Positions 1 to 64,000 of a stretch of 64,000 nt of DNA are shown in pieces. The stretch lies in NCBI GenBank assembly GCA_041653515.1, contig JBAZFG010000002.1, forward strand, positions 125,632 through 189,631, in the 5' to 3' direction. The DNA is from Candidatus Nanoarchaeia archaeon. Its GTDB lineage: Archaea > Nanobdellota > Nanobdellia > WJKC01. Under the pieces are notes generated by a model. The model made no database searches and had not been told where the DNA came from. It saw only the letters and a list, made by a program, of their open reading frames with translations. How positions within the stretch are numbered: position 1 is the stretch's first letter; every line of letters starts with the position of its first letter. The translations under genes and the position numbers were made by a program.

Positions 1-180
1 AAATATAACTGCGGCAAGCTAATCAGACCATTCATAAAAAAACACAAAAAGGAAGGGGTTAAAAGATTATTGTATAAAAAGTCATTTATAAGTTTTGAAT
101 CATTAAAAAAAGAACCAATTACTTATATGGGCTTTTTATTTATGAAATCTCTGGAGTTTACTGCGTGGTGCTTTGGTATC

Positions 181-1704
181 CTAAGAAGCTTTTTCTGATT
201 TATTACCAGCAATTTTTAACTGCCTTGGTTTAAGTAAATCACTTGTTAGATAAGTTTTTAGTTTTTCAATGCTAAACTTCAAGTTATTGAAACTCATAAG
301 TTTGGGCAATATGTTACTGCAAAAGAAGATTGGATTTAATATATGTTTGATTCTTGTTTTATAAAATCTTTGTCTTGCTTCACCAACCAATTTGTTTAAT
401 TCACTTTCACTGAACTTTTTAGTTGGATAATAAGCATAAGATGTTTCTGCATCAGGAATTTCACTATTTAGCAATCCTTCTTTTTTGTATATATCATACA
501 ACTCAGTTCCTGTATAAGGTTGTGCGATATAAAATATTGCGTGGTCTATTCCAGATTCACAAGCATACTTAATCGTTTTTTCTATATCATCACGTGTTTC
601 ATAGGGGAATCCAATTATAAAATTAGCAGTAGTCCAAATACCTTTTTTGTTCATATATCTAATTAATCTTTTTGTTTTTTCAAGGTCAACAGGTTTTCCA
701 ATGAACTTTAATGTATTCTCAGAGCCGGATTCAATAGGCATACACATTCTATAAAACCCTGCTTTCTTCATTATATCTATTGTTTCTTCATCAAGAATCC
801 ATACACTTAATCCTGCAGGTGCGTTTAAAGTAATCTTCAAATTAGCTTTAATTATCAAATTGCATACTTCTTTAACTCTTTTTTTGTTAAGTATAAATGA
901 GTCGTCATAGATTACTATCTCTTTAGCGCCATATTTGTTATGTAATTCCATTATTTCTTTGAATACTCTTTTTGCAGAGTGAGGCCTCCATCTTCTTCTC
1001 CACATAGTTTTAGTGCTGCAGAAGATGCAGTTGTACGGGCAGCCTCTGCTTGTGACCATGGTACAAATCGGCTGGTTTAAAGCATAATAAAAAGTTTCTT
1101 TACCGTTTTTCATGTAAAAATCCATGTCAAGTGCATCTCTGTCCGGCAATGGAAGTGTATCAATATTATTAATTAGTGGTCTATCTTTGTTTATTATTAC
1201 TCTTCCATTACTTTTGTATGTTAATCCTAACACATTCTTTAAACTTTTCTTGTTACTAATAGCATTGAGTAGCTCTAGAGTTGTTATTTCACCTTCACCT
1301 CTTATTATGTAATCTATATAATTTAGTTTTATCAGGTTCTCATGTTCCATTGTTGGGTGAACCCCGCCGAGGATTATCTTTATAGACTTAAAATTGTCTT
1401 TCAGTACTTTGGCCAAATTAAGAGCATCATCTTTATGTATTGTAAAATTGCTTGATATGCCAATAATATCCGGTTTTATTTTATTTATTTCATTAAAAAT
1501 GTTTTTGTTGTTTATACCCACCCTGTATAAATCTTTCTTTATTCTTGTAACCTTGTTTTGATTTAAGGCTATACAGTCAATTATCTTAACTTTATGTCCG
1601 TTCTTTTTTAAAACTGCAGATATGTATGCTAAACCAAGAGGTTCAGTTATGGTTAATTTTGGGTATTTGCTTATTATTGAGGGTTGTATTAATGCTATTT
1701 TCAT
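181..1704 (-). CDS. B12-binding-domain radical SAM protein (class B rSAM)
   Basis: CxxxCxxC motif 'SRGCPYNCIFCS'; N-terminal 'LGLAYISAVLKKNGHKVKIID' Rossmann-like B12-binding segment; paralogous to 36946..38328. Confidence 0.7.
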   Translation of the reverse strand: MKIALIQPSIISKYPKLTITEPLGLAYISAVLKKNGHKVKIIDCIALNQNKVTRIKKDLYRVGINNKNIFNEINKIKPDIIGISSNFTIHKDDALNLAKVLKDNFKSIKIILGGVHPTMEHENLIKLNYIDYIIRGEGEITTLELLNAISNKKSLKNVLGLTYKSNGRVIINKDRPLINNIDTLPLPDRDALDMDFYMKNGKETFYYALNQPICTMVTSRGCPYNCIFCSTKTMWRRRWRPHSAKRVFKEIMELHNKYGAKEIVIYDDSFILNKKRVKEVCNLIIKANLKITLNAPAGLSVWILDEETIDIMKKAGFYRMCMPIESGSENTLKFIGKPVDLEKTKRLIRYMNKKGIWTTANFIIGFPYETRDDIEKTIKYACESGIDHAIFYIAQPYTGTELYDIYKKEGLLNSEIPDAETSYAYYPTKKFSESELNKLVGEARQRFYKTRIKHILNPIFFCSNILPKLMSFNNLKFSIEKLKTYLTSDLLKPRQLKIAGNKSEKAS

Positions 1705-4430
1705 TTTTTCTCCTTAATAATAAGTTTTCTTATAAACTTAACCAATTGTAAAATCATTAGATAGATTACTATAATTATAAGTGATATGTTTGTAATTAAT
1801 CTTCCTAATCCTATATTATCCTGGTTCTTATGATAAATCCTGATGCTTAATTCTCCTGTTTTATTTATGTAAAAGCTATTCATGAAATAATTAGTTTTTA
1901 TTGAGTTGAATGATTCATTGCCAATAGTGGCAACCCAGTTCTTATCGAAAGTTTCTGTTAAAGTCAAGTAAAAAGGTGAATCTATTGTAATATTCAAAAT
2001 CATTTCTGACGGATTGATTCTTATGAAATTAGTGATGTCAACATTGTTATCTTTGTTTTCATAAGTAGCATTTTCATCAAACATTATTATTGTCTTATTG
2101 CTTAACTCTGAAATCATTTCTTCATAAGTTAATTCATATTCATTATAATCAACTAATTTAATATCATTAATAATATTGTTCTTACCTTGTGAATCAATAG
2201 AAATACAATTATTATTACTGCTTAAATTAATAGTGTAATTAACAATTTTAAATTCATCCTTAATACTAGAAGTTTTGACTTCTTTTATTGTGTTATTAAT
2301 GGAAATAGAAAATCCATCATAATTTGGTCCATCAACATACCTGATTAATAATTCGTATAATCCTTCTTCATTAAGACAGATGTCAAACTTGCTGTTATTT
2401 ATTGTGTAATAACCTTTTGAGTATGTTAATAAAGTAACTATATCCAAGTCATTTAGCATAAAGCGGTATATGCTATCGAAAGACATGTCTTGTATGAACT
2501 GCGGTTTATTTTCTTGAACAATTCTTAATAGATATAAAGCATCATTATTGATTATCCTGTTAATTTCATCACTAAAAGATACTCTGCTGTTTAGCAAACC
2601 GAATAGTAAGTCATTATAACTTTTATTGCAGAATATTATCTTATCCCCGTCTGAATAATTATCAAGAAATTGATTGATAACTCCGTCTTCTTGTTCTCCA
2701 AAGAATATCAAATCATTCTTATCTAAAAAATTGTGATTTAATAATTCTTGATAAGAATCCAATGAACCAATCACTAAATTTTTATGTTCATTTATCTTAA
2801 TTTGTGATACATTATCATTTATGTAAAGAGTGACATCATCACTAAAGCTTTTGTTTTCATATGATTTAAATATTGATTTGTTTATGTACTCTTTATCATC
2901 AAAGAAGTCACCAACTAACATGAAATCATTATGTAATAAAATATATTTTATTCCTAATGCACTAAATAATTTTTTTAATTCTGAAGCATCATTTGAGTTT
3001 AATATATCAAAGTATAGTGACATTATAAACTTGAAATTTAAGTCATTGTAATTATCCTGATAGATAGTATTAAAATACATTGGGAATATTGGTATTGTAT
3101 TATTAGCCCAATCAAATACTAATTGTCCATAACTGAAAGGAAGCCACAAGGCTTTTTGAGTGTCATTTTTGAAGTAATCATTAATATCATAATAACTATT
3201 GGGTATGCTAACTGCTTTAACTTCTCCTTGATTTAATTTAAAATAACCTGATAATAATGGGCAGTTTACTACAATAATTGATACTAATACTATTGATATG
3301 ATAATTTTTTTATACTTTCTTAATTTGTTATTAATCTCCAATAGTCCACTAATAAACTGTGAAAAAAGGAAGGCATAACAAAAGCTTAATACAAAGTTTA
3401 TCTTGTCTGGCTCTCGTATCAACCAAGCCCATGAACCTAATATTGGTATTTTGTTAAGATTTGAATAAATTAATCTTAAAGGCCCAAAAGTTCCTTGGGA
3501 TAATAATAATACTAAAAGTGCTAGTAAAGTGAATGATTTGATTGATTTATCCTTTTTAATTGCTATCGCGCAGAAACTTGCAAATGGCACTATAAATGAC
3601 AATAAATAAGTTATCGGATTACTGTCAGTAGCACCCTTTAAGTAGGATCCTACAAAAAAACCATACAATCTTATTGAATTAGCAATGTTTGAGTTGCTGC
3701 TTAAGAATTCTGATTGACTAAACGGCAGGTGATATATTGTTGTATTTAATCCAGGGAGTACAAAATAACTTATTAATGGAACAAAACAAACAAGAATGAT
3801 GATCATTGTTAAAATTTTGTCTTTGAATTTATGTTTATCAATTAAAATTATGGGTAGCATACACAATGAAGTGTATATTAAATTCCTTGGGTCAAATGAC
3901 ACTATTAGTAACAATAATGACACAACTGGCGAGTATCTTTTATTTTCAAAAGATTTTATCAATGTAAGACAAATTAATGGGGCAATAGAATAACCTAATA
4001 ATATTGCAAAATAACCTAATGATGTTGTATAAACCCAATGATTTAATGTGTAAACCAGGCTTCCTGATAACGCAACTATTATCTTTTGGTTTTGTTTTAA
4101 CTTACCACTTAACTTAATTAGAAGTAAATAAGAACTAAAACTTATCAAGAAATAAACAGAGATGTACAAACATTTTGTTAAGAATTCAAGTGGCAACGGA
4201 ATTGCAGCAATTACCCTCCAAATTAAACTTTGAGGCAAGTCACCACCGCTAGGATAATTGCTTATTGGGTTCCAAGAATAAAAATAATAATTGTTTATGA
4301 TATCCTTATCAAACTGGAATACTAAGTCATTGTACAATGGTAGTCCGGGGTTAAATAATACATTGTGAGTTATTAGAACTGTAAGTAATAGTGAGTAAAC
4401 TAATCCTGTGATTAATATATTATTTTTCAT
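1701..4430 (-). CDS. large polytopic membrane protein, GT-C/YfhO-like putative glycosyltransferase with C-terminal extracytoplasmic domain
   Basis: 909 aa with many N-terminal hydrophobic helices; C-terminal motif 'FDKNWVA...NSFYINKTGELSIRIY' shared with the adjacent 950-aa ORF; 4-nt overlap with the next gene. Confidence 0.45.
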   Translation of the reverse strand: MKNNILITGLVYSLLLTVLITHNVLFNPGLPLYNDLVFQFDKDIINNYYFYSWNPISNYPSGGDLPQSLIWRVIAAIPLPLEFLTKCLYISVYFLISFSSYLLLIKLSGKLKQNQKIIVALSGSLVYTLNHWVYTTSLGYFAILLGYSIAPLICLTLIKSFENKRYSPVVSLLLLIVSFDPRNLIYTSLCMLPIILIDKHKFKDKILTMIIILVCFVPLISYFVLPGLNTTIYHLPFSQSEFLSSNSNIANSIRLYGFFVGSYLKGATDSNPITYLLSFIVPFASFCAIAIKKDKSIKSFTLLALLVLLLSQGTFGPLRLIYSNLNKIPILGSWAWLIREPDKINFVLSFCYAFLFSQFISGLLEINNKLRKYKKIIISIVLVSIIVVNCPLLSGYFKLNQGEVKAVSIPNSYYDINDYFKNDTQKALWLPFSYGQLVFDWANNTIPIFPMYFNTIYQDNYNDLNFKFIMSLYFDILNSNDASELKKLFSALGIKYILLHNDFMLVGDFFDDKEYINKSIFKSYENKSFSDDVTLYINDNVSQIKINEHKNLVIGSLDSYQELLNHNFLDKNDLIFFGEQEDGVINQFLDNYSDGDKIIFCNKSYNDLLFGLLNSRVSFSDEINRIINNDALYLLRIVQENKPQFIQDMSFDSIYRFMLNDLDIVTLLTYSKGYYTINNSKFDICLNEEGLYELLIRYVDGPNYDGFSISINNTIKEVKTSSIKDEFKIVNYTINLSSNNNCISIDSQGKNNIINDIKLVDYNEYELTYEEMISELSNKTIIMFDENATYENKDNNVDITNFIRINPSEMILNITIDSPFYLTLTETFDKNWVATIGNESFNSIKTNYFMNSFYINKTGELSIRIYHKNQDNIGLGRLITNISLIIIVIYLMILQLVKFIRKLIIKEKK

Positions 4431-7279
4431 TTATTATTACCTTTAATTTTTAGTATTACAAATAAGCATAGGGCAAAGTACCCAATAATACCAATTATGC
4501 CACCAATCAATCTGTTAAGTCTTACAATAAAACCTGAAATTATGATTATAAAAAATGATAATGCAAGTAAATTATTATCAGGTTCTTTTAAAAATAAATA
4601 AATTAAATCATTTTTGATTAATTTATTACTAAATTTTTTGAGATTAGTTTTATACACTTTGATTTTTTTTGGATAATCTTTTGCATTTTTGCCATGTTTG
4701 AATGTTAATAATATGTTAAAGCAAATTATTTTGAGAGTTGATATTGTATACACAAAAAATAATTTTATATACTTATACAAGTTTTTAGTGTGATTACTTG
4801 ACAGTATTTTTGGTAATAGGGTAATAATCAATAATATTAAAGTAACTAATGAGATACTTATCCCTGCACTGTAAGTTAATTGTTCAGACTGATACAATCT
4901 AACAGTATAACTACCCGTTTCATTAATATAAAACGCATTAGCGAACCCGTTAACTACAAAATGATTAAATTTAGTGTTATTTGATTCTGCAATCCAGTCC
5001 TCATCATAACTCTCTGAAAAGACTAAGAAGAATGGTTCACTATTGTTTACGTTGATATTGTATTCGGCAGGATTGGTTTTTATGAATGAAATGTCTGCTT
5101 CATGTACTGCATTGTTGTTTTTTTGTTCTATTGTTTCTAGATCATTACTTATTGCAATACTTGCAAGAAGGGCTTCTCCATTGCTTGTAATGTTTATCCT
5201 ATCAGTTGCGCTGCCAAAATAATGCCATGCAATATCAGTTGAATTGCTTGCTATACTATTAGCAATTATACTGCCTGTAAACTTAATGTACAACCCGCCA
5301 GAAGTGTTAATTGGTATTGTAACTATTGAATTTGGCATTAATGTGATTATTGAACTGTCAATGCCGCTGGTGTAAACAACGTTGTACCACCACCAGCCAA
5401 ATGAATAATCAAATAATCTTGCCCAGCCGTTTGAAGCATTGCTTGTTGTTATGAATTCAGAAGGCTTTAATTTAGTTGAATTGATTAACTCAGAATCAAA
5501 GGTGTTGTCATTGATTTCATCAACCAGATTGACAAGCGCGCTGTCATCTTGTTGTATTGCAAAGAAAATCGCGGGTTTTGAACAATTGTAATCAAGCAGG
5601 TTGTTAATATTAGAGTCAACTAATGAGCTGTGCTCTGCAGCGTATATTACTGGAAGACTATTATTAACCTCAAAGACTTTGATATTGTTATAACTATTCA
5701 TTGTTATTTTTGTCTCGTTTAACTGGCTCTTCAAGTAATCAGTTTTAGATAAACCAAATGATGATACAACTTCAGGGTAATTCCTCGCGTATATTGAATA
5801 ATTGCCAAATTCGGAAATAAAATCATCCCTTGATATAACATACTTAATATTTAGTAGTCTTAACAGGCTGCTTAAATTTGAGTCTGACTCACTACGTATT
5901 AAATTTGATAAAAAAGCAGTAACTCTATTGGAATCTGATTCTACACTTATAACTTGATTAAGTGATGATTTTGGTGAGTATGTAATCATAGGGTCAATGC
6001 CTGCATAATCCAATCCTGTCATGCTTATTGGCTGGTCCAAAGGGAAGTAAAGAACCCTATAATCACTAGGGTCATTAATTAATGAATTAGTTATTTCTCC
6101 ATAACCATTACTCCATTGGTAATCTTGTAACTGCCCCATAAAATTTCCTGAAAATAATGGCAGCGCAAACAATATTATTGCAATTGGAAAAAGAATCCTT
6201 TTGCTTTTTAACAGGTTATAACTTGAGCCTAATAACAGTGCATAGCAGAATGCTGGGATAAACAATAAGTGCTGTGATTCCCTAAACAAGCCAATAAGTG
6301 GTATATTCAAGAATGCTTCCCCGAATGGTGGGTTTGGGCCTTTTGATAAGAACAAACCGATTGCAGTGGTTATTATAAAAAACCATATTTGTTTATCCTT
6401 TGATTTAATGTTAGGCAACAGTAGAATTAGTATTAGTGCGCCGCCACCAATTACTGGTATTAACAGCCAGTTCCATATAGCATCAACAAAATATTTGGCA
6501 CCGATTAATAATGGCACTGCAAAAAATGGAGGGGCATTTCTTGTGATTATGTCAATGCTTGTTGAATAATTAATAGTCGAACTTGACGTGCCGAAATTTA
6601 ACAATATTGGCATTAACCAGAATGAATGGGTTAATAACAAACTTGCGGATATAACTAATGAATTAAAAAATAATTTTTTATCTCTCATGAATATAGAATA
6701 ACAAATCATCAACAAAGGCACCATTATAAAGAACTGCAATTGTGTTACAGTAAAAGTTATCAGTATTATTGAGAGAATCAAATTTGTTTTATTGTCCTTT
6801 GATTTTATGAATGACAGGAATAATAATGGTGCAAGCATGTAAGAAAACAAGTAAGTGATGTGGCCTGCGACAACCCTGTTAAAAACAATTGGGTTTAATG
6901 CATATAACAATCCAGATAATATCCCTGCTTTGTTATTCTTTAAGACATGCCTGCTTAATAAAAACATAAAATAAGCACTGCAGAATACAAATGCTACTAT
7001 TAGCATTCTAGTTAAGAAAACACCCCCCAGACCTATTGAGCTTAGTAAACCAAGGCCTGCGTAAAAAAAGAAAACGCTTTGATAGTCCCATGTTGTTCCT
7101 AAATCTCTTTCATTCCATACATAAAAAAGGTTTTCTGATCCCTTGGTTATCATCTCACCAAATTGAGGTATACTCCAGTCATGTCTGTAACCAATTGCTC
7201 CATTTGCAGCCAGAATCCTCCAGGTTACAAGAATGCTTATAATGGCGAATAAGCAGATCACTAAAAAGTTCTTTCTCAC
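4427..7279 (-). CDS. large polytopic membrane protein, tandem paralog of 1701..4430
   Basis: 950 aa, multi-TM; C-terminal 'YDEDWIAE...NAFYINETGSYTVRLY' aligns with the C-terminus of the 909-aa protein. Confidence 0.45.
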   Translation of the reverse strand: MRKNFLVICLFAIISILVTWRILAANGAIGYRHDWSIPQFGEMITKGSENLFYVWNERDLGTTWDYQSVFFFYAGLGLLSSIGLGGVFLTRMLIVAFVFCSAYFMFLLSRHVLKNNKAGILSGLLYALNPIVFNRVVAGHITYLFSYMLAPLLFLSFIKSKDNKTNLILSIILITFTVTQLQFFIMVPLLMICYSIFMRDKKLFFNSLVISASLLLTHSFWLMPILLNFGTSSSTINYSTSIDIITRNAPPFFAVPLLIGAKYFVDAIWNWLLIPVIGGGALILILLLPNIKSKDKQIWFFIITTAIGLFLSKGPNPPFGEAFLNIPLIGLFRESQHLLFIPAFCYALLLGSSYNLLKSKRILFPIAIILFALPLFSGNFMGQLQDYQWSNGYGEITNSLINDPSDYRVLYFPLDQPISMTGLDYAGIDPMITYSPKSSLNQVISVESDSNRVTAFLSNLIRSESDSNLSSLLRLLNIKYVISRDDFISEFGNYSIYARNYPEVVSSFGLSKTDYLKSQLNETKITMNSYNNIKVFEVNNSLPVIYAAEHSSLVDSNINNLLDYNCSKPAIFFAIQQDDSALVNLVDEINDNTFDSELINSTKLKPSEFITTSNASNGWARLFDYSFGWWWYNVVYTSGIDSSIITLMPNSIVTIPINTSGGLYIKFTGSIIANSIASNSTDIAWHYFGSATDRINITSNGEALLASIAISNDLETIEQKNNNAVHEADISFIKTNPAEYNINVNNSEPFFLVFSESYDEDWIAESNNTKFNHFVVNGFANAFYINETGSYTVRLYQSEQLTYSAGISISLVTLILLIITLLPKILSSNHTKNLYKYIKLFFVYTISTLKIICFNILLTFKHGKNAKDYPKKIKVYKTNLKKFSNKLIKNDLIYLFLKEPDNNLLALSFFIIIISGFIVRLNRLIGGIIGIIGYFALCLFVILKIKGNNK

Positions 7280-7287
7280 AACATTTT

Positions 7288-8443
7288 TTACCTTTTTTGT
7301 GTTATAAATGTTTTCTTAACGTTGTTCAGCATGTCAGTTAACTGCAGCATTACTTTTTTGGTTGAGTATTGCTTTGCGTAAGCTTTTAGTCCTGGTCGCG
7401 GTCGCTCTTTTAGTAATTTGATTATTGCGTTAGCCCAATTAATTGCTTTATAAGGCTCGACTAACTCACCGTTTTCCTTGTTTACTAACTCGTTAAGCGG
7501 CCTGACGTTGCTGGCCAGCACTGGCTTGCCAAGAGCCCATGACTCAAGCAATACTAGTCCAAACCCTTCAACAGTGCTTGGGTTAACAACGAATTTTGAT
7601 TCACTGATTATCTTTAATTTATCAGCATGGCTGACCCTGCCAGTAAACGTAATACTGTTATTAACTCCGAGCCTGCGCGCGAGTGCCATTCACTGCTTCT
7701 TCATTGGACCATCACCAACTATTACGAACTTGGCTTTAGGGTCACGGCCGAGCACTGAAAGCATAGCCCTAATTATTGTGTTAACGTTCTTGTAGAAAAC
7801 GTGCCGGCCAATAAAACAAAACTGATTCTTGAGTCCGGCTCGCAGGTTTTTGTAATCAGCCAAGTCAATCATACAAGGCATGACTTTGATTGGCCTCCTA
7901 ATACCAGCCTTAATTAAATTATCCCTGCTGACACTGCTGATAGTGTGAATTAATGCTGGCCTGAATTTGAGGATGATTTTCTCAAGCAATGGACCCATAA
8001 TTCCGAGGCCTTTGCTGACACCTATCTGCCTGCTCCACTTACTTTAGAACGGGCCACTTGAGTAAAAATCAAAGATGCTCATCAAATGAGAGATTTTAAG
8101 AAAATAAGAAACTAAATGAGCACTGACTGCCGGCGTGTAAGTATTAGAGTGAATGACGTCGGAGTCCTTAGCAATTTTCAGGCCAGCCCTGAATGACTTA
8201 ATAATAAATGAAGCATTATTCAACAAGCTCATGTTAAGGTGGCCTTTGTAATCAATTGGCCTGTCAACCAGGTAAACTTGATGCTGTCAATCTTCTCAAA
8301 AGAAGTAGTGCCCCTTAATTGCTGGGTGATAACATTGACTTCATGCTGCGCTTAACTAACTCGCGCGCGTACTGAAAGAACAAGTACTCGCCACCCCCAT
8401 AGATTGCTGGCGGGTATAAGTGAATGAATTGAGTTATTTTCAT
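7288..8443 (-). pseudogene. degraded GT4-family glycosyltransferase (frameshifted copy of 10659..11789)
   Basis: Three collinear ORF fragments (133, 102, 62 aa) plus an N-terminal remnant 'MKITQFIHLYPPAIYGGGEYLFFQYAREL' each align to successive parts of the intact 376-aa GT at 10659..11789, with frame breaks; roughly 75-80% nt identity in aligned stretches. Confidence 0.6.
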
Positions 8444-8489
8444 TATGTGGAATTGATAAAGGAAACCCTAATAAAACTTACGCAAAGTA

Positions 8490-9173
8490 TTACTTTAAAT
8501 GATCCTTGAACTTGAAATAATTACTCGGGGTCCCAATGTCAATATAATAACCTTCGTATACTTCAGTCCGCATACCTTGTTTAATCAATAATGGGAATAC
8601 TTCTTTTTCAAAACTACTATTGCTAGCAGGTAATAAATCAAGCACACTTCTTTTTAGTAACAAGATGCCGGCGTTCATGAACTTATCATCCTCTGTTGGT
8701 TTCTCAGGCCGCTCTTTCAAGCCAGCAATCAGTCCAGCCTCATTAATTTTAATAATAGTCACTTGAGTAGGATTAACAGTCTTTGTTATAACCATAGTGT
8801 TCATTCCTGTTTTATTGAAGTTTTTTTTGAGTTTTTCATAGTCAAGCTCGTGATAATTATCACCATTAATGAGAATGAAGTCATCATCAATCAATTCTTC
8901 AGCATTCTTAATAGCGCCGCCAGTGCCGAGCGGCTCTGTTTCATCAGAGTACTTAATGTTCGCGCCCCACTTACTGCCGTCGCCGAAATAGTTCTTTATT
9001 ACGTCGCTTTTGTAACCTGTTAGGATTATTATTTCATCAAAGTGTTCTTTTAACTGGATTACTAAGTACTCGATTAATGGCTTGCCATTAAACTCAGCCA
9101 TTGGTTTTGGCCTGTCATTAACAATATCCTTTAGCCTCGTGCCCATGCCGCCAGCGAGGATGACTGCTTTCAT
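8490..9173 (-). CDS. sugar-1-phosphate nucleotidyltransferase
   Basis: N-terminal 'AVILAGGMGTRLKDIVNDRPKPM' G-x-G-T-R-L pyrophosphorylase signature. Confidence 0.7.
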   Translation of the reverse strand: MKAVILAGGMGTRLKDIVNDRPKPMAEFNGKPLIEYLVIQLKEHFDEIIILTGYKSDVIKNYFGDGSKWGANIKYSDETEPLGTGGAIKNAEELIDDDFILINGDNYHELDYEKLKKNFNKTGMNTMVITKTVNPTQVTIIKINEAGLIAGLKERPEKPTEDDKFMNAGILLLKRSVLDLLPASNSSFEKEVFPLLIKQGMRTEVYEGYYIDIGTPSNYFKFKDHLK

Positions 9174-9228
9174 TGTATATTCTATTTTAGTTACCTTTTT
9201 AAATATTTGATTGTAATTAGTTAATAAA

Positions 9229-10662
9229 ATGAATGATAATTACTCATCAATGTTTGGCTCTGACAATAATTTTAAGGCCTTTAGTGTGTCGCAGGACATG
9301 TTCCCCTTGACTGTAAACGAGTCAGTTATAAAAACCGCGGTTGATAAGGGTGCGAGTGAGAACAAGTGGGTTCTTGCTTTTGTTATTGGAACAAAGCCGT
9401 GCTTTTACAAGTTTTATGGCTCAATAATAGCTGCCAAGCAAATGGGTATACCTTACATTGTTATTAATGCTAATCAGCATTATGATGATAATCTTACTTA
9501 TGGTATTAAGGAGTTTGTTATTGATGTTGCCTGTAATCTTAATATTCGCGGCGGCTTGCTACAGAAATCTGTTGAGCTAATGCTGAAATTTAATTGGTTA
9601 TCAGATTATTTTAATAAAATAAACCCTAAAGCTAAAGTTGTTCCTGTTGTGCTTGGTGATACAATATTAACTAGTATTGTGCCTGCAGCCTGGATGTTTT
9701 CAAGGAATGAAAAAGCAATACAAAATGAGGCTGGTCTTAGGAGTATGGCGCCATCAGTTTTGAGAGCTAAGAATTTTGATGTTAAGGATTTTTATGAAAA
9801 ACAAGTGACTTGTGATTGGTTCCTATTGAGAAACGAGCCTTTCCCTGAGCAATGGGATACTTTTGTCTCAGCTGCTGGTTGCGAGTATCATTTTACTCCG
9901 TTGGAGCTTAACAAACAACACTTAATAAGAGAAGGTTATCCTGAGGAAAATATATTTGTTACTGGTGGCGTTGTTGTTGACGCTCTTAATTTGAAGTTAA
10001 ATGAAAAACCAACTAAAAGTGTTTTTGATATTTACCCGCAACTTAATGATGGTGACTGGATTCGTATGGATGTTCATCGCAGGGAGAATCTCACGCCATC
10101 AAGGTTTAAGGCTATTATTGGTTCAATTAAAGGTTTGTTAGATAATGGTTTTAAAGTTAATTTTGTTGAGATGAACGCGACTAAATTTGCTATTGATAAA
10201 TATAATTTTAGAAAAACAATTGATGGCCTGAAAATGAATAAGAATTTTTTAATGACTGATGTCTGGCCTGAGTACGCTAATGTTGTTGAGTTTTATAAGT
10301 CAAAGAATTGTTTGACTGCTTTTACTGATAGTGGTGGGGTTCAGGAGGAAATGAATTTATTGGGAAAGCCTTGTTTGACTTGTCGTTTTAACACTGACCG
10401 ACCTGAGACTGTTTTTGATGCCAAGACTAACTTGTTGGTGCCCCCAATTAGCAGTGATTTTATTTTTAATTCAATTAAACATCTGAATGATTCTGGCTTA
10501 TTAAGTAATCTATCAAAAGGCAAGCCAATATATGGCGCTGGTGTTGGTAATAAATTTATGAGCGTCCTTGATGATTTAATGAAGAATAATAAGCGGTTGT
10601 TTACTTGGTCTCATCAGTTCTTGGGTTTTGGTAATGATGATGATGACGCTGATTTTCTTTAA
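9229..10662 (+). CDS. UDP-N-acetylglucosamine 2-epimerase-like protein (WecB family), extended
   Basis: 'NEAGLRS' resembles the conserved H-V-E-A-G-L-R motif of non-hydrolysing UDP-GlcNAc 2-epimerases; the 477-aa length is longer than typical. Confidence 0.4.
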   Translation: MNDNYSSMFGSDNNFKAFSVSQDMFPLTVNESVIKTAVDKGASENKWVLAFVIGTKPCFYKFYGSIIAAKQMGIPYIVINANQHYDDNLTYGIKEFVIDVACNLNIRGGLLQKSVELMLKFNWLSDYFNKINPKAKVVPVVLGDTILTSIVPAAWMFSRNEKAIQNEAGLRSMAPSVLRAKNFDVKDFYEKQVTCDWFLLRNEPFPEQWDTFVSAAGCEYHFTPLELNKQHLIREGYPEENIFVTGGVVVDALNLKLNEKPTKSVFDIYPQLNDGDWIRMDVHRRENLTPSRFKAIIGSIKGLLDNGFKVNFVEMNATKFAIDKYNFRKTIDGLKMNKNFLMTDVWPEYANVVEFYKSKNCLTAFTDSGGVQEEMNLLGKPCLTCRFNTDRPETVFDAKTNLLVPPISSDFIFNSIKHLNDSGLLSNLSKGKPIYGAGVGNKFMSVLDDLMKNNKRLFTWSHQFLGFGNDDDDADFL

Positions 10663-11789
10663 ATTAAAGTTTTGAATATATTTTCTAGTAGTGGCGTGAC
10701 TTTCTTGGTTGAGTATTGTTTGGCGTATTTTTTTATTCCTTGTTTATTTTCTTTTAGCATCTTGTTGATTTTATTTGCCCAGTCGATTGATTTGTAAGGT
10801 TCGGCCAGGTCGCCGTTTTCTTTGTTGATTAATTCATTCATTGGCCTGACATTGCTGGCTATTACTGGTTTGCCTAATGCCCATGACTCGAGTATTATTA
10901 TGCCAAATCCTTCGACTGTGCTTGGGTTGACTACGAATTTTGATTCATTTATTATCCTTAATTTATGCTCGTGACTAACTCGGCCAGTGAATAATACGCT
11001 GCTGCTAACCCCTAATCGTCTGGCTAGTGCCATCCATTGTTTTTTCATTGGTCCGTCACCAACTATTATGAATTTGGTTTTCGGGTTCTTGCCAAGCACT
11101 GATGGCATTGCTTTGATGATTGTGTCAACGTTCTTGTAAAAGACATGCCTACCAACATAACAAAATTGGTTCTTCTCTTCAGTTCTTGGCGTCTTGTAAT
11201 CAGTTAAGTCTATCATGCAGGGCACAACTCTTATTGGTCGCTTAACGCCTGCTTTTATCAAGTCCTCTTTACTGGCGTTGCTGATAGTGTGAATCATTGC
11301 TGGCCTGATTTTTAGTATTATTTTTTCCATTAATGGCCCGATTATACTGAGCCCTTTGCTGACTCCGCGCTGACCACTCCAATTATTCCAGAAACTGCCT
11401 TGAGAGTAAACATCAAAGATGCTGATAACATGGGGTATTTTTAAGCAATAGGATACTGCGTGACCACTTAATGCTGGCGCGTAAGTGTTGGAGTGAATGA
11501 TATCAGAATCCTTAGCTATCTTTAATCCTTTTTTGAATGATTTAATGATGAATGAAGCATTGTTCATTAAACTCATATTCAAGTGGCCTTTGTAATCAAT
11601 TGGTTTGCCGACCCGATGGATTTTAACCCCGTTTAATTCTTCATAGCATTTAGTGCCTTTAAGTCGCTGAGTAATAACATTAACTTCATGGCCTCGTTTG
11701 GCTAATTCTTTAGCGTACTGGAAGAACAAGTACTCGCCGCCGCCGTAGATTGCTGGCGGGTATAATTGACAGAACTGGGTTATTTTCAT
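10659..11789 (-). CDS. GT4-family (GT-B) glycosyltransferase
   Basis: C-terminal 'NPSTVEGFGIIILESWALGKPVIAS' E-x7-E-type motif; N-terminal 'LYPPAIYGGGEY'. Confidence 0.75.
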   Translation of the reverse strand: MKITQFCQLYPPAIYGGGEYLFFQYAKELAKRGHEVNVITQRLKGTKCYEELNGVKIHRVGKPIDYKGHLNMSLMNNASFIIKSFKKGLKIAKDSDIIHSNTYAPALSGHAVSYCLKIPHVISIFDVYSQGSFWNNWSGQRGVSKGLSIIGPLMEKIILKIRPAMIHTISNASKEDLIKAGVKRPIRVVPCMIDLTDYKTPRTEEKNQFCYVGRHVFYKNVDTIIKAMPSVLGKNPKTKFIIVGDGPMKKQWMALARRLGVSSSVLFTGRVSHEHKLRIINESKFVVNPSTVEGFGIIILESWALGKPVIASNVRPMNELINKENGDLAEPYKSIDWANKINKMLKENKQGIKKYAKQYSTKKVTPLLENIFKTLI

Positions 11790-11825
11790 AAGAGGAATGA
11801 AACTAAGATGGTTTAATAAAATTAA

Positions 11826-12827
11826 CTAAATATTAATTATTTCATAGCCTTTGTCATTGAATTCGAATTCAATTTCATTAGCACCTTCTTTTTTTAGCGC
11901 GTTGCTGATATTGTTTTTAGTGTCTTCTTTGCAGGCCCATATCATGCAGCCCCCTCCGCCTGCGCCGCAGAAACGAGCACCAATTGCACCGTTGTCACGC
12001 GCTATTTTGTCTAGTAATTGCATTCTTTTTGTTGTAACACTTGGATTAAGTTTAGTTTTGAACTCCCAGTCCTTGGTGATTAATTCAGCGAATTGGTTAA
12101 TATCTTCATTTATTAGTGCATCCCTTAGTTCAATAGCAATTGCTTTGGTGTCATCAAGGTTCTTGACAGCGAATTCATTATCTTGCTCATACTTGTCTGT
12201 GTGACCTTGAAGCACTTGGCTTACATGCGGCTTGCCTGTGTACGCTAGTATCATGTTGTCATTAAGGTATTTTTTGAATGATGAGCTAATATTTAGTTTA
12301 CTTACTTTAACATTAGCTCCACCAAGGAATTCTATTTGATTAAACCCACCAAAAACACTTGTGTACTGGTCTTGCCTGCCACCAATATTCTTTAAGTCTT
12401 CTCGTTCAATAAGGAAGCCCATTTCAGCTATTTCATGGTCACTTAATGTTATATTCATTAATCCTTTTAGTGCTCCTATCACGCTGGTGCTTAGTGAGGC
12501 GCTTGCGCCTAAGCCTGATTTTGGTGGTATGTCGCTTCTGACAAAAACGTCAATACCATGGTTTGGTTTTAATCGTTTGATTATTGCTTTAATTAAATCA
12601 AGCTCAGTATCATATGTTAAGTCTTCAATTGAGTTTCTTTCGACAATTGTGTTGTAATCGTTTGAGATGATTTTAATTATACTATCATTGCGCTTGCAAG
12701 CGACTGTTCTAACAAATTGGTTTATTGCTGTATTAATAACAAAACCACCATGTTCGGTTGAGTAAGGTTCAATGTCACTTCCACCCCCACCAAAATCAAT
12801 TCGTACTGGTGCTTTGCAAACAATCAT
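11826..12827 (-). CDS. GHMP-family sugar kinase (HddA/galactokinase-like)
   Basis: 'PPKSGLGASASLSTSVIGAL' GHMP ATP-binding motif; N-terminal 'APVRIDFGGGGSD'; C-terminal 'GAGGGGCM'. Confidence 0.7.
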   Translation of the reverse strand: MIVCKAPVRIDFGGGGSDIEPYSTEHGGFVINTAINQFVRTVACKRNDSIIKIISNDYNTIVERNSIEDLTYDTELDLIKAIIKRLKPNHGIDVFVRSDIPPKSGLGASASLSTSVIGALKGLMNITLSDHEIAEMGFLIEREDLKNIGGRQDQYTSVFGGFNQIEFLGGANVKVSKLNISSSFKKYLNDNMILAYTGKPHVSQVLQGHTDKYEQDNEFAVKNLDDTKAIAIELRDALINEDINQFAELITKDWEFKTKLNPSVTTKRMQLLDKIARDNGAIGARFCGAGGGGCMIWACKEDTKNNISNALKKEGANEIEFEFNDKGYEIINI

Positions 12828-12862
12828 TATTATAATATTTTAAATATAAACCTTAATAAAAC

Positions 12863-14770
12863 TTGTGTAGTTTAAGTTGTTTAATGAGGCGGGAGCATTT
12901 ATTATTATTGCTAATTTTGTTGCTTGGCGCTGGCTTGCGTTTGTATTCGTTGCGCAATGAATACTTCACTGGTAATGACGCGTTCATTCATTATAGTGTT
13001 ATCAGGCAGGCCTTGGTTGATGGCAACTTAGTTACTTATGAGCTTAGTTATGGTAATCCTGTTATTCTTGAGCCGTTGGGCTTTTATTTAGTGACACTTA
13101 TCCCATCATTTGTTCTTGGGCTTGACATAGCTTTCCTGTTAATGCCTGTGTTGTCTGGCGTGCTGTGCCTGCTGGTTGCTTATTACTTGTTAAGGGATTT
13201 GTTTGGCGAGCGAGCGGCTTTGATTGCAGTGCTGTTATTATCCTTGTCAATGGCTCATATTTACCGCACGAGCGCTAACACTTATCGGGGTGATGGTTTC
13301 TTCCTGACTGCTTTCTTGTTAACGCTTTATTATTTCAATAAGTCACTTAAGGCATCAGTTAAGTATTCAGTAGTTACTGGCTTGTTAATGACTCTTTGCG
13401 CTTCCTTGTGGAATGGTTATCCATTAGGCGTGATTGTTATTATCAGTGGTTTGATAATTAATTCAACTCTTAAGTTCTTGAAGAATGATTTTGCTAAAAA
13501 GGATTTGACTAATATTTTTGCTTTATTAGTGACTTATTATTTCACTGAGTTAATTCTTATTTTGACTGGCGTTACTAAGCGTTTGTTTTTCACGAGCAAT
13601 AACGCTGTTCACGCGGTCATTACTTTTGCGCCTTTGTTTATTGGGGTGATTTATTATTTCACTAAGCGCGTTAAGAAGTCAAGTGTTCTTGGCGTGCTGG
13701 CGGTTGTTGGGGTAGTCTTGTTGTTGTTGAATATTAATACAGTTTCATCGTTAGTGGCTCAGTCATTGTTTGAGAATACTTTGTTCTATGAAGTTGGTGT
13801 TAGTGAATTATTGCCGCCAACTTTTGATTTGTTGAGCGCGATGCTATCATGGTCTCTTTTCCTGATGTGGCCTGGCTTGTTGTTATTAGTGTTGCTAATC
13901 CTGAAGAAGCGTGACGCGCGCCATATTACTTTTCTTGTTTGGTCAGTTATAACAATTTACTTGATGCTTAATTACTCGCGTTATAATTTCATTGTATCAG
14001 TCAGCGCCGCTGCCTTGTCCGCACTGTTCATTAATTATCTTTATTTAAAGGCAGAGCAGTATCGTAAGAACGCTGGTCTTGTGCTGGTCTTAGTTCTTGT
14101 CCTGCTTTATGTGTTTGTTATTCCTTTAACAGGGTCTGTCACTAATTTGTTTAATAATCTTAACAGTGTTAGTCCGCGCGTGAATGCAGAGTGGGCTGAT
14201 GCCTTGACTTGGATGAGAGATAATCTTGAGCCTGACTTAACTGTTACTTGGTGGGACCATGGCTCTTGGGTTCAGTATTTTGCTGGTTTTCCCACAATTG
14301 CTGATAGTGTTACTGGTCAGGATATTGGCCGGATTACTCGAGTGGCTCAATTCTTGATGACTGCTAAGAATGATACTTTTAGTGACCTTGGCGCTAAGTA
14401 CTTAGTCTTGGGGGCTGATGACGTTCTTTATTCTAATGCAATTGTTAGTATTGCTGATGTTAGGGGTTTTGAGATGTATGGGCTTGACAGTGGTTATTTC
14501 CAATCAAATGATGATGAGTTGTATTTTATTAGCGGCGACCTTGTGCTCGCGCCTCGTTTCGTGTTCTTTGCTAATCAGTCAATTCCGTTGATAGAGTCTA
14601 ATGGCACTGGTTGTTTGATGATTAATTATCTTGAGCCAAGGCCTTATTTATTATTCCTTAATGATTATGCTTGCAATACTAATTATGCTCAATTAATGTT
14701 TGGTCTGGGCTTGCCTGGTTTTGAATTATTGTATCAGAATGATTATGTAGTTGTTTATAGGATTGAATGA
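12863..14770 (+). CDS. short AglB/STT3-superfamily oligosaccharyltransferase-like membrane protein
   Basis: Multi-TM N-terminus with 'GNDAFIHY' first-loop acidic motif and 'WWDHGSWVQY' variant of the STT3 WWDYG motif; start is probably the internal 'MRREH'. Confidence 0.5.
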   Translation: MCSLSCLMRREHLLLLLILLLGAGLRLYSLRNEYFTGNDAFIHYSVIRQALVDGNLVTYELSYGNPVILEPLGFYLVTLIPSFVLGLDIAFLLMPVLSGVLCLLVAYYLLRDLFGERAALIAVLLLSLSMAHIYRTSANTYRGDGFFLTAFLLTLYYFNKSLKASVKYSVVTGLLMTLCASLWNGYPLGVIVIISGLIINSTLKFLKNDFAKKDLTNIFALLVTYYFTELILILTGVTKRLFFTSNNAVHAVITFAPLFIGVIYYFTKRVKKSSVLGVLAVVGVVLLLLNINTVSSLVAQSLFENTLFYEVGVSELLPPTFDLLSAMLSWSLFLMWPGLLLLVLLILKKRDARHITFLVWSVITIYLMLNYSRYNFIVSVSAAALSALFINYLYLKAEQYRKNAGLVLVLVLVLLYVFVIPLTGSVTNLFNNLNSVSPRVNAEWADALTWMRDNLEPDLTVTWWDHGSWVQYFAGFPTIADSVTGQDIGRITRVAQFLMTAKNDTFSDLGAKYLVLGADDVLYSNAIVSIADVRGFEMYGLDSGYFQSNDDELYFISGDLVLAPRFVFFANQSIPLIESNGTGCLMINYLEPRPYLLFLNDYACNTNYAQLMFGLGLPGFELLYQNDYVVVYRIE

Positions 14771-16055
14771 GCTGGACGTATTCTTCTAATGCTTTGTCTG
14801 CTATTAGTCTTTCTTCTGCTTCAATGAATACTTTAACTGTGTGCCTAGTCTGGCTTGGTCTTAATAATACGCTTACTTCATCTGGCCTTGTGAATTTGAT
14901 GCCGTCCATTGTTAGTGCTTGAGTGTTTTCTTGCATTAACCGGTTGATTATTTTGGCCGCGACTTCTTCTTTCTCTTGATGAGTGCTAAACTCAACTTCT
15001 TCTTTGATGACAACTACTTTTGGTAGTTCATCTATTAACTCGCTTAGTTTTTTGCCTGTTTCTTTTATTATTCGCGCCATCATGAGAACGCTTAACGCGC
15101 CATCGCTGAAGGGGTAGTATTCATTCCAGTAGAAATGACTGCTTTCCTCGCCGCCGAATAACCCTTTTTGTTTGACTAATTCTTTTTCAATGAAAGTGTG
15201 ACCAACCTTGCACCAAACCATTGTTCCGCCCATTGGCTTGACTATTTTTGTTTCAATAACGCTTGAAACGCTTGGCGGAGCCACTATTACTCCTTTCTTT
15301 TTTTTGAGTATTTCTTTTGTGAATAACATTGTCATCATGTTACCGTCTATTACTCGGCCTTTATCATCAACGAACACGCTGCGGTCTCCATCCCCATCAA
15401 GTCCTGCGCCAAAGCTGGCGTTTTCACTCAATACTCTTTCCTGTAATTCATGTAAGTTCTTTTCTGATGGCTCTGGACTTTTCCCACCAAAGTCTGATTT
15501 TGGCTCATTGTTTAGGACTGTTGCGTCTAATAATTTATTGAACACACTATTAGTTAATGCGCCAGTACTGCCATTAAGGCAGTCAATAACGCATTTAACT
15601 TCTATTCGGCCAAACTCTTTTTCGAGGAATCGGGCGTAATCATTAGTGGCAGTAATATCTTGTTTTACTGAAGCGCTCTCTACTTTGTTGAAGTTATAAT
15701 TATTGAATAATTCCCTGACTTCTTTTAGTTCTTCTGGCGCAATGCCTGAGCCATCCCTCATTATTATTTTAAAGCCGTTATACTCTTTTGGTAAGTGTGA
15801 GGCTGTGATGAACACGCCAAAATCATAAGTATTTAGTATTTTATAATAGCACACTGGTCCAGGCATAAAACCGCCTTTTGTTACGTTAATGCCTGATGAG
15901 CGTAATCCTTCAATTAAGTGCTCGCCTAGTGCTGGGCTTGATTCCCTGCAATCCCACCCAATAAAACAAGTGCCTTTTAGTTTGGTGCCGAGCGCTCGGC
16001 CAAGAATGAACGACTGGTGCGTCGTGATGCCCCTCCCCCTGACGTCGTACGCCAT
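14679..16055 (-). CDS. phosphoglucomutase/phosphomannomutase (phosphohexomutase)
   Basis: 'TASHLP' active-site serine loop; 'GLDGDGDRSVFVD' metal-binding loop; ATG at 16055 preceded by GGAGGAG Shine-Dalgarno-like sequence; 92-nt convergent overlap with 12863..14770. Confidence 0.75.
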   Translation of the reverse strand: MAYDVRGRGITTHQSFILGRALGTKLKGTCFIGWDCRESSPALGEHLIEGLRSSGINVTKGGFMPGPVCYYKILNTYDFGVFITASHLPKEYNGFKIIMRDGSGIAPEELKEVRELFNNYNFNKVESASVKQDITATNDYARFLEKEFGRIEVKCVIDCLNGSTGALTNSVFNKLLDATVLNNEPKSDFGGKSPEPSEKNLHELQERVLSENASFGAGLDGDGDRSVFVDDKGRVIDGNMMTMLFTKEILKKKKGVIVAPPSVSSVIETKIVKPMGGTMVWCKVGHTFIEKELVKQKGLFGGEESSHFYWNEYYPFSDGALSVLMMARIIKETGKKLSELIDELPKVVVIKEEVEFSTHQEKEEVAAKIINRLMQENTQALTMDGIKFTRPDEVSVLLRPSQTRHTVKVFIEAEERLIADKALEEYVQLIQSYKQLHNHSDTIIQNQASPDQTLIEHN

Positions 16056-16078
16056 AAAAATCTCCTCCTTCAATTAGT

Positions 16079-17236
16079 TCACACCCAGTACTTACTGTTT
16101 TCCAGTTCCTCCTTGTCTTCATTGTATACAATGTTGCCGTCAATAATGCCGCTTGCTTTTAGGAATGGCCAGACTGTTGAGCCTTTAATTAAGTTTGAGT
16201 TCTCTTCTATAACGCTTTTATAACCAATCACGCAGAAGTCATTGATCTTCACGTTGTTTTTAATTACTGTTGTGCCGTCAATGATGCTGTTGTTAATTAT
16301 TGATTTCTGGCCTATGTGAGCGTTATCAAATATCACGCTTCCTTTGATGATTGAGCCCTCGCCTACTGTGACATCATGCATTAAGTGAGTGTTTGGGCCA
16401 ATAACGCAGTTCTTGCCAATAATGCACCCTTCTTCTATGATGACTTTGCCTTTGATTTCAGTGCCTTCTTTTATTACTGTGTTCTCGTGAATTATTGAGT
16501 TTTTTAGTTCGCTCATAACTTTATTGTTTAATTCAATGTAACCTCTTGGTGTTCCAATATCTGCCCAGTCACCTTTAAATTTGAAGCCGTGTAATGTGTC
16601 TTTTTCACAGAAGTACTGCCACATACTGCCAATAGTGTCAATGTTTTGGTTTTCATTAATGTATTCTGGTAATTTTTTATCAACCCATCCTTTGCTAAGA
16701 CCATATATTAGTGTGCTACCCAGTTGTGAGCGCGCTTCATCTGCTCTTGGTTTCTCTTGGAATGATGTTATAATATTGTTTTTTAGTTCTGCGACGCCAA
16801 ATAATTCAACCATGTATTTGTGGGGTAATTCGTATAATGCTATTGTTGCGCTGCTTGGTTTTATTGATTTACTAAACTCTTTTAAGTCAAGTCCATTAAT
16901 GTAATTATCCGCGCCTAGTATTATGAAATCATCACTGCCAACTTTTCCTACAGCATAATTAAGTCCTCCAACACTGCCTAGTTTGCCTTCTTCTTGGTTC
17001 TCAATTATTATGTTAACTTTCTTGTTAATTAGGAAGTCATTAATTTTTAGTTGTTTGTTATTAATGCTGACATAAATTTCATTAATTCCTGCTTCGTTTA
17101 GTTTGTTGATTAAGTGAATGATATTTGGCACGCCTGCTATTGGTAGTAAGCATTTAGGTGTTCTTAGTGTTAGTGGGTGTAATCTTGTTCCGCCGCCGCC
17201 TGCTAGTATTAGTGCTTTCACTGAACGCCACCCCAT
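16079..17236 (-). CDS. bifunctional sugar-1-P nucleotidyltransferase / left-handed beta-helix acyltransferase (archaeal GlmU-like)
   Basis: N-terminal 'LILAGGGGTRLHPLT'; C-terminal hexapeptide repeats 'IKGKVIIEEGCIIGKNCVIGPNTHLMHDVTVGEGSIIKGSVI'. Confidence 0.65.
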   Translation of the reverse strand: MGWRSVKALILAGGGGTRLHPLTLRTPKCLLPIAGVPNIIHLINKLNEAGINEIYVSINNKQLKINDFLINKKVNIIIENQEEGKLGSVGGLNYAVGKVGSDDFIILGADNYINGLDLKEFSKSIKPSSATIALYELPHKYMVELFGVAELKNNIITSFQEKPRADEARSQLGSTLIYGLSKGWVDKKLPEYINENQNIDTIGSMWQYFCEKDTLHGFKFKGDWADIGTPRGYIELNNKVMSELKNSIIHENTVIKEGTEIKGKVIIEEGCIIGKNCVIGPNTHLMHDVTVGEGSIIKGSVIFDNAHIGQKSIINNSIIDGTTVIKNNVKINDFCVIGYKSVIEENSNLIKGSTVWPFLKASGIIDGNIVYNEDKEELENSKYWV

Positions 17237-18051
17237 TCCCTGATAGCCCTCTCGTAACGCTCTGTGTTATCGGTTGGGAGCCATTGGCCTTCGAATGGGT
17301 AACCGTTTAGTTTGCCTTTTTCCTGTATTTTTGGGAAGATGTCATATTCCATTGAGGTAGGGCCTGTTTCATTAATCATGCTGATTATTGATGGGTCAAG
17401 CACGTACACGCCTGCGTTGATTAGTTTACTTACTGGTTCAGTTGGTTTCTCAATGAAATTAGTTATTACTGGGCCTTTTAGTAATGCGACGCCAAAGCTT
17501 GATGGGTCATCAACAGTTGTTAGTGCGATTGTTGCTTGACCTCCATTCTTTCGGTGGAAGTCAAATAAGCTTTCAATATCAATGTTAACTAAGTTGTCGC
17601 CGTTAAGCATTATGAATGGTTCGTTTAGCCATTCTTTGGCTAACCTGAGACAACCTGCTGTTCCTAATGGTTCATCTTCCATTATATATCTTAGTTTGAC
17701 TCCGAACTTGCTGCCGTCTCCAAAGTAATCTTTTACTTTTTCGCCAAGGTACCCGACAGATAGTGTTATGTCGCGAACTTCGTGCTTCCGGAGGAGGCTT
17801 ATTGTGTGTTCGATTAATGGTCTTCCTTGAACAGGTACCATTGGCTTGGGTATTTCGTAAGTTATTGGTCTGAGGCGTGTTCCTTTGCCGCCTGCTAGTA
17901 TTAGTGCTTTTTTAGGGCTTTTTCTGTCAAGGGCTTTTCTTAGTAAAAATTCAATAGCGTGACTGCGGTTCCTAATGCGGACGCCGTCAACAAAAGCATC
18001 AATATCATTTGTAAGTGATTGGTCGACTGTTATAGTGATTCTATCACGCAT
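17218..18051 (-). CDS. sugar-1-phosphate nucleotidyltransferase with N-terminal ribbon-helix-helix (CopG/MetJ-like) domain
   Basis: Residues 1-45 'RITITVDQSLTNDIDAFVDG...NRSHAIEFLLRKAL' fit a beta-strand/helix/helix RHH pattern; then 'ALILAGGKGTRLRPITYEIPKPMV' nucleotidyltransferase core; 19-nt overlap with the downstream gene. Confidence 0.6.
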   Translation of the reverse strand: MRDRITITVDQSLTNDIDAFVDGVRIRNRSHAIEFLLRKALDRKSPKKALILAGGKGTRLRPITYEIPKPMVPVQGRPLIEHTISLLRKHEVRDITLSVGYLGEKVKDYFGDGSKFGVKLRYIMEDEPLGTAGCLRLAKEWLNEPFIMLNGDNLVNIDIESLFDFHRKNGGQATIALTTVDDPSSFGVALLKGPVITNFIEKPTEPVSKLINAGVYVLDPSIISMINETGPTSMEYDIFPKIQEKGKLNGYPFEGQWLPTDNTERYERAIREWGGVQ

Positions 18052-18074
18052 AAAGAGTATGAAAAAGTATTACT

Positions 18075-19508
18075 TTATATACATTTTGTCTTTTTGGCAT
18101 ACAATAAGCTAATTATTTTTTTAATTAACTTAGTGATAAAACCCCTATCCTGCTTGTCAAGCACTTTATAGTAAACCATGAGCGCGTAAAAGACTGCTGC
18201 TAGGCTAAATAAAAGTATTTTCATTATTGGTCCAGTATAAACATTAACCACTATTATTAGTGGCAATGCGCTGATTAATGACTTAACATAACTAACCCAA
18301 TTATGTTTGACATACTTACGCTGTGTTACACTCATTATTATCAGTGCGCTAACCATTAAACCAGTAAATATTATTGATGCGTTAAAAGCATTAATTAAAT
18401 AACTGCTTAGTGCTATGGTGATAATTACTTTTATTATTGAAATCCATAAAACTATTCTCGGCTTGCCTGTGCCATAAGTAATTGATTCATATATCTGATA
18501 AAAAGCCATTGCTGATAAGCCAATAGCCATTACTCTAAAAACACTTATCATCCCCAAGTACTCGCTGCCTAATAATAATGTTATGATAAAATTAGATGCT
18601 GAGAAAAAAATAGTTGCTATTGGCAAAGCGTAAATGAAAACATACTTCATGAACCGGCCGGTTAATTCTTTTATTTCCTCTTTTTTCTTATTAATAATGC
18701 TTGGCAGTAACGCGCTACTGATTGCGCCTGAGATTAATAAAATAAACAATCCTGCTTTGTTTGATAAGTCAAAGAAACTAAGCTCACTTGAATTAAAACC
18801 CAAGTATAAGTTCATCAAATAATTTGATAATGTCATAAAAATTGATGTGAAAAACATTGTTGTTGAGTACTTTAATAATTCTTTTCTCTCAGTAAACTCA
18901 CTGCCTTTGCTTAACTTATTGTAAATGACTGCATAAGCAAATAATACTGTTATTAAGTAACTAATGCCATAACCAATCACTGCGCCAGTGATTCCAAGAC
19001 CAATTATTATTAAGAGTAATGACGCAAACTTTGTGGCACTAAACAATAAGTCAACGTTCATGTAATGCTTCAAATTATTAAACCCTTGAAATATGTAGTA
19101 AGAAATATTCATTAATATGAAGAATGGGATAAACAACGCTGTTAATCTTAAATAACTGCCTAGTTCAGTATTGTTGTAAAAAACACCAATATAATCTGCT
19201 GCTACAAACACTGCTATAGCTGTTATTACACCAATTATTAACCTAACACTTATAATTTTCTTAACTAAACTAGCCATTTGCTCCTTATACTTCTGCATGA
19301 AATAAGGGAGCCCATGCTCTAAACCAAGAGTTGTTAGTTGGTGTGATAATGTTAGTATTGTAATTACTAAAGCGAAAGTTCCGTAATCAGTTGGGCCAAG
19401 TAATCTGGCAAGAAAGAATATTAATACCATTGATAGCACTGTGCTAACTGACTTACCTATTAAGTGCCAAGTAGCGTTCTTACCTACTTTCTTGATTACT
19501 TCTTCCAT
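18075..19508 (-). CDS. Wzx/AglR-like oligosaccharide flippase (polysaccharide biosynthesis protein)
   Basis: 477 aa, ~12-14 hydrophobic helices, sits inside the glycosylation gene context. Confidence 0.55.
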   Translation of the reverse strand: MEEVIKKVGKNATWHLIGKSVSTVLSMVLIFFLARLLGPTDYGTFALVITILTLSHQLTTLGLEHGLPYFMQKYKEQMASLVKKIISVRLIIGVITAIAVFVAADYIGVFYNNTELGSYLRLTALFIPFFILMNISYYIFQGFNNLKHYMNVDLLFSATKFASLLLIIIGLGITGAVIGYGISYLITVLFAYAVIYNKLSKGSEFTERKELLKYSTTMFFTSIFMTLSNYLMNLYLGFNSSELSFFDLSNKAGLFILLISGAISSALLPSIINKKKEEIKELTGRFMKYVFIYALPIATIFFSASNFIITLLLGSEYLGMISVFRVMAIGLSAMAFYQIYESITYGTGKPRIVLWISIIKVIITIALSSYLINAFNASIIFTGLMVSALIIMSVTQRKYVKHNWVSYVKSLISALPLIIVVNVYTGPIMKILLFSLAAVFYALMVYYKVLDKQDRGFITKLIKKIISLLYAKKTKCI

Positions 19509-19511
19509 TAT

Positions 19512-20279
19512 CTACTTAGGATTATTGTGTGACTTATAAATTCTTATGAAATCAATCAAGTACCTGATAGTGCTAAACCATAATTTGGCGTTGCCTTTCC
19601 AGTAGCGTGGGTGGTAATCAAATATTAATATGTATTTGATTAATTGTTTTAAGTAAACCATTATCTCTTTGTTAAACGCTTTATCCTTCTTGACACGCTC
19701 AATGTGCATCATCATGTACTTACCACCTTTATCATACTTGCCTTGCTTTGGGTAATGGAGTGTGTCGCCTTTTAGTTCCTTAATTGTTGCTTGTTTTATG
19801 ATAACTGCCCGCTCGTGGAACTTATTCACAAATTTTATCAAACCTTGTTTTGATAATTTTGGCTCACCCCGAATGAATCGTGTAGTCAGGCAGGCCTGAC
19901 TGTTATCAAATTTGAAGTAGTTCCTTCGCTTGATTAAGTAAACGTCAGCTAATTCCTCTTCTTTTATTCCTTTAATGTTCTTTATTAGTTCTTTTGACAA
20001 AAACTCATCAGTATCAAGATAAAGCACATACCAGCCTTTTTTAACTGATTTTAAACCCTTATTTCTTATTTCTGAGAAGTCCTGAGCCTTACAATTAATT
20101 ACCCTGACTTTCTTTGATGCATTCTTAGCTATTTGTATTGTGTCATCACTTGAATTATCTATCAATACTATCTCATCAGCGATTGATTCAACGTTCCTAA
20201 CCCAGTCTTTAATGTTTTCCCCTTCATTCATTGTTGGCGCCTGGACACTTATCTTCATGTTACTTTCTAATAATAGCAA
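19512..20279 (-). CDS. GT2-family glycosyltransferase
   Basis: 'VLIDNSSDDT' and 'YLDTDEF' DxD motif. Confidence 0.6.
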   Translation of the reverse strand: MLLLESNMKISVQAPTMNEGENIKDWVRNVESIADEIVLIDNSSDDTIQIAKNASKKVRVINCKAQDFSEIRNKGLKSVKKGWYVLYLDTDEFLSKELIKNIKGIKEEELADVYLIKRRNYFKFDNSQACLTTRFIRGEPKLSKQGLIKFVNKFHERAVIIKQATIKELKGDTLHYPKQGKYDKGGKYMMMHIERVKKDKAFNKEIMVYLKQLIKYILIFDYHPRYWKGNAKLWFSTIRYLIDFIRIYKSHNNPK

Positions 20280-20312
20280 CTTTTAAAAAATGATGTCCTC
20301 TATCGTGATTTA

Positions 20313-21041
20313 ATGATTAATAAAGCTGTTATTCTTGCCGGCGGTAAGGGAACCCGCATCGCTAACCCTGACATGCCTAAAGCCATGATTAAACTTAACG
20401 GAACCCCGATACTCGAAAACACCCTGCAATTGCTCGGCGGCTGCGGCATTAACGAGGTATTCATGTTAGTCCATTACCTTAAAGAGCAGATTATTGGTTA
20501 CTTTGGCAGTGATTTTAATGGAATGAAAATTAATTATGTCAACGTTCATGAAATCTTGAAATATGACCAGCCTATTGGTATCGCTGACGTGCTCGGCGTA
20601 ATGGATGGCCGCATTAACGAGCCATTCTTAATGATTCTTGGCGATGAAGTTTACGCTGGCACTAAGCACCCTGATATGCTTAAATCATTTAATCCTGTTT
20701 ATGACGCGATGATTGGTGTCATGCGCACTACTGATGAGCGCGCAATAAAGAAGAATTATACTCTGCGGGTTGATGATGCCTTTAATGTCACTGACCTTGA
20801 AGAGAAGCCTGATGCGCCTTGGAATGACTTGCTTGGCTGCGGCACTTACATCTTTACCCCTAAGGTCTTTGATTATATCAGGCAGACACCGTTGTCTGCT
20901 AAGAGCGGCCGCCGAGAGATTACTGACACGCTTAAGGTGATTGCGGCTAATGGCTTGCTCGCTGCCTTTGACCTTGGCGGCAGTTACGTCAATATTAATT
21001 ATAAAGAAGACATTGCCCTTGCTGAAAAACTTTTTAAGTAG
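20313..21041 (+). CDS. sugar-1-phosphate nucleotidyltransferase
   Basis: 'AVILAGGKGTRIANPDMPKAMIKL'; clearly higher GC than upstream genes. Confidence 0.7.
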   Translation: MINKAVILAGGKGTRIANPDMPKAMIKLNGTPILENTLQLLGGCGINEVFMLVHYLKEQIIGYFGSDFNGMKINYVNVHEILKYDQPIGIADVLGVMDGRINEPFLMILGDEVYAGTKHPDMLKSFNPVYDAMIGVMRTTDERAIKKNYTLRVDDAFNVTDLEEKPDAPWNDLLGCGTYIFTPKVFDYIRQTPLSAKSGRREITDTLKVIAANGLLAAFDLGGSYVNINYKEDIALAEKLFK

Positions 21042-21050
21042 CCCACCCGA

Positions 21051-22289
21051 TTGTTTTACTTAATGAAGGTATGCATTGTTTGTGATTACTTGCCTGAATA
21101 CCATGATACTTGGGGTGGGGGTGAGAAAGCCTCAATCAGCATTGCCCGTTTACTGGCAAGTAAAGGCGAGGCTGTGTCAGTGGTAACTAAGAAACCAAAT
21201 AAGCCTGTTAAAGAGTTGTTTAAGCATTATTCTTTAAGGACTACTGAGGACTTCCTTGGCAGTAAGGCTGGTCTTTATTTCTCGCGCTTCAAGTCAATCT
21301 GGGTTCCGTTTGATTTAATCACTTATTTCTCCGCGCTAAAACTATTCAGGCGTATCAAGCCTGACATTATTAGTCTTGGCAATTTCCGCGAGTTATCACT
21401 TTCTGTTGTCCTTGCCGCGCACAAGCTTAACATACCAGTTGTTTATTCGGTTTATGATTACTGGTTATTCTGCCCTAAGATTGATTTAGTTGATAATAAT
21501 GGTTCTTGCAGTGCCAATTGCAATAAGTGTATTTCAGGCGAGCGCTTTGGCTCATTCAAGCGCTTGTTGGTGCCTTTAAGGAATTTTATTTTTAACCGGA
21601 TTAGTTTTGACCGCGTGATTGCATTGTCAGATAACTCGCGTCAGTTAATAGCCCGGCACGGCGTTAATAAGAATAAGTTAAGGGTTGTCCCGTTGCCGTT
21701 TGGTGACTTAAAGACTGACTTGAAGTCAAGGGTTGACCCTAATCTGATATTATTCATGGGCTGGGTTCATCACCGGAAGGGCCTTAAAATCCTTGTTCAG
21801 GCGATGAACTTGCTTGCCAAGTCAAACCCTAAGGCAAGGCTCGTTGCGCTTGGAATGCCAGCTGATAAGTCTTACGAAACTGCTGTCAGGTCAATCATGG
21901 GTGGTAACGTTGAGTTAGTTATTGGCCGTAAACCGCTTGATGAGGTTAAAAAGTTAGTTGCCCGCGCAGGTATTATTGTTATCCCGGAACAATGGGCTAA
22001 CATGTCGCCGGTGCTGCTTATCGAGTCTATGTTTAATGCCAAGCCAATCATTGCGAGCAGGGTTGGGGGCATCCCGTCATTTATCAAGCATGGTGAGAGC
22101 GGCTTGCTCGCCTGCCATGACAAGCCTGATGACTTCGCGCGACAAATTAAGTTATTGCTTGACAGCCCATCACTGGCCAAGCGCTTTGGGCTTAAAGCCC
22201 GGGAGCAGGCGCTTGATAAATTTAATAAGAACAAGGTTTATTTCAAGCTAATGAGTGTTTATGGCGGTTTACTCAAGCAAAAAGCCTGA
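21051..22289 (+). CDS. GT4-family glycosyltransferase
   Basis: 'MKVCIVCDYLPEYHDTWGGGEKA' N-terminus; C-terminal 'PEQWANMSPVLLIESMFNAKPIIASRVGGIP'; GC-rich codon usage. Confidence 0.7.
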   Translation: MFYLMKVCIVCDYLPEYHDTWGGGEKASISIARLLASKGEAVSVVTKKPNKPVKELFKHYSLRTTEDFLGSKAGLYFSRFKSIWVPFDLITYFSALKLFRRIKPDIISLGNFRELSLSVVLAAHKLNIPVVYSVYDYWLFCPKIDLVDNNGSCSANCNKCISGERFGSFKRLLVPLRNFIFNRISFDRVIALSDNSRQLIARHGVNKNKLRVVPLPFGDLKTDLKSRVDPNLILFMGWVHHRKGLKILVQAMNLLAKSNPKARLVALGMPADKSYETAVRSIMGGNVELVIGRKPLDEVKKLVARAGIIVIPEQWANMSPVLLIESMFNAKPIIASRVGGIPSFIKHGESGLLACHDKPDDFARQIKLLLDSPSLAKRFGLKAREQALDKFNKNKVYFKLMSVYGGLLKQKA

Positions 22290-23286
22290 AGAAGTTTATG
22301 GCAAGTTATTCTCCGATGTTAAGGGCAAGCGGGTAATAATTAAGCCTAACTTAGTTACTGACTTGCCGGCTAATAGCGGCGTCACCACTGACCTGCGCTT
22401 AGTGTCAAAACTAATTAAGTTCCTTAAGGGTCGTGGCGCCAAAGTAATTGTGGCTGAATCAGGTCTTGCTCACACTGATAGTATCATTAAGAAACTTAAA
22501 CCATCATTTAAAGTGGTTAACCTTGACAACTGTGATCGCGTGCCTGTCAAGTCACTGACTGGCTTGATATTAAAGGAGTTCCGCCTGCCAAAAATCGTTG
22601 TTGAAGCGGACTTAATCATTAGTTTTGCTAAGATGAAGACTCACGCTCTCACTACTGTCACGCTGTCAATCAAGAACTTATTTGGCTTGTTATGTCAGGG
22701 CGAGCGGAAGAAATCTCACGTGCAGGGATTAAATGAGTCAATTGTTGATTTATTCTCAGCCCTGCCAAAAGTAGTTGGTTTGGTTGATGGCCTGATCGCT
22801 CTTGACGGCAAGTTCGGGCCAGTCAGCGGTTCGCCCCGCAAAGTAGGGCTGGTCATTGGCTCAACCGACCCGCTTGCTTGTGATTCTTATTGCGCTAAAT
22901 TAATGGGTGCTAACCCTAATAAAATCACTCACATGCGCTTGTGCGCTAAAAATTGTCTTGGCAGTTTTGATGATACTGATGTTAAGGGCTTGTCATTTGA
23001 CTTGCCGCCTTTCTTCATGCCATTAGCCAGCAAGTTATTGGAGCGTTATCGCCGGCGCAAGCCTTATTTGATGAGCCCTGATAATTGCGTTAAGTGCCTT
23101 GAGTGCGTTAATAATTGTCCTGTTAAGGCTATCTCAAAGTCAATTGAGTTTGATTACAATAAGTGTATTGGCTGCATGGTCTGCGTTGAGTCATGCAAGC
23201 ATAAAGCGCTTGGGTATAAACTTAGCCTGCCAACGAGGGTGATTCATTACTTGTTTAAGACTTTCTTTAAGAGACGGCGCAAGTAA
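22255..23286 (+). CDS. DUF362 domain protein fused to 2x[4Fe-4S] ferredoxin domain
   Basis: N-terminal region similar to 32819..33880 (DUF362-like); C-terminal 'CVKCLECVNNCP' and 'CIGCMVCVESCK' CxxCxxCxxxCP clusters. Confidence 0.55.
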   Translation: MFMAVYSSKKPEEVYGKLFSDVKGKRVIIKPNLVTDLPANSGVTTDLRLVSKLIKFLKGRGAKVIVAESGLAHTDSIIKKLKPSFKVVNLDNCDRVPVKSLTGLILKEFRLPKIVVEADLIISFAKMKTHALTTVTLSIKNLFGLLCQGERKKSHVQGLNESIVDLFSALPKVVGLVDGLIALDGKFGPVSGSPRKVGLVIGSTDPLACDSYCAKLMGANPNKITHMRLCAKNCLGSFDDTDVKGLSFDLPPFFMPLASKLLERYRRRKPYLMSPDNCVKCLECVNNCPVKAISKSIEFDYNKCIGCMVCVESCKHKALGYKLSLPTRVIHYLFKTFFKRRRK

Positions 23287-24356
23287 TACTTTATTGTGTA
23301 AGGCCTCATTGACTGGGTCATCTTGTAGATTGCTTCCTGCTGTTCTTTTGGGTAAGCATCTGATTGTGGTTTGGCGTGCTCGCCATAAAAAGTCATGTCT
23401 GCCCGGCTATCATCAGTTGGCGGGATAAAATAAGAGAAGTGGCCGTTGACGCCTTCATTTTTAACCCACTCAACGTTCGCTAGGTCACTCTTGTATGTTG
23501 AGCCCGGCAAGCCAATGATGAAATAACAATTAACACTCCTGAAGTATTTTTTCGCAATCCTGACCGCTTTCTTCACTTGTTCTGGTTTCAAGCCTTTCTT
23601 AATGTTCTTTAATACAACCAGACTTAGGCTCTCCACCCCGAAACTAACGTGATTGCAGCCGGAGCCTGAGATTGCCTTGGCTTGCTCCTTGTTGAATAAG
23701 TCAGCGCGCAAGCCGTTGGTGCAAAACCACTTTAAGTTTAATGGTTTTATCAATTCGCAAAACTCAATAACCCTCTTGTTGACTGCGTTAAAGCAGTCAT
23801 CAATTATCTGAAATGACTTAATGTCATACTCCTTTTTTGCTTTCTTTATTTCTTCATAACAATTCTTGGCGCTTCTCATCCTTAAACGCCTGTTCCTTGA
23901 CGCGCAGTAAATGCACTGGAACGGGCAGCCAAGGCTCGTCAGCACTGGGTAAGCCCACTTGCCGCTTGACCAGTTATCCCTGAACGTCTCGTATGAGTCA
24001 AATAGGGAGTAATCAGGGAATGGCAGTTTGTCATTAAAATCATTGTTAATGTTAACATTGCTCTTGAATTGGTTGAATGGGTAGCAGCACTGGACGTCAA
24101 CAACCCCTGTCACTGACTTGACTCTTGATTTTGGGTGAGCCCGCTTGTACTCAGCCTTTATCCTTTTACTTTCATTGTAAGCGGCTGAGCGGATTGAGAT
24201 TAGTGCTGTGTCATCATTAACTTTTAAGTACCTTTTTTTTGGTTTTTGCTTAGTATTAAGGTCAATTACCCGGCTTTTCTTGAGCGTGGCAATGTAAGCA
24301 AGGCTCATGTTTGGCAGGTCCCTGTTAATCCCAGAATTAGGGTTTATCAGTATCAT
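23247..24356 (-). CDS. radical SAM protein (B12-binding-like N-terminus)
   Basis: 'SLGCPFQCIYCAS' CxxxCxxC; N-terminal 'LINPNSG...MSLAYIATLKK' resembles the B12-binding segment of the two flanking class-B rSAMs. Confidence 0.65.
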   Translation of the reverse strand: MILINPNSGINRDLPNMSLAYIATLKKSRVIDLNTKQKPKKRYLKVNDDTALISIRSAAYNESKRIKAEYKRAHPKSRVKSVTGVVDVQCCYPFNQFKSNVNINNDFNDKLPFPDYSLFDSYETFRDNWSSGKWAYPVLTSLGCPFQCIYCASRNRRLRMRSAKNCYEEIKKAKKEYDIKSFQIIDDCFNAVNKRVIEFCELIKPLNLKWFCTNGLRADLFNKEQAKAISGSGCNHVSFGVESLSLVVLKNIKKGLKPEQVKKAVRIAKKYFRSVNCYFIIGLPGSTYKSDLANVEWVKNEGVNGHFSYFIPPTDDSRADMTFYGEHAKPQSDAYPKEQQEAIYKMTQSMRPYTIKYYLRRLLKKVLNK

Positions 24357-25465
24357 TTTTTCCTGACCGTTTTTTTGTAGATTGAGCAGTTAGCGCATGG
24401 GGCTGGCACTTTGCCTTTCCTTAAGCCTTCCCTTAATTCTTTGTAGTCCTTCCCAAACCAAATCTCTTTTAGTGAAAGTTCCTTAATGTTGCCAAGCGAT
24501 GTTTTCTTCTGGAAATCCCTTTGATTGGCCTCGTTTCCGACGCAGCAGGGAATAACATGTCCTGTTACGAATACGAAAGGCATTATCCATTCAATGCACT
24601 TATCCATTGGTTCCTTGTCATCTGGTACGTTGGCCCCATAGTGCATTCTTATACCATAAGAATTGGCCTTAGCCTTGACTTGCCTAAAATAAGTGTTAGG
24701 CACTTTAGTTACGAGGTTCTTTATCTCCTTGAATGGGTGTAATAATAATGTGTATATGACTTTAACGTCATCATTCATCTTAATGCTGTTAACGTAGTCC
24801 ATGAATAACGGCACTTCCTTGACGTTTATTTTGTTGACAATGAAGTGAAAGTTGACTTCCGGGAATGGTTTTTTCATTTCCTTTTTTAGTTCTATTAGCT
24901 TCTTGATGTTCTTTGTTACTACGTCAAAATTTGAGCCAACCCTTATTTTCTCGTAAGTCTCCTTTGTGGCTCCGTCAATCGAAGCCAGTATCCTATCAAC
25001 TCCTAATTCAATCAGTTTTCTTGCAATCTTTTCATTGAGGAAGATAAATGAGTCATATATCTCGACGTATATCTTCTTTTTCTTGACGTACTCTATCATC
25101 TTAAGGTAATCTTTATTTAGGAACGCTTCCCCTATCCCTGTCAGACCTATCCATTTCAAGTGTGGGAACTGGTCAATTATTCTCTTAAATTCCTCAAAGT
25201 TCATGTCCCTTGCGGGTTCACTCCAGTACGTGTGCTCGCATATTTTGCATTTGAGGTTGCACTTGGTTGTGACTTCTATTTCCATGAAAGGGGGGGTTAT
25301 ATTAAAGAACCTGCCAAGTTTTATTAGTAGCAGGTTGCTCCAGAATTTTGATTGCCATAATAAGTAGAACCATGTGTAATTATATGTTGCTTTTAGTCCT
25401 TGATGCCTTAACATGTTGTAAATAAATTTTGAGTACCTCTTGACTTTCATTATTACCTGTTTCAT
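24353..25465 (-). CDS. radical SAM / SPASM-like domain protein
   Basis: 'TTKCNLKCKICEH' CxxxCxxC; C-terminal Cys-rich 'CCVGNEAN...CANCS' auxiliary-cluster-like region. Confidence 0.6.
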   Translation of the reverse strand: MKQVIMKVKRYSKFIYNMLRHQGLKATYNYTWFYLLWQSKFWSNLLLIKLGRFFNITPPFMEIEVTTKCNLKCKICEHTYWSEPARDMNFEEFKRIIDQFPHLKWIGLTGIGEAFLNKDYLKMIEYVKKKKIYVEIYDSFIFLNEKIARKLIELGVDRILASIDGATKETYEKIRVGSNFDVVTKNIKKLIELKKEMKKPFPEVNFHFIVNKINVKEVPLFMDYVNSIKMNDDVKVIYTLLLHPFKEIKNLVTKVPNTYFRQVKAKANSYGIRMHYGANVPDDKEPMDKCIEWIMPFVFVTGHVIPCCVGNEANQRDFQKKTSLGNIKELSLKEIWFGKDYKELREGLRKGKVPAPCANCSIYKKTVRKK

Positions 25466-25490
25466 TATGATCTTTTATGATTATTTTCTT

Positions 25491-26573
25491 TTAAATCTTT
25501 TTATTGGCTTTGAATTCCTTTGAGTACTTTCTGGTTAGTTTAATGTATTCATTTCCGTACTCGTGGCTTGGCTCTATCTCGGTTCCCTCGTGCCACTCGT
25601 TGAAGCTAGTGATTGACACTACTTGAGGGTTCTTCTTTATAGCTGCTTCCCAGCAGCGTTTGTAAACACTGCCTTTTTCCCTTGACACGACTGCGTAATG
25701 CTTGATGCCGAGTGTTATTAATATCCACTTGAAGTCGCCCCTGGCTAATCGCTTGAGTAATTTGACAAATAAAGTCCACACCCGTTTGATTGAGAAATTG
25801 CTTTTTAACCCTTCAGCTAACTCGCCGATGAATTCTTTTGGTATCTCTTTGACCCCTGAGTCATCATAGCCTGGCATGACTGTCAGCACGCAAATCTTCT
25901 TGTGCTTGTCGCACATGCCTTTTATTTTTGAGTACTCAGTGAACATGTTTTTCTTGTTGAATAAAGCGTCAAGGTAAGTGTACCTGAAAGCGCCGTCAAA
26001 ATTACTAACCCATTCTTCATACTTGGAGTCAACTATTAAGTAAGCGCCGGTCGCTTTCTTAACTAAATCCCTGACTACCAGCCACTTGTTGAGTCCTAAT
26101 TGCATTAGCACTCTTGCGTATAATATGATGAACGGCTTGCCGTTAACCCTGAAAAATGATTTGTGCTTGCCATACTTGTTAATCAGTCCAATTAAGTGTT
26201 TGGCCACTTTCTCCGGCTCAAAACTATTGGGCAGGTCCTCGTAATAGAATGTTAGTTTAACGCCGGGCGTCTTGTCAGCGATGCTTAGCATTTTTTCGAA
26301 GTTTTTGTGCGTGTGAGTCATCTTCTGCTCCCAGATTGAGACGAGTAACGCGTTAATGCCTGCTTCTTTTGCCATCCTTAAGTGCTCTTTTATCACTGCT
26401 GGGTCGCTTGAGTCATAAGCGCCGAGTAACGGGTGGTCGGCTGACGCAATATCAGGCAAGCCCTTTATTTTCCTGTCAGGGTCATGGCCGCCTTGTTTCC
26501 ATTTAAGCCATTGCTTTGAGTGTTTTGGGCTGCCAAACCATGGGTAATAAAAAGCGAGCACTTTCTTGTTCAT
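25491..26573 (-). CDS. glycoside-hydrolase-like TIM-barrel protein (GH99/GH71-like)
   Basis: N-terminal 'AFYYPWFG...W.KW' motif reminiscent of the GH99 endo-alpha-mannosidase family; weak. Confidence 0.3.
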   Translation of the reverse strand: MNKKVLAFYYPWFGSPKHSKQWLKWKQGGHDPDRKIKGLPDIASADHPLLGAYDSSDPAVIKEHLRMAKEAGINALLVSIWEQKMTHTHKNFEKMLSIADKTPGVKLTFYYEDLPNSFEPEKVAKHLIGLINKYGKHKSFFRVNGKPFIILYARVLMQLGLNKWLVVRDLVKKATGAYLIVDSKYEEWVSNFDGAFRYTYLDALFNKKNMFTEYSKIKGMCDKHKKICVLTVMPGYDDSGVKEIPKEFIGELAEGLKSNFSIKRVWTLFVKLLKRLARGDFKWILITLGIKHYAVVSREKGSVYKRCWEAAIKKNPQVVSITSFNEWHEGTEIEPSHEYGNEYIKLTRKYSKEFKANKKI

Positions 26574-27634
26574 AGAACTTTTTTGAAATTGCTTCCATTT
26601 ATAATTATTCTGTTTAATCCTTTCATGTGCGCTTTGACCCCAAATCTTTCTGCGTTTTTTTTGCAGTCGCTTGCCTTGAATTTATTATGCCAGTTCTGCA
26701 ATACCCTGATTAAGTTCTCCTCGTATGGCTCGTTTATTAGCACGCCTGTTTTGTTAGTGATTGTTTCCTTGAACCCTCCGTCATTGACTGCGATGACTGG
26801 TTTGCCTGACGCATTAGCTTCAACTGGCACTAAGCCAAAGTCCTCGCCTTTGTTTAATTGGATGACTGCCTTGCACTCTGAGTAATATTTTCTTAATTCA
26901 GTCTCACTTAACCGGCCGAGTAACTTAATGTTTTTGTTAGCCATTGCTTTTAGTTCTTCCATCATCATGCCAGTGCCTGCTATCATTAATTCTTGTCCTG
27001 TCTTATTGAACACTTTGATTAGTGTGTCAATGCGCTTGACTGGCTCGAGTCTTGATACGCAAAAGAAGTAATCTTTTGACTTGGCTTGTTTGTAGTCTTT
27101 TAGTTCGGTTGGCGGGTAAATCACTATTATTTTTTTGTCTGGGTAAATCTTTTGCATAATATTTTTCATGTAATAACTGTTAGCGATTACAACATCAATT
27201 TTCTTGACTGCTTTTTGGTCTGCTCTTATTGTTAATTTACTTACTAAGTTGACTAACCAATTCTTTTTTTCCAATCCATAACTGACTTTGTTTGGGTGTT
27301 CTGAGTACCAGATTGTTTTTTTACCTGACTTGCTTGCAACAACGTGACTGTTAGGTGTTTCAGCAAGCACTAAATCATATTGCTTTAGGAACGAGCCTTT
27401 TTTCAGGCACCAGAATAAGTTTACTATTGTCCTAAACATTGGCAGTTTTCGTGCCCAAGGCATTAATTCTATTATTCTTGCTTCCTTGAAGTATTCTGGA
27501 TAAACTTTTGAGTCATAGACGCTGGTATAAATTGTCACGTCATGTTTTTTTGATAATTCCTGATAGTGAATACCTGTTACTTTTTCTGCCCCGCCAATAT
27601 TTGTTAGGAATGGCACGATTATTGCTATTTTCAC
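26570..27634 (-). CDS. GT4-family glycosyltransferase
   Basis: 'EDFGLVPVEANASGKPVIAVNDGG' E-x7-E motif. Confidence 0.7.
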   Translation of the reverse strand: MKIAIIVPFLTNIGGAEKVTGIHYQELSKKHDVTIYTSVYDSKVYPEYFKEARIIELMPWARKLPMFRTIVNLFWCLKKGSFLKQYDLVLAETPNSHVVASKSGKKTIWYSEHPNKVSYGLEKKNWLVNLVSKLTIRADQKAVKKIDVVIANSYYMKNIMQKIYPDKKIIVIYPPTELKDYKQAKSKDYFFCVSRLEPVKRIDTLIKVFNKTGQELMIAGTGMMMEELKAMANKNIKLLGRLSETELRKYYSECKAVIQLNKGEDFGLVPVEANASGKPVIAVNDGGFKETITNKTGVLINEPYEENLIRVLQNWHNKFKASDCKKNAERFGVKAHMKGLNRIIINGSNFKKVL

Positions 27635-27683
27635 GTTATTTATAATTAATGCAAACTTTTTAAATACTTTTTATTCATTAATA

Positions 27684-28736
27684 ATGAGTATGCGTATTGC
27701 TTTCGTTATTATTGGTTACCACCCAACTATTGGAGGTTATGGCAGGCATGTTAAACTGGTTTCTGATGAGCTTCGCAGGCGGGGCCACGAAGTCACTATT
27801 TTGACTACTAATTTTAGCCCTGGGCTTGTTGAAGCTGAGTCAGGCGTTATTAGGTTTAAACATGACCCTTTGTTTAAGATTACGCCGTCGCTTTTCTCGC
27901 ACTTGCTTCATAATGATTATGACCTTGTTCACGTTTTTGGTTATCAGAGTTTCCAGCCGTCAATTACTGCTTTGGCTAAGTGTTTTAAGAAATTCCCGTT
28001 AGTGTTTACTCCTCATTATCACCCATTCGGCCATAAGCCAATGTCATTGAGGAAATTGTTTGATGTCACGTTTGGTAATTACTCGCTTAGTCATGCTGAT
28101 TACGTTGTTACTACTACAGATTATGAGATGCGATTGCTTCGCCATCGCGCTAATCATATTAAAGTGATTCCTAATCCTTTAGAGGTTGATAAGCTCAAGA
28201 AGTTGAAAGGTTTTAAGCGCAAGTATGGCCTGAAGGGTGATTTTGTCTTGTTTGTTGGCCGGATTGAGCAGGATAAGGGTTTGCAGTACTTGATTCCGGC
28301 TGTTAAGGGCCTTGATACTACTTTGGTCGTGATTGGCAATGACGCTGGCTTTAAAGCTGAGTTACCAGTTCAGGGTAATGTCTTGTTTACTGGGCCTTTA
28401 TCGCAGGATGATTTGATGCGGGCTTATAATGAGTGCGCGTTTTTAGTGTTGCCGAGCCGTTATGAATCATTTGGGTTAGTGTTAATTGAAGCTATGCATT
28501 ATTCTAAGCCAGTGATTGCTTCGCGTGTTGGTCCTGTTCCATCGATTGTTAAGGATACTGGTTTAGTCGTGCCTTATGGCGATGTTAATGGGTTGCGTTT
28601 AGCTGTTACTAAATTATTGTCTGATAAGAAGTTGCGCCAATCAATGGGCCGTTATGCTTACCGTAACTCACTTGTTTATGGGGTTGATAATGTTGTTGAT
28701 AAATTATTAATGATTTATAATAAGGTGATTGAGTGA
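27684..28736 (+). CDS. GT4-family glycosyltransferase
   Basis: 'ESFGLVLIEAMHYSKPVIASRVGPVP'; N-terminal 'GGYGRHV'. Confidence 0.7.
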   Translation: MSMRIAFVIIGYHPTIGGYGRHVKLVSDELRRRGHEVTILTTNFSPGLVEAESGVIRFKHDPLFKITPSLFSHLLHNDYDLVHVFGYQSFQPSITALAKCFKKFPLVFTPHYHPFGHKPMSLRKLFDVTFGNYSLSHADYVVTTTDYEMRLLRHRANHIKVIPNPLEVDKLKKLKGFKRKYGLKGDFVLFVGRIEQDKGLQYLIPAVKGLDTTLVVIGNDAGFKAELPVQGNVLFTGPLSQDDLMRAYNECAFLVLPSRYESFGLVLIEAMHYSKPVIASRVGPVPSIVKDTGLVVPYGDVNGLRLAVTKLLSDKKLRQSMGRYAYRNSLVYGVDNVVDKLLMIYNKVIE

Positions 28737-29581
28737 AATACACTATTGGTGTCCCTGCCTATAAGGAGATTAGTATTACTAAGTGCTTGCAATCACTCTT
28801 AGCTGAGCAGTTGCCGTCGTCTGAGATAATTGTTGTCTGCCCTGATGATGAGACTGCTTTGCTTGTTAAGTCATTTAAGGGTGTTAAATTAATTAAAGAG
28901 AAGAGTAAGCAGGGCAAGCCCGCGGCTGTTAATAAGATTCTGAAGGCAGCTAAGGGTGATGTTATTATCCTGACTGACGCTGACATGTTCATTAATAATG
29001 GTAGTCTGCGCAAGTTAGTTTCTCATTTTAAGGATAAGAGTGTTGGTGTTGTCTGCGGTCACCCGGTCGTTATTCCGCAGAAGGGCATGCTTGGTTATTG
29101 GGGCAGTGTGTTGTATGACTTGGCTCATCAGTCGCGTTTGGCTGGCGCTAATCACTTATCAACTAATTTGTGTGCTTTTCGCAGGGGTTTAGTTAAGTCT
29201 ATTCCGCTTGAGTCATTGGTTGATGATTATGTTATTGGGCTTGAAGCATCAAAGAAGCATTCTTTTATTTATGAGCCAAGAGCAATTGTTAATGTTAGGT
29301 TCCCGTCCACTACTCGTGATTTTCTTAAGCAGCGGGTTAGGACTTTTGCTGGTTACATGCAAGTCAAGGATTGGTATGGTAGTAGTGAGCGCTCGTTTGG
29401 CAGTGAGGCGCGCGCAGCTAACAGTGTTTTATCCTATGTTAAATCGCCTAAAAACTTGTTTTGGGTTGTTTGTTTGGCTTTTTATCGCTTGCGCGCTTGG
29501 CTGGGCGCTTACTGGGTTTATCGTGTGAAGAAGAAAAGCCTGAAGGATGTTTGGGTTCCTGCTTTGAGCACTAAAAAGTAA
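28733..29581 (+). CDS. GT2-family glycosyltransferase
   Basis: 'IIVVCPDDE...VIILTDADM' DxD motif; 4-nt overlap with the upstream GT4. Confidence 0.6.
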   Translation: MKYTIGVPAYKEISITKCLQSLLAEQLPSSEIIVVCPDDETALLVKSFKGVKLIKEKSKQGKPAAVNKILKAAKGDVIILTDADMFINNGSLRKLVSHFKDKSVGVVCGHPVVIPQKGMLGYWGSVLYDLAHQSRLAGANHLSTNLCAFRRGLVKSIPLESLVDDYVIGLEASKKHSFIYEPRAIVNVRFPSTTRDFLKQRVRTFAGYMQVKDWYGSSERSFGSEARAANSVLSYVKSPKNLFWVVCLAFYRLRAWLGAYWVYRVKKKSLKDVWVPALSTKK

Positions 29582-29614
29582 TCTTTTTAAGTTATTAATT
29601 GTGAGTAATATCTT

Positions 29615-31162
29615 ATGTATTTTAAGGAGCATCAATTGTTTTACTTGTTTCTCGCTGTGTTCACTCTTTTTTCTTTGTTTAATATTGATTTTACTCACTT
29701 GAATTCTGATGAGGGTTCTTATGCTTTGACTGCTGTGTTCTTTAATCGGTTGGTTGGTGATTGGCTGGCTAATCCTACAATTGACCCGTCTGCGTTGTTC
29801 TCTTACGCTAAAGCTTACTACGTGTTCTACCCTAAGTTCATGTTCCTTAATGGCCCGTTGCTTAATTTGATTAACGCGCCAATCTCTTTCTCGCCGCTAC
29901 TGATGAAGTTGGTCACGCTTGCGTTCTCTATTGGCACTATCATTGTTTTGTATCATTTTGTGTTATTATTCTTTAAGAAGGAGCCTGACGCACCACAACT
30001 TGCTTTATTGTCTGCTGTCCTGACTGCTACTTCCAGCGTCTTTTTTTATTCATCTATCACTATCATGCTTGACGTGCCGAGTATTTTCTTTTTTGTGCTC
30101 GCTTTGTTCTTGTTTTTTAAGAATAAGCCTTTGTTGACTGGTTTGTGTCTTGGCTTGAGTGTTTTGATGAAGGATGTTGCCCTGCCTTACGTGGCTATTT
30201 TCTGCTTGCTTATTATTAGGGATTTCCGCAAGCAGTGGAAGTTATTCCTCATGCTTGGCTTGTCATTGTTGCCTTATATTATTTTGATTGCTGCTTCTGG
30301 CGGGCTTGACATTTTTGCCCAATACCCTGCAAAACAATTATGGTATGTTGAGCGTCAGGGCGACCCTCAGTGGTATGATTTGTCCGGCTGGCTTTATTAC
30401 TGGCAGACTATTGTGGCTAATTATTCATTAGTGGTCCTGCCGTTCCTGTTCTTTGGTATGTATTACGCTTACAAGAGTGGCCATGGTTTCATAGTCTTAT
30501 TCATCTTATTATCATTCTTAGTTGTTACTCTTATGAGTGATAAGGCTGAGCGCCGAGTGCTTAACTCAGTGATGTTCTTGTCGCCGTTGATTGCTTTGGG
30601 CGCGGCCCGTTTTTATAATCATATTAAGTCACCTAATAGTCGTTTCTTATTATTGTTCATAATCACTTTGATGTTAGTGGTTCAACTGCCGTTGTTTAAT
30701 CAGCATCTTAGCGTGCCAATGGCTGAGGTGGCTATTGATTTGGTTAATGATTGTCCTGACTGCACTGTGTTAATTGCAAGCGAGACTGGTAATGCTTACT
30801 CTAGTTTCTTAATGTATGAGTCATTAATCCGTGATGAGAACGTGTCTTTGCGTTTCATCAGGCCGGCTGTGTTTGAGTCAATGAGCGCGCTTGAAGTGAT
30901 TAATTCTGAGCGCGTTAATCGCGTTGTAGTGATTGGTGATTTTGATTACTTATGGGCTAATTATGATTACCCTGTTTACTTGCCTCAGATTAATTTCATT
31001 GTTAACCGCTATCAGTTAATCAAGGCTTATGAGTCTGATGTTGTGGGCCACATCTTTGTTTTTGATACTGGTATCACTGACCATAAGGCTTTGCCGTTGT
31101 GCGTCTCGTCGCCGTCACTGGGTTCATCGTTTTGCACTGATGCTAAGCCTTCTTTTGCATAA
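29615..31162 (+). CDS. GT-C fold membrane glycosyltransferase (ArnT/PMT, GT39/83-like)
   Basis: Multi-TM; first-loop 'NSDEGSYALTAVFF' acidic DE motif typical of the ArnT/PMT family. Confidence 0.5.
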   Translation: MYFKEHQLFYLFLAVFTLFSLFNIDFTHLNSDEGSYALTAVFFNRLVGDWLANPTIDPSALFSYAKAYYVFYPKFMFLNGPLLNLINAPISFSPLLMKLVTLAFSIGTIIVLYHFVLLFFKKEPDAPQLALLSAVLTATSSVFFYSSITIMLDVPSIFFFVLALFLFFKNKPLLTGLCLGLSVLMKDVALPYVAIFCLLIIRDFRKQWKLFLMLGLSLLPYIILIAASGGLDIFAQYPAKQLWYVERQGDPQWYDLSGWLYYWQTIVANYSLVVLPFLFFGMYYAYKSGHGFIVLFILLSFLVVTLMSDKAERRVLNSVMFLSPLIALGAARFYNHIKSPNSRFLLLFIITLMLVVQLPLFNQHLSVPMAEVAIDLVNDCPDCTVLIASETGNAYSSFLMYESLIRDENVSLRFIRPAVFESMSALEVINSERVNRVVVIGDFDYLWANYDYPVYLPQINFIVNRYQLIKAYESDVVGHIFVFDTGITDHKALPLCVSSPSLGSSFCTDAKPSFA

Positions 31163-31183
31163 TATTTAAAAGATAGTTATTAT

Positions 31184-32422
31184 TTGAATTTTTTCGTGAA
31201 GATTGTTATTCTGGGCGCTGGGTTGACTGGCTTAGCTGCTAGTCAGTTATTATCTCATGAGCATGACGTGCTCGTTCTTGAGAAGGGTGACCAGCCCGGT
31301 GGGTTAGCTGCTAGTTTTCGCCAGGATGGTTTTGACATCCCGTTCTTTTATCATCACGTGTTCAAGCAGGAGCTTGTTACGCAGGATTACTTAGCTAAGG
31401 CAGGTATTATTATTAATAATTGGTCTAAGGTTCGGATGGGCATTAATGTTGGTGAGGGCACTGTTAATTTCTCTAACCCGCTTGAATTAATTAAATGGCC
31501 TTATTTATCATTTGGTGGCCGCATTCGTTTTGGCTTGTTTGGCGCTCAATTCTTCATGCCGCAGAACTGGTCTCGGTTGAGGGGTGTTAATGCTGAGGCT
31601 TGGCTTTTAAAAGCAGCTGGTAATGAAGTGACTAGTAAGATTTTTGCGCCGTTAATGTTTAACAAGTTTGGCATGCCTCTTAGTAAGATTAGTGCTGAGT
31701 GGTTAGCAACTCGGTTGGCTGCTCGTGAGGCTCAGAGTTTCTTTGGTTACCCTAAGGGTGGTGTGGCTCGTTTGGTTGATTACTTGGTTAAGGATAATAA
31801 CTCGCAGATTATCCTGAAGGCGCGTTTATCTGGTGTTGACTTGAAAGCTAAGACTGTATCCTATAATGGTAAGAAAGTCAAGTATGATGTGTTAATTAAT
31901 ACTATTCCGATGCCTGTGTTCTTGCCGTTAGTTAGTGGTTTGCCTGATAAGTTGCGCAAGCAGTGGTCGCGCGTTAAGTTCATTAAGCATTTGAGTTTGG
32001 TCGTGGCTCATGATAAGTTGTTGGAGGATTTTTATTGGATTAATGTTTTTGGCAAGGATTTTGGTGGCATTATCCAGCATTCTTATTTGAATGATGCTTA
32101 CCCGTTCAAGTTATCGTTCGTGTTTAGTTACGCGCCTAGTGACGCTATTTGGGGTTTGTCTGATAAAGCGGTTCAGTCTTTGTTCCTGAAGCGACTTAAG
32201 GAGTTATACCCTCACGTCAAGCCTAAGTGGTCTAGGGTTACTCGCGCAATCTATGCTGACCCTTTCTGTGATGAAGCGTATAAGTCTTATCGGCCTGATT
32301 ACGAGACTGGCGTTAAGGGTTTTTATAATGCTGGCATCCAAGTCACTAGTCCTGATTACATGCGAAGCATGAATAATTCACTGCTAAGCGGTCAGACGAT
32401 TGCAAAGAAAGTGTTAGGGTAG
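31184..32422 (+). CDS. FAD-dependent oxidoreductase, UDP-galactopyranose-mutase/amine-oxidase-like
   Basis: N-terminal 'IVILGAGLTGLAASQLL...VLVLEKGDQPGGLAAS' dinucleotide-binding fold. Confidence 0.5.
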   Translation: MNFFVKIVILGAGLTGLAASQLLSHEHDVLVLEKGDQPGGLAASFRQDGFDIPFFYHHVFKQELVTQDYLAKAGIIINNWSKVRMGINVGEGTVNFSNPLELIKWPYLSFGGRIRFGLFGAQFFMPQNWSRLRGVNAEAWLLKAAGNEVTSKIFAPLMFNKFGMPLSKISAEWLATRLAAREAQSFFGYPKGGVARLVDYLVKDNNSQIILKARLSGVDLKAKTVSYNGKKVKYDVLINTIPMPVFLPLVSGLPDKLRKQWSRVKFIKHLSLVVAHDKLLEDFYWINVFGKDFGGIIQHSYLNDAYPFKLSFVFSYAPSDAIWGLSDKAVQSLFLKRLKELYPHVKPKWSRVTRAIYADPFCDEAYKSYRPDYETGVKGFYNAGIQVTSPDYMRSMNNSLLSGQTIAKKVLG

Positions 32423-32457
32423 TAAATCTTTTATTAGCTTGCTTCCTTTATTCTATT

Positions 32458-32775
32458 ATGCGTTACTTGCCCTTGCTTGGTTTGTTGTTGATTCTTGGTT
32501 GCACTAGTGTTGATGAGTGTAACTCAGGCGATGCTTGCACTGATTTTGAGTGTCAGGTGACTAATTGTTGGTGCGCTCATGAAGGGGTTTTATATGAGTC
32601 AGGGGTTATGGTGGTTAGTAATGTTACTGCGGCGAGCGTTGTTAGTGATTACCTTGGCGTTAGTGTTGACCGCGCGGTCAGTATTAGTGATGACTTCTAT
32701 AACGTGTTCGTTGAAGATGAAGCTTATACAGTGTATAAGGATGGAACAATAATAATGACTCAATGCGGCGTTTAA
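32458..32775 (+). CDS. small secreted Cys-rich protein (possible lipoprotein)
   Basis: Signal peptide 'MRYLPLLGLLLILGC' with a lipobox-like LGC; seven Cys. Confidence 0.3.
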   Translation: MRYLPLLGLLLILGCTSVDECNSGDACTDFECQVTNCWCAHEGVLYESGVMVVSNVTAASVVSDYLGVSVDRAVSISDDFYNVFVEDEAYTVYKDGTIIMTQCGV

Positions 32776-32818
32776 ACTTTAAGACCGCCTCTTCTGTTGC
32801 TTTAGCGAAGGCGTGGTC

Positions 32819-33880
32819 TTATACTTTTAACCCACCACGTCTGCATAATGGCCTGTATAGTGTTTTTAGCCAGCTGTTCTGGCAGACGTTCTTGGCGTAT
32901 TTCTTGCCGTGCAGGTTGTACCAGATGATTGTGTTATAGATCGTGGCGCCCCAGGCTGGTATCTTGAATATTGGTGTGTCAAAGATTAACCATTTGAGGC
33001 CTGGCACTTTCCTCAAGCTCATCTCTAGTAAAAATATTGGTTGTGAGTTGGCTTTAGGAGGCTTGAATGGGTCAGTGTAGAATTTATCCCCGATAATCTC
33101 GTATTTCATCTCACCCACACCCATCTCTTGAGCATTAATGAGCATTTTATTATCATCTGTTGGTAAGCCCATGAAATTACTGCCTGCAGTGTCAATTGAT
33201 ACTCGGTCGTGGCTAGCCATTATTAAGTCGCATTGTTTTGGCACGCCTGTGCGTGGCGCGTTGCCTTCCATGACCATTGTAACATCCATGACTGCGAACT
33301 GGATTTTCTTTAAGTAAGCGTTAATGTCAGCAATACACTGATTAGCCCTAGTGTGGTATTGGTGTCTGACTCGTGGCACAATGCCCCACTGGTTCTTTAA
33401 GCCGCCGGTTAATCGGGTTAAGCAGTGAGTTTTTAGTATTGGCAGTGTGATTATGACATCAGCGTCAACAACTGTTTTAGGTAAGTCCAGTTCCTTGAAT
33501 ACTTTGCCACCAACCTTGACTTTAACCATCTTATCCTTGCTAAGGTTGATGAATGGCGCGTTGTATTTCTCGCCTAATTGTTTGAAACCCCATGCTTGGA
33601 TTGCTTCATCCAAGTGCTCTGATGCTGCTAGGTCAGCGTCGCCCATAGTGATTTGGGCTTTAGGCAATTCTTTTCTTATCTTCATTAAGACTGCCTCAAC
33701 CACCCAAGGACTGGTGCACTGGCCAGGCACTACTTGGTTGCTCATAGCATTAACTTTAAGGAATATCTTATTGCCTTTAACGTATTTTTTCCAGTCAGCT
33801 AATTCCATTGCGCGCCAAACTGTCTCGAACACGCCTGTACGGCTTCTCTTCTTGATTTTACAGAAAGCTACTTTACTCAT
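32819..33880 (-). CDS. DUF362 domain protein
   Basis: Aligns with the N-terminal two-thirds of 22255..23286, e.g. 'VKGNKIFLKVN'/'VKGKRVIIKPN' and 'LPILKTHCLT'/'FAKMKTHALT'. Confidence 0.5.
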   Translation of the reverse strand: MSKVAFCKIKKRSRTGVFETVWRAMELADWKKYVKGNKIFLKVNAMSNQVVPGQCTSPWVVEAVLMKIRKELPKAQITMGDADLAASEHLDEAIQAWGFKQLGEKYNAPFINLSKDKMVKVKVGGKVFKELDLPKTVVDADVIITLPILKTHCLTRLTGGLKNQWGIVPRVRHQYHTRANQCIADINAYLKKIQFAVMDVTMVMEGNAPRTGVPKQCDLIMASHDRVSIDTAGSNFMGLPTDDNKMLINAQEMGVGEMKYEIIGDKFYTDPFKPPKANSQPIFLLEMSLRKVPGLKWLIFDTPIFKIPAWGATIYNTIIWYNLHGKKYAKNVCQNSWLKTLYRPLCRRGGLKV

Positions 33881-33958
33881 TATTAAGAAACCTTCACTGG
33901 CGAACTGTTTATTAATTTTTCTATACTATACGCTTTTAAATTAATCTTTCATTAGTTT

Positions 33959-35506
33959 TTGTTAATGCTAGATAAGTTATGGCAGTACGTAGTTGATAAT
34001 AAAGCGTTCTTCATAGTTATTCCATTAATATTGTTATGGACTCGTTTTGATTACGAGTCTTTTGCGATGAGCGTGACCCCGTTTGGCGTGCCGTTAGATG
34101 ATGCTTATATTGGTTATCAGTTCGCGCGCAACTTTGCTCAGGGCAGAGTATTAGAATATAATGTTGGCGAGCAGACTACTGGCGCGTCAACCTTGTTATG
34201 GCCTTTGGTGATGGCATTGATTTACTTATTGACTGGTTACTTATACCCTAATTACGTGATTGCTTTTCTAGTCATATCAAAAGTCACTGCCACAATCCTT
34301 TACTTCTTGTCAATCACTGGCATTTATTATTTGAGCCAGAAGTATTATTTCAAGAATAAGTTTGCTAGCGTGATGCTCTGCTCGTTCCTTGCTTTAGAGT
34401 TGCACATGCTTTGGGGCACGCTGAGTGGGATGGAGATGTCATTGTTTGCTTTCCTAATAACGTTCATGCTGATTGCTTTGCGTGAGAATAAGATTAAGCT
34501 TGGCGCAGTGCTTGGTGGTTTGATTGGTTTAACAAGACCTGAGGGCATGGTTTTGTACCCTGGGTTAATTCTCTTATTATTCTTCTTTAAGTTAGTTAAG
34601 ACTAAGAAAATAGTTTTTAGGGAAGTTAAAGAATTATTATTGCAATTAATTATTTTTGTTGTGATAATGATCCCTTGGCCAATCCTTAATTACATGATTT
34701 CAGGCAAGCCTTTGCCAGCGACTTTTTACATGAAAGGCGGCGTGGTTAGTCTTGCTAATTTGTTGGGTGGTTTCACGTTCGTGTTTGACGTGCTTAATTT
34801 GTTTGGCAGTGATTACGCTTTGTCATTATTATTCGTGGCTGGCGTGATTATTTATTTTGCGCTGAAGAAAGAGTTCAGTCCTGAGGCCTTACTTGCTATA
34901 ATCTTCATGGTTCTTTACGGCACAGCAATCCCTAACCTGACTGGTTTTGGTCGTTATTACATGCCTGTTTTCCCAATAATCGCTTTGGTTGCTTTCTACT
35001 CATTCAAGTTAATTGAGGGTGTTTTACCTTCTAAGTTTAAGAAGTTTGGTTCAGCGTTATTAATGCTCGTGCCAATGATAATAATCACTGTTGTGGCTTC
35101 ACCAATGGCTAATTATCAATTAAGTAATTATGATGTTTGGAAACAAGTTTATGGACATAACGTTTATAGTATTAATCATTTTGAGGTGGCAATGGCTTAC
35201 TGGTTGATTGATAATTCACAAATAACTGATGTTGTTGGCACTTGTGATATTGGTGCGCCTAGTTTTATTGCTAACCGCTACTTGGTTGATGTGTTTGGTT
35301 TGATTGGGCCTGAGGTCAGGTCTTGGAATGGAACTTATGATAGTTACTTGCGTTATCGCAACGTTACTTATTATATTGATTACCCTGCTAACGCTAATGA
35401 TAAAGTTAAGGCTAATTGCACTATTGTTTACAATACTACTTACTTGTCAATGATTACTATTACTGCCGGTTACCAGATGGCTATCTATAAATGCGAGTGG
35501 CTTTAA
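33959..35506 (+). CDS. polytopic membrane protein, GT-C-like
   Basis: About 12 TM helices; 'PLDDAYIGYQFARN' acidic loop motif near the N-terminus. Confidence 0.4.
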   Translation: MLMLDKLWQYVVDNKAFFIVIPLILLWTRFDYESFAMSVTPFGVPLDDAYIGYQFARNFAQGRVLEYNVGEQTTGASTLLWPLVMALIYLLTGYLYPNYVIAFLVISKVTATILYFLSITGIYYLSQKYYFKNKFASVMLCSFLALELHMLWGTLSGMEMSLFAFLITFMLIALRENKIKLGAVLGGLIGLTRPEGMVLYPGLILLLFFFKLVKTKKIVFREVKELLLQLIIFVVIMIPWPILNYMISGKPLPATFYMKGGVVSLANLLGGFTFVFDVLNLFGSDYALSLLFVAGVIIYFALKKEFSPEALLAIIFMVLYGTAIPNLTGFGRYYMPVFPIIALVAFYSFKLIEGVLPSKFKKFGSALLMLVPMIIITVVASPMANYQLSNYDVWKQVYGHNVYSINHFEVAMAYWLIDNSQITDVVGTCDIGAPSFIANRYLVDVFGLIGPEVRSWNGTYDSYLRYRNVTYYIDYPANANDKVKANCTIVYNTTYLSMITITAGYQMAIYKCEWL

Positions 35507-36897
35507 GCAGAGTTATTAATGTAGAATACTATTAGTTGCGCTTGAGCTGCTGATGGGTATGCTTTGATTGGCATGATGAACGAGTAGTTAAGAGTGTAAG
35601 CATAAGCAGGGTATTGTTCGTAAGCGCTGATAACTAGGAATGAGTAATTACTTACTTGTTGGAGGAATAATTCTTCAGTGGCTGGGAACGCGTCAACTGT
35701 TTTCTCGCTGTAATAAGTTAGTTGTGGCACGCTGTTAGCCATGACGTTGCCTTCGTAAGGCAGTAAGAACTCGCCTGCTTGCTTGACATATAAGTATGAA
35801 TCCTTAGCATTATTAATGCTTGTTAACCCTGTTGGCAGGTTCTCAATAATAATGATTATTGTTATTATCGCTAACGCGTAATTAATGATTTGCTTGTTTT
35901 TACTCACGTAACTAATAATGAAGCTTGCGCCAAGAATAGCTGATAAGCAAGCAAAAGGCAGTAAGTGTATTAGGAACCTAACTTCTTTGACGCTGGTTAA
36001 CAATGAGTAGAACGCTAAGTAAATGAATAAATTAAGTGCTATGAACTGCACTTTCTTATTCTTTAATTTGAAGATGATTGGTATGATGCCAATGAACACT
36101 AGTAAACCCATTAATATACCATAATTAAACAGCATGCTAGTTATGTAATAGAACATGTCACCTGCTTGCGCTCCACCAGTCGCGTTAACATTAAATGATA
36201 GGAATGATAGTGGCGTGTATACTGGGTTGTTGAATACTATGATGTCATAAATCATTAGTGGCGCGTAACCGATTAACGCGCCAAACAACCAATAATAATC
36301 CTTTAATTTTTTCTCTTTATTAATTAATGAGTAAGCAAGGTATACTACGCTCCCAATTATTGCCGTGAACTTAATACTAGCTGCTAAACCCAATAATAAA
36401 CCACTAGGCAACCGCTTGCCTTTAATGAATAATAACGCGCTTAGCACTAATAGGAACGCGCTTGGCACATCAATAGTGAACCGTAGTGACCAGTAAAGGA
36501 AGACCCATTGAAAACACATTATTAACCCTGTAATAATCCCATACTTCTCGCCTAATAATTCCTTACCTAAGTAATAAGACGCGATTGTTAAGCCCAACCC
36601 GAATAAGATGTTAATGAACCTGATTACTAATTCATTATAACCAAAAGGCAATGATAACCCATATAATATTGCTGGGTAAACGATTGACCTGCCATCCCAC
36701 CAACCAGTTGTTGGCGTGCCAATAAACAAGCTTTTAGTCATCACTAAGTATTGAGCCTCATCCCACCAGACAGTGCTATAAGCACTAATTAATGGCAGTC
36801 TTGTTATCAGGAAGACCGCACTGATTAAACCAACCCAGAAGTACTTATTATTCACTAAATCCTTTAAGTTAATCTCGTCATTATCATTCATATTCAA
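35503..36897 (-). CDS. GT-C fold membrane glycosyltransferase (ArnT/PMT-like)
   Basis: 'WWDEAQYLVMTKS' DE motif in the first loop; multi-TM. Confidence 0.5.
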   Translation of the reverse strand: MNMNDNDEINLKDLVNNKYFWVGLISAVFLITRLPLISAYSTVWWDEAQYLVMTKSLFIGTPTTGWWDGRSIVYPAILYGLSLPFGYNELVIRFINILFGLGLTIASYYLGKELLGEKYGIITGLIMCFQWVFLYWSLRFTIDVPSAFLLVLSALLFIKGKRLPSGLLLGLAASIKFTAIIGSVVYLAYSLINKEKKLKDYYWLFGALIGYAPLMIYDIIVFNNPVYTPLSFLSFNVNATGGAQAGDMFYYITSMLFNYGILMGLLVFIGIIPIIFKLKNKKVQFIALNLFIYLAFYSLLTSVKEVRFLIHLLPFACLSAILGASFIISYVSKNKQIINYALAIITIIIIIENLPTGLTSINNAKDSYLYVKQAGEFLLPYEGNVMANSVPQLTYYSEKTVDAFPATEELFLQQVSNYSFLVISAYEQYPAYAYTLNYSFIMPIKAYPSAAQAQLIVFYINNSA

Positions 36898-36945
36898 TCA
36901 CTTCTTTATTATTAATAGTCATTCTTAGTTAATAGTTTTAACCTT

Positions 36946-38328
36946 TTAGTTTAAGAGAATCTTTGAAGGTTTAAAGAAATTATTCAGAATGTTCCTAATA
37001 GGTGCTTCCCTGTGTGAGATATTATTGAATATATAAGCTAGTTTGGTAAAGTCTATTAACTCATCGAATGGAATCTTTTCTTTCAGCAGGTAAGTGCCTT
37101 TCCTAATCATGTTGTCATAATCAAGCCATTCCATTGGTTTGATAACACCTTTCTTCTTGAGTAATTCATAATAATCTGCGCCAGGGTCAGGGGTAAATAC
37201 GTAGAAATGAGCAAAGTTAGTTTTATTCTTAATGGCAAAATTAATTGTTTTAATTATAGAATCCCTTGTTTCACCTGGTGCCCCAATGATGTGGCTTGCA
37301 CTAATTTCTATACCAAAAGCCTTTAATTTTTCAATACCTTGGCTTATCTGCCTGATTGTTAAGCATTTGTTCATTGACTTAAGTATTTCATCATCCCCTG
37401 ATTCAACCCCAACAAAAGCTCTCTTGTAACCTGTTTTATGCATTATATTGAGCAAGTCATTATTTATTGTGTCAAGCCGAGTGTTACTGCCCCATGTGAT
37501 GTCAAGTTTTTCTTTTTTAATTAGACTTGTGAATTCAGTGATAAACTTATGATTAGCTGTCATTGTATCATCATAAAACATAATCTTATTGGATTTAGTG
37601 ACGTCAATAACCTGTTTTATTTCATTGATAACACTTGATGGGCTTCTAAAATTAACCTTTTTTCCAAACATTTTTTTAGAAGCACAAAACTTGCAACCAA
37701 AAGGGCATCCTCTTGAAGCTATTAATACATTATAAGTATCTTCTGCCCCAAGTTTTCTATGATTACTTGGTTTGTATTTATCTAATGGGAATAAATCTCT
37801 GGCTGGGAAAGGCAGGTCATTCAGGTCAGTACTGGTTGGTTTTGTGGGGTTTAGGATGATCTTCTTGCCTTTTTTGAATACAATACCATTAACCTCTTCT
37901 AACCTTTGGTTAGCCAGTATCTTAACAATGGTTTCTTCTCCTTCACCTAGCACGCCTATATCAAAACAGTTTAATGAAATGGTTTCTAAAGGTTCTGATG
38001 TGATGTGAATGCCGCCTAGAATTATCTTTGCATTAGTTTTTGATTTTATTTCACTGGCTATCTTAATCGTATTCTTCATAAGAGGGGTTGTTGATGTAAG
38101 ACCTATAAACTTAATGTCCTTTGAGTTAATCCTTTTTATTACATCCTCAATAGTGAATTCTTCAACATTTAAGTCAAGGCATTCAACCCTATAACCTGCT
38201 TTTCTTACGCTTGCGGCAATGTATGCTAGTCCAAGGGGTAAGCTTACTGTTTGGTTTTCCTGTCTTGAGATGTTGAAATGTTTTTTTTCAAAAAAATCTT
38301 TTTGCGGGGGATTAATGAGCAATAACAT
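36946..38328 (-). CDS. B12-binding-domain radical SAM protein (class B rSAM)
   Basis: 'SRGCPFGCKFCAS'; N-terminal 'LPLGLAYIAASVRKAGYRVECLD'; paralog of 181..1704. Confidence 0.7.
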   Translation of the reverse strand: MLLLINPPQKDFFEKKHFNISRQENQTVSLPLGLAYIAASVRKAGYRVECLDLNVEEFTIEDVIKRINSKDIKFIGLTSTTPLMKNTIKIASEIKSKTNAKIILGGIHITSEPLETISLNCFDIGVLGEGEETIVKILANQRLEEVNGIVFKKGKKIILNPTKPTSTDLNDLPFPARDLFPLDKYKPSNHRKLGAEDTYNVLIASRGCPFGCKFCASKKMFGKKVNFRSPSSVINEIKQVIDVTKSNKIMFYDDTMTANHKFITEFTSLIKKEKLDITWGSNTRLDTINNDLLNIMHKTGYKRAFVGVESGDDEILKSMNKCLTIRQISQGIEKLKAFGIEISASHIIGAPGETRDSIIKTINFAIKNKTNFAHFYVFTPDPGADYYELLKKKGVIKPMEWLDYDNMIRKGTYLLKEKIPFDELIDFTKLAYIFNNISHREAPIRNILNNFFKPSKILLN

Positions 38329-38417
38329 ACTAGAAATTAGTTTAATTAGTATTATAAGACTTTTTTAAAATTTTTTTAGAATCATAAAATTTATTTTATA
38401 AAAACTCTAAAGATGAA

Positions 38418-38573
38418 ATGCGTAAGTACAAGCCAAAGTATTTGTACTTAATTAAACAATTAAAAGATAGAGGTGTTGTGCATACTAAAATAAGGAGTGA
38501 TAAACAGTTATGCATTAAGTTAACACCTACTGGTCATTTTCTGTTAAAAATTTTGAACAAAGCGGGTAATTAA
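38418..38573 (+). CDS. small (51 aa) putative winged-helix DNA-binding protein
   Basis: Below the 60-aa ORF cut-off; 'MRKYKPKYLYLIKQLKDRGVVHTKIRSDKQLCIKLTPTGHFLLKILNKAGN'; TATA-like 'TTTATAAAA' ~25 nt upstream. Confidence 0.25.
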   Translation: MRKYKPKYLYLIKQLKDRGVVHTKIRSDKQLCIKLTPTGHFLLKILNKAGN

Positions 38574-38986
38574 TTCCGTATTAAATTGATGAAATCAATT
38601 ATACCTGGTAATAACTCGTCTTCCTTTAATTTATTAATTTCAATCCATTTTAGGTCCTTTGTTTTATGGTCATCAAGGTTTGGTTGCCCGCTGATTAATT
38701 GTGATTCATAGCATAGTACAATAACGTGTTTTCTATGGTCAGGGTAATCCCATATATTTGTATGAACATATGGAATCATTTGTTTTGGTTTAACAATATA
38801 ACCTGTTTCTTCTAATACTTCTCTGGCCACAGCATCTTCAGGTTTCTCGCCAAAATCAATTTTTCCACCTGGTAATTCCCATTTTAAATGCGCGCCCGGC
38901 ATAATTTCTTCATCCCTTAGTAAAAGTAGTATTTCATTACCTCTTTTAATTAGGGCTGTCGCGACAATAATTATTTGGTCATTCAT
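38570..38986 (-). CDS. NUDIX hydrolase
   Basis: Nudix box 'GGKIDFGEKPEDAVAREVLEETGY'. Confidence 0.7.
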   Translation of the reverse strand: MNDQIIIVATALIKRGNEILLLLRDEEIMPGAHLKWELPGGKIDFGEKPEDAVAREVLEETGYIVKPKQMIPYVHTNIWDYPDHRKHVIVLCYESQLISGQPNLDDHKTKDLKWIEINKLKEDELLPGIIDFINLIRN

Positions 38987-39121
38987 GAATTAAAAATTAC
39001 CAGATAATCCATTAAGTATTTTGTGATTACCTTTTTTAAATTTGATGTTGGTCAGTGATGATTAAACCAACCCAGAAGTACTTATTATTCATTAGGTCTT
39101 TTAGGTTTATTTCATCTTCAT

Positions 39122-40141
39122 TCATATTGTCATCCTCGCTATGATGAATGCTGCCACGCAGAATAATGATTCAATCATCATTAAGAATGGAGTGATGTAT
39201 TCTTCTCGTTTTACTAATCTCATAGCTAAGTGTGTTAGTGAGTAAGTCTTCTTGTACTTAGGTTTTAGTGTGCCATCTTTCTGTAGTTCACCAAGACTGC
39301 TGGCCTTGAATTTCTTACGAGCTTTTAATGCAAACTCAATGAACCAAGGCGCGAACGCTATTAGCGCGAACTTCTCAATATTACCAATAATGATTGACGC
39401 GCCAAACACTGTGCCAACTAAGTATGGCAGTGTGTCGCCTGGCAGGAAACTCGCTGGGTACTTGTTGAATTTAAGGAAGCCTGCAAGACAAGCAGCTGTT
39501 GTTAAAGCAAGTATTGCGCCTTCAATCGTGCCGTAAAAATATGAGTATAAGCCAGTGCCAGTGAGTAATACTAAGCCTAAGCCTGTTTCTAAACCATTCA
39601 TGCCCGCGAGCATATTAGTCGCGTTGCCGCTGAAAATAATGATTAATGGCACAATGATTAGTGGGTAAATAATACCAATATTAACTGGCCCAACAAATGG
39701 AATGCTCACTAAGCTTTGGCCAGCGTTAATAGCCATTAATGGCACAGCAGCTATTAGTGAGATAATCACTTTATGCCATTGTTTTAATCCGATCCGCGTG
39801 TCAATCTCATCCTTATTAGTTCGTTGTTCTGGTTGAATGTTAATATCATCAAGGGTTATTAGTAAGGTTATTGTTAACACGCTTGTTAGGCCGGCGAATA
39901 ATAATGTTAAATTAGTTCCTGCGTTAGTGACAAAGACTGTGATGAAAATATAAGCCATTAAAGCTGTTAGTAAACCAATTGCTATTGGTATGCCACCACT
40001 GGTCGCCATCTTAGGCTTATTTTTCTTCTGGATATCCATTGCCTTCATACCTATTTTCTCAAGGAATCGCTTCAAGTAAGGGGCTATTATTATTGTGGCC
40101 ACAAAACCAGTTATTATTGTTATGATTAATGATTCATCCAT
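39122..40141 (-). CDS. MraY/WecA-family UDP-GlcNAc:dolichyl-P GlcNAc-1-P transferase (AglH-like)
   Basis: 339-aa polytopic protein; 'KPKMATSGGIPIA' P-x-GG loop; 'TLDDIN' DDxxD-like motif; adjacent to aglB. Confidence 0.5.
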   Translation of the reverse strand: MDESLIITIITGFVATIIIAPYLKRFLEKIGMKAMDIQKKNKPKMATSGGIPIAIGLLTALMAYIFITVFVTNAGTNLTLLFAGLTSVLTITLLITLDDINIQPEQRTNKDEIDTRIGLKQWHKVIISLIAAVPLMAINAGQSLVSIPFVGPVNIGIIYPLIIVPLIIIFSGNATNMLAGMNGLETGLGLVLLTGTGLYSYFYGTIEGAILALTTAACLAGFLKFNKYPASFLPGDTLPYLVGTVFGASIIIGNIEKFALIAFAPWFIEFALKARKKFKASSLGELQKDGTLKPKYKKTYSLTHLAMRLVKREEYITPFLMMIESLFCVAAFIIARMTI

Positions 40142-40178
40142 TAAGGAAATGTTAGGGTGATTAGTTTTTTAATTGTTT

Positions 40179-40339
40179 GCCCCCGCAGTTTGGAATAAAC
40201 TTTTTTCAATAAGCAGGGGGATCAGGAAATGCCTAAAACTGAGGGGGATGTGCCCCCGCGGTTTGGAATAAACTTTTTTCAATAAGCAGGGGGATCAGGA
40301 AATGCCTAAAACTGAGGGGGATGTGCCCCCGCGGTTTGG
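40179..40339. repeat. tandem direct repeat, 73-bp unit x 2.2, GC-rich hairpin element
   Basis: Units 40179-40251 and 40252-40324 differ at one position (a/g); a third partial unit 40325-40339 ends at the aglB stop codon; the reverse complement matches the elements at 57371 and 62941. Confidence 0.85.
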
Positions 40340-42958
40340 TTACCAGGCAGGACTGCCGTTATCAACCCATGGCATCATTGCAGTATAATTAATGTGATAA
40401 ATATTAATGTTGGTTGGGTCGTATTGTGATATTAATCCTCTTATGTTTAGTGAGTTACTTGAGTAGACTAATTCAAAACCAGGTATTGTTTCGTTCAATA
40501 AGTATAAGTGAGTCATGAAACGATCATTTAAGTCTGATGGGATGTGAATTAAGCCTCCTTCAATGAATTCAATACAAGAGTCAATGCCGTTAGTCTCATT
40601 AAAGTAAGTGCAGCCATTACCATAATCACAAACGCAATTGTATGGGTGAAGCGTGTTACTGCCCGTAGCTAAGTTATAAACTACTGCTTGTGGCTGACCA
40701 AAAGATTGGTCTTCAGCCATTGGTATTAAAACGTTTACTATGTAACTCTCGCCTTTAGGGAATAATACACCATCAATGATTGTGTCAGCGCCAACATAAC
40801 CTGGTGAGGCTAAGTAATTGAAAACTAGTAGTGTGCTGAATTGTTCAGGATTATACAAGTTATTATCCACTTGCTGGCTGTAAGTGTAAGGTGCGTAATA
40901 ACCTGGCCTGCCACCAATATTAGCCATCTGAACATATTTTAGTATATCATCATCCATGACTAATAAATAATTAGGCCTATTGCCTGTTTCATTATTCTTG
41001 AAGTAATCAAGTGAGTCATAAACCTCTGTCATGTTAAAGCCGCTAAACATTTGGCCGCCAATAACTTCATCCCATACTACTTGGAAGTTACCCCCATCAA
41101 CTGTTGTTGCCCGCTCGCCCATGGTTTGAACCCAGTAACCATAATCCCACCAATGAGTGAATACAGCGTTAGTGTCAGTGTTATTCCTAACCCAACTCAT
41201 TGATTCGCCCCAATCATTAGTGAAGCTTGGAATCATTGTTGAAGCATCTTCAACAATAACATAGTAACTCCATATTACTAATAGTATTGCGACTGCGTAA
41301 ATAGCTGTTGAGTAAACTTTATCACTTGTTATTTTGCTGATTAAATTATTTATCCGCTCAATAGCGTAAGCAGCTAATAACACGAATATTGGGGTGCTAG
41401 CAAAGACAATTCTTATTGCGCCCCTAGTTGCAATAACACTTAAAGCAAACCATAAGATGATTATTAGTTTACTTGGCGTTAACTCACCCCACTTACTGCT
41501 CTTATGGAATTTAATGTAAAATAATATTACTGTTAAAGCCAATAATGGCAGTGTTAGTAAGTAAGTGTTCTCAAAGAATAAATTAATTGCTTCATAACCG
41601 TTTAAGTTAACGAATTTGCTAAACATGAAGAATAAGATGAACACAGTAAACATTATCACTACTGATGTGGCTTTCTTGCCAAACTTACCTAATACTTCTT
41701 GAACTAATAATGCTCCACCAATAACAAATAATGGCACAAACCATTGAAGCCTATGCCACCAGTCAACCCCGTTAGGGTCATAGAACCATGGGGCTTGGTT
41801 TTCAGTAACTGAGACGCAGAAAGCACAAGTGCCAAAAGGGTTTAGTATTGTATCAAGAGCGCCTTGTAGTTTGGCGCCAACATCAAATAATCCAGTTAAT
41901 TGCATTACTGGCAGACCAACCATTATTAATACTGCCATCATTATTACGAAATAAAAATTATCAGGCCACTTCTTGTTCTTGATTAAGTTACTGATGAATA
42001 AATCATAAACAATTTTTAATCCAAGCACTAACGCTGTGATAGTTGGTATTAAGAACATATCAATCATGATTAAACCAAAACCATTATAGCGCAGGGTCAT
42101 TGTAGCGTTCATTAATATTATTGGGATGAACCACGCAAAGTAAGTGATTACGTTTTTATTGCTTAATTTACCCATTAAAGCAAGGAATAGGAATGCTAAG
42201 CCAATGCTGAAGAATAAGAAGTTAGCCCCACCCCAAGTCAGGCTTGATAAGCCAGCTAATACGCCTGATATTAACCCGTAAATTAATGCTTGTTTAGTCT
42301 TATTTGCCCTAATTGATTTGACTAATGCATAAATCATGCTAAACCAAAAGACTGTTGCAAGCGCTTCCTTATCACTAAACCCTGCCATGGTCCTGAATAA
42401 ATATGATGGGATTAATGATAAAAACGCTGTGGCAATTAACGCTGTTTTCTTGTTGAATATTTCTTTAGTCATTAAGAAAAAGAATATCATGCTTATTACA
42501 AACGCAACAACTGGGTAAATCATTGAATAACTCATTAGTTCGCCGCCAAATAATGGGTGAAATATTGTGTATAATCCTGCAACAAAGTAAGACACTAATT
42601 GGTGCTCCTTGAAAGTGCTAAAACCTTCTGGAAAATAACGAAATGAATCCATTTCAGGCAGGGTGCCCTGCTCCACTAGTGTTTCAGTGTAGCGGTAAAA
42701 AACATACGGGTCAAGACCAAGCAATAAACCATTGTATAATGGTATGCTTAGCATCCTAACCCAAGCCCCAACTAATATAATACTAATTAATGCTGCGTAT
42801 AATATTATCTTCTTATTTTCTTTGAGGAATTTTACTGCTTCGCCAAAATTAAGTTCATCCTCATCAGTGGTTGCTGGTTTTTTCTCTTTCTTATCACTGC
42901 TAAACCAGCCTTTAATCTTTCGCCCTATCTCCCCGAAATCAATTTCTTCATCACTCAA
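40340..42958 (-). CDS. aglB: archaeal oligosaccharyltransferase AglB (STT3 family)
   Basis: 'FTHWWDYGYWVQTMG' canonical WWDYG motif; N-terminal 'GLDPYVFYRY' first-loop DxD-type motif; ~13 TM helices plus a C-terminal soluble domain. Confidence 0.85.
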   Translation of the reverse strand: MSDEEIDFGEIGRKIKGWFSSDKKEKKPATTDEDELNFGEAVKFLKENKKIILYAALISIILVGAWVRMLSIPLYNGLLLGLDPYVFYRYTETLVEQGTLPEMDSFRYFPEGFSTFKEHQLVSYFVAGLYTIFHPLFGGELMSYSMIYPVVAFVISMIFFFLMTKEIFNKKTALIATAFLSLIPSYLFRTMAGFSDKEALATVFWFSMIYALVKSIRANKTKQALIYGLISGVLAGLSSLTWGGANFLFFSIGLAFLFLALMGKLSNKNVITYFAWFIPIILMNATMTLRYNGFGLIMIDMFLIPTITALVLGLKIVYDLFISNLIKNKKWPDNFYFVIMMAVLIMVGLPVMQLTGLFDVGAKLQGALDTILNPFGTCAFCVSVTENQAPWFYDPNGVDWWHRLQWFVPLFVIGGALLVQEVLGKFGKKATSVVIMFTVFILFFMFSKFVNLNGYEAINLFFENTYLLTLPLLALTVILFYIKFHKSSKWGELTPSKLIIILWFALSVIATRGAIRIVFASTPIFVLLAAYAIERINNLISKITSDKVYSTAIYAVAILLVIWSYYVIVEDASTMIPSFTNDWGESMSWVRNNTDTNAVFTHWWDYGYWVQTMGERATTVDGGNFQVVWDEVIGGQMFSGFNMTEVYDSLDYFKNNETGNRPNYLLVMDDDILKYVQMANIGGRPGYYAPYTYSQQVDNNLYNPEQFSTLLVFNYLASPGYVGADTIIDGVLFPKGESYIVNVLIPMAEDQSFGQPQAVVYNLATGSNTLHPYNCVCDYGNGCTYFNETNGIDSCIEFIEGGLIHIPSDLNDRFMTHLYLLNETIPGFELVYSSNSLNIRGLISQYDPTNINIYHINYTAMMPWVDNGSPAW

Positions 42959-42965
42959 TTTAACA

Positions 42966-43784
42966 TCATACTCCTAATGAAATGTAAACCTCTAATAATC
43001 CCCCGATTATTAATACAATGCTTGCAAGCACTATTAAATCAATGGAATCAAGTAATACCTCTTTAAATTTATTACTCTTAGGGTCATGCCTTATTACTGC
43101 TGCACTAATAATGCCTCCTGCAATGCCTGCGAGGAAGTAAGCAATTAATTCTGGCAGACCATGAACTAAGTAACGACCAAACCCTAGTGGCACTGCCTGA
43201 AAATAAGAAGACCAATTACTAATATTGGTTTTAATTGCGTTGCCAATAGCGACGCCGAGCACGCTTGAGTTCCACGTGATAATAAATATTGCGCCCGCCC
43301 CGTATAATAAGCTAAATATTAAGCAGAAGAGTAATACTTTGAAGTTATTGGCTAATATTATTTTTAATAAATCTGTTTGCACTGCATTGCCTTGAATGGC
43401 TGATGAGTTAATGCTTCTGATAGTGTTTATTTGCTCTGAGAATATTTTTGCGTTAAGGCTGTCAGGCATTATGACATACCATGTGGTGAATGTTATTAAT
43501 AATCCCATTGACATGAAGAATATTACGCCGAGCACATCTTTATGATTGCCAATTAAGGGGTATTGTTTTTTGGTGAAATCCTCTGATTCCTCTCGTTTTA
43601 GCACGTTAACTAGTAATGGCACGCCAGCCATTGTTGTAAGAAAAACCATACTTAATGACGGGTCTGATGGGAATAACCACATGCTGACTACTAAGCCAAG
43701 GCTCGCGTATATCACGCCTAATATTGTCATTTTCCAAGGCTTGGCTCTAACTTCTTTACTGCTTAATATTGACTCAAAAACCAT
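42966..43784 (-). CDS. integral membrane protein (SpoIIM/DUF95-like)
   Basis: 272 aa, about six hydrophobic helices; no catalytic motif recognised. Confidence 0.35.
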   Translation of the reverse strand: MVFESILSSKEVRAKPWKMTILGVIYASLGLVVSMWLFPSDPSLSMVFLTTMAGVPLLVNVLKREESEDFTKKQYPLIGNHKDVLGVIFFMSMGLLITFTTWYVIMPDSLNAKIFSEQINTIRSINSSAIQGNAVQTDLLKIILANNFKVLLFCLIFSLLYGAGAIFIITWNSSVLGVAIGNAIKTNISNWSSYFQAVPLGFGRYLVHGLPELIAYFLAGIAGGIISAAVIRHDPKSNKFKEVLLDSIDLIVLASIVLIIGGLLEVYISLGV

Positions 43785-44838
43785 TAATCACCTCTAATTT
43801 TCGGCTCCTGCCTTGGAATCCTTCGCCAGTATCAGTTGCTTTGATTAGTCCTTGTTTTCTTAATCGGTTAATGTAGCGCCTAAAACTCCTAATGCTTAAT
43901 TCGCCATGTATCTCGCGGTAATTCTTGTAAGCATCGCCGCTAATAATATTAGGGTTCTCTTTTATGATGTTAATTATTTTTTCTTCATGGTCGCTTAATT
44001 CCTGAGGTAAGTTAATAGTTATTGTCTTAATTGCTTCTTCAACGTGCTTGACTGTTATTTTCCTGCTAGCATCCCGCTCAGCCCTGCGTCCAGCTTCTAA
44101 TAATAAGTTGATTGCTTTCCTAACATCTGTGCCTGAATTAATACTTACTTCATGGACTACTCCTTCGCTTACAACACTTGGGTGGAACGCTTGTTTGGCC
44201 CTGCGTTCAATAATGTTTTTCATCTCGCGCGTAGTGTATGGCTTGAACTCCATGTTATTAAGGTTTAATCGCGACATTAATCGTGGTTCAATATAATTCT
44301 TGTACTTAGGGTTGTTAGTGACCATTAAGATGCATACCCGTTCTAAGTTTAGTAATGAGTATATTATGTCAAGGTCTTTTATTTTATCCACTTCATCAAG
44401 GCAGACTACTGCTCCTTTTTCCCTTAGTTTTCTCATCGCGTTATTAAGTATTTCTTCGGTCGGCACACCTTTAGGGGGATAGAGCATGCCTAATCGTCGC
44501 GCTATCTCTAAAGCTATTGTGTGAGTGGTCTGGCTTTCCCAGCAATTAATGAATACTGGTACAATATCGCTGGTCTCTTTTAATTCGTTAAAAATATATT
44601 TGATGCTCGCTGTCTTGCCAAGCCCAGGCATGCCGTGGATGAATACATTACTCCCTAAGCGATTTTGTAATAATGGTTTGATGAAACTAGCTATTTCTTT
44701 AATCTCATTGTCCCGTTCAGGCATTTCTTCTGGTTGGAATTTATAATCGAGAATAGTTTCATCCTTGAACAAAGTCTCGTTGTCCATCAGGATATCTTTG
44801 AATAAGCCCCCCATAATAGTAAGGGACACGCTAATCAT
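43774..44838 (-). CDS. orc1: Orc1/Cdc6 replication initiator (AAA+)
   Basis: Walker A 'GMPGLGKTAS'; 'VCLDEVD' Walker B; C-terminal winged-helix region. Confidence 0.85.
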   Translation of the reverse strand: MISVSLTIMGGLFKDILMDNETLFKDETILDYKFQPEEMPERDNEIKEIASFIKPLLQNRLGSNVFIHGMPGLGKTASIKYIFNELKETSDIVPVFINCWESQTTHTIALEIARRLGMLYPPKGVPTEEILNNAMRKLREKGAVVCLDEVDKIKDLDIIYSLLNLERVCILMVTNNPKYKNYIEPRLMSRLNLNNMEFKPYTTREMKNIIERRAKQAFHPSVVSEGVVHEVSINSGTDVRKAINLLLEAGRRAERDASRKITVKHVEEAIKTITINLPQELSDHEEKIINIIKENPNIISGDAYKNYREIHGELSIRSFRRYINRLRKQGLIKATDTGEGFQGRSRKLEVINGF

Positions 44839-44892
44839 TATTAAAGGTTCCGATAATAAGTCTTAAATAATTGTTAAGCACAATAATTAATC

Positions 44893-45384
44893 ATGGCAAA
44901 GGAGTTTTCAGATAATTTAGGTGATAAAGCTAATGAGGATTATCAGCAAACACTTGAGATTATTTTTAGCTCAATTCTTGACCCATTGTTTGAGTTACAA
45001 AACGATGTTTTTGAGTTAAAGGGTTATGTGACTAATGTGCTGCCTGATTATATTAAAAAGTTAGTTACAACTGGTGTTGAAGAATTATACGTTAAAATAA
45101 TTGCATTCTTTAATGAGCGTGACCGAAAAATAAATGATTATTTTGACCAACAAAGAGGTCAGATTAATCAGCCAACTAATATTCCTGTTAATAGTTATGT
45201 TGTAGGTAACACTGCTATTGGTTTTAAGACGCTTGATGATTTAACCCCGCCACCGCCGCCTAAGAAGCTTGATCAATCATTTGAGAGTTCTATGTGTGAA
45301 GTAAAAAATAAACAGGATACTGTTCGTAAAAATATTATTGATGAATTAAAAGAATTGTTTACTAAGCGCGGCCCAATTGATTAA
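44893..45384 (+). CDS. hypothetical protein
   Basis: 163-aa ORF, acidic, 'PPPPPKK' linker; AT-rich. Confidence 0.4.
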   Translation: MAKEFSDNLGDKANEDYQQTLEIIFSSILDPLFELQNDVFELKGYVTNVLPDYIKKLVTTGVEELYVKIIAFFNERDRKINDYFDQQRGQINQPTNIPVNSYVVGNTAIGFKTLDDLTPPPPPKKLDQSFESSMCEVKNKQDTVRKNIIDELKELFTKRGPID

Positions 45385-45848
45385 TTTCTTAGTATATTAA
45401 CTGCTTTGATTGCTTTAATGAGCATTTTCTTGTTGACTGGTTTATTGCTTTTTAATGCGTTTTGTTGTTGTTTCCTATGCAATTCATTTATTGAGTAGCT
45501 TAGTATTACTTCAACACTTTTATCATAGTAACCGCTGGTTTTTAAGTAATAAGTGCCGTTTCCGAAATAAGTTATTCTAATATTATACTCATCGGTTTTA
45601 CTAAGCCCTACTGCTGTGAATGAATTCTTTGCTGGTGTCTTAATTGATTGATTAATCATCTGTTCTAACTGGCTGATTGATAACTCTTTTTGGTTAAGTG
45701 TTTTAAGGCTTTTTTCTTTAGCACTGATTAATTCAAGTGTTAACCCGCTTAGCCAGCCAATTGCAACGTATGTTTTTCCTGTTATTGCTTTGCTCATTTC
45801 TTGAGCAACGAATAACTCATCATCAAATTTTAGTGATGTGTACATCAT
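45381..45848 (-). CDS. hypothetical protein
   Basis: 155-aa ORF with no recognisable motif. Confidence 0.4.
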   Translation of the reverse strand: MMYTSLKFDDELFVAQEMSKAITGKTYVAIGWLSGLTLELISAKEKSLKTLNQKELSISQLEQMINQSIKTPAKNSFTAVGLSKTDEYNIRITYFGNGTYYLKTSGYYDKSVEVILSYSINELHRKQQQNALKSNKPVNKKMLIKAIKAVNILRN

Positions 45849-45877
45849 TAATTGTTTCTTTTTATTATCTTATATAC

Positions 45878-46393
45878 TTAATTGGTTGATTCAAATAAGT
45901 TGTTGAGTGTTTTGTAATCAATTATTAGGCTTTTTTTTAGCTGAAATTTTGTTGTGTTAATTAATTGTTCTTGGTTTAAGTCTTTGATTTTGTTTACTTT
46001 GATGATTACATCATCCTCGTTCTTGATTATTACTGAGTCAATAGTATTGTATTGGGTAAACGTATTAGTTCTTAACTCAAATTGTTTGTTCTTCTTAACT
46101 ATTTTAAGGAAACTAAAATAACCTTCATCAAATAAAGGTTCTTTCATTGAATCATTAATTATGTTGTTAAACTCATTTTTGTTAATAAATTTATATGGGT
46201 TAATTATTATTAATCTAACCTCATCTAATCTTAACATACCTATTAATTGCTCTCTTCTTCTTCCCATTAATGCTGCTAAATTGATTGGTCCATGGTTGAA
46301 ATCATACCAGTAGTTAGTAATTAATTTATGGTCATTGCTCTCTCTAATCTTATGATTAACATCTGGTTTTGGTTTGTATTGGCCATTATTCAT
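45878..46393 (-). CDS. hypothetical protein
   Basis: 171-aa ORF with no recognisable motif. Confidence 0.4.
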   Translation of the reverse strand: MNNGQYKPKPDVNHKIRESNDHKLITNYWYDFNHGPINLAALMGRRREQLIGMLRLDEVRLIIINPYKFINKNEFNNIINDSMKEPLFDEGYFSFLKIVKKNKQFELRTNTFTQYNTIDSVIIKNEDDVIIKVNKIKDLNQEQLINTTKFQLKKSLIIDYKTLNNLFESTN

Positions 46394-46444
46394 ATTCTTT
46401 ATTACCCATAATCTTTTTTATAACAATTACTGTCCTACAATCCC

Positions 46445-47440
46445 ATGGGTGTTAATATTCGCGATTTAGTTACGCCAGTTAGGACAGACCTTAAGTCTTT
46501 ATCTGGCTGTAAGATTGGGGTTGACGCTTTTAACTGGTTATACCAGTTTATCTCAACTATCCGCCAGCCTGACGGCACGCCGTTAATGGATTCTAAAGGC
46601 AGGGTGACTAGTCATTTAACTGGCTTATTTTATCGGGTGTTTAAGTTGCTTGAGTATGGGATTAAGCCTTGTTTTGTTTTTGACGGCAAAGCGCCTGATT
46701 TTAAGTTAGTGACTGCTGAGCGTGTTAAGCGTAAGGTTGAGGCTAAGCGTAAGTATGCGCAAGCGTTGGCTGAGGAGGATTTTGTTCGCGCCCGCAGTCT
46801 GGCAGGTCAGACGAGCCGATTAACTGGTGAAATGGTATCTCAGGCTAAGGAGTTAATCATTGCTATGGGCTTGCCTGTTATTCAGGCGCCAAGCGAGGGC
46901 GAGGCCCAGATTGCTTATATGACTAGTCAGGGTGATTTTTGGGCTAGTGCTAGTCAGGATTATGATACTTTGTTGTTTGGTAGTCCGCGGTTGGTTAAGA
47001 ATATTAATATTGTTGGCAAGAAGCGCTTGCCTCGTGGTGGTTTTGTTGAGGTTGTGCCTGAAGTGATTGAATTAAAATCATTACTTGAATCACTTGGCTT
47101 GTCCCGAGAGCAATTAATTCAGCTTGGCGTATTAGTTGGTACTGATTTTAATCCTGGCGGGGTTAAGGGTGTTGGGCCTAAGACTGCGCTTAAATTAGTC
47201 CGCGCTCATACTAATCCTTTTACGCAAGTTGATTGGGTATCCAGTATTAAACCTGAGTTTATTATTGATTTTTTCCTTCATCCACCAGTGATTAAGGATT
47301 ACAAACTGGTTTGGTCTGCGCCTGATTTTGATAAAGTTAAGTCAATCTTAACTTCATTTGAGTTTAGTGAGACAAGGATTGAGAATGTTTTTAAGAAATT
47401 CCGTGAGTCAGGTCAATCACAATTAAATAAGTGGTTTTAG
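46445..47440 (+). CDS. fen1: flap endonuclease FEN-1
   Basis: 'MGVNIRDLV...CKIGVDAFNWLYQF...KPCFVFDGKAP' N-domain; 'GTDFNPGGVKGVGPKTALKL' H3TH motif. Confidence 0.85.
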   Translation: MGVNIRDLVTPVRTDLKSLSGCKIGVDAFNWLYQFISTIRQPDGTPLMDSKGRVTSHLTGLFYRVFKLLEYGIKPCFVFDGKAPDFKLVTAERVKRKVEAKRKYAQALAEEDFVRARSLAGQTSRLTGEMVSQAKELIIAMGLPVIQAPSEGEAQIAYMTSQGDFWASASQDYDTLLFGSPRLVKNINIVGKKRLPRGGFVEVVPEVIELKSLLESLGLSREQLIQLGVLVGTDFNPGGVKGVGPKTALKLVRAHTNPFTQVDWVSSIKPEFIIDFFLHPPVIKDYKLVWSAPDFDKVKSILTSFEFSETRIENVFKKFRESGQSQLNKWF

Positions 47441-48112
47441 TTATTTTCTTTTTTTCTTGAAAAAACTCTTAGCAGGTCCTTCCTTGATCGCCCAGCCAAA
47501 ACCAATGCCAATAGCAAGGCTAATACCAAGACTAACCCCTAATACAATATACTTAAAAGTGTCTTCGAGTAAGCTTGTGTTAGTTAGGCCGAATTTTGGT
47601 AAAGCCATTACCACTGCAAAGAATAATATAATGCCATAAACAATTTCTGCTATTGTCTCGTTGAATGGTATTGCGTTGCTCTTGATTTTCTTGCGCACGA
47701 AGTCAGCAAATACCATTGCAATAATTATTATTCCTGCCCCAACGCTTACTTCTGGTATTGCTCTTATTATGCCGTCAAATAATTCTGCCAAGAAAGTTAG
47801 GCTGGTCCTGACAGCTGCTTCTTTGAGGAATATAATGATAATGTAATACTTAACTATTAAGCTGACCGCATTAGTTACTGATATATTATAGAGTGATTCT
47901 TTTAGTTTCATTTTTTTTAGCCATTCATCAATTTGTGAGGCAGTCATTAATTTCTTGATTATTACTTCACTTATTTTTGCCACAACCCAACCGAGTAGTA
48001 ATATTAGTAATGCAGTGATTATTTTTGGCAAAGCTAGTATTAATGCTGTGGCTGATTCTTGTAATGCTTGAGCTGGTAATTCAACAATATTTAGTAAAGT
48101 ATCATTAACCAT
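47441..48112 (-). CDS. integral membrane protein
   Basis: Multi-TM; the likely start is the internal 'MVNDTLLNIV' rather than the upstream extension that overlaps the next gene. Confidence 0.4.
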   Translation of the reverse strand: MVNDTLLNIVELPAQALQESATALILALPKIITALLILLLGWVVAKISEVIIKKLMTASQIDEWLKKMKLKESLYNISVTNAVSLIVKYYIIIIFLKEAAVRTSLTFLAELFDGIIRAIPEVSVGAGIIIIAMVFADFVRKKIKSNAIPFNETIAEIVYGIILFFAVVMALPKFGLTNTSLLEDTFKYIVLGVSLGISLAIGIGFGWAIKEGPAKSFFKKKRK

Positions 48113-48170
48113 TATTCTTGTCTTAATGACCGTTAATTTTAAAACGTTTACTAATACTATTATTATTTGT

Positions 48171-48443
48171 ATGGAGCTTGATTCACAGTTAGAAAAAGAG
48201 TACGCGCGCACTGTTTTCGCGTTTAAAGAGTTATCAGTGACTGACTCACAGCAAGCGCGTGAATTATATGAGCTGGTTAAATCTTATTATGATGACGCGC
48301 TTCACTTTTACAATAAGGGCTTGAAATTAGAATCTTTTGAGTTATTCGCTTATGTTTGGGGTTTGCTTGACGCTGGCGCCAGGCTTGGTTTGTTTGACCC
48401 TGGTGCTGCGCGCCAGCACTATAAGATAGAGCAACATATTTAA
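48171..48443 (+). CDS. conserved hypothetical protein
   Basis: ORF from 'MELDSQLEKEY...'. Confidence 0.3.
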   Translation: MELDSQLEKEYARTVFAFKELSVTDSQQARELYELVKSYYDDALHFYNKGLKLESFELFAYVWGLLDAGARLGLFDPGAARQHYKIEQHI

Positions 48444-48469
48444 ACCATTAATCTTTCTTTTTTCTTTTA

Positions 48470-48634
48470 ATGGTAAAGCATTGTGTTTCTTGTGGTAAGG
48501 ATGTTAGCACTATCAATAATAGTGTTGTTTTTGATTGCCCTAAGTGCGGTAAGGGTAAGATTGTTCGTTGTGGTAAGTGTCGCAGGTTAGGGATTAGTTA
48601 CTCGTGTGTTGAATGCGGGTTTAAGGGGTTGTGA
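48470..48634 (+). CDS. Zn-ribbon protein (COG2888-like) upstream of aEF-1beta
   Basis: 54 aa, 'CVSCG..18..CPKCG..7..CGKCRR..9..CVECG' (four CxxC pairs); the stop overlaps the start of the next gene. Confidence 0.45.
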   Translation: MVKHCVSCGKDVSTINNSVVFDCPKCGKGKIVRCGKCRRLGISYSCVECGFKGL

Positions 48635-48910
48635 TTGTTTATGCCAAATAAAGTTATTATGACTGTTAGAGTAATGCCTGAGGGGCTTGAAGTTAATCTT
48701 GATGAATTAAAACAAGCTATTACTAATGCTTTAAAGGGCGTGGCTGAACCTGGTATTACAATTAAGAAGGAGCCGATTGCTTTTGGTCTTAATGCGCTTG
48801 ATGTTACGTTCGTGACTGATGAGGTTACTGGTTCTAGTATTATTGATGATAAATTAGCTGTTTTGTCAGGGGTTCAAACTGCTAGTTTATCCAGTGTTAG
48901 TTTGTTTTAG
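48635..48910 (+). CDS. translation elongation factor aEF-1 beta
   Basis: 'VIMTVRVMPEGLEVNLDELK...EPIAFGLNALDVTFV' matches the archaeal EF-1beta pattern. Confidence 0.75.
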   Translation: MFMPNKVIMTVRVMPEGLEVNLDELKQAITNALKGVAEPGITIKKEPIAFGLNALDVTFVTDEVTGSSIIDDKLAVLSGVQTASLSSVSLF

Positions 48911-49274
48911 TTAGCATTACTGCTCGCGCGTCATTAAATACTCCGTCAATAATTGATTGTTTTTTGAAGCCAGCTGACTCAAGTATTTTTATTCGCCCTT
49001 CATTGCTTTCTTGTTCTGCTGCTGCTATTGGGCCATTAATTTTTCTAGTTATTGCTTTTAGTAATAATGAGTGCTCTGGGTTCAAGTGCCAAGCGCTTAA
49101 CTCGTTTAGTGCGCCTAGTTTTTTTATTAACGCAAACCCTTTGATGCCATCATCTTCTATTACTATTTTGTTGATTGCATTATTGAATAAATTAGTTATT
49201 ATGTCTGTGTTAGTGTTGGTTAAATCTTTAATATATTTAATATCATCTCGTGTCATTTCCCGTAATCTTATCAT
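48897..49274 (-). CDS. GNAT-like acetyltransferase (tentative)
   Basis: C-terminal 'ILESAGFKKQ' resembles a GNAT motif-B ending; weak. Confidence 0.3.
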   Translation of the reverse strand: MIRLREMTRDDIKYIKDLTNTNTDIITNLFNNAINKIVIEDDGIKGFALIKKLGALNELSAWHLNPEHSLLLKAITRKINGPIAAAEQESNEGRIKILESAGFKKQSIIDGVFNDARAVMLTKTN

Positions 49275-49294
49275 AATCCTTATATGCGCATCCT

Positions 49295-50197
49295 GTGTAT
49301 AAAAGACTTATGTTGTCGCGGGTCGCATCTGATATTAAGGCGTTGCGCATTCAGGGTGCGACTAATATTGCTTATGCCAGTCTTAGTGCTTTGCGCTACG
49401 TGATGAGTAAATCTGTTAAGTCATCCAAATCTTTATTCGTTAAAGAATTATTGTCTGCGCGTAAATTATTGTTTAATGCCCGGCCTAATGAGCCAATGAT
49501 GTTTAACGCGCTTAATCACGTTATTAATAGTATTAATGATTATAGTGGTCTTGACTTCAAGGTTTATGGCTTGAGTGTTCTTGACTCGTTGAAGTCAAGG
49601 GTTGATTTAGCTAAAACTGCGATGACTAAGGTTGGGGCTGGTTTGTTAAAGAAGAATAGTGTGTTATTCACTCATTGCCACTCGAGCAGTGTGATGAGTA
49701 TTATTAAGTCAGCTAAGCCAAGAGAAGTGTATTGCACTGAGAGCAGGCCTCGTTATCAGGGTCGCATTACTGCCACTGAATTAATTAAGGCAGGGCTGAA
49801 GGTTAATATGATTGTTGATTCAGCGGTTGCTGATTATGTTAAGAAAGCTGATTGCTTCCTGATTGGTTGTGATGTTATCACGTCAACTAATATTATTAAT
49901 AAGGTTGGCTCGCGAATGATTTCTATTCTCTGCGATAAGTATGATATCCCATTGTACGTCTGCTCGTTGAGTTATAAGTTCGAGCCTGGCTCGATTGATG
50001 GTTTTATTAGCGCTGTTGAGGAGCGTAACACTAAGGAGGTCTGGGATAAACCACCGCGTGGACTGCAGATTCATAACCCTGCATTTGACGTGGTTGACTT
50101 TGAGGCTATATCTGGTTTCATCACTGACTTAGGGGTTTTGCCGCCTAATTCTTTTATTAATGCGATGCGACAAAAGAAAGGTAAGTTGTTTGATTAA
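49295..50197 (+). CDS. ribose-1,5-bisphosphate isomerase (eIF-2B alpha/beta/delta family)
   Basis: 'VLFTHCHSSSVMSII', 'FLIGCDVITSTNIINKVGSRMISILCDKYDIPLYVC' e2b2-family motifs; adjacent to AMP phosphorylase. Confidence 0.75.
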   Translation: MYKRLMLSRVASDIKALRIQGATNIAYASLSALRYVMSKSVKSSKSLFVKELLSARKLLFNARPNEPMMFNALNHVINSINDYSGLDFKVYGLSVLDSLKSRVDLAKTAMTKVGAGLLKKNSVLFTHCHSSSVMSIIKSAKPREVYCTESRPRYQGRITATELIKAGLKVNMIVDSAVADYVKKADCFLIGCDVITSTNIINKVGSRMISILCDKYDIPLYVCSLSYKFEPGSIDGFISAVEERNTKEVWDKPPRGLQIHNPAFDVVDFEAISGFITDLGVLPPNSFINAMRQKKGKLFD

Positions 50198-50204
50198 TAA
50201 TTCA

Positions 50205-50217
50205 TTTTTTTTTTTTT
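50205..50217 (+). terminator. 13-nt oligo-T tract (archaeal-type terminator), followed by a TATA-like 'TTTATAAGG'
   Basis: T13 run just 3' of the R15P isomerase stop; ~45 nt upstream of the AMP phosphorylase start. Confidence 0.4.
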
Positions 50218-50260
50218 ATAAGGGTAATATCTTTAAATCCTGATATGTTAAGAAACATTA

Positions 50261-51748
50261 ATGAGGTTTAAGGTTAAGGATTTGAATATTTCTGGTGGCA
50301 GTCATTATGTTGTGGTGATGAGTGAGGAGACTGCTGCGCTTGAAGGAGTTCATGTTAGTAGTCGTGTTAGGTTAGCTGACCATACTAAGAATATTATTGC
50401 AGTGGTTGATATTGCTGAGAAGGGCGTGCTCGACCGTTATGAATTAGGCTTGTTTAATGAGGTTGCTGAAGTCTTGCGTGTTAAGAATGGTGATTATGTT
50501 GAGGCTGTGCCTGTATCCCAGCCTAAGAGCATTGAGTATATTAAGAAGAAATTAGATGGCTTGGAGTTAACTGCGCTTGAGATTGAAGCAATTGTTAGTG
50601 ATATAATTAAGAATCGCTTGAGTCAGGTTGAGATGAGTGCTTTCGTGACTGCTTGTTATACACGTGAGTTAACAATGAATGAGACTTATTATTTGACTCG
50701 GAGCGTGGTTGATACTGGTTGTGTTATTAATTTTGGCAAAGGGGTTATTGCTGATAAGCATTGTGTTGGTGGCATTAGTGGTAATCGGACTACGATGGTG
50801 TTAGTGCCTATTATTGCCAGTCTTGGTCTTACTATTCCTAAGACTAGTAGTCGGAGTATTACTAGCCCGTCAGGTACAGCTGATACAATGGAAGTGTTTG
50901 CGCCTGTTGAATTAACTTTAAAGCGGATTAAGAGTGTTGTTAAGAAAGCAGGTGGTTGTATTGTCTGGGGTGGCAACATGAACTTGGCTGCGGCTGATGA
51001 TAAATTAATTAGTATTCGCCATCCATTATCGCTTGACCCGTTGGGTTTGATGCTGGCTAGTATTATGGCTAAGAAGAAAGCGGTTGGTAGCACTCATGTG
51101 ATTATTGATATTCCTTTGGGTGTTGGGGCTAAAACTAAGAGTATTGGTGAAGCCAAGTACCTTGGCGGTCAGTTTGAGGAGTTAGGTAAGCGTTTGGGTA
51201 TTAATGTTAAAGTGTTAATTACTGAGGGCAATAAGCCTATTGGTCGTGGTATCGGGCCCTCGCTTGAGGCCCGTGACGTTGCTTGGGTGTTAGAAGGTGA
51301 CCCTCAGGGTCCAATTGATTTGCGGGATAAGAGTCTTTATTTAGCAGGGGAATTACTTGAGTTGTGCGGTAAAGCTAGTCCTGGCGAGGGCTTATTAATG
51401 GCTCGTGAAGCGTTGGATAGTGGTCGTGCATTAGCTAAGTTTAAGGAGATTGTTAAGTTGCAGGGCGGTAAGTACAAGTCTGGGGCATCATTAAAGCCTG
51501 GTAAGTTTTCTCAGGAAGTTAAGTCAACCCGTAAGGGTATGATTATGTCAATTAATGATGACTTAATCTCTATTGTCGCGCGAATGGCAGGCGCGCCGTT
51601 GGATAAAGGGGCAGGAGTTTACTTGCATAAGACTGTTGATGAGTACGTGCTTAAGGGTCAGTTATTAATGACTGTTTACGCTGATAACGAGCGATTACTC
51701 AAGGAAGCGGTTAATAAGGTTAGTAAGGGCTTGTTTGTGATTAAGTAA
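50261..51748 (+). CDS. AMP phosphorylase (thymidine phosphorylase family)
   Basis: 'DKHCVGGISGNRTTMVLVPIIASLG' and 'SPSGTADTMEV' TP-family motifs; N-terminal extension typical of archaeal AMPpase. Confidence 0.8.
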   Translation: MRFKVKDLNISGGSHYVVVMSEETAALEGVHVSSRVRLADHTKNIIAVVDIAEKGVLDRYELGLFNEVAEVLRVKNGDYVEAVPVSQPKSIEYIKKKLDGLELTALEIEAIVSDIIKNRLSQVEMSAFVTACYTRELTMNETYYLTRSVVDTGCVINFGKGVIADKHCVGGISGNRTTMVLVPIIASLGLTIPKTSSRSITSPSGTADTMEVFAPVELTLKRIKSVVKKAGGCIVWGGNMNLAAADDKLISIRHPLSLDPLGLMLASIMAKKKAVGSTHVIIDIPLGVGAKTKSIGEAKYLGGQFEELGKRLGINVKVLITEGNKPIGRGIGPSLEARDVAWVLEGDPQGPIDLRDKSLYLAGELLELCGKASPGEGLLMAREALDSGRALAKFKEIVKLQGGKYKSGASLKPGKFSQEVKSTRKGMIMSINDDLISIVARMAGAPLDKGAGVYLHKTVDEYVLKGQLLMTVYADNERLLKEAVNKVSKGLFVIK

Positions 51749-51782
51749 AGTTTTTAAACCAATCATTGTTTTCTTTTCTTTC

Positions 51783-52025
51783 ATGGGTCGAATAAGAACT
51801 AATGAGATAAAGACAATAACTAAACTTGTTGTTGATAAATATGGATTAGATTCATTCTCTGATGATTTTGATAAGAATAAAGAATCCTTGAAGTCATTGG
51901 CAGAGGAGTTCCCGAGCCATCAAGTATTGAATAAAGTGGCTGGTTGCATAGTTAATTTAGTTAAGGATGCTAGGATTGAAGCCAAAGCCCTTGCAGCGCC
52001 CTCAGTGGTTAATGAGGATGAGTGA
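51783..52025 (+). CDS. 30S ribosomal protein S17e
   Basis: 'MGRIRTNEIKTITKLVVDKYG...FDKNKE' matches the S17e N-terminus. Confidence 0.7.
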   Translation: MGRIRTNEIKTITKLVVDKYGLDSFSDDFDKNKESLKSLAEEFPSHQVLNKVAGCIVNLVKDARIEAKALAAPSVVNEDE

Positions 52026-52132
52026 TTACTAAAATTTATAAATAATAAAGTCTATTATTATTTTTTATGAAAACTAAATGTGATTGTCTCTGGCAATGAT
52101 TTAGTTAGTCTTACTCTTAGTGGTGTTTTCTT

Positions 52133-52462
52133 ATGATTGACTTGCGCGAGTTTTATGGTGTTTTTAGCGAGCAAGTAGTGCGCGCGTATGATTGTGCTCC
52201 TGATAAGTATGTGACTAAGTCAATTAATGATGGTTTGATTGTTTATGACTTTGTTAGTTTTGATTCAATTGACTTAAAAATATTGGCTGGTACTAAGCGC
52301 TCAATGAAGGAGTTAATTAACCCAATTAGTTGTTGTAATTTATTCATTAAAGTTCCTGCAAGTCTTGATGGTTATATTAGTGATTTGGAGTCAATTGGTT
52401 TTAAGGTTCAAGCTGGCAAAGACTTATTATTACTCAGGCGCTTAGGTGATAGTAATGGCTGA
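52133..52462 (+). CDS. hypothetical protein
   Basis: 109-aa ORF; 17-nt overlap with TrpRS. Confidence 0.3.
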   Translation: MIDLREFYGVFSEQVVRAYDCAPDKYVTKSINDGLIVYDFVSFDSIDLKILAGTKRSMKELINPISCCNLFIKVPASLDGYISDLESIGFKVQAGKDLLLLRRLGDSNG

Positions 52463-53534
52463 TAATGTTGTTAGTGCTTTTGGTACTAGTGAGATAAGAG
52501 ATTATGATAAATTGTTGCGCGAGTTCGGGGTTGAATCATTTAGTAAAGTTAAGTTGTCTGAGCCATTAATTATTATGCGCCGAGCCAAGGTCTTTGGTCA
52601 GCGCGACTTAAAGTCAGTTATTAATGCAATGAAGAATGGCAAGCGCTTCGCAGTTGTTAGTGGTATTAAGCCAAGCAGTCAATTGCATATTGGTTCTAAA
52701 TTAATTGTTGACCAGATTGTTTACTTTCAGAATCATGGCGGACTGGTTTATTACCCGATTGCTGATTTAGAATCATTGGTTGATAATGGTCTTGAATTAG
52801 ACAAAGCGCGTTTGCTGGCTCGTGATAATTTATTGGACTTAGCTGCATTAGGTATTGATTTTAAGAAAGCGCGGATTTACTTCCAGTCAGAGGAAGTGAA
52901 GGTTCAGCGATTAGCTTATGTTTACTCGCGTAACGTGACTAATAATATGCTTAAAGCAATTTATGGCGAGCATCCAATTGGGATGTATATGGCTGCTTTA
53001 ATTCAAGTGGCTGATATTTTATTGCCACAAATCGAGCATGGGCCAATGCCTGTGGTCGTGCCAGTTGGTTTTGACCAGGACCCTCATATTCGTTTGACGC
53101 GTGATATAGCAGTTAAGCATGGCTTGGTGCCTCCGTCATCAACTTATGTTAAGTTCATTAGTTCTTTATTGGGTGTTGAGCGTAAGATGAGTAAGCGCGA
53201 GCCTCAGGGCATGATTATGCTTAGTGAGTCACCTAAGGATGCTCGTAAGAAAATAATGAAGTACGCTTTTAGTGGCGGTCAGGCAACGGTTGAGGCTCAC
53301 CGCAAGAAGGGTGGTGACCCTGATGTTGACGTTGCTTATCAGTACTTAACTTATTTTGAGTCTGATGATAAGAAGTTAAAGAAAGTTTTTGATGATTATA
53401 AGGCAGGCCGATTATTGAGCGGTGAATTAAAAGTTATTCTTGCTGATAAAATAGAGTCTTTCTTAATTGAGCATCAAGCTAAGCGTAAGAAAGCTGAAGT
53501 AATGGTTGATAAATTCTTGAAGAAAACTTTATAA
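52446..53534 (+). CDS. tryptophanyl-tRNA synthetase (class Ic; TyrRS not excluded)
   Basis: HIGH-like 'PSSQLHIGS'; 'KMSKREP' KMSKS motif; length and 'P-S-S-x-LHIG' pattern favour archaeal TrpRS. Confidence 0.6.
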   Translation: MIVMADNVVSAFGTSEIRDYDKLLREFGVESFSKVKLSEPLIIMRRAKVFGQRDLKSVINAMKNGKRFAVVSGIKPSSQLHIGSKLIVDQIVYFQNHGGLVYYPIADLESLVDNGLELDKARLLARDNLLDLAALGIDFKKARIYFQSEEVKVQRLAYVYSRNVTNNMLKAIYGEHPIGMYMAALIQVADILLPQIEHGPMPVVVPVGFDQDPHIRLTRDIAVKHGLVPPSSTYVKFISSLLGVERKMSKREPQGMIMLSESPKDARKKIMKYAFSGGQATVEAHRKKGGDPDVDVAYQYLTYFESDDKKLKKVFDDYKAGRLLSGELKVILADKIESFLIEHQAKRKKAEVMVDKFLKKTL

Positions 53535-53556
53535 ACTCCTTAAATAAATTCTTATT

Positions 53557-54126
53557 TTGATGAAAAAAGTTGCTTTGGTTGACTGGGGTAAGGGTGTTAC
53601 TGGTTTAGATGGGTTGCCTGCGTTCCTGGCTGATATTTTTCCAGTTAAAGCTTGCGATGACGTTCTTAAAGTCAGGCAATTATTAACAAAGCCTTTTAAT
53701 CACTGGCTTAAATCGCTTGACTCTAAGATTTGCCGTGAGTACAGCGACGTTATTGGTGTGGCGTTAATGCCTTACGTACCTAGCACAAAGGCGTTGTATG
53801 GCAATAATTTTGATAACGCTTCATTAATCCTTAATATTGCTGTTAATTCACATAATTATAATGGTTCGTTAATCTCAATTGACGTTAATACTATTGGGCC
53901 TGACCGCGCCAAAACGATTAGTATTCATGAGTTATTTGAGGTCTTTCATGGCCGGCATGAGACTCATGATGGCCGGGGCCAGCCTTGCGCTAATAATGGT
54001 GACTTGAGTAAATTAAGTTTTTGCTGCAGTCTTGAGAACACGCTTAATTATATTGATTCATTAAGCCCTTTCTTGTGCGGTCATTGTGATTATAAAGTTA
54101 AAAAGTCACGATTAATTGATTATTAA
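53557..54126 (+). CDS. hypothetical protein (His/Cys-rich C-terminus)
   Basis: 'HELFEVFHGRHETHDGRG' and 'CGHCDY'. Confidence 0.4.
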   Translation: MMKKVALVDWGKGVTGLDGLPAFLADIFPVKACDDVLKVRQLLTKPFNHWLKSLDSKICREYSDVIGVALMPYVPSTKALYGNNFDNASLILNIAVNSHNYNGSLISIDVNTIGPDRAKTISIHELFEVFHGRHETHDGRGQPCANNGDLSKLSFCCSLENTLNYIDSLSPFLCGHCDYKVKKSRLIDY

Positions 54127-55597
54127 TCACTGCGTATAATTCTTTAGCATTATTATGTAATTGTTTTATTATTGCTGATACGTAATCAATACTGCTTATT
54201 ACTTCTTTTTTGTTTATTTCAAGTACTCGCATTTCCTCTGCGTTCCTGAAACCAAATCCCCTTCCTTCGCGGAATATTGGTGCAATGAATACTTCGTTTT
54301 CATTAAGGCCTGGGAGTACTTTGTTTGTTATTCCAATTGTTGTTCCAAGGTATTTTCTTGCAAATTCTTCGTTAATTAATACTGATGTTGTTTGATTAAT
54401 TCTCTCGCTTATTTCATTTAGGCTTTTGTTTCTAAGAACCATTTCACTTTTGAATTTTTGAGGCAGGCCAATCACAAAAGTACCTTTTGTTGCGATTGGT
54501 ATTTTTTCAATTCCAGTGCATTTATTATTCTTGAAAAATAGTCGTAGTAATCCCTTGCTGCTATTGAATGCAAGGACGTTTTTATCTGACCTTTTTTTTA
54601 TGTAATTGGGTTTACTGCTTAAGTAATCCTTGAATAATTCATTTATTTTTTTATCTGTCATTGGGTAAAAATTTATTCTTTCATATTCATCCGGATTAAT
54701 GCCACTTTCATTAATAGTTATTCTTTTATAATCACTTATGATTATTTTTTTTGCTTTCATTATTTCTTTGATGAATTCTACTTTCAATAAGTTCTCATCT
54801 AATTTGTTTGTGTAAGCTTCAAGCCATGCCGGCCTGAAGTCAATACTTAATGGTTTGCTGTCAGTGACTTGTATTACTATGTCCTGGCTTTTGTAATTGA
54901 ACATGAACAAGTTTTTCCATTCGCGCCAGCCAGTCTTGATTAGTAATTCGCTGATAGATTGGCCTGGGCTGAGTTCGTAAGAATAAGGGTTTATTCGCCT
55001 GACTGTTGCTGGTTTAGTGGTTGATTCTGTCATCACTGTTTTAGTTTCTTGTTTTGGCAGTTTCTGCGGGTATAATCCTACTTGCGCTACTGCCGCGCCC
55101 GCTTCATTATCCTGGTTTAATAATTTGTTAAGCACTAATTTTAGGAAACCATAAGCTTTTGTTTCTGTTATTTTTTCTTTGAATAATTGTTTCACTTCAT
55201 TGTTAATGCCTGTTTTCTTGAATGTGTTTTTTAATTCATTAATAAGTGTTTTTGAGTAATGCTCAAACATGAATTCATTGTAGTATTTGCTGAAGAAAAT
55301 ATTATCCTGGTTTAAGTCCTTAAGTGAGTTAATTGCTTTTAGTGTTTTGAAGTCATTGGTGTTAAAAATCTTCTTGCGTCTCATTGAGTGAAGTATTTTT
55401 TCTTCAACAATTTTTTGCTTAGCAGGGTTCATAACAGTGTTGGCTATCCTGATAAGCCATTTGAATAAGTTGTAATTAATTGAGTTGTTTGAAAGGTTTT
55501 TTAATTGCTCGGCTGACGCATTAATGATGGTGATTAATTCTTCATTACTTAAATTAAGACTGCTCTTCCTGCTGTTAAACCTGAAGTTAACTATCAT
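54098..55597 (-). CDS. hypothetical protein, 499 aa
   Basis: Long ORF with no recognised motif; C-terminal 'IFREGRGFGFRNAEEMRVLEI'. Confidence 0.45.
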   Translation of the reverse strand: MIVNFRFNSRKSSLNLSNEELITIINASAEQLKNLSNNSINYNLFKWLIRIANTVMNPAKQKIVEEKILHSMRRKKIFNTNDFKTLKAINSLKDLNQDNIFFSKYYNEFMFEHYSKTLINELKNTFKKTGINNEVKQLFKEKITETKAYGFLKLVLNKLLNQDNEAGAAVAQVGLYPQKLPKQETKTVMTESTTKPATVRRINPYSYELSPGQSISELLIKTGWREWKNLFMFNYKSQDIVIQVTDSKPLSIDFRPAWLEAYTNKLDENLLKVEFIKEIMKAKKIIISDYKRITINESGINPDEYERINFYPMTDKKINELFKDYLSSKPNYIKKRSDKNVLAFNSSKGLLRLFFKNNKCTGIEKIPIATKGTFVIGLPQKFKSEMVLRNKSLNEISERINQTTSVLINEEFARKYLGTTIGITNKVLPGLNENEVFIAPIFREGRGFGFRNAEEMRVLEINKKEVISSIDYVSAIIKQLHNNAKELYAVINNQLIVTF

Positions 55598-55621
55598 ATA
55601 ATTGATTTAGCATTTTTTTGT

Positions 55622-56797
55622 TTAAGTAATTAGTCTTTCCCTGATTTTAGTGACTTCGTTTCTTAGTTTTTCTTCATTAATGCCCAATAAGTTCTTGCCA
55701 TCACGAACAATTTCTTTTCCTTTTAAGTAAACGCTTTTGATTGCGTTCTTATTCATTATTTTAGCTACAAATTCACTAACTGTCTTAAATGGTTTTAATT
55801 GGCTCATATCAATTAGTGAGAAACTAGCTTCGCTTTCTGGCCCGAATGGCTCATGAGTCATAGTGTATGCTTGATTAATTGTTACGCCAGTGAGCTCGTA
55901 GGACTCCCATGCTTCATTTAATATTGATGATGATGGGTTCCAAGCGTAACTGTCAGTGCCTAGTAACATTTTAACATTATTATTAAGCATTACTTTGTTT
56001 GGCGGCGCGTTATCACTAATCGCTTTATTGCTCGTCGGGCAGTGCATTACTTGAACGTTATTTTCAGCTAACATTAATATGTCCTTGCTGTCAGCGTAAG
56101 TGCAATGAGCTAACCTTAAGTCATGCTCAAGCATTCCAAGACTATTCAAGTAATCAATTGTTCTCATGCCAGTTAATTTCTTTATATGCTTAACATCCTC
56201 AAGTGTCTCGCATGCGTGCATGTGAATTGGCAGGTCATTTTCCTGTGCAAACAATAATCCTTCTTTTATTAATTGTGGTGTGCATTCATACTCGTTAGCT
56301 AAGCCTAACATTATTTTATTGCCGTACTTCTTTTTTAATTCAAGCGTTTGGTTGAATTGTTTGCTAATACTGCTTTTCTCTTTATGAGCATCCTTGACTG
56401 CAAGGCAAGCAGTGTAACCTAACTTGCATTTATTAATTGCTTTAATTACTGGCTCAGGGTTCATGTCCATGGTGTCAACATGAGTCACGCCTTCCTTGAT
56501 TGATTCAAGGCAGGCTAACAGTGATGCTTTGTAAACATCAATTGTTTTGCGCCTGTCATGAACCTTAAAACCAATATTATCAAAATACTCATATTTTTTC
56601 AAGCCAAGCGCAGCCCCACTCACTGCTCGACTACCAAGGTGAACGTGAGCGTTAGTTAATCCTGGCAGTAAGAATAAGCCAGTGCAATCAACGCCTTTAC
56701 TCAGGTTGTTCTTAATGTAATGAACTGATTGGTCAAAGAATATGTCTGTCTTGATTAACCGACCACCTTTCAGAATAGTGATATTATTGAGTATCAT
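55622..56797 (-). CDS. amidohydrolase (MTA/SAH-deaminase or cytosine/guanine-deaminase-like)
   Basis: 'LPGLTNAHVHL' HxH metal site; 'HMHACE' and 'GTDSYAWN' later motifs. Confidence 0.65.
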   Translation of the reverse strand: MILNNITILKGGRLIKTDIFFDQSVHYIKNNLSKGVDCTGLFLLPGLTNAHVHLGSRAVSGAALGLKKYEYFDNIGFKVHDRRKTIDVYKASLLACLESIKEGVTHVDTMDMNPEPVIKAINKCKLGYTACLAVKDAHKEKSSISKQFNQTLELKKKYGNKIMLGLANEYECTPQLIKEGLLFAQENDLPIHMHACETLEDVKHIKKLTGMRTIDYLNSLGMLEHDLRLAHCTYADSKDILMLAENNVQVMHCPTSNKAISDNAPPNKVMLNNNVKMLLGTDSYAWNPSSSILNEAWESYELTGVTINQAYTMTHEPFGPESEASFSLIDMSQLKPFKTVSEFVAKIMNKNAIKSVYLKGKEIVRDGKNLLGINEEKLRNEVTKIRERLIT

Positions 56798-56823
56798 TGA
56801 TTAATCTTTAAGTATTTTAATGC

Positions 56824-57300
56824 TTAAATAATATATTTCTCAAACAAGTTGCCTGGTCCTTTACTTGTTTTATAAAGCGTGTGTTTTTTTAGCCAATTAA
56901 TTAAGTTCATAGTTTTCTTATTATTAGTTAAGTGCAAGCCCCATGTTGATGGGTCACAAATGTATTCTTCTTCTTGATAAGTAAATTTATTCCAAACGTG
57001 ACTTAATGGTTCATTAAAGAACTCATTTGTAAGTAAGTAATTTCTGCCTTCAATGATTTTATTGTAAGCTTTACCCATTATCATAATTGTTTTAAATTGT
57101 TTATTCTCTGATAAGACGTTGTTTAGGAATTGTGCGAAGTGATTGCATAAACCTCCTTTATTTATGAATTCATTAGTGGTGGTTTCCCAATTATTTGGCG
57201 CGCAATAAGGGATATTAGCAATCGTTTCTTCAAGAAATAATTCTAATTCCTTTATGTTATTTATTTTTTTATGATAAGTGTTGTCAATTATATCATTCAT
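56824..57300 (-). CDS. transglutaminase-like cysteine peptidase domain protein
   Basis: Putative Cys-His-Asp triad in order: 'GGLCNHFAQF', 'SHVWNKF', 'ICDPSTW'. Confidence 0.4.
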   Translation of the reverse strand: MNDIIDNTYHKKINNIKELELFLEETIANIPYCAPNNWETTTNEFINKGGLCNHFAQFLNNVLSENKQFKTIMIMGKAYNKIIEGRNYLLTNEFFNEPLSHVWNKFTYQEEEYICDPSTWGLHLTNNKKTMNLINWLKKHTLYKTSKGPGNLFEKYII

Positions 57301-57336
57301 GTTAAATTAACTTTTTTTTAGTATTTTTAAAGTTTT

Positions 57337-57488
57337 TTAGAAATCACTGAGTTTTTTCTGCTTAGTCCCTAACCGCAGGGAGGGGTGACCCCTCCCTTCA
57401 GTTTTAGGGTAATCCTGATTCCCACCCCCCTACGATTGTAATTATGCCAGAGACATGTTAGAAATCACTGAGTTTTTTCTGCTTAGTC
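57337..57488. repeat. GC-rich hairpin element (57371-57430) bracketed by a perfect 31-bp direct repeat (57337-57367 / 57458-57488)
   Basis: 'ttagaaatcactgagttttttctgcttagtc' occurs twice; the second copy is the last 10 codons plus stop of nucS; between them lies 'aaccgcagggaggggtgacccctcccttcagttttagggtaatcctgattcccacc'. Confidence 0.8.
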
Positions 57489-58210
57489 TTATCAACTATG
57501 TTCCTGTTTGGTGGTTCTACTTGGCAGAACTTAAAGCTCCAGTCATGGAGCATTTGTTCAGCGTTCTTAGTGATGCCTGGCGCTGCGATGTAACCAATGA
57601 CTTTGTCAATTCCTTTAGCTGCCTTGATTCTCTCAACGTAGCGCCTTAGTTGTTGGACCGCGCTAAGCCCGGCAGTCACTCGCTTACACTCAATAATTAT
57701 TAATGCTCCTTCACCATCATGGCCCATCACGTCAATAAAACCATATTTTGTTTGTTCTTCAAGGCTGACTGGCCTAAAGTCAATGCTAATAATATGTGGG
57801 TGCTCATAAATCATGCGCGCCATGTCAGCTTCACTGCCCATAATCATTACTTCTTCATCATCGCTTAGTTGGCCTGAGATTAGTAAGTCAATGCTGGTTA
57901 TTTTAATGACCATTTGTTCTCTTGGGTTGATTGATTCAGCAGTGATGAATAATGAGTCGCCAGCTTCAACCCTGATGCTCGCGCCTTCTTTTATCCAGTT
58001 AACTGGGTTCCTGCCTGTTGGTTTGTGAACTAATAGTGTTTTGTCTGTTTTGATGGTGACTGCCCTGCCGCCCCGCTCGAGCTTTGAGTAAGCCCTGCCT
58101 TCATACTTAACCTCGCACTCGCAGTAAAGTGTGATTAACTCGTTTCGCTTGAGTGCTTGGTCTAATACGTTCTTGGTTGTATCAAAATCAGGTTTAACAT
58201 AATTGCTCAT
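57458..58210 (-). CDS. nucS: endonuclease NucS/EndoMS
   Basis: C-terminal RecB-like nuclease motif 'GFIDVMGHDGEGALIIIECKR'; N-terminal dimerisation/ssDNA-binding-like region. Confidence 0.7.
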   Translation of the reverse strand: MSNYVKPDFDTTKNVLDQALKRNELITLYCECEVKYEGRAYSKLERGGRAVTIKTDKTLLVHKPTGRNPVNWIKEGASIRVEAGDSLFITAESINPREQMVIKITSIDLLISGQLSDDEEVMIMGSEADMARMIYEHPHIISIDFRPVSLEEQTKYGFIDVMGHDGEGALIIIECKRVTAGLSAVQQLRRYVERIKAAKGIDKVIGYIAAPGITKNAEQMLHDWSFKFCQVEPPNRNIVDKTKQKKLSDF

Positions 58211-58263
58211 CTAATTCTTTATCTCGATACACATATAAATTGATTTTGTTATCTTTATTATTC

Positions 58264-58647
58264 ATGGAAGTTATTGTTGACATTTTTGATCCTAGCAAAC
58301 AGGAGTTCATTATTGGTGACCGTAGATTACCAAGCTACTTTGTTGGTAATGTAATTGGTCATTTAAAGGGTTATAAATTGTTAGGGGATGATAGTGTCCA
58401 GCAGATGCTTCCGTTACTTAATGAAATTGAATTAAATATGTATAAAACGCTTGATGATAAAACTACTCAATTAAGATTCTTGGCTTCTAAGCTGGTTGAG
58501 AAATTAACTTTTTTTGGCTCATATGACGAGCGAGTTATTATCTTAGAGGATTTCATTAACTCTGAATGTGATATGTATGTTAAGAAATTAAGGATTGATG
58601 ACCAGACTAAGAAAGAGTTAAAGCGCTTAATGGCTCTTACTCGATAA
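58264..58647 (+). CDS. hypothetical protein
   Basis: ORF taken from 'MEVIVDIF'; no motif recognised. Confidence 0.3.
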   Translation: MEVIVDIFDPSKQEFIIGDRRLPSYFVGNVIGHLKGYKLLGDDSVQQMLPLLNEIELNMYKTLDDKTTQLRFLASKLVEKLTFFGSYDERVIILEDFINSECDMYVKKLRIDDQTKKELKRLMALTR

Positions 58648-61456
58648 GTATTCCTGGTTTGCATGGCATTGCTTTCGGGTTATCTGCTTTGACTACATCA
58701 ACTTCTGTGTTATACTCTTGTTCAAGGAATTTGATTGCTTCGTTTAGTGATTGGTACTCACCATTCCTGTCTGGCGCGCTTAATGGCACGCGGCTTGGGT
58801 TCCTGATTAATGACTGGATGATGCCTGTCGCGTCCTTGGCGTGAGCTTTGACTGAAGCGTTCTTTAAGGCATTAGTAATTAATTCTTTTAAGTCATGCTT
58901 GTTCTTTGACTTAACCACTGATTTGTATAAGTCATACTTCCATTGGTCAGCGATGAATAATGTTATCTTTTTTGGTTTTGTTTTTATTATGCTTAATAAA
59001 CCATTAATGTCCTTGATTGTGTTCATTATTATTGATTCGTTCTGCTCAATTGATTGGTTAATCATTGATTCATTGATTTTTGGGAATCGGGCTAGTGAGA
59101 CAAACCCTTTGTTAATTTTGCTCCAAGCCTCCTCGCAGATGTGGGGTATTAATGGCTCGAGTGCTATCAGCCAGTCAGCTAGGAAAGTCCTGATTACACT
59201 ATTAAATTGTTGCGCGCTCACTCTTTTCTTGTAGTAGTTAAGCTCGTTCATGAACTCAAAGAAAATGTTAATTGCGTAAGGCCTAATCATGATATTACAT
59301 CCCTGCTCGTAAGCTTCTTTTATTCTTGAGTAAAAACGGCTGGTAATCCACTTGTCGATGCTGGTTAATTTCTTGGCTGGCAGCGCTTTACTTGCTGTCA
59401 GCACTAGATTAGCAAAATTAGTTATTTTTGTTTTGACGCTGGCAACCTCGTTCTCGCGCCAGTCAACTACTGAGTCAATGTCGCTTGAGCTTAATAAGAA
59501 CATTCTTAGTAAGTCAGCGCTGTACTTTTCAGCTACTTCAGCTAATGGTATAACGTTGCCTTTGCTCTTACTCATCTTAACCCCTTCGCGGATGACCATT
59601 TCGTTGAAACTTATTTCTTTTGGCCAGTACTTTTTGGGGAATATCTTGGTGTGGTGGAATAAGAAGAATGTTAGGTGGTTGCTGATGTGTGCTGGCGCAG
59701 TGTGGCGGTGGTCAAGTGGGTACCAATAAGTGAAATCTTCACGCATCTCACGCGCCCATTTAACTTTAAACTCACCTTTACCTAGGAATACATAATCAAA
59801 TAATTCAGGGGTTAATTGTTCTGGTTTTATTTTCTCGCGGTGAATAATGTTAATGATTGTGTAAAATGCCATGTAAATCGTTGAGTCGCTTAAGCTTTCA
59901 ATAACCCACTTGTCATCATAAGGCAGTTTTGTGCCTAAGCCTCTTTTGCGCGCGCAAGGTCTTTTCTCAAGCCAGTCAACCGTGTCAATGAATGACTTGC
60001 GGTACTTGTCAGGTATTATTGTCATATCATTAATTAATCTTCTAGTCTTGTCTTTCCATTCTTTGCTTGTGTAATCAAGGAACCATTGATCGTTAAGCAC
60101 TGCCACTATTACCTTGCCAGTGCAACGGCACTCAGCTTTGCGGCTGGTCTCGTAGAATGTGAAAGCGTCGCCTTGGCTTATTAGTTTGTTCCTGACACGG
60201 TCTTTAATTTCATTTATCTTGAGTCCTTTGAATTCAGCGCACTTTTCATTAAGCACTCCTTTGTAGAATTCATCTTTGTAAACCCTCTTGGTTGCTTGTT
60301 CTATTAGTTCCTTGTTGCGTTGGTTTTTAACGCCTAATTTGTTAATCATTTCAACTGCAGGTTCATTGCTGTAACCCTCAATGTTAATGATTGTTATTGG
60401 CTTAATTGACTTGATTTCCTTACTGTCAAGCCCGTAATCAGTTATGCCCTTGCTATCATTTTGCAAGTCTCTTAATGCTGCGTAATCAAACGGTGCGTGG
60501 GCTGGCACTGAGTAAACAATGCCTGTGGCCACGTCTGGGTCAACGAACTGACCTGGAAGTATTGGTACTTCAGTTCCTAATGGGGTGGTGACGTGTTTGC
60601 CTATTAGCTCTGTGCCAGCTAGTTCCCTTGTTTTCTTTAATCCTGTTTGCTGGTATTTTAATTTGTTGAATGCTTCAACGCTTATGATTAAGTTATTATT
60701 AGTCTCAACGTACAATGATTCAGGGTTAACCCATAAGTTAGTAATGCCATAAATTGTTTCAGGCCTTAGTGTACCTGCTACTAATTGTTTGCTGCCTAAA
60801 TCGAATTTGATTGCAGTGAACTCATTAATGCTTACTTTATCAGCGTCACCATCCTTAATATCATCCTCGCCAACAGCGTTGTCACAGTTAACACAGAAAT
60901 TAATTGGGTAACTACCCTGGGTTAATGCTTTGCCTTGTTTTAGTTTTTTAAACTGCCATTCAATAAATTTATTGTACTCTTTGTCGCCAGTGGTGAATTG
61001 TCTTGTCCAATCAACGCTGACCCCAATACTCTCAAAGTCTTGTCTGATAACGCTGGCGAAGTGCTTGGCAACGTTCATTGGTTCCTTGAATGACTCAATT
61101 ATCTTCTTGACTTTACTTTCATCTTTTTCTCTTAAGCGGACGTAATTAGTGAATAACTCGATGTAATTCTTATCACCTTTCCTTATGCGGTCGCTGATAG
61201 CTAATATTGGCGTGCCTGAGATGTGATAAGCCATGGGCCATAAGACATTATAACCTTGCTTTCGCTTGAAGCGCGCAATGAAGTCGCCGATACTGTAAGT
61301 CCTGCCGTGGCCAATATGGTAAGGGCCACTGGTATATGGGTATGGTACTGTGAAGAAATACTTCTTGCCTGTTTTTTTGGGCTCAAAGATTTTATCCTTA
61401 ACCCATTGCTTCTGCCACTTACGCTCTATTTTAGATAAATCCATCTTGTTAATCAC
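58637..61456 (-). CDS. leuS: leucyl-tRNA synthetase (archaeal type)
   Basis: 'PYPYTSGPYHIGHGRTY' HIGH; 'KMSKSKGNV' KMSKS; 939 aa with a CP1 editing-domain insertion. Confidence 0.9.
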   Translation of the reverse strand: MINKMDLSKIERKWQKQWVKDKIFEPKKTGKKYFFTVPYPYTSGPYHIGHGRTYSIGDFIARFKRKQGYNVLWPMAYHISGTPILAISDRIRKGDKNYIELFTNYVRLREKDESKVKKIIESFKEPMNVAKHFASVIRQDFESIGVSVDWTRQFTTGDKEYNKFIEWQFKKLKQGKALTQGSYPINFCVNCDNAVGEDDIKDGDADKVSINEFTAIKFDLGSKQLVAGTLRPETIYGITNLWVNPESLYVETNNNLIISVEAFNKLKYQQTGLKKTRELAGTELIGKHVTTPLGTEVPILPGQFVDPDVATGIVYSVPAHAPFDYAALRDLQNDSKGITDYGLDSKEIKSIKPITIINIEGYSNEPAVEMINKLGVKNQRNKELIEQATKRVYKDEFYKGVLNEKCAEFKGLKINEIKDRVRNKLISQGDAFTFYETSRKAECRCTGKVIVAVLNDQWFLDYTSKEWKDKTRRLINDMTIIPDKYRKSFIDTVDWLEKRPCARKRGLGTKLPYDDKWVIESLSDSTIYMAFYTIINIIHREKIKPEQLTPELFDYVFLGKGEFKVKWAREMREDFTYWYPLDHRHTAPAHISNHLTFFLFHHTKIFPKKYWPKEISFNEMVIREGVKMSKSKGNVIPLAEVAEKYSADLLRMFLLSSSDIDSVVDWRENEVASVKTKITNFANLVLTASKALPAKKLTSIDKWITSRFYSRIKEAYEQGCNIMIRPYAINIFFEFMNELNYYKKRVSAQQFNSVIRTFLADWLIALEPLIPHICEEAWSKINKGFVSLARFPKINESMINQSIEQNESIIMNTIKDINGLLSIIKTKPKKITLFIADQWKYDLYKSVVKSKNKHDLKELITNALKNASVKAHAKDATGIIQSLIRNPSRVPLSAPDRNGEYQSLNEAIKFLEQEYNTEVDVVKADNPKAMPCKPGILIE

Positions 61457-61545
61457 TTATTAACTCCTCTTTTTTTAACGTTGCGTAATTATTATCGCAT
61501 TATTTTTTTAAGATTTTTCCCAAGAAGACTTTAAATAATCCTAAT

Positions 61546-62748
61546 GTGTGTTCATTATTCATGCGCAATAATCTTAATAATTTCTTTGTTGAGCGCGTGA
61601 AGCACTTTAAGCACATGGCTTCATTATCCAATACTTTTTTCTTTTACTTGTTCGCCTGGGGTCTAGTCACGCCAATATTTAATATTCATATTAATGAAGT
61701 GACTAATTCACTTTTCTTGTCCGGCATTATCTTTTCTGTGTTTGGTTTTGCTAGAATATTTTTTGACCCGTCAATCGGTTTGTTATGCGACCGCGTTAAC
61801 CCTAAGAGATTATTGCAGGGTAGTCTATTGTCTTATACATTAATATTTTTCTTATACACGATTGCTAATAATTTTTATTTATTATTAATCGTGCGAGTAT
61901 TGCACGCAATTGCTTGTGCCATGCTCTGGATTTCTGGTTGGACTTTAGTTAGATTAAAGAGTAAAGGTAATTCTGCTCAGGAAGAGATTAGTGTTTGGTA
62001 CTCAGTTCAGTACATTGCTTATGTTATTGCTCCTTTAATTGGTGGCTCGTTGATAACAATGTTTTCGTGGCAACCTGTTTATTACTTAGCGTCAATAACT
62101 GCTTTTATTGCTTTTGTTTACGCTTCAATTAATGTTAAGAGTGTTCATACAAGTAATAATAGTAAGAAGCGGTTTAGGGATTTATGGCACCAGTTCTTCA
62201 TAAATAAATCATCATCAATTAGGCTAGTATTATTAACATTCCTTGAAATATTAATCGTGATTGGTTTCTATGAGTTCATGCCATTATTATTAGATCAGGC
62301 TGGGCTTAATATTGAGGAGATTAGCGTTGTGTTTGCTTTGGCTTATACTACCCCATTTATTTTATTCCCAGTAATTATTGGAGTTATTAGTGATAAGTAT
62401 GGTCGCAAAATACCAACTGCTATTGGTTTGATAATCATTAGCTTTGGGTTATTATTGTTCTGCAACGCCAGTACTTTTACTCAATTCCTGTTTTATACTT
62501 TCATTATTGTTACTGGTGATGCGTTTGTTAACTTAAGTTTTAACGCAGAGCTTAATGATATGACACCAAAAAACAGTGCTGGTGGTTTTACTGGTATTTT
62601 TGAGATGATTAAGGATTTGGCTGTGGCCATCGGCCCGTTGTTAGTTGGTGTTTTAAGTGCTGTAACTAATATTTCATTTGCTTTTATAATAATGAGTGTG
62701 ATGTCATTAGGCACTATATTAGTGCTTAAAGGGTTTAAGAATTTCTAA
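61546..62748 (+). CDS. MFS transporter
   Basis: About 12 TM helices; 'DRVNPKR' loop 2-3 motif region. Confidence 0.6.
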   Translation: MCSLFMRNNLNNFFVERVKHFKHMASLSNTFFFYLFAWGLVTPIFNIHINEVTNSLFLSGIIFSVFGFARIFFDPSIGLLCDRVNPKRLLQGSLLSYTLIFFLYTIANNFYLLLIVRVLHAIACAMLWISGWTLVRLKSKGNSAQEEISVWYSVQYIAYVIAPLIGGSLITMFSWQPVYYLASITAFIAFVYASINVKSVHTSNNSKKRFRDLWHQFFINKSSSIRLVLLTFLEILIVIGFYEFMPLLLDQAGLNIEEISVVFALAYTTPFILFPVIIGVISDKYGRKIPTAIGLIIISFGLLLFCNASTFTQFLFYTFIIVTGDAFVNLSFNAELNDMTPKNSAGGFTGIFEMIKDLAVAIGPLLVGVLSAVTNISFAFIIMSVMSLGTILVLKGFKNF

Positions 62749-62791
62749 AAGCAAGCCTTAAAAAGTAATTAATTCTTTTCTAAATATTAGT

Positions 62792-62935
62792 GGGCCCGTA
62801 GCGCAGTTTGGATAGCGCGACAGGCTTCTACACTCGACGCTTCGCGTCTCGTTCCGTCCTTCGGACGGCCGCTCGCTTAAAACGAGCGGGGGTGAGGATA
62901 CCTGTAGGTCGTGGGTTCAAATCCCTCCGGGCTCG
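62792..62935 (+). tRNA. tRNA-Arg(TCT) with 69-nt intron at canonical position 37/38
   Basis: Acceptor GGGCCCG/CGGGCTC, D-stem GCGC/GCGC, anticodon stem ACAGG/CCTGT separated by 'CTTCTA'+intron+'A'; T-loop TTCAAAT; one T-stem mismatch; the intron carries two hairpins (ccgtcc-ttc-ggacgg; gctcg-cttaaaa-cgagc). Confidence 0.7.
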
Positions 62936-62940
62936 CACGA

Positions 62941-62995
62941 AAACCGCAGGGAGGGGAGACCCCTCCCTTCAGTTCATCTCCTGATTCCCACCTCC
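62941..62995 (+). repeat. GC-rich hairpin element, copy immediately 3' of tRNA-Arg
   Basis: 'aaccgcagggaggggagacccctcccttcagtt...cctgattcccacc' is nearly identical to 57371-57430; 9-bp stem agggagggg/cccctccct. Confidence 0.8.
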
Positions 62996-63179
62996 TTGAC
63001 AATTTGCGCCAGGGGTGCTGAAATATTAATCTGCACGAAGTTTTGGATGATTAGTCCAATTTACTCCGGGCTCACACTCAAACTCGGCTACGCCTCGTTT
63101 TCGTTCTGTTTCGCTAGAAGGCTTGTTGTTTTTTAGAGCTACAAACTTATAATTATTAATTGCATTGTTTTTTAACTGG

Positions 63180-64000
63180 ATGAAAGTTGTTGAGCAGTTT
63201 CTTGGTAGTAAGAAAGGTGACTTATCTGTTTGTGAGGATAATTTAATATTATCTAATCGTTATATTGGCGTTGTTGATGGTGGGACTGATAAGTCTGGGC
63301 TTGATTGGGGTGGTCAGCTTGGCGGTAAATTATTATCTGATTTAGTGAAGCGCGTTTTTGAGACTAATGACTTGCCTGTTGATAAGATTGAAGCTTTAAT
63401 TAGAACTGAGTTCGGGCGCTTGGCTCGTGGGTTTGGCATTGATTTGGGCAATAAGTTTAACTTACCTGATGCTGCGTTGGTTGTTTATGATAGTGTTAAG
63501 CAGTTGGTTTATTATGTTGGTGATTGCAAGCTGCGTTTTGTTTATGATGATGGTTCATTAAGCGAGCAATTAATCCCTGAGTTAAAGATTGATTTGATTA
63601 ATGCTTCCTTGCGCAAAGCAGTTATTGACTCATTTAAGCAGTTAGGCTTTGACCCGTTTAAGGGTGGTTTTGATTATGGTCGCGAGTTCATTAAGCCATT
63701 ATTATTAAAGCAGTCATTGCTAGCTAACTCTAAGCAGGTTGGTGAGTGGTTTATGGGTATTCCTTACGAGTTAGTTAAGTTTAGTATTATCAATGGTGTT
63801 GATAAGATAGTTTTTAATGAGTTAAGAGTGCCTAAGAATGTTAGTCAGTTAATAATGGGTTCTGATGGTTTTATTGAATTGAAGCGGACGTTAAAGCAGA
63901 GTCTTAATCATTTGAAAAAGACAATAAGTATTGACCCTCATCGGTGCGGCAAGTACCCGTCAACCAAAGGGGTTAGTCAGGGGATGGCTTATCCTGATGA
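63180..64000 (+). CDS. hypothetical protein, 3'-truncated by window end (possible PPM/PP2C-like phosphatase)
   Basis: Open frame from ATG 63180 to the window end; 'VVDGGTDKSG' and 'LIMGSDGF' loosely resemble PPM metal-binding motifs. Confidence 0.35.
   Translation, partial: MKVVEQFLGSKKGDLSVCEDNLILSNRYIGVVDGGTDKSGLDWGGQLGGKLLSDLVKRVFETNDLPVDKIEALIRTEFGRLARGFGIDLGNKFNLPDAALVVYDSVKQLVYYVGDCKLRFVYDDGSLSEQLIPELKIDLINASLRKAVIDSFKQLGFDPFKGGFDYGREFIKPLLLKQSLLANSKQVGEWFMGIPYELVKFSIINGVDKIVFNELRVPKNVSQLIMGSDGFIELKRTLKQSLNHLKKTISIDPHRCGKYPSTKGVSQGMAYPD

What the first reader, a model, noticed from the sequence alone, without database searches (positions are those of the whole stretch)
40179..62995. 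Family-level view: conserved stem with compensatory variation suggests a structured RNA or terminator module
Across four copies the stem varies from 9 bp (agggagggg/cccctccct) to 5-6 bp (ggggg/ccccc) but pairing is preserved. The downstream 'tcagtt(ttagg)...cctgat(t)ccc' box is conserved. For the aglB and tRNA copies the element is in sense orientation directly after the stop or 3' end. This is consistent with a 3'-UTR terminator/stabiliser hairpin or a small ncRNA, as an alternative to the mobile-element reading.
Basis: partly seen in the sequence, partly recalled or inferred. Interest (0 to 1): 0.5.

Follow-up and report, generated by a model that had tools for sequence, protein, structure and literature searches.

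The report
Structured mini mobile element of DPANN archaea
The four GC-rich hairpin-plus-box copies are real, but they are not terminators: they are copies of a short, non-coding jumping element found across several phyla of tiny (DPANN-type) archaea, whose conserved end folds into a hairpin, a pseudoknot and an apparent three-stranded helix, and which matches no described family that I could find.

Summary
The window holds four full copies and one 16-nt partial copy of [CNR]AACCGC, a GC hairpin, TCAGTT, about 9 nt, TCCTGAT and a C-run.

The terminator/3'-UTR reading is not supported.
- More than 240 copies were found in Micrarchaeota, Aenigmatarchaeota, Altiarchaeales, Woese-, Iain- and Nanoarchaeota. 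They lie in roughly random orientation to their neighbours.
- About a quarter to a third are flanked by direct repeats of target DNA, 11 to about 60 nt long.
- Close relatives carry empty sites at the window's nucS and aglB loci.
- The elements are 46-280 nt, non-coding and without terminal inverted repeats. One end is sharp and conserved; the other is truncated at variable points.

The structured-nucleic-acid reading is strongly supported by covariation, in four parts:
- the hairpin;
- a pseudoknot pair (C-G/G-C/U-A);
- a third tract that mirrors the hairpin's pyrimidine arm, with G-run length equal to C-run length in 182 of 229 copies and A-T.T alternating with G-C.C triples.

Best explanation: a SINE-like, copy-and-paste element copied from a fixed structured end at a nicked target. 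Mobility and structure are shown here. The RNA/reverse-transcription step is inferred. No Rfam family, literature hit or partner enzyme was found.

The parts
40267..40339 (-). Element copy A1: full 73-nt unit (conserved core 40285-40339, 18-nt tail). It starts on the base after the aglB stop codon.
   Evidence: CM hit at 59.5 bits, E 1.8e-11. Sequence. Relatives L125 and L126 have only about 35 nt between STT3 and GT4 and no element.
40194..40266 (-). Element copy A2: second full 73-nt unit, in tandem and 99% identical to A1.
   Evidence: the repeat finder family D4. CM hit at 59.5 bits.
40178..40193 (-). Partial third unit CCAAACTGCGGGGGCA: the first 16 nt of the element only, ending in the hairpin loop.
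   Evidence: The same junction is present in an independent Logan assembly (L127). Partial units of the same kind, ending 10-16 nt into the element, occur in L002, L092, L107, L059 and L072.
57368..57457 (+). Element copy B: 90 nt (core 57368-57428, then a 29-nt tail). It is antisense to nucS and to the next gene.
   Evidence: CM hit at 65.4 bits, E 9.4e-13. The orthologous site in L122 (NucS 90% identical) is empty.
57337..57367 (.). Orphan copy of the target-site duplication: the last 31 nt of nucS including its stop codon, read on the complementary strand.
   Evidence: 31/31 identical to 57458-57488 (family D17). L122 has this segment once.
57458..57488 (.). Second copy of the 31-nt target-site duplication. 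This one is the real 3' end of nucS (57458-58210, -).
   Evidence: NucS_N and NucS_C Pfam domains. The Logan contig L001 breaks exactly here.
62939..63063 (+). Element copy C: 125 nt (core 62939-62994, with a shortened middle loop that lacks the pseudoknot partner, then a 69-nt tail). It lies in the same sense as the tRNA and just after it.
   Evidence: CM hit at 46.8 bits, E 1.2e-8. Sequence.
62925..62938 (.). Target-site duplication, copy 1: the last 11 nt of the tRNA plus 3 nt (CTCCGGGCTCGCAC).
   Evidence: tRNA coordinates from Rfam.
63064..63077 (.). Target-site duplication, copy 2 (CTCCGGGCTCACAC, 13/14 identical); the orphan copy.
62792..62935 (+). Intron-containing tRNA, the target of copy C. 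It is not part of the element.
   Evidence: Rfam RF00005, 49.7 bits. ARAGORN misses it.

Best explanation
The four copies belong to a widespread family of short (about 46-280 nt), non-coding, non-autonomous mobile elements of DPANN-type archaea and Altiarchaeales.

SHOWN HERE
1. The elements insert into intergenic DNA, often at the ends of tRNA genes and of protein genes. In many cases they duplicate 11 to about 60 nt of the target.
2. One end is sharp and conserved: usually 3 nt before AACCGC, and longer in some subfamilies. The other end is variable, because tails are cut at different points within one genome.
3. The conserved core of about 58 nt is a structured single strand with four features:
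   - a hairpin, P1;
- a 5-bp extension, P1a, between AACCG and CAGTT.
   - a small loop closed by pair x2:x8, two nucleotides of which pair with the first two nucleotides of the element to form a pseudoknot;
   - a third tract after TCCTGAT that is the mirror image of the hairpin's pyrimidine arm. This gives three-way covariation (A-T.T alternating with G-C.C) of the kind expected for an intramolecular triple helix.

INFERRED
The element spreads by copy-and-paste. A nicked target 3'-OH primes synthesis from that fixed end (target-primed, SINE/LINE-like).
- Premature stops give the truncated tails.
- Jumping to a new template gives the tandem units.
- Stalling at the hairpin gives the 10-16-nt partial units.
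- A second nick at a variable distance gives the variable duplications.

The enzyme is unknown and is not encoded next to the elements. There is no evidence that the copies serve the neighbouring genes.
For: Distribution
- At least 114 stretches in GTDB genomes, all archaeal MAGs from at least six lineages and often at contig ends.
- At least 120 more stretches in JGI metagenomes.
- No true copy in IMG/VR viral contigs.

Mobility
- Flanking direct repeats of 11-61 nt in 30 copies; the most common position for the upstream repeat to end is 3 nt before AACCGC (13 of 30).
- Replicated on independent data: 25 of 99 copies, against 1 of 99 with displaced control anchors.
- Empty orthologous sites at nucS (L122) and at aglB-GT4 (L125 and L126).
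- Independent insertions 12 nt apart in two paralogous sites of one genome (L053 and L091).
- An insertion inside a 54-nt tandem array (L050).
- The window's junctions are present in an independent assembly.

One fixed end, one variable end
- Insert lengths are 46-191 nt, and the conserved-side boundary lies 0-5 nt before AACCGC in all 30.
- In one genome, tails of 12, 37 and more than 150 nt are collinear.
- Similarity between copies never extends more than about 160 nt past the core.

Partial and tandem units: window A, L002, L051, L027, L092 and L107.

Structure
- P1 is 93% paired, with 0 of 500 shuffles as high. Pseudoknot pair col2:col42 is CG47/UA16/GC12, replicated as CG57/GC23/TA13.
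- x2:x8 covaries.
- Triple positions: ATT62/GCC10, GCC71/ATT8 and GCC51/ATT18.
- The 'parallel' pairing score is 0.429 against 0.212 shuffled (0 of 500 as high) and is best at slide 0.
- G-run length equals third-strand C-run length in 78 of 106 copies and 104 of 123.
- The parallel register beats the antiparallel one 21 to 1, with 37 ties.
- P1a shows a compensatory double change, AAACGC with TCATTT, in two genomes.

Strand
- The complementary strand folds better as RNA in 25 of 25 elements, by 8.3 kcal/mol on average.

No coding capacity, no terminal inverted repeats, and no recurrent neighbouring protein.
Against: No reverse transcriptase, or any other candidate enzyme, was found.
- None of the 51 window ORFs has a Pfam match to a reverse transcriptase, transposase, integrase or Cas1.
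- There was no RT-motif hit in 785 ORFs of the fetched loci. That sample covers under 1% of each genome, so it is nearly uninformative.

There are no expression data, so the RNA intermediate and its strand are inferences.

The strand evidence is mixed.
Purine-motif triplexes are disfavoured for RNA; this last point is my own knowledge and was not tested here.

Only about 25-30% of copies show a recognisable duplication, and window locus A shows none.

The mirror relation is partly degenerate, because A-Gn-A tracts are symmetric (37 ties).

The copies were collected with patterns that fix AACCGC, TCAGTT and TCCTGA. Conservation of those boxes is therefore partly built in.
Confidence: 0.55

Rival explanations
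1. Host-serving cis element. A terminator or 3'-UTR stabiliser hairpin, or a small ncRNA gene, placed after genes for their benefit and spread by ordinary duplication.
For: Two of the three window loci are in sense orientation directly after a stop codon or a tRNA 3' end. Copy B scores as hairpin plus T-rich tail in the terminator scan. The covariation shows a selected fold.
Against: Orientation to neighbours is close to random over about 56 well-flanked copies. Copy B is antisense to both of its neighbours. Copy C is not scored as a terminator. Close relatives lack the element at the same genes. Flanking target duplications, tandem and partial units, and breaks in assemblies are hallmarks of insertion, not of a regulatory module. 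Archaeal termination needs only oligo-T (my own knowledge).
Confidence: 0.05
2. DNA transposon derivative, of MITE or PATE type. A short non-autonomous element is moved as DNA by a transposase encoded elsewhere. Examples would be a single-strand (HUH/Y1, IS200/IS605- or IS91-like) enzyme that recognises the hairpin and triplex in ssDNA, or a Cas1-type casposase that targets tRNA 3' ends.
For: HUH enzymes classically recognise a hairpin at one end plus adjacent conserved single-stranded boxes, and one-ended rolling-circle transposition gives one fixed and one variable end (both points are my own knowledge). G.T wobbles and a G.G-C/A.A-T triplex are chemically most comfortable in ssDNA of the complementary strand. 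45 of 242 copies lie within 250 nt of a tRNA gene, 35 of them on its 3' side, which recalls casposons and integrases.
Against: There are no terminal inverted repeats: 9.2 of 25 matches against 8.6 +/- 1.4 in shuffles. Duplications are long and vary from 10 to 31 nt within a single genome. DDE transposases and casposases make duplications of fixed length, and IS200/IS605, IS91 and Helitron elements make none (my own knowledge). No transposase gene is linked to any of about 120 copies, and none is in the window.
Confidence: 0.15
3. No dedicated machinery. The hairpin-plus-triplex sequence is a hard-to-replicate non-B DNA structure that is copied into new places by replication-fork template switching or break repair (MMBIR/FoSTeS-like). 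Both the insertions and the variable flanking duplications would be by-products.
For: Duplication lengths are variable and sometimes very long, up to about 60 nt. Units occur in tandem and as partial copies that stop at the G-run or loop. No linked enzyme was found. The sequence is both an inverted repeat and a purine/pyrimidine mirror repeat.
Against: The conserved-side boundary is close to fixed: 0-5 nt before AACCGC in all 30 duplication-flanked copies, and exactly 3 nt before it in 13 of 30 and 11 of 25. That argues for a template with a defined end rather than entry by microhomology. The single-stranded boxes, the pseudoknot and the G.U are conserved across phyla, which argues for recognition by a partner or for catalysis. 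Passive copying would not maintain compensatory changes.
Confidence: 0.12
4. Attachment-site scars. The direct repeats would be attL/attR cores of integrase-mediated insertions into the ends of tRNA and other genes, and the conserved module an integrase arm site left behind after the integrated element was lost.
For: tRNA 3' ends and gene 3' ends are duplicated so that the gene stays intact, as with integrative elements.
Against: The same module sits between completely different repeats at every site, yet a site-specific recombinase needs the core on the element. Inserts are only 46-280 nt. Repeat length varies continuously. No integrase lies nearby.
Confidence: 0.03

Closest known systems
SINEs and non-LTR (LINE-type) retroposition, including the partial-tandem copies of Penelope-like elements (my own knowledge)
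   Same: Short and non-coding. One conserved structured end (the 3' end in RNA sense) and a variably truncated other end. Target-site duplications of variable length. No terminal inverted repeats. Random orientation. Tandem copies in which the last-made unit is incomplete. Insertion near tRNA genes.
   Different: Non-LTR retroposition is not known in archaea or bacteria. There is no poly(A) or simple-repeat tail, and no partner LINE or reverse transcriptase was identified. The duplications are often longer (median about 26 nt, up to about 60). The recognition module is a hairpin, pseudoknot and triple-strand motif with no counterpart in known SINE tails.
MITEs of bacteria and archaea (for example the Sulfolobus SM elements)
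   Same: Multi-copy, short, non-coding, intergenic, mobilised in trans, and prone to break assemblies.
   Different: MITEs are defined by terminal inverted repeats and a short duplication of fixed length set by the parent IS. Neither is present here.
IS200/IS605-derived PATEs and REP/RAYT elements
   Same: Recognition rests on a folded hairpin with adjacent conserved single-stranded nucleotides. The action is strand-specific. In IS608, base triples take part in recognising the cleavage site (my own knowledge).
   Different: Those elements make no target duplication, insert next to a fixed tetra- or pentanucleotide, and have hairpins at both ends. Here duplications are long, no target consensus is evident, and only one end is conserved.
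Casposons (Cas1 casposase)
   Same: Archaeal. They often land at tRNA or gene 3' ends and duplicate the target, so that the gene stays intact.
   Different: Casposons have terminal inverted repeats, a fixed duplication of 14-15 bp and kilobase size, and they encode Cas1 and PolB. None of that is seen here.
ENE-type 3'-end triple helices (PAN, MALAT1 and MEN-beta, and ENEs in plant and fungal transposon RNAs) and the telomerase RNA pseudoknot triple helix (my own knowledge)
   Same: A third strand lies along a hairpin stem at or near an RNA terminus. Base triples covary. The proposed role is protecting or presenting an end to a polymerase. Some examples sit in transposon transcripts or next to tRNA-like processing sites.
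   Different: Those are U.A-U triplexes formed by a U-rich internal loop with an A-rich tail. Here the triples are G/C-dominated (C.G-C or G.G-C) in a purine-loop-pyrimidine-loop-pyrimidine 'paperclip' topology, combined with a 2-5-bp terminal pseudoknot.
Intramolecular DNA triplexes / H-DNA (purine-pyrimidine mirror repeats)
   Same: It has exactly the sequence logic of designed R-loop-Y-loop-Y triplex oligonucleotides: the third tract mirrors the Watson-Crick pyrimidine tract.
   Different: H-DNA tracts are simple repeats with no conserved flanking boxes, pseudoknot or mobility.

Membership tests
Intrinsic terminator / 3'-UTR hairpin | Lies in sense orientation downstream of the gene it serves | tested here: not met
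   Neighbour orientations are -/- 19, +/- 14, -/+ 12 and +/+ 11. Window copy B is antisense to both neighbours.
Intrinsic terminator / 3'-UTR hairpin | The hairpin is followed by a T-run | tested here: inconclusive
   Copy B scores (TCAGTTTTAG). Copy C does not (TCAGTTCATC). The box is TCAGTT followed by 0-2 more T.
MITE | Terminal inverted repeats | tested here: not met
   In 25 elements delimited by their duplications, the best match is 9.2 of 25, against 8.6 +/- 1.4 in shuffles.
MITE | Short target-site duplication of fixed length | tested here: not met
   Lengths are 11-61 nt and differ within one genome.
IS200/IS605 PATE or REP | No target duplication, and insertion 3' of a fixed short target | tested here: not met
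   Duplications are present in 25-30% of copies. Inspection of the listed junctions shows no common target sequence.
IS200/IS605 PATE or REP | A linked or co-resident TnpA(Y1)/RAYT gene | not testable with these tools
   Whole genomes could not be fetched. No such gene recurs within 3 kb of about 120 copies.
Casposon-derived element | Terminal inverted repeats plus a fixed 14-15-bp duplication | tested here: not met
Integrase attachment site | The same core sequence on the element and on the target | tested here: not met
   The same module is flanked by unrelated repeats at every locus.
SINE-like retroposon | Non-coding, with one conserved end and the other variably truncated | tested here: met
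SINE-like retroposon | Target-site duplications of variable length, confirmed against an empty site | tested here: met
SINE-like retroposon | An RNA intermediate and a reverse transcriptase partner that shares the 3' module | not testable with these tools
   There are no transcript data. No reverse transcriptase was found in the window or in the small sample of loci. No longer autonomous relative was seen.
Any Rfam 15 family, including hammerhead, HDV-like, twister, pistol, hatchet and group II domain 5/6 | A match to the family's covariance model | tested here: not met
   Only the tRNA reaches a gathering score in the window. At E<=10 on 57300-57500 there are only chance hits of 16 bits or less, none to a ribozyme or intron model.
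Major-groove triple helix (structural class) | A third strand whose bases covary with the Watson-Crick pairs it overlies, in a fixed register | tested here: met
Major-groove triple helix (structural class) | Physical formation of the triplex (dependence on pH or Mg, protection of N7) | not testable with these tools
   This needs probing or melting experiments. Secondary-structure software cannot model it.
CRISPR array | Identical repeats separated by unique spacers | tested here: not met
   In the tandem loci both the target piece and the element repeat (L051; window A).

The most novel reading that the evidence does not exclude
This is the first SINE-like retroposon family of prokaryotes. An archaeal RNA would end in a G/C-rich triple-helix pseudoknot that presents or protects its 3' terminus. 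An unidentified reverse transcriptase, or a polymerase with that activity, would copy it at nicked chromosomal targets (target-primed reverse transcription), with a preference for tRNA gene ends. The conserved single-stranded boxes (AACCGC, TCAGTT, TCCTGAT) and the invariant G.U could also mean that the core is a new self-processing ribozyme that defines the element's end.
Probability: 0.3. Interest if true: 0.92.

Novelty: categorically new. Interest (0 to 1): 0.82.

Why it matters
If the reading holds, three things follow.

1. DPANN and Altiarchaeal genomes are among the smallest and most streamlined known. They would nevertheless carry a pan-phylum family of tiny mobile elements that annotation pipelines do not see. 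These elements break assemblies and remodel the ends of tRNA and protein genes.

2. The core is a compact natural motif of about 58 nt. Its covariation points to a long G/C-rich three-stranded helix locked by a terminal pseudoknot. That architecture is not represented in Rfam, and it would be a new test case for triplex biology in either RNA or ssDNA.

3. The insertion footprints are one fixed end, variable truncation, variable long duplications, and tandem plus abortive units. No known prokaryotic transposition pathway produces these footprints; eukaryotic target-primed retroposition does. The elements therefore make the question 'does LINE/SINE-type retroposition exist outside eukaryotes?' directly testable.

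Tried and rejected
- Rfam, at gathering scores on the whole window and at E<=10 on the element: only the tRNA matched.
- ARAGORN on the window: nothing found. The tRNA has an intron.
- IMG/VR viral contigs: 6 pattern matches, all chance, with no G/C hairpin. There is therefore no sign of a viral or plasmid carrier.
- Recurrent neighbouring proteins within 600 nt of about 120 copies: no cluster larger than 3 and none in a consistent orientation. A Fic-domain ORF next to copies in L039 and L055 is probably coincidence.
- A longer, autonomous version: similarity between copies never runs more than about 160 nt past the core. The one exception is a paralogous gene pair.
- RT-motif regular expression on 785 ORFs: no hit, but the sample is too small to mean much.
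- Pfam on all 51 window ORFs: glycosylation and housekeeping genes only.
- Antiparallel (alternative-hairpin or riboswitch-like) pairing of the third tract with the purine arm: worse than the parallel register in 21 cases, better in 1. The T after the C-run does not covary with the first purine.
- A TCAG/CTGA stem for the middle region: it conflicts with P1a, and the two AAACGC/TCATTT variants keep P1a but break that stem.
- HDV-like, hammerhead and group II domain-5 resemblances considered from memory: the topologies do not fit and there is no Rfam signal.
- First metagenome pattern, aimed at AAACGC variants: 0 hits.
- Literature: 8 full-text searches, including the sequence motifs themselves, found no description. 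A 2025 survey of REP elements does not mention DPANN lineages.

Full report
1. THE OBSERVATION

The window is 37% GC. It comes from a Candidatus Nanoarchaeia MAG, named by the source of an identical protein, P0121.

It contains four full copies of one motif: [3 nt]-AACCGC-(G-rich arm, loop, C-rich arm)-TCAGTT-(about 9 nt)-TCCTGAT-(C-run).
- Two tandem 73-nt units lie on the minus strand at 40194-40339, immediately after the stop codon of an STT3/AglB gene. A 16-nt partial third unit follows at 40178-40193.
- One copy lies on the plus strand at 57368-57457.
- One copy lies on the plus strand at 62939-63063, three bases after an intron-containing tRNA.

Each motif search gives 4 hits where 0.05-0.17 are expected. 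A covariance model built only from other genomes recovers exactly these four, with E-values from 9e-13 to 1e-8.

Copy B is flanked by a perfect 31-nt direct repeat (57337-57367 and 57458-57488). This repeat is the last 31 nt of the nucS gene on the opposite strand, stop codon included.

Copy C is flanked by a 14-nt repeat, 13/14 identical, made of the last 11 nt of the tRNA plus 3 nt.

Copy B is antisense to both of its neighbours. Only two of the three loci therefore fit 'sense, after the gene'.

3. THE FAMILY

All were archaeal MAGs: Micrarchaeota, Aenigmatarchaeota, Altiarchaeales, Woesearchaeota, Iainarchaeum, Nanoarchaeota and unclassified DPANN-like bins. Several genomes contributed 3-5 listed contigs, and many matches sat at contig ends.

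IMG/VR viral contigs gave only chance matches. This is a multi-copy interspersed repeat shared by several archaeal phyla.

4. IT IS MOBILE

- In the genome set, 30 copies have a flanking direct repeat of 11-61 nt. The upstream copy ends 0-5 nt before AACCGC, most often exactly 3 nt before (13 of 30). The inserts between the repeats are 46-191 nt (first pass).
- In the independent metagenome set, 25 of 99 testable copies have an exact repeat of at least 11 nt anchored at that boundary. With control anchors displaced 44-68 nt the figure is 1 of 99. The modal offset is again 3 nt.
- In a relative whose NucS is 90% identical (L122), the nucS stop codon is followed directly by the upstream region and start of the homologue of the window's 158-aa gene. 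The 31-nt segment occurs once and there is no element. The window allele is therefore the empty site plus 90 nt of element plus a 31-nt duplication.
- In two relatives with the same Cdc6-SpoIIM-STT3-GT4-GT22 gene order, the STT3-GT4 spacer is about 35 nt and holds no element. The window has 198 nt there.
- An independent Logan assembly of another run contains the partial-unit junction of locus A and breaks at the repeats of loci A and B. The arrangements are therefore not artefacts of one assembler.
- Other footprints were seen elsewhere:
  - an insertion inside a 54-nt tandem array (L050);
  - two independent insertions 12 nt apart in paralogous sites of one genome (L053 and L091);
  - arrays of the form target-element-target-element-target (L051; L027 and L049).

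5. ANATOMY OF THE ELEMENT

There is no coding capacity. Similarity between copies never extends more than about 160 nt beyond the core. There are no terminal inverted repeats.

One end is conserved and sharp. The other is lineage-specific, often a second covarying hairpin, and is cut at different points. In one Micrarchaeota genome, collinear tails of 12, 37 and more than 150 nt are followed directly by the second copy of the target repeat. The smallest complete insert is about 60 nt, which is little more than the core (L115).

Some loci end with a partial unit that contains only the first 10-16 nt of the element and stops in the G-run or the hairpin loop: window A, L002, L092, L107, L059 and L072.

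Forty-five of 242 copies lie within 250 nt of a tRNA gene detected by ARAGORN, and 35 of these are on the tRNA's 3' side. Many breakpoints fall in the T-loop. Selection against gene disruption in these compact genomes probably also explains why the duplications so often contain a gene end.

6. STRUCTURE OF THE CORE

The analysis used an 85-sequence alignment (A2).
- The hairpin P1 is 93% paired, and 0 of 500 shuffles reach its covariation score. It is best at register 0.
- The second nucleotide of the element pairs with the fourth nucleotide of the middle segment: C-G 47, U-A 16, G-C 12, U.G 3, other 6. The first nucleotide pairs with the fifth (C-G 79). Near-identical backgrounds differ only at these two positions: TCAGGGTCC goes with CCG, TCACGGTCC with CGG, and TCAAGGTCC with CTG. 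The changes are therefore repeated and compensatory.
- Subfamilies with longer leaders have longer versions of this pseudoknot, for example GGAA with TTCC.
- A closing pair x2:x8 of the middle loop also covaries.
- The hairpin is extended by P1a, in which AACCG pairs with CAGTT. Two divergent copies from different genomes carry the double change AAACGC with TCATTT.
- All of these results recur in the 123 metagenome copies.

7. THE THIRD STRAND

The tract after TCCTGAT is the mirror image of the pyrimidine arm of P1. Equivalently, it is the parallel complement of the purine arm.
- The G-run of the arm and the C-run of the third tract have the same length in 78 of 106 copies and in 104 of 123.
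- Interruptions are mirrored: GGGGGAGG / CCTCCCCC / CCCCCTCC; AGGGAGGG / CCCTCCCT / TCCCTCCC; AGGGAAA.. / ..TTTCCCT / TCCCTT...
- Position by position the triples alternate between A-T.T and G-C.C: 62 against 10, 8 against 71, and 18 against 51.
- Treated as pseudo-pairs, the parallel register scores 0.429 against 0.212 for shuffles (0 of 500 as high) and peaks at slide 0.
- The antiparallel alternative-hairpin register wins once, against 21 wins for the parallel register and 37 ties.

This is the sequence logic of an intramolecular purine-loop-pyrimidine-loop-pyrimidine triple helix. I cannot show that the triplex forms physically.

8. WHICH STRAND FOLDS

The complementary strand folds better as RNA in 25 of 25 delimited elements, by 8.3 kcal/mol on average. 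Part of that difference is a G/U composition effect.

A few wobbles point the other way: x2:x8 is T.G four times in each of the two sets, and GACCGC occurs in two loci.

The chemistry is ambiguous. G.G-C and A.A-T (complementary strand) are comfortable in ssDNA with Mg2+ but, to my knowledge, not in RNA.

I lean about 60:40 towards the complementary strand as the functional single strand.

9. MECHANISM (INFERENCE)

The footprints are:
- a fixed, structured end that abuts the target;
- truncation at the other end;
- duplications of continuously variable length, even within one genome (10, 19 and 22 nt in one; 13-31 nt in another);
- head-to-tail units;
- a last unit that aborts 10-16 nt in, exactly where a polymerase copying the complementary strand would meet the hairpin and G-tracts.

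DDE transposases, casposases, IS200/IS605, IS91-type enzymes and site-specific integrases do not leave these footprints. Target-primed copying of a template with a defined 3' end does: premature stops, template jumping and imprecise second-strand nicking account for them, as in LINE/SINE and Penelope-like elements.

The hairpin, pseudoknot and triple-strand module sits at the template's 3' end, where it could recruit the polymerase and protect or position the terminus.

I put about 0.9 on 'mobile insertion element', about 0.9 on 'selected single-strand fold with pseudoknot', about 0.7 on 'triple-strand interaction' and about 0.35 on 'RNA template and reverse transcription'.

No partner enzyme was found:
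- no protein recurs next to the copies;
- there is no reverse transcriptase, transposase, integrase or Cas1 among the 51 window ORFs;
- a crude RT-motif scan of the fetched loci is negative but nearly uninformative.

10. COMPARISON AND NOVELTY

No Rfam 15 family matches. Eight full-text searches, including the motif sequences themselves, found no description.

The defining features of MITEs, PATE/REP elements, casposon derivatives, att sites, terminators and CRISPR arrays were each tested and not met; see the membership table. The features of SINE-like retroposons that can be tested on sequence alone are met. Those that need RNA or enzyme data are open.

I therefore rate it as lying outside the known kinds of prokaryotic mobile element and of structured RNA. 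The caveats are that the mechanism is inferred, and that the copies were collected with patterns that fix three of the conserved boxes.

11. VERDICT

Interest is high. This is an unannotated, pan-DPANN family of tiny mobile elements with an unusual triple-strand/pseudoknot core and insertion footprints that resemble retroposition.

Noticed in passing
window 62792-62935 (+): This tRNA gene has an intron of about 70 nt at the canonical 37/38 position. Reading the sequence by eye, the anticodon is TCT (Arg). ARAGORN misses the gene and Rfam finds it. The intron is GC-rich and looks structured.
   Followed up: partly
window 1-44000: Most of the window is a large glycosylation/polysaccharide island. 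It holds two STT3/AglB paralogues (12863-14770 and 40340-42958), more than 10 glycosyltransferases, nucleotidyl-transferases, B12/radical-SAM enzymes and DUF362 proteins. Two ORFs of 909 and 950 aa (1701-7279, -) have no Pfam match.
   Followed up: partly
window 7288-8443 versus 10659-11789: This looks like a broken paralogue of the GT4-family glycosyltransferase gene. Repeats D1, D2 and D11 are 73-82% identical. Only a 133-aa C-terminal Glycos_transf_1 fragment remains as an ORF at 7288-7689.
   Followed up: no
window 56824-57300 (-): A 158-aa ORF with no Pfam match lies between nucS and the amidohydrolase gene. It is conserved in the closest relative, L122. It is absent in L124, where nucS is followed directly by the amidohydrolase, so it appears to be a lineage-specific gene.
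   Followed up: partly
L050 5101-5297: A 54-nt tandem array of 3.6 copies in a Bilamarchaeaceae MAG. Related units recur at other loci of that genome (L063, L084, L104) and are repeatedly hit by the element.
   Followed up: partly
L039, L005, L022, L048, L075, L079, L013, L033, L054, L099, L017, L096 (upstream flanks): Many independent insertions break tRNA genes' duplicated copies at the same place, in the T-loop (GGATTC|GAACC on the antisense strand). The element's own end (..GCGGTTCGG on the complementary strand) resembles the 5' half of a T-arm, which may explain the hot spot.
   Followed up: partly
L003, L035, L045, L068, L102 (about 20-110 nt after the core): In one Micrarchaeota genome the element's tail is a long imperfect hairpin of about 80 nt that varies in a compensatory way between copies. 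Altiarchaeales and Woesearchaeota subfamilies have different second hairpins.
   Followed up: no
window 32147-32176 (-): A weak hit of the element model (CTGAACCGC..CCCC, 11 bits, E 0.95) inside the amine-oxidase ORF. It has no hairpin and is most likely chance.
   Followed up: yes
L039 4617-5558 and L055: Fic-domain proteins are encoded 96-132 nt from an element copy, on the complementary strand, in two unrelated MAGs. This is probably coincidence, but it is the only neighbour seen twice in that position.
   Followed up: no

What the first reader, a model, noticed from the sequence alone, without database searches (positions are those of the whole stretch)
40179..62995. Family-level view: conserved stem with compensatory variation suggests a structured RNA or terminator module
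Across four copies the stem varies from 9 bp (agggagggg/cccctccct) to 5-6 bp (ggggg/ccccc) but pairing is preserved. The downstream 'tcagtt(ttagg)...cctgat(t)ccc' box is conserved. For the aglB and tRNA copies the element is in sense orientation directly after the stop or 3' end. This is consistent with a 3'-UTR terminator/stabiliser hairpin or a small ncRNA, as an alternative to the mobile-element reading.
Basis: partly seen in the sequence, partly recalled or inferred. Interest (0 to 1): 0.5.

Follow-up and report, generated by a model that had tools for sequence, protein, structure and literature searches.

The report
Triplex-forming mobile repeat of DPANN archaea
The four "hairpins" are copies of a roughly 60-nt repeat, widespread in DPANN archaea, whose sequence variation supports a hairpin, a pseudoknot-like contact and a triple helix; it behaves like a small insertion element at gene and tRNA ends, not like a terminator.

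Summary
The window has four full copies and one 15-nt stub of a GC-rich element (E). The genome has 12 copies at 9 loci.

Across 114 distinct sequences from more than 230 loci, the stem covaries strongly.
- a long helix (P0+P1) with conserved mismatches;
- a covarying contact between the 5' tail and an internal bulge;
- a 3' pyrimidine run that matches the purine strand in parallel register (G to C, A to T), the signature of a major-groove triplex.

No Rfam family matches.

Instead E looks inserted:
- its 5' end is exact and its 3' tail is variable;
- it is flanked by 13-67-nt direct repeats of the target (gene start from ATG, gene end with stop, tRNA 3' or 5' part);
- tandem arrays occur;
- it is multi-copy and patchy (47/151 genomes in the sampled class that holds the Micrarchaeota MAG G061, 6/151 in the window's own class).

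No reverse transcriptase, integrase, Y1 transposase, Cas1 or TnpB is consistently present, and no neighbouring gene is conserved.

Best reading: E is the folded core of a new non-autonomous mobile element. How it moves is unknown.

The parts
40284..40340 (-). E copy 1 (aglB-proximal). Its 5' end abuts the aglB stop codon (40340-42).
   Evidence: CM hit 55.4 bits, E 2.3e-13; sequence; STT3 Pfam hit for ORF 40340-42958
40211..40267 (-). E copy 2, the second unit of the 73-nt tandem array
   Evidence: CM hit 55.9 bits; TRF period 73, 2.2 copies, 98% matches; D1
40179..40193 (-). Stub of a third E (CCAAACTGCGGGGGC) that ends the array, 37 nt before the start of the GT4 gene (40141)
   Evidence: Read directly; Pfam Glycos_transf_4 for ORF 39122-40141
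57337..57367 (+). Left direct repeat: an orphan copy of the last 31 nt of the NucS gene, including the stop codon (reverse complement)
   Evidence: 31/31 identical to 57458-57488
57368..57430 (+). E copy 3: 9-bp P1 (AGGGAGGGG/CCCCTCCCT) and third strand TCCCACCCCCC. It is antisense to NucS.
   Evidence: CM hit 62.2 bits, E 2.3e-15
57431..57457 (+). Locus-specific tail between E and the right repeat
   Evidence: not duplicated and not conserved between loci
57458..57488 (+). Right direct repeat: the true 3' end of the NucS ORF (57458-58210, minus strand)
62792..62935 (+). tRNA gene with a long intron; the insertion target
   Evidence: Rfam RF00005, 49.7 bits. Contigs of other organisms skip 71-83 nt here, consistent with an intron.
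62938..62995 (+). E copy 4, in sense orientation 2 nt after the tRNA, with a shortened internal segment
   Evidence: CM hit 40.5 bits, E 5.7e-9
63054..63077 (+). Orphan, diverged copy (19/24 identical) of the tRNA 3' part (T-loop to 3' end, 62915-62938)
   Evidence: Family D6

Best explanation
E is the conserved, single-strand-folding core of a family of small (about 60-250 nt), non-autonomous insertion elements of DPANN archaea. SHOWN: (1) The fold. A long irregular helix: P0 (A5-U35, A6-U34, C7-G33, G9-C31, with invariant C8.A32 and C10.U30 mismatches) stacked under a 7-bp purine/pyrimidine stem P1. Nucleotides C2 and N3 at the very 5' end pair with N39 and G40 across a 2-nt bulge. A 3' pyrimidine run follows CCUGAU and matches the P1 purine strand base for base in parallel register (C for G, U for A), which is what a 6-7-layer major-groove triplex requires. 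(2) Insertion anatomy. The 5' end is exact, at the first structured nucleotide. The 3' tail varies and can be truncated. The element is flanked by direct repeats of the target that often stop at the gene's start codon, stop codon or tRNA end. Tandem arrays of [E+tail+repeat] occur. (3) Population behaviour. Copies within a genome are near-identical, 1-23 per genome, in scattered lineages of several phyla. INFERRED: The fold is the cis-acting signal that a trans-acting, still unidentified machinery (or the nucleic acid itself) uses to define the element's 5' end. Insertion happens at the ends of transcription units and carries or creates a second copy of the gene terminus, so the gene survives. 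At 5' ends a GAGG-bearing tail and a stop/start overlap allow re-initiation. Recombination between the flanking repeats then makes arrays and could excise the element. E is not a terminator.
For: Structure: P1 covaries at all 7 pairs with 0/500 shuffles reaching the score. N3-N39 reads CG 60, UA 22, GC 13, UG 5. Rare variants are exactly compensated at A5-U35 (to GC, 2 sequences) and C7-G33 (to AU, 3 sequences). Triplex register: 692/805 canonical triples at shift 0 against 50-70% at other shifts; A-T pairs carry a third-strand T in 133/154 cases, with permuted mean 77 and maximum 91. The independent tool count gives 84 double changes against 30.6 shuffled, 0/500. Strand specificity: GU 69 against AC 30. 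No Rfam family matches. Insertion: flanking repeats scoring 14 or more in 33/109 loci against 1/109 in the control, and 74 distinct repeat pairs in all. The left repeat ends 0-12 nt (mode 4) before ACCGC. In CSMAG_931, homology between copies starts at -5 and ends at +70 to +220. Repeats begin at ATG or the stop codon in 5 of 8 G000 loci. Tandem units of 73, 101 and 107 nt occur. The same element sits in two paralogous tRNA genes. Gene preservation: in 4/4 loci where E lies in sense orientation in the first 30-40 nt of a gene and is followed by a GAGG-bearing tail, the truncated ORF reads through E and stops at ATGA or TAATG on the real start. Distribution: 12 copies in G000 and none in 3 same-family genomes; 6/151 genomes in its class; 47/151 in the sampled class that holds the Micrarchaeota MAG G061. 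E is about 60% GC in a 36% GC genome.
Against: No mobilising enzyme was found. RT, Y1 transposase, tyrosine recombinase and Cas1 were each present in only 1 of 5 E-rich genomes. TnpB passed its cut-off in 3 of 5 but is absent from G000. No ORF family recurs next to E in 235 loci, and there were 0 hits in viral contigs. No empty site or presence/absence polymorphism was seen. About two thirds of loci have no detectable flanking repeat. A plain staggered-cut duplication does not explain repeats that stop at coding boundaries, or repeat copies that differ at 3-periodic, synonymous sites. A run of C+.G-C triples is unfavourable at neutral pH. Neither the triplex nor transcription of E was observed directly.
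Confidence: 0.62

Rival explanations
1. One reading: a 3'-UTR intrinsic terminator or mRNA-stabilising hairpin placed after genes.
For: Two of the three window loci (aglB, tRNA) have E in sense orientation directly after the gene end. The stem is stable and covaries.
Against: Orientation relative to neighbours is random across about 120 loci. 4 of 9 G000 loci are antisense. Several copies lie in the first 30-40 nt of genes or upstream of them. No T-tract follows E. The invariant unpaired nucleotides, the 5'-tail contact and the triplex are unnecessary for a terminator. Flanking target duplications have no place in this model.
Confidence: 0.04
2. E is a new small self-processing RNA, for example a self-cleaving ribozyme that cuts at its own 5' edge. 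Arrays and co-transcripts would release about 60-nt RNAs, possibly circularised by the archaeal RtcB ligase. Spread would go through an RNA intermediate joined to the ends of host transcripts.
For: The fold is compact and multiply knotted, with about 20 invariant nucleotides, many of them unpaired or mismatched. G.U pairs exceed A.C. The element boundary coincides exactly with the first structured nucleotide. Head-to-tail arrays occur with no spacer, and a second, related core variant exists (L141, L148). Repeats often end where transcripts or mature tRNAs end. There is no gene-class association.
Against: Cleavage was not tested. Rfam ribozyme models do not match. No reverse transcriptase was found in G000 or in 4 of 5 E-rich genomes. 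In antisense insertions the repeat starts at the stop codon rather than at a plausible transcript end. No RNA run was available.
Confidence: 0.18
3. E acts as folded single-stranded DNA: a recombination or nicking site, in the manner of integron attC sites, IS200/IS605 ends or rolling-circle origins, used by a trans-acting HUH or tyrosine enzyme of a plasmid or virus that is not in the bins.
For: The P0 box CNRAAC/GUUY..N'G with a 2-nt bulge, a mismatched central spacer and a variable stem resembles the R-box, spacer and stem layout of attC (the attC layout is from my own knowledge). One exact end and one ragged end, plus tandem arrays, are typical of one-ended or rolling-circle transposition. 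tRNA T-loop and T-stem junctions are classic recombinase targets.
Against: PF00589 was found in only 1 of 5 E-rich genomes and Y1_Tnp in 1 of 5. No integrase or Rep gene lies near any of 235 loci. attC consensus positions beyond AAC/GTT are not met. Those systems do not make long target duplications. There were 0 viral-contig hits.
Confidence: 0.14
4. E is a riboswitch or other cis-regulatory RNA of the adjacent gene.
For: Several copies lie just upstream of a start codon and are followed by GAGG. Triplex-containing pseudoknots occur in SAM-II, preQ1-II and guanidine-III riboswitches (my own knowledge; titles).
Against: The neighbouring genes are unrelated: STT3, NucS, a tRNA, an MFS transporter, aminoacyl-tRNA synthetases and EF-2. 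Both orientations occur. There are tandem arrays and flanking target duplications.
Confidence: 0.02

Closest known systems
Major-groove RNA triple helices (MALAT1/PAN ENE; SAM-II, SAM-V, preQ1-II and guanidine-III pseudoknots; telomerase RNA)
   Same: A third strand lies parallel to a purine strand of a Watson-Crick helix, and triples are supported by three-way covariation. ENE-like triplexes also occur in transposable-element RNAs.
   Different: Here the triples are mostly C.G-C (559 of 692 canonical triples) rather than U.A-U. The third strand is an internal 3' pyrimidine run, not a poly(A) tail or a ligand pocket. There is no gene-class association. The element is multi-copy and looks inserted.
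MITEs and REP/BIME-type small repeats
   Same: Short, non-coding, multi-copy, mostly intergenic, with no adjacent transposase, and near-identical copies within a genome.
   Different: E has no terminal inverted repeats and no short fixed-length target duplication. The 13-67-nt repeats follow gene termini. One end is exact and the other ragged. No DDE or RAYT partner was found.
Integrative elements at tRNA or gene ends, and their miniature derivatives (CIME-like)
   Same: The insertion sits at a tRNA 3' part or a gene terminus, with an intact copy and a displaced, sometimes diverged orphan copy. Identity is typically highest next to the junction.
   Different: The whole insert is only 60-250 nt. 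There are dozens of different targets for one element family. No integrase was found in most E-rich genomes. No long-range repeat partner was found.
Integron attC sites
   Same: The AAC/GTT box is paired in a folded single strand, with extrahelical bases, a mismatched spacer and a variable stem. The fold is strand-specific.
   Different: The full RYYYAAC/GTTRRRY consensus is not met. There is no IntI and there are no ORF cassettes. The extra triplex strand and the CCUGAU box are absent from attC.
Ribozyme-bearing repeats (retrozymes, hammerhead satellites, HDV-like ribozymes at retrotransposon 5' ends)
   Same: A structured unit defines the 5' end of a mobile repeat. Head-to-tail arrays occur.
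   Different: No known ribozyme fold matches, catalysis is untested, and no reverse transcriptase is present.

Membership tests
Intrinsic or archaeal terminator, 3'-UTR stabiliser | Consistent sense orientation downstream of genes | tested here: not met
   Orientation classes 24/21/18/16; 4 of 9 G000 loci are antisense
Intrinsic or archaeal terminator, 3'-UTR stabiliser | Oligo-T tract at or after the hairpin | tested here: not met
   The hairpin is followed by UCAGUU...CCUGAU and a C-run in all copies
Any Rfam 15 family (including hammerhead, twister, pistol, hatchet, HDV and riboswitches) | Covariance-model match | tested here: not met
   Only the tRNA passes the gathering threshold. Permissive scans give two chance-level leader hits, E about 0.5-0.7.
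MITE | Terminal inverted repeats and a short target duplication of fixed length | tested here: not met
   The ends are CNRAACCGC... and a variable tail. Repeats are 13-67 nt and variable.
Site-specific integrative element (tyrosine integrase) | Integrase gene in the element or genome; one att specificity | tested here: not met
   PF00589 in 1 of 5 E-rich genomes and one copy in G000, far from any E. At least 9 different targets in G000.
Site-specific integrative element (tyrosine integrase) | Gene terminus duplicated as attL/attR with an orphan copy | tested here: met
   tRNA 3' parts and gene starts and ends are duplicated
IS200/IS605-type (PATE) elements | Y1 HUH transposase; no target duplication | tested here: not met
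   PF01797 is absent from G000 and present in 1 of 5 E-rich genomes. Duplications are present.
Retroelement (SINE-like, retrozyme, group II, DGR) | Reverse transcriptase available in the genome | tested here: not met
   PF00078 is absent from G000 and from 4 of 5 E-rich genomes
Integron attC | R''/R' consensus RYYYAAC/GTTRRRY, IntI, ORF cassettes | tested here: not met
   Only AAC/GTT is shared. There is no recombinase and no ORFs lie between arrayed copies.
CRISPR array | Identical repeats separated by unique spacers | tested here: not met
   The sequences between arrayed copies are identical to each other and to the flanking gene
Major-groove pyrimidine-motif triplex | Third strand parallel to the purine strand, with C opposite G-C and U/T opposite A-U | tested here: met
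   86% canonical triples in register; permutation and slide controls. Physical formation was not tested.
Self-cleaving ribozyme | Site-specific self-scission | not testable with these tools
   Only circumstantial: exact 5' boundary, invariant core, arrays

The most novel reading that the evidence does not exclude
E is a previously undescribed class of small catalytic or self-processing RNA. Its core is a 6-7-layer C+.G-C/U.A-U triple helix locked by a contact between its 5' tail and an internal bulge. This RNA drives a new kind of mobility in DPANN archaea that needs no transposase, integrase or reverse transcriptase: it joins to the ends of host transcripts or genes and duplicates them.
Probability: 0.15. 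Interest if true: 0.95.

Novelty: new variant of a known kind. Interest (0 to 1): 0.8.

Why it matters
DPANN archaea have tiny genomes and very few recognised mobile elements or structured RNAs. This is a roughly 60-nt motif with hundreds of copies in at least five candidate phyla. Its variation gives unusually clean comparative evidence for a long C.G-C-rich triple helix, which is rare in biology. It also leaves an insertion signature (an exact 5' end, a ragged 3' end, and duplication of gene or tRNA termini that keeps the gene working) that fits no described transposition or integration mechanism. No known mobilising enzyme co-occurs with it. If the fold is catalytic, or is recognised by a new enzyme, it opens a new class of RNA or DNA element. 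Practically, it explains split or duplicated gene starts, orphan tRNA fragments and contig breaks in DPANN MAGs, and it warns annotators against calling these copies terminators or extended ORFs.

Tried and rejected
- ARAGORN found no tRNA; Rfam found the intron-containing tRNA.
- The TCAG/CTGA hairpin that I first assumed (P2a) was dropped. It never varies except for uncompensated changes, while AACCGC/UCAGUU shows exact compensation.
- Watson-Crick alternative pairing of the 3' C-run with the G-run was rejected. The run mirrors the purine strand instead of being its reverse complement, for example GGGGGAGG...CCCCCTCC.
- I looked for a repeat partner kilobases away, which would mark a full-size integrated element. 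There were 2 downstream and 3 upstream hits in 114 loci, which is noise.
- Clustering of neighbouring ORFs in 115 and then 235 loci gave only housekeeping families such as class I aminoacyl-tRNA synthetases and EF-2, at about the chance rate.
- Enzyme searches (RT, Y1_Tnp, Phage_integrase, Cas1, TnpB) found none consistently present.
- The viral contig scan gave 0 hits.
- Sequencing runs: only contigs of two DNA metagenomes (groundwater, which may be the source, and landfill) could be laid. No contig joins across an E-free site. X1 contigs simply break at the 31-nt repeats. X2 does not cover E.
- No RNA holder was listed.
- MFE folding of single copies gives z-scores of only -0.4 to -1.9, so thermodynamics alone would not have flagged the element.
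- Three literature searches found no description. The library is limited, so this is not proof of novelty.
- Four bacterial hits of the DNA pattern (L033, L064, L073, L103) lack the stem and were treated as chance.


Full report
WHAT IS THERE

The window belongs to a 1.12-Mb, 36% GC genome, 97% complete, assembled from a groundwater sample. Its only E-positive class relatives include a record labelled Woesearchaeota (L007 = G014, the same sequence as L037).

A covariance model built later finds four full copies in the window: 40211-40267(-), 40284-40340(-), 57367-57429(+) and 62938-62995(+). It finds 12 copies at 9 loci in the whole genome and nothing else above noise.

The two minus-strand copies form a 73-nt tandem array. 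It starts on the last base of the stop codon of an STT3/AglB gene and ends in a 15-nt stub of a third copy. The last copy starts 2 nt after an intron-containing tRNA. The third locus lies antisense, just beyond the 3' end of a NucS gene.

THE FAMILY

A strict DNA pattern gave 0 hits in viral contigs. Nearly all the genome records, which carry organism titles, are MAGs labelled Micrarchaeota, Aenigmatarchaeota, Altiarchaeota, Iainarchaeota, or Woese-/Nanoarchaeota; the metagenome contigs carry no organism names. The reversed control pattern gave 0 hits.

With the model, 6 of 151 sampled genomes of the window's own class carry E. Four of those are in one other family, and none of the three same-family relatives has it. 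In the sampled class that holds the Micrarchaeota MAG G061, 47 of 151 genomes carry E, with 1-23 copies each. Copies within a genome are near-identical, including their stem sequences, and differ between genomes.

THE FOLD

On an alignment of 114 distinct sequences (A3), all seven P1 pairs change on both sides. 95% of cells pair, and no shuffle in 500 reaches the observed covariation.

A mutual-information scan and the pair counter revealed three further features.

1. The 5' flank is part of the motif. N3 pairs with N39 (CG 60, UA 22, GC 13, UG 5) and C2 pairs with G40.

2. Rare variants are exactly compensated: C7-G33 becomes A-U in three sequences from three genomes, and A5-U35 becomes G-C in two lineages. 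The CCUGA partner does not compensate. R4-Y36 is G.U in 47 sequences.

3. The pyrimidine run after CCUGAU follows the P1 purine strand in parallel register. Examples are GGGGGAGG with CCCCCTCC, and GGGAAACC with CCCTTCC.
   - 692 of 805 layers are C.G-C or T.A-T at shift 0, against 50-70% at other shifts.
   - A-T pairs carry a third-strand T in 133 of 154 cases, with permuted mean 77 and maximum 91.
   - The tool count gives 84 double changes against 30.6 shuffled, 0/500, with the best score at slide 0.

A mirror relation cannot arise from Watson-Crick templating. It is what a pyrimidine-motif major-groove triplex requires.

G.U exceeds A.C by 69 to 30, so the E strand is the one that folds, as RNA or as ssDNA. 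No Rfam family matches. The two 9-bp window copies have an A, not a U, in the third strand opposite the A-U pair, which is a minority state (3 cases).

WHY IT IS NOT A TERMINATOR

Flanking-gene orientation classes are 24, 21, 18 and 16. In G000, five loci are sense and four antisense. No T-tract follows E. Several copies sit inside the first 30-40 nt of genes.

WHY IT LOOKS INSERTED

Almost every G000 copy is bracketed by a direct repeat of the local sequence.
- Three loci repeat the first 30-37 nt of a gene, starting at its ATG.
- Several loci repeat the last 27-39 nt of a gene, including or approaching the stop codon. NucS in the window is 31/31 identical.
- The tRNA locus repeats the tRNA 3' part as a 79%-identical orphan at 63054-63077.

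Family-wide, repeats scoring 14 or more flank 33 of 109 loci, against 1 of 109 in a displaced control. There are 74 distinct pairs in all, of which 38 are perfect.

The left repeat ends right at the first structured nucleotide. The other side is a tail of 0-190 nt, which can be a truncated version of a longer conserved tail (C4 64486 against C4 22486; CSMAG_931). Many repeats are tRNA 3' parts that break in the T-loop or at the T-stem. One element sits at the same D-loop position of two paralogous tRNA genes.

Arrays of [E+tail+repeat] occur at 3 of 9 G000 loci. Spacer-free head-to-tail arrays occur elsewhere.

In all four independent cases where E lies in sense orientation inside a gene's 5' end with a GAGG-bearing tail, the truncated upstream ORF reads through E and stops at ATGA or TAATG on the true start codon. 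A GAGG lies 7-10 nt upstream. This arrangement would allow re-initiation and so preserve the gene.

WHAT REMAINS UNEXPLAINED

A simple staggered-cut duplication does not explain why repeats stop at coding or gene boundaries (5 of 8 G000 loci). It also does not explain why the two copies, when they differ, often differ at 3-periodic, synonymous sites:
- L154, 7 of 7;
- L074, 4 of 4;
- L104, 3 of 3;
- adjacent spacings overall, 18 of 35, p = 0.02, but not significant without L154.

That pattern suggests one copy sometimes comes from a diverged orthologue. The two paralogous tRNA loci instead show locus-specific repeats.

No enzyme explains the mobility.
- RT: 0 in G000, 1 of 5 E-rich genomes.
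- Y1 transposase: 0 in G000, 1 of 5.
- Tyrosine recombinase: one copy in G000, in a restriction-modification island on another contig, and 1 of 5.
- Cas1: 1 of 5.
- TnpB: 3 of 5 over cut-off, but 0 in G000.

No ORF family recurs near E. No empty-site allele could be seen, because only contigs were available.

VERDICT

"Mobile element" is not an alternative to structure: E is a structured element that behaves as a mobile one.

I commit to this reading at about 0.6: E is the folded cis-acting core of a non-autonomous insertion element of DPANN archaea. Its fold fixes the 5' end. Insertion at gene or tRNA termini comes with a second copy of the terminus that keeps the gene functional. Recombination between the repeats amplifies it.

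Whether the active form is RNA (possibly self-cleaving, about 0.18) or folded ssDNA used by an unseen recombinase or nickase (about 0.14) cannot be decided here.

Noticed in passing
window 62792-62935: tRNA gene of 144 nt with a roughly 70-nt intron. Rfam finds it but ARAGORN in bacterial mode does not. Contigs of other organisms in the same sample skip 71-83 nt here, which suggests intron-less homologues.
   Followed up: partly
L141:6250-6370:- and L148:8410-8580:+: A second, related motif class sits next to or alternates with E. The architecture is the same (5' AGACAA, G-stem, TTTTTCCTTGATTTCC, C-run), but the core boxes are ACCTCAT / CGCGGTT / CCCTTCA instead of ACCGC / TCAGTT / CCTGAT. In L141 three E units lie head to tail with no spacer directly after a tRNA.
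   Followed up: no
L006:288-325 (G000 C4 about 64573-64610): At the C4 64486 locus the gene's 3' end is present three times. Between the second and third copies lies a 38-nt insert (CAAACTTTTCCGCTCCGCGCAAAACCTTGACC...) that starts like E but is not E. It may be a decayed or different element.
   Followed up: no
G000 C10 about 23300-29100: The genome's only tyrosine recombinase (389 aa, 27915-29084) lies beside a putative C5 DNA methyltransferase and other ORFs. By eye this looks like a restriction-modification island (no family search was run on these ORFs). No E is nearby.
   Followed up: partly
L027, L083, L099; L002 and L005 (G000 C1 201393, C4 22486): In distant genomes the third strand is followed by a conserved extension GAAA(A)CGAG(G/A). 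The Shine-Dalgarno-like GAGG in some tails therefore seems to belong to an E subfamily rather than having evolved in place.
   Followed up: partly
L116, L020, L062, L085 (CSMAG_931): In this Micrarchaeota MAG, E is the 5' end of a longer conserved unit of 150-220 nt. The unit contains a second large inverted repeat (CTGCAGAGGG ... CCCTCTGCA), which may be a longer non-coding RNA.
   Followed up: partly
window 57483-57721, 62671-62917, 63020-63184: A landfill metagenome (X2) holds contig pieces 100% identical to the window, so a near-identical strain lives in a different habitat. Its contigs do not cover E itself.
   Followed up: no
L033, L064, L073, L103: Four pattern hits in bacterial MAGs (Clostridium, Terriglobales, Marvinbryantia and one other) lack the stem and appear to be chance matches of the degenerate pattern.
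   Followed up: partly
window 57338-57487: The source run's contigs break exactly at the 31-nt direct repeats around E, leaving a 150-nt contig bridging them. This shows that these elements fragment DPANN assemblies.
   Followed up: no

What the first reader, a model, noticed from the sequence alone, without database searches (positions are those of the whole stretch)
40179..62995. Family-level view: conserved stem with compensatory variation suggests a structured RNA or terminator module
Across four copies the stem varies from 9 bp (agggagggg/cccctccct) to 5-6 bp (ggggg/ccccc) but pairing is preserved. The downstream 'tcagtt(ttagg)...cctgat(t)ccc' box is conserved. For the aglB and tRNA copies the element is in sense orientation directly after the stop or 3' end. 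This is consistent with a 3'-UTR terminator/stabiliser hairpin or a small ncRNA, as an alternative to the mobile-element reading.
Basis: partly seen in the sequence, partly recalled or inferred. Interest (0 to 1): 0.5.

Follow-up and report, generated by a model that had tools for sequence, protein, structure and literature searches.

The report
Triplex-forming mobile repeat at gene ends
The four "hairpin" copies belong to a previously undescribed, widespread family of ~58-base insertions in tiny DPANN (Micrarchaeota-type) archaea; their sequence co-varies three ways as a triple helix would require, and they sit at the ends of genes between long duplicated copies of those ends.

Summary
In detail: four copies lie in the window, 12 at 9 loci in the genome, and more than 120 in metagenomes. 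Two GenBank MAGs labelled Candidatus Micrarchaeota carry 4 and 7 copies.

- **Structure.** The stem co-varies. A pyrimidine run after CCTGAT also mirrors the stem's 3' strand, so it is parallel-complementary to the purine strand. The base triples are A-T·T or G-C·C. This marks an intrastrand triple helix, not only a hairpin.
- **Insertion.** About 40% of copies are flanked by direct repeats of 13-64 nt (median 26.5). These repeats are duplicated gene termini: start codons, stop codons or tRNA 3' ends. Sister species have empty sites.
- **Displaced copy.** It differs from the working copy mostly by synonymous changes (38:9).
- **Orientation.** It is random relative to flanking genes, and there is no T-tract. 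The plain terminator reading fails; the mobile-element reading holds.
- **Mobilising enzyme.** None found. Reverse transcriptase, Cas1, TnpB and Y1 transposase are absent from a 97%-complete genome.

Best reading: a non-autonomous, structure-defined mobile DNA element, inserted at gene boundaries with long target duplications that keep the genes intact. At 5' ends a read-through mini-ORF and a Shine-Dalgarno-like tail appear to keep the gene expressed. The mechanism of movement is unresolved.

The parts
57337..57367 (+). Left direct repeat: displaced copy of the last 10 codons plus stop (read on the - strand) of the NucS gene.
   Evidence: 31/31 identical to 57458-57488 (D17). Translates as TKQKKLSDF* on the - strand (L015).
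57368..57457 (+). Element copy 1. ACCGC 57373-57377. Purine strand AGGGAGGGG 57377-57385, loop 57386-57388, pyrimidine strand 57389-57397. TCAGTT 57398-57403, CCTGAT 57414-57419. Third strand TCCCACCCCC from 57420. Tail 57431-57457.
   Evidence: nhmmer E 2.3e-13.
57458..57488 (+). Right direct repeat: working 3' end of NucS (gene 57458-58210, - strand). Its stop codon TAA (57458-57460) is the first triplet of the repeat.
   Evidence: NucS_N/NucS_C; family relatives lack the element.
62792..62935 (+). tRNA gene with a ~71-nt insertion at the anticodon loop. Its 3' end (62915-62938) is the working copy of the duplicated target.
   Evidence: Rfam RF00005, 49.7 bits. Repeat, D5.
62939..63053 (+). 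Element copy 2. ACCGC 62943-62947. AGGGAGGGG 62948-62956, CCCCTCCCT 62960-62968. TCAGTT 62969-62974, CCTGAT 62980-62985. Third strand TCCCACCTCC 62986-62995. Long tail 62996-63053.
   Evidence: E 9.9e-11.
63054..63077 (+). Degenerate displaced copy of the tRNA 3' end (GTCCAATTTACTCCGGGCTCACAC).
   Evidence: D5 (77% over 30 nt); read directly.
40178..40339 (-). Element copies 3 and 4. Two full 73-nt tandem units (40339-40267 and 40266-40194) plus a 16-nt partial third (40193-40178). They lie between the AglB stop (40340-40342) and the GT4 gene start (40141). No flanking target repeat is recognisable here.
   Evidence: (D1, 99% identical).

Best explanation
The copies are members of a family of short (~58 nt core, plus an optional tail) non-autonomous mobile DNA elements of Micrarchaeota-type DPANN archaea.

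**Core.** It reads 5'-(YCCGA)ACCGC, purine run, 3-5 nt loop, pyrimidine run, TCAGTT..CCTGAT, second pyrimidine run. The second pyrimidine run is a mirror image of the first. The hairpin plus this run can therefore fold into an intrastrand triple helix. On this strand the triples would be C+.G-C and T.A-T. On the G-rich complementary strand they would be G.G-C and A.A-T. The TCAG/CTGA hairpin serves as the linker.

**Insertion.** The element lands at gene boundaries, and 13-64 nt of the target end up on both sides of it. One copy stays joined to the gene, which remains intact. The other copy stays joined to the neighbouring sequence.

**At 5' ends.** The upstream copy starts a mini-ORF that reads through the element and stops next to the real start codon. 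The tail usually carries a Shine-Dalgarno-like motif. Together these would keep the gene expressed.

**Shown:** family membership, three-way co-variation, precise ACCGC-side end, flanking duplications, empty sites, multi-copy near-identity.

**Inferred:**
- That the triplex actually forms, most plausibly in single-stranded DNA.
- That host replication or recombination, or an unseen trans-acting enzyme, does the insertion.
- That diverged repeats arise when a filled allele passes between sister species by recombination through the repeat.
For: **Family**
- 12 copies at 9 loci in the genome.
- 6 of 401 genomes of the class, all in two families.
- 4 and 7 copies in two named Micrarchaeota MAGs, several of them identical.

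**Triplex**
- The three degenerate pattern positions were free to vary but give A/T/T 65, G/C/C 29, A/C/C 8 and other 2.
- The third strand matches the purine run in parallel register at 630 of 678 positions.
- Internal A is matched by T in 44 of 65 cases in parallel register, against 15 of 65 in antiparallel register. Across 2000 shuffles the mean was 12 and the maximum 25.
- Triples A-T.T and G-C.C alternate at levels 1, 4, 5 and 6.

**Insertion**
- 48 distinct flanking repeats of 13-64 nt, median 26.5; 18 are perfect. The left copy most often ends 4 nt before ACCGC.
- Empty sites occur in G111 and G240. The same gene end is filled in the same-genus genome G147 and in G014.
- Relatives of the window's NucS lack the element.
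- The same filled allele appears in four independent assemblies.

**Gene termini**
- The stop codon sits at the same offset in both copies in 19 of 27 rows.
- In 7 of 7 5'-end loci both copies begin with a start codon. The mini-ORF reads through the element and stops between -10 and +29 of the real start.
Against: - No mobilising enzyme was found. RVT_1, Cas1, the TnpB Zn-ribbon and Y1_Tnp are all absent from a 97%-complete genome.
- The one tyrosine recombinase is also present in an element-free relative.
- There are no terminal inverted repeats. The duplication is far longer and more variable than that of any known transposase.
- The repeat boundary coincides with start and stop codons more exactly than selection for intact genes predicts.
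- The displaced copy differs mostly by synonymous changes (38:9), which simple decay of a target duplication does not predict.
- About half of the copies show no recognisable repeat.
- Runs of C+.G-C triples are unstable at neutral pH. Whether any triplex forms in vivo is untested.
Confidence: 0.65

Rival explanations
1. A cis-acting or stand-alone structured RNA (3'-end stabiliser, terminator or small ncRNA) whose triple helix protects transcripts. Its copies would spread only as a by-product.
For: - Strong co-variation in P1 and the third strand.
- A third hairpin after the C-run co-varies in family f12. One copy has hairpin-rich expansions exactly in the two loops, as structured RNAs do.
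- Many copies lie directly after a stop codon on one strand or the other.
- A:C at the closing level (11 cases) would be G.U on the opposite strand.
Against: - Orientation relative to neighbours is random.
- Copies sit inside 5' coding ends.
- There is no oligo-T tract.
- Only 1 wobble pair in 741 stem pairs, which is unusual for an RNA stem.
- No Rfam family matches better than E about 1.
- This reading does not explain the flanking duplications or the empty sites.
Confidence: 0.15
2. Scars of integrase-mediated site-specific integration. The repeats would be att sites, and the element would be the conserved arm, or a solo remnant, of larger integrative plasmids or viruses that replace the gene end with their own copy.
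For: - The repeats are 13-64 nt and lie at tRNA 3' ends and protein-gene ends.
- The copy next to the element differs synonymously, as element-borne replacement ends do.
- The same gene end is used in different genera (L008/L142 and L141/L167).
- Tandem accretion occurs after a tRNA.
Against: - At least 40 different targets share no sequence.
- No cargo lies between the repeats at any locus. No pair of copies brackets an integrase.
- No hit in 2.9 million viral contigs.
- The genome's only tyrosine recombinase does not track the element.
Confidence: 0.12
3. Retro-type or template-switch insertion. The element would be joined to short copies of RNA ends (leaderless mRNA 5' ends, tRNA 3' ends) and built into the chromosome, like a SINE with variable target duplications.
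For: - One end is precise (the ACCGC side) and the other is variable.
- Duplication length is variable.
- Repeat boundaries fall at likely transcript starts of leaderless-looking genes and at mature tRNA 3' ends.
- The gene body lies on the tail side in roughly 28 loci against 5.
Against: - No reverse transcriptase is present.
- Stop codons are not known RNA ends.
- There is no poly(A) or 3' tail signature.
Confidence: 0.07
4. Chance similarity or an assembly artefact.
For: The genome and most related sequences are metagenome assemblies.
Against: - Motif counts are far above shuffles.
- The identical architecture appears in JGI, ENA, Logan and GenBank assemblies.
- The reversed-pattern controls gave zero hits in 401 genomes.
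Confidence: 0.01

Closest known systems
PIT / TM(ECO) intrastrand-triplex repeats of enterobacteria (Hoyne 2000; Holder et al. 2015, PMC4666352)
   Same: A short dispersed intergenic repeat made of a hairpin plus a mirror-repeated third run. Multi-copy, found on either strand, sometimes in tandem. No promoter or terminator activity was found, and the motifs are linked to local genome variability.
   Different: - The bacterial consensus is CCCTCNCCC-N3-6-GGGNGAGGG-N3-GGGNGAGGG, with the third strand on the other side and a 3-nt linker. Here the linker is a conserved 22-26 nt hairpin, and there are invariant ACCGC, TCAGTT and CCTGAT blocks.
- The hosts here are archaeal.
- Long flanking target duplications at gene termini were not reported for TM motifs.
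MITEs and other small non-autonomous repeats (REP/BIME, Correia, Rickettsia RPE)
   Same: Tens to about 100 nt, structured, multi-copy, and near-identical within a genome. They lie between genes, or in-frame inside them as RPEs do. They depend on something in trans.
   Different: - There are no terminal inverted repeats.
- The duplication is 13-64 nt and variable, rather than 2-10 nt and fixed.
- No related transposase is present in the genome.
- Insertion occurs at gene termini.
Site-specific integrative elements that carry a replacement gene end (phage 21/e14 in icd; archaeal elements in tRNA genes). From my own knowledge, not tested here.
   Same: Direct repeats of tens of nt at tRNA or protein-gene ends. 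The gene is kept intact. The two copies differ mainly by synonymous changes.
   Different: The 'element' here is 58-150 nt with no genes. There are dozens of unrelated targets and no associated integrase.
Casposon / CRISPR-spacer integration by Cas1. From my own knowledge.
   Same: A long staggered target duplication comparable in size to a CRISPR repeat. Preference for tRNA and gene 3' ends. Tandem arrays of target-insert-target.
   Different: There is no Cas1 in the genome and no TIRs. The duplication length is not ruler-like.
ENE-type RNA triple helices of transposable-element and lncRNA transcripts (MALAT1, PAN; Tycowski et al.). From my own knowledge.
   Same: A major-groove triple helix carried by mobile-element sequences.
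   Different: ENEs use U.A-U triples with a 3' A-rich tract. Here the triples are G/C-rich and fully internal, and RNA expression is unknown.

Membership tests
Intrinsic terminator / 3'-UTR stabiliser hairpin | Fixed sense orientation downstream of genes. | tested here: not met
   The four left/right neighbour strand classes count 33, 22, 22 and 22. Three genome copies lie inside 5' coding ends.
Intrinsic terminator / 3'-UTR stabiliser hairpin | G+C hairpin followed by an oligo-T/U tract. | tested here: not met
   The hairpin is followed by the invariant TCAGTT on one strand and TGCGGTT on the other. No T5 run is present.
Known RNA family (Rfam 15) | A match at or near the gathering score. | tested here: not met
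   Only the tRNA matches in the window. The best hits on the element have E about 1 and 16 bits or fewer.
Intrastrand triplex repeat (PIT/TM class) | A hairpin with a homopurine strand plus a third run that mirrors the pyrimidine strand. | tested here: met
   630 of 678 positions match in parallel register. Internal A-T.T occurs in 44 of 65 cases against 15 of 65 antiparallel, and no shuffle out of 2000 reached this.
Intrastrand triplex repeat (PIT/TM class) | Triplex shown to fold (CD, NMR, footprint). | not testable with these tools
   No biophysical data exist. The energy models available do not score triplexes (z-scores of +0.3 to -1.6 cover hairpins only).
Intrastrand triplex repeat (PIT/TM class) | The enterobacterial TM(ECO) consensus and strand order. 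| tested here: not met
   The consensus quoted differs in sequence, strand order and linker.
MITE | Terminal inverted repeats. | tested here: not met
   The ends are YCCGAACCGC and a C-run or variable tail, with no complementarity.
MITE | Short target-site duplication of fixed length. | tested here: not met
   13-64 nt, median 26.5.
MITE | A related autonomous element or transposase in the genome. | tested here: not met
   No TnpB, Y1 or RT. No partial element ends occur elsewhere. DDE families were not searched.
Integrase att-site scar | Direct repeats at tRNA or gene 3' ends that keep the gene intact. | tested here: met
Integrase att-site scar | An integrase-bearing element between or next to the repeats, with one target per integrase. 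| tested here: not met
   No cargo at any locus and more than 40 unrelated targets. The recombinase does not track the element.
Casposon / Cas1-type integration | Cas1 present; TIRs; 14-15 bp duplication. | tested here: not met
   (no Cas1).
Diversity-generating retroelement (VR/TR at the gene 3' end) | A reverse transcriptase, and adenine-specific differences between the repeats. | tested here: not met
   No RT. The differences are third-position changes of all kinds.
Archaeal bulge-helix-bulge intron | Two 3-nt bulges around a 4-bp helix at the junctions. | tested here: not met
   By inspection of junctions and folds no such motif is present. The flanks are direct repeats, not complementary.

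The most novel reading that the evidence does not exclude
The element moves without any dedicated transposase. Its triplex-hairpin, formed in single-stranded DNA, would resist flap or nuclease processing. It would then be built into the chromosome by host replication or recombination enzymes, next to a short patch copied from the end of a gene or of its RNA. This would explain four things together: the 13-64 nt duplications, the one precise end, the boundaries at start codons, stop codons and tRNA ends, and the polarity toward the gene body. Excised element-plus-repeat units would then re-enter orthologous gene ends of related species by homologous recombination, which would give repeats that differ synonymously. 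That would be a new class of mobility in archaea.
Probability: 0.25. Interest if true: 0.9.

Novelty: new variant of a known kind. Interest (0 to 1): 0.75.

Why it matters
- **Natural triplex evidence.** This is a clean natural case of three-way co-variation that points to a G/C-rich major-groove triple helix. More than 100 sequence variants serve as a built-in mutational series.
- **Mobile DNA in reduced genomes.** It shows that very small DPANN genomes, usually thought poor in mobile DNA, carry an actively spreading element that inserts at gene boundaries without breaking genes.
- **A new route of mobility.** The long, variable, terminus-anchored duplications fit no known transposition chemistry, and no transposase was found. 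This offers a way to discover either a new integrase or a host-driven insertion route.
- **Gene expression after insertion.** The 5'-end insertions give a testable example of how a leaderless gene can be converted to a leadered, re-initiation-dependent one.
- **Annotation.** The duplicated termini create false short ORFs and apparent gene-end repeats in these MAGs.

Tried and rejected
- **Rfam.** Tried at gathering and at E<=10; nothing but the tRNA.
- **ARAGORN.** Missed the intron-bearing tRNA.
- **Single-sequence folding.** z-scores are unremarkable at +0.3 to -1.6, because G and C runs fold even when shuffled. Thermodynamics alone is therefore uninformative.
- **First genome-contig scan.** Only two were real. 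I cannot state the distribution outside the searched class.
- **Viral contigs.** 0 hits.
- **Mobilising enzymes.** RT, Cas1, TnpB and Y1 transposase are absent. The tyrosine recombinase on contig 10 was rejected as mobiliser because an element-free relative has a 59%-identical copy and the f12 hosts have only distant ones.
- **BHB-intron idea.** Rejected: no BHB motif.
- **Hammerhead-like reading of CUGAU..GAAA.** Rejected: no GA and no stem II.
- **DGR idea.** Rejected: no RT and no A-bias.
- **Strain-level empty alleles.** Exact-protein look-ups returned one contig without DNA, only filled alleles and one not on record.
- **Orientation against local GC/AT skew.** No relation in 9 loci.
- **Automated frame choice.** It picked wrong frames at several loci. 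I replaced it with the explicit per-frame table.


Full report
**1. The observation**

- AGGGAGGGG and its complement give 4 matches against 0.08 expected.
- TCAGTT..CCTGAT gives 4 matches against 0.17 expected.

The window holds three loci.
- A + strand copy at 57368-57457.
- A + strand copy at 62939-63053, starting 4 nt after an intron-bearing tRNA (62792-62935).
- 2.2 tandem 73-nt units on the - strand at 40178-40339. They abut the TAA of an STT3/AglB gene and lie upstream of a GT4 gene.

The window is contig 2 (125632-189631) of a 1.115-Mb, 36-contig assembly with about 36% G+C that is 97% complete. A profile built from the copies finds 12 copies at 9 loci in that genome and nothing else convincing.

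**2. Anatomy**

All copies share one layout.
- A 4-6 nt lead (YCCGA, YCCAA or AGACA).
- Invariant ACCGC.
- A purine-rich run, a 3-5 nt loop, and the complementary pyrimidine run (stem P1).
- Invariant TCAGTT, a variable 5-13 nt, and invariant CCTGAT. TCAG/CTGA can pair to form P2.
- A second pyrimidine run.
- Then nothing, a few bases, or a tail of up to about 200 nt.

In family f12 the tail begins with a third hairpin that co-varies: GGTGGCATC/GATGCCAC, GGCGCCATC/GATGGCGC and GGATTGC/GCAATCC.

**3. Distribution**

- The element was found in 6 of 401 sampled genomes of the host's class. These are the window's genome and 5 of 17 genomes of one other family. It was not found in the three genomes of the window's own family.
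- Two GenBank MAGs labelled Candidatus Micrarchaeota carry 4 and 7 copies, several of them identical within a genome.
About 122 are clearly the same element, on contigs of 29-61% G+C.
- None was found in 2.9 million viral contigs.
"Micrarchaeota-type" rests only on the two labelled MAGs.

**4. A triple helix, not just a hairpin**

P1 co-varies.
- In 111 distinct copies the stem pairs are GC 534, AT 133, CG 69, TA 4 and TG 1.
- Pairing at the variable levels 5-8 is 321, against a shuffle mean of 170 and a maximum of 198.
- Stems include GGGGGG/CCCCCC, GGGGGC/GCCCCC, GGAACC/GGTTCC, GGGAAAC/GTTTCCC and AGGGAGGGG/CCCCTCCCT.

The unexpected result is that the second pyrimidine run tracks the purine strand in parallel register.
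- The scan pattern left three positions free: R after ACCGC, Y before TCAGT and Y after CCTGAT. They come out A/T/T 65, G/C/C 29, A/C/C 8 and other 2.
- Over the whole purine run, 630 of 678 positions fit A-to-T or G-to-C in parallel.
- Internal A is matched by T in 44 of 65 cases in parallel register, against 15 of 65 in antiparallel register. In 2000 shuffles of third strands among copies, the mean was 12 and the maximum 25.
- Examples are AGGGGGAGG with TCCCCCTCC, GGGGGAGG with CCCCCTCC, AGGGGAA with TCCCCTT and AGGGAAAC with TCCCTT.
- When the 5' strand turns to C near the loop, the third strand stops tracking it (levels 6-8).

A mirror repeat cannot arise from templated copying or Watson-Crick pairing. 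It is the signature of a major-groove triplex. That triplex would be pyrimidine-motif on this strand or purine-motif on the G-rich strand.

Which strand or molecule folds is inferred, not shown. Three points favour single-stranded DNA of the G-rich strand.
- Wobble pairs are almost absent (1 in 741).
- A:C at the closing level (11 cases) would be G.T on the other strand.
- Runs of C+ triples are unstable at neutral pH.

An RNA role is not excluded.

**5. It is an insertion**

Of 126 copies with enough flank, about 50 have a direct repeat of the flanking sequence on both sides.
- There are 48 distinct pairs of 13-64 nt, median 26.5. Eighteen are perfect and 40 are at least 90% identical.
- The left copy most often ends 4 nt before ACCGC, so that end is precise. 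The other end is variable.
- In the window, 57337-57367 equals 57458-57488 (31/31). The tRNA 3' end (62915-62938) recurs in degenerate form at 63054-63077.

Empty sites exist.
- A 470-aa gene carries the element after its stop codon in G014 and G147.
- In G111 and G240, which are the same genus as G147, the gene runs straight into the next gene with no element.
- Family relatives of the window's NucS also lack it.

The architecture is not an assembly artefact. One filled locus is identical in four independent assemblies.

Tandem forms (repeat-element-repeat-element-repeat) occur at two genome loci. Back-to-back 58-nt copies follow a tRNA gene on other contigs.

**6. The repeats are gene termini**

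*Group 1: gene 3' end next to the tail side.* This is the largest group. The gene lies on the opposite strand and its 3' end abuts the tail side.
- The stop codon sits at the same offset in the working and the displaced copy in 19 of 27 rows.
- It lies within 4 nt of the element-proximal end of the repeat in 13 of those 19.
- In the window, the NucS stop TAA is the first triplet of the right repeat.

*Group 2: gene 5' end.* Seven loci duplicate a 5' end.
- In all seven both copies begin with a start codon (six with ATG in both; in L217 the upstream copy has GTG). The repeat starts 0-9 nt before it.
- Three have AT-rich, leaderless-looking upstream regions.
- The upstream copy opens a 27-42 codon mini-ORF. 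This ORF reads through the element and stops between -10 and +29 of the real start codon.
- The tail carries GAGGTGAT, GGAGG or GAGG, usually a few bases before that start.

*Group 3: tRNA 3' ends.* Several repeats are tRNA 3' ends that finish at or near the mature end.

*Polarity.* The gene body lies on the tail side in roughly 28 loci, against about 5 on the ACCGC side. The two window loci next to AglB and the tRNA belong to the minority.

*Why selection is not enough.* Selection for intact genes explains why survivors span a gene boundary. It gives only a one-sided limit, so it does not explain base-level coincidence with the terminus. I leave that unexplained.

**7. The displaced copy looks like coding sequence**

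In the group-1 rows, the two copies differ by 38 synonymous and 9 non-synonymous codon changes. The ratio is 38:6 after dropping two rows that another gene explains.
- Single loci give 8:0, 7:0, 5:1 and 5:0.
- In G014 the two copies encode MIISILRGKG* and MIVSILRGKG*. They differ at nine nucleotides, seven of them at third positions.
- Neutral decay of a target duplication predicts mostly non-synonymous change.
- Two orthologues of the same genus (G111 and G240) differ to a similar extent over the same codons.

My best account is inferred. Filled alleles pass between related species, and recombination through the repeat leaves one donor-derived and one resident copy. Recurrence of the same gene end in different genera (L008/L142 and L141/L167) fits this, but it also fits target preference. 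Other possibilities are selection through gene conversion between the copies, or through frequent repeat-mediated excision.

**8. What moves it**

Nothing recognisable.
- No reverse transcriptase, Cas1, TnpB or Y1 transposase is present in the genome.
- The only tyrosine recombinase does not track the element.
- There are no terminal inverted repeats and no partial ends elsewhere.

The combination fits no transposon superfamily I know. It comprises one precise end, one ragged end, long variable duplications, either orientation, and no enzyme. The candidates are:
- an unseen trans-acting integrase;
- host recombination acting on excised element-plus-repeat units;
- incorporation of a structure-protected single-stranded flap during replication.

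The third is speculation and is listed as the novel case.

**9. Comparison with known things**

- The closest structural relative is the enterobacterial PIT/TM intrastrand-triplex repeat. It folds in vitro, has no promoter or terminator activity, and marks variable loci (PMC4666352). The present family differs in sequence, strand order, linker, host domain and flanking duplications.
- It works like a MITE or RPE, being small, structured, multi-copy and tolerated in or next to genes. It fails the defining MITE tests.
- Its repeats look like integrase att sites, but there is no cargo and no integrase.
- Full-text searches found no description of such an element in Micrarchaeota or DPANN. The searches were limited.

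**10. Verdict**

The terminator or ncRNA interpretation is only partly right: the structure is real, but the proposed role fails the orientation test. The element is best filed as a new variant of small non-autonomous structured repeats. It has a well-supported triplex signature and an unexplained, possibly new, mode of insertion at gene termini.

Noticed in passing
window 62792-62935: tRNA (probably Arg, anticodon UCU by eye) with a ~71-nt insertion at the anticodon loop. ARAGORN reported no tRNA in the window, while Rfam scores it at 49.7 bits.
   Followed up: partly
G000 contig 4, 64573-64610 (L002/L020): A 38-nt piece (CAAAC...AAAAAAC) lies between the second and third copy of the 27-nt repeat, next to a normal element. 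It is either a gutted copy or a different small insert using the same site.
   Followed up: no
L033 about 2330-2560 (Micrarchaeota MAG JAGGVH010000049.1): A second copy next to a normal one carries hairpin-rich insertions of ~51 nt and ~55 nt. They sit exactly in the P1 loop and the P2 loop, so the loops tolerate expansion.
   Followed up: no
L155 7790-8130(-), L161 8350-8570(+): Directly after a tRNA gene, or after a gene's stop, there are back-to-back 58-nt copies without spacers. They are followed by a related module whose ends (AAACC... / ...GGTTT) are inverted repeats. This may be a sister family or a palindromic derivative.
   Followed up: no
G000 contig 10, 26.7-30.2 kb (L007): A 389-aa tyrosine recombinase with a C-terminal zinc ribbon lies beside a HerA/FtsK-like ATPase fragment. 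A cytosine-methyltransferase-like sequence is also adjacent. This may be an integrated element. It does not track the repeat family.
   Followed up: partly
L264 (metagenome contig) around its element: Here the reverse-strand frame stays open through the element and into the second repeat copy (IPATPLLF...IPATPLLFS*). The element may therefore be translated as an in-frame insertion. The repeat could instead be a tRNA end.
   Followed up: no
window 40343-42958(-), 39125-40141(-), 57458-58210(-), 61546-62745(+): Neighbouring genes are STT3/AglB, a GT4 glycosyltransferase, NucS/EndoMS and an MFS transporter. The element array lies between AglB and GT4, which are on the same strand.
   Followed up: yes
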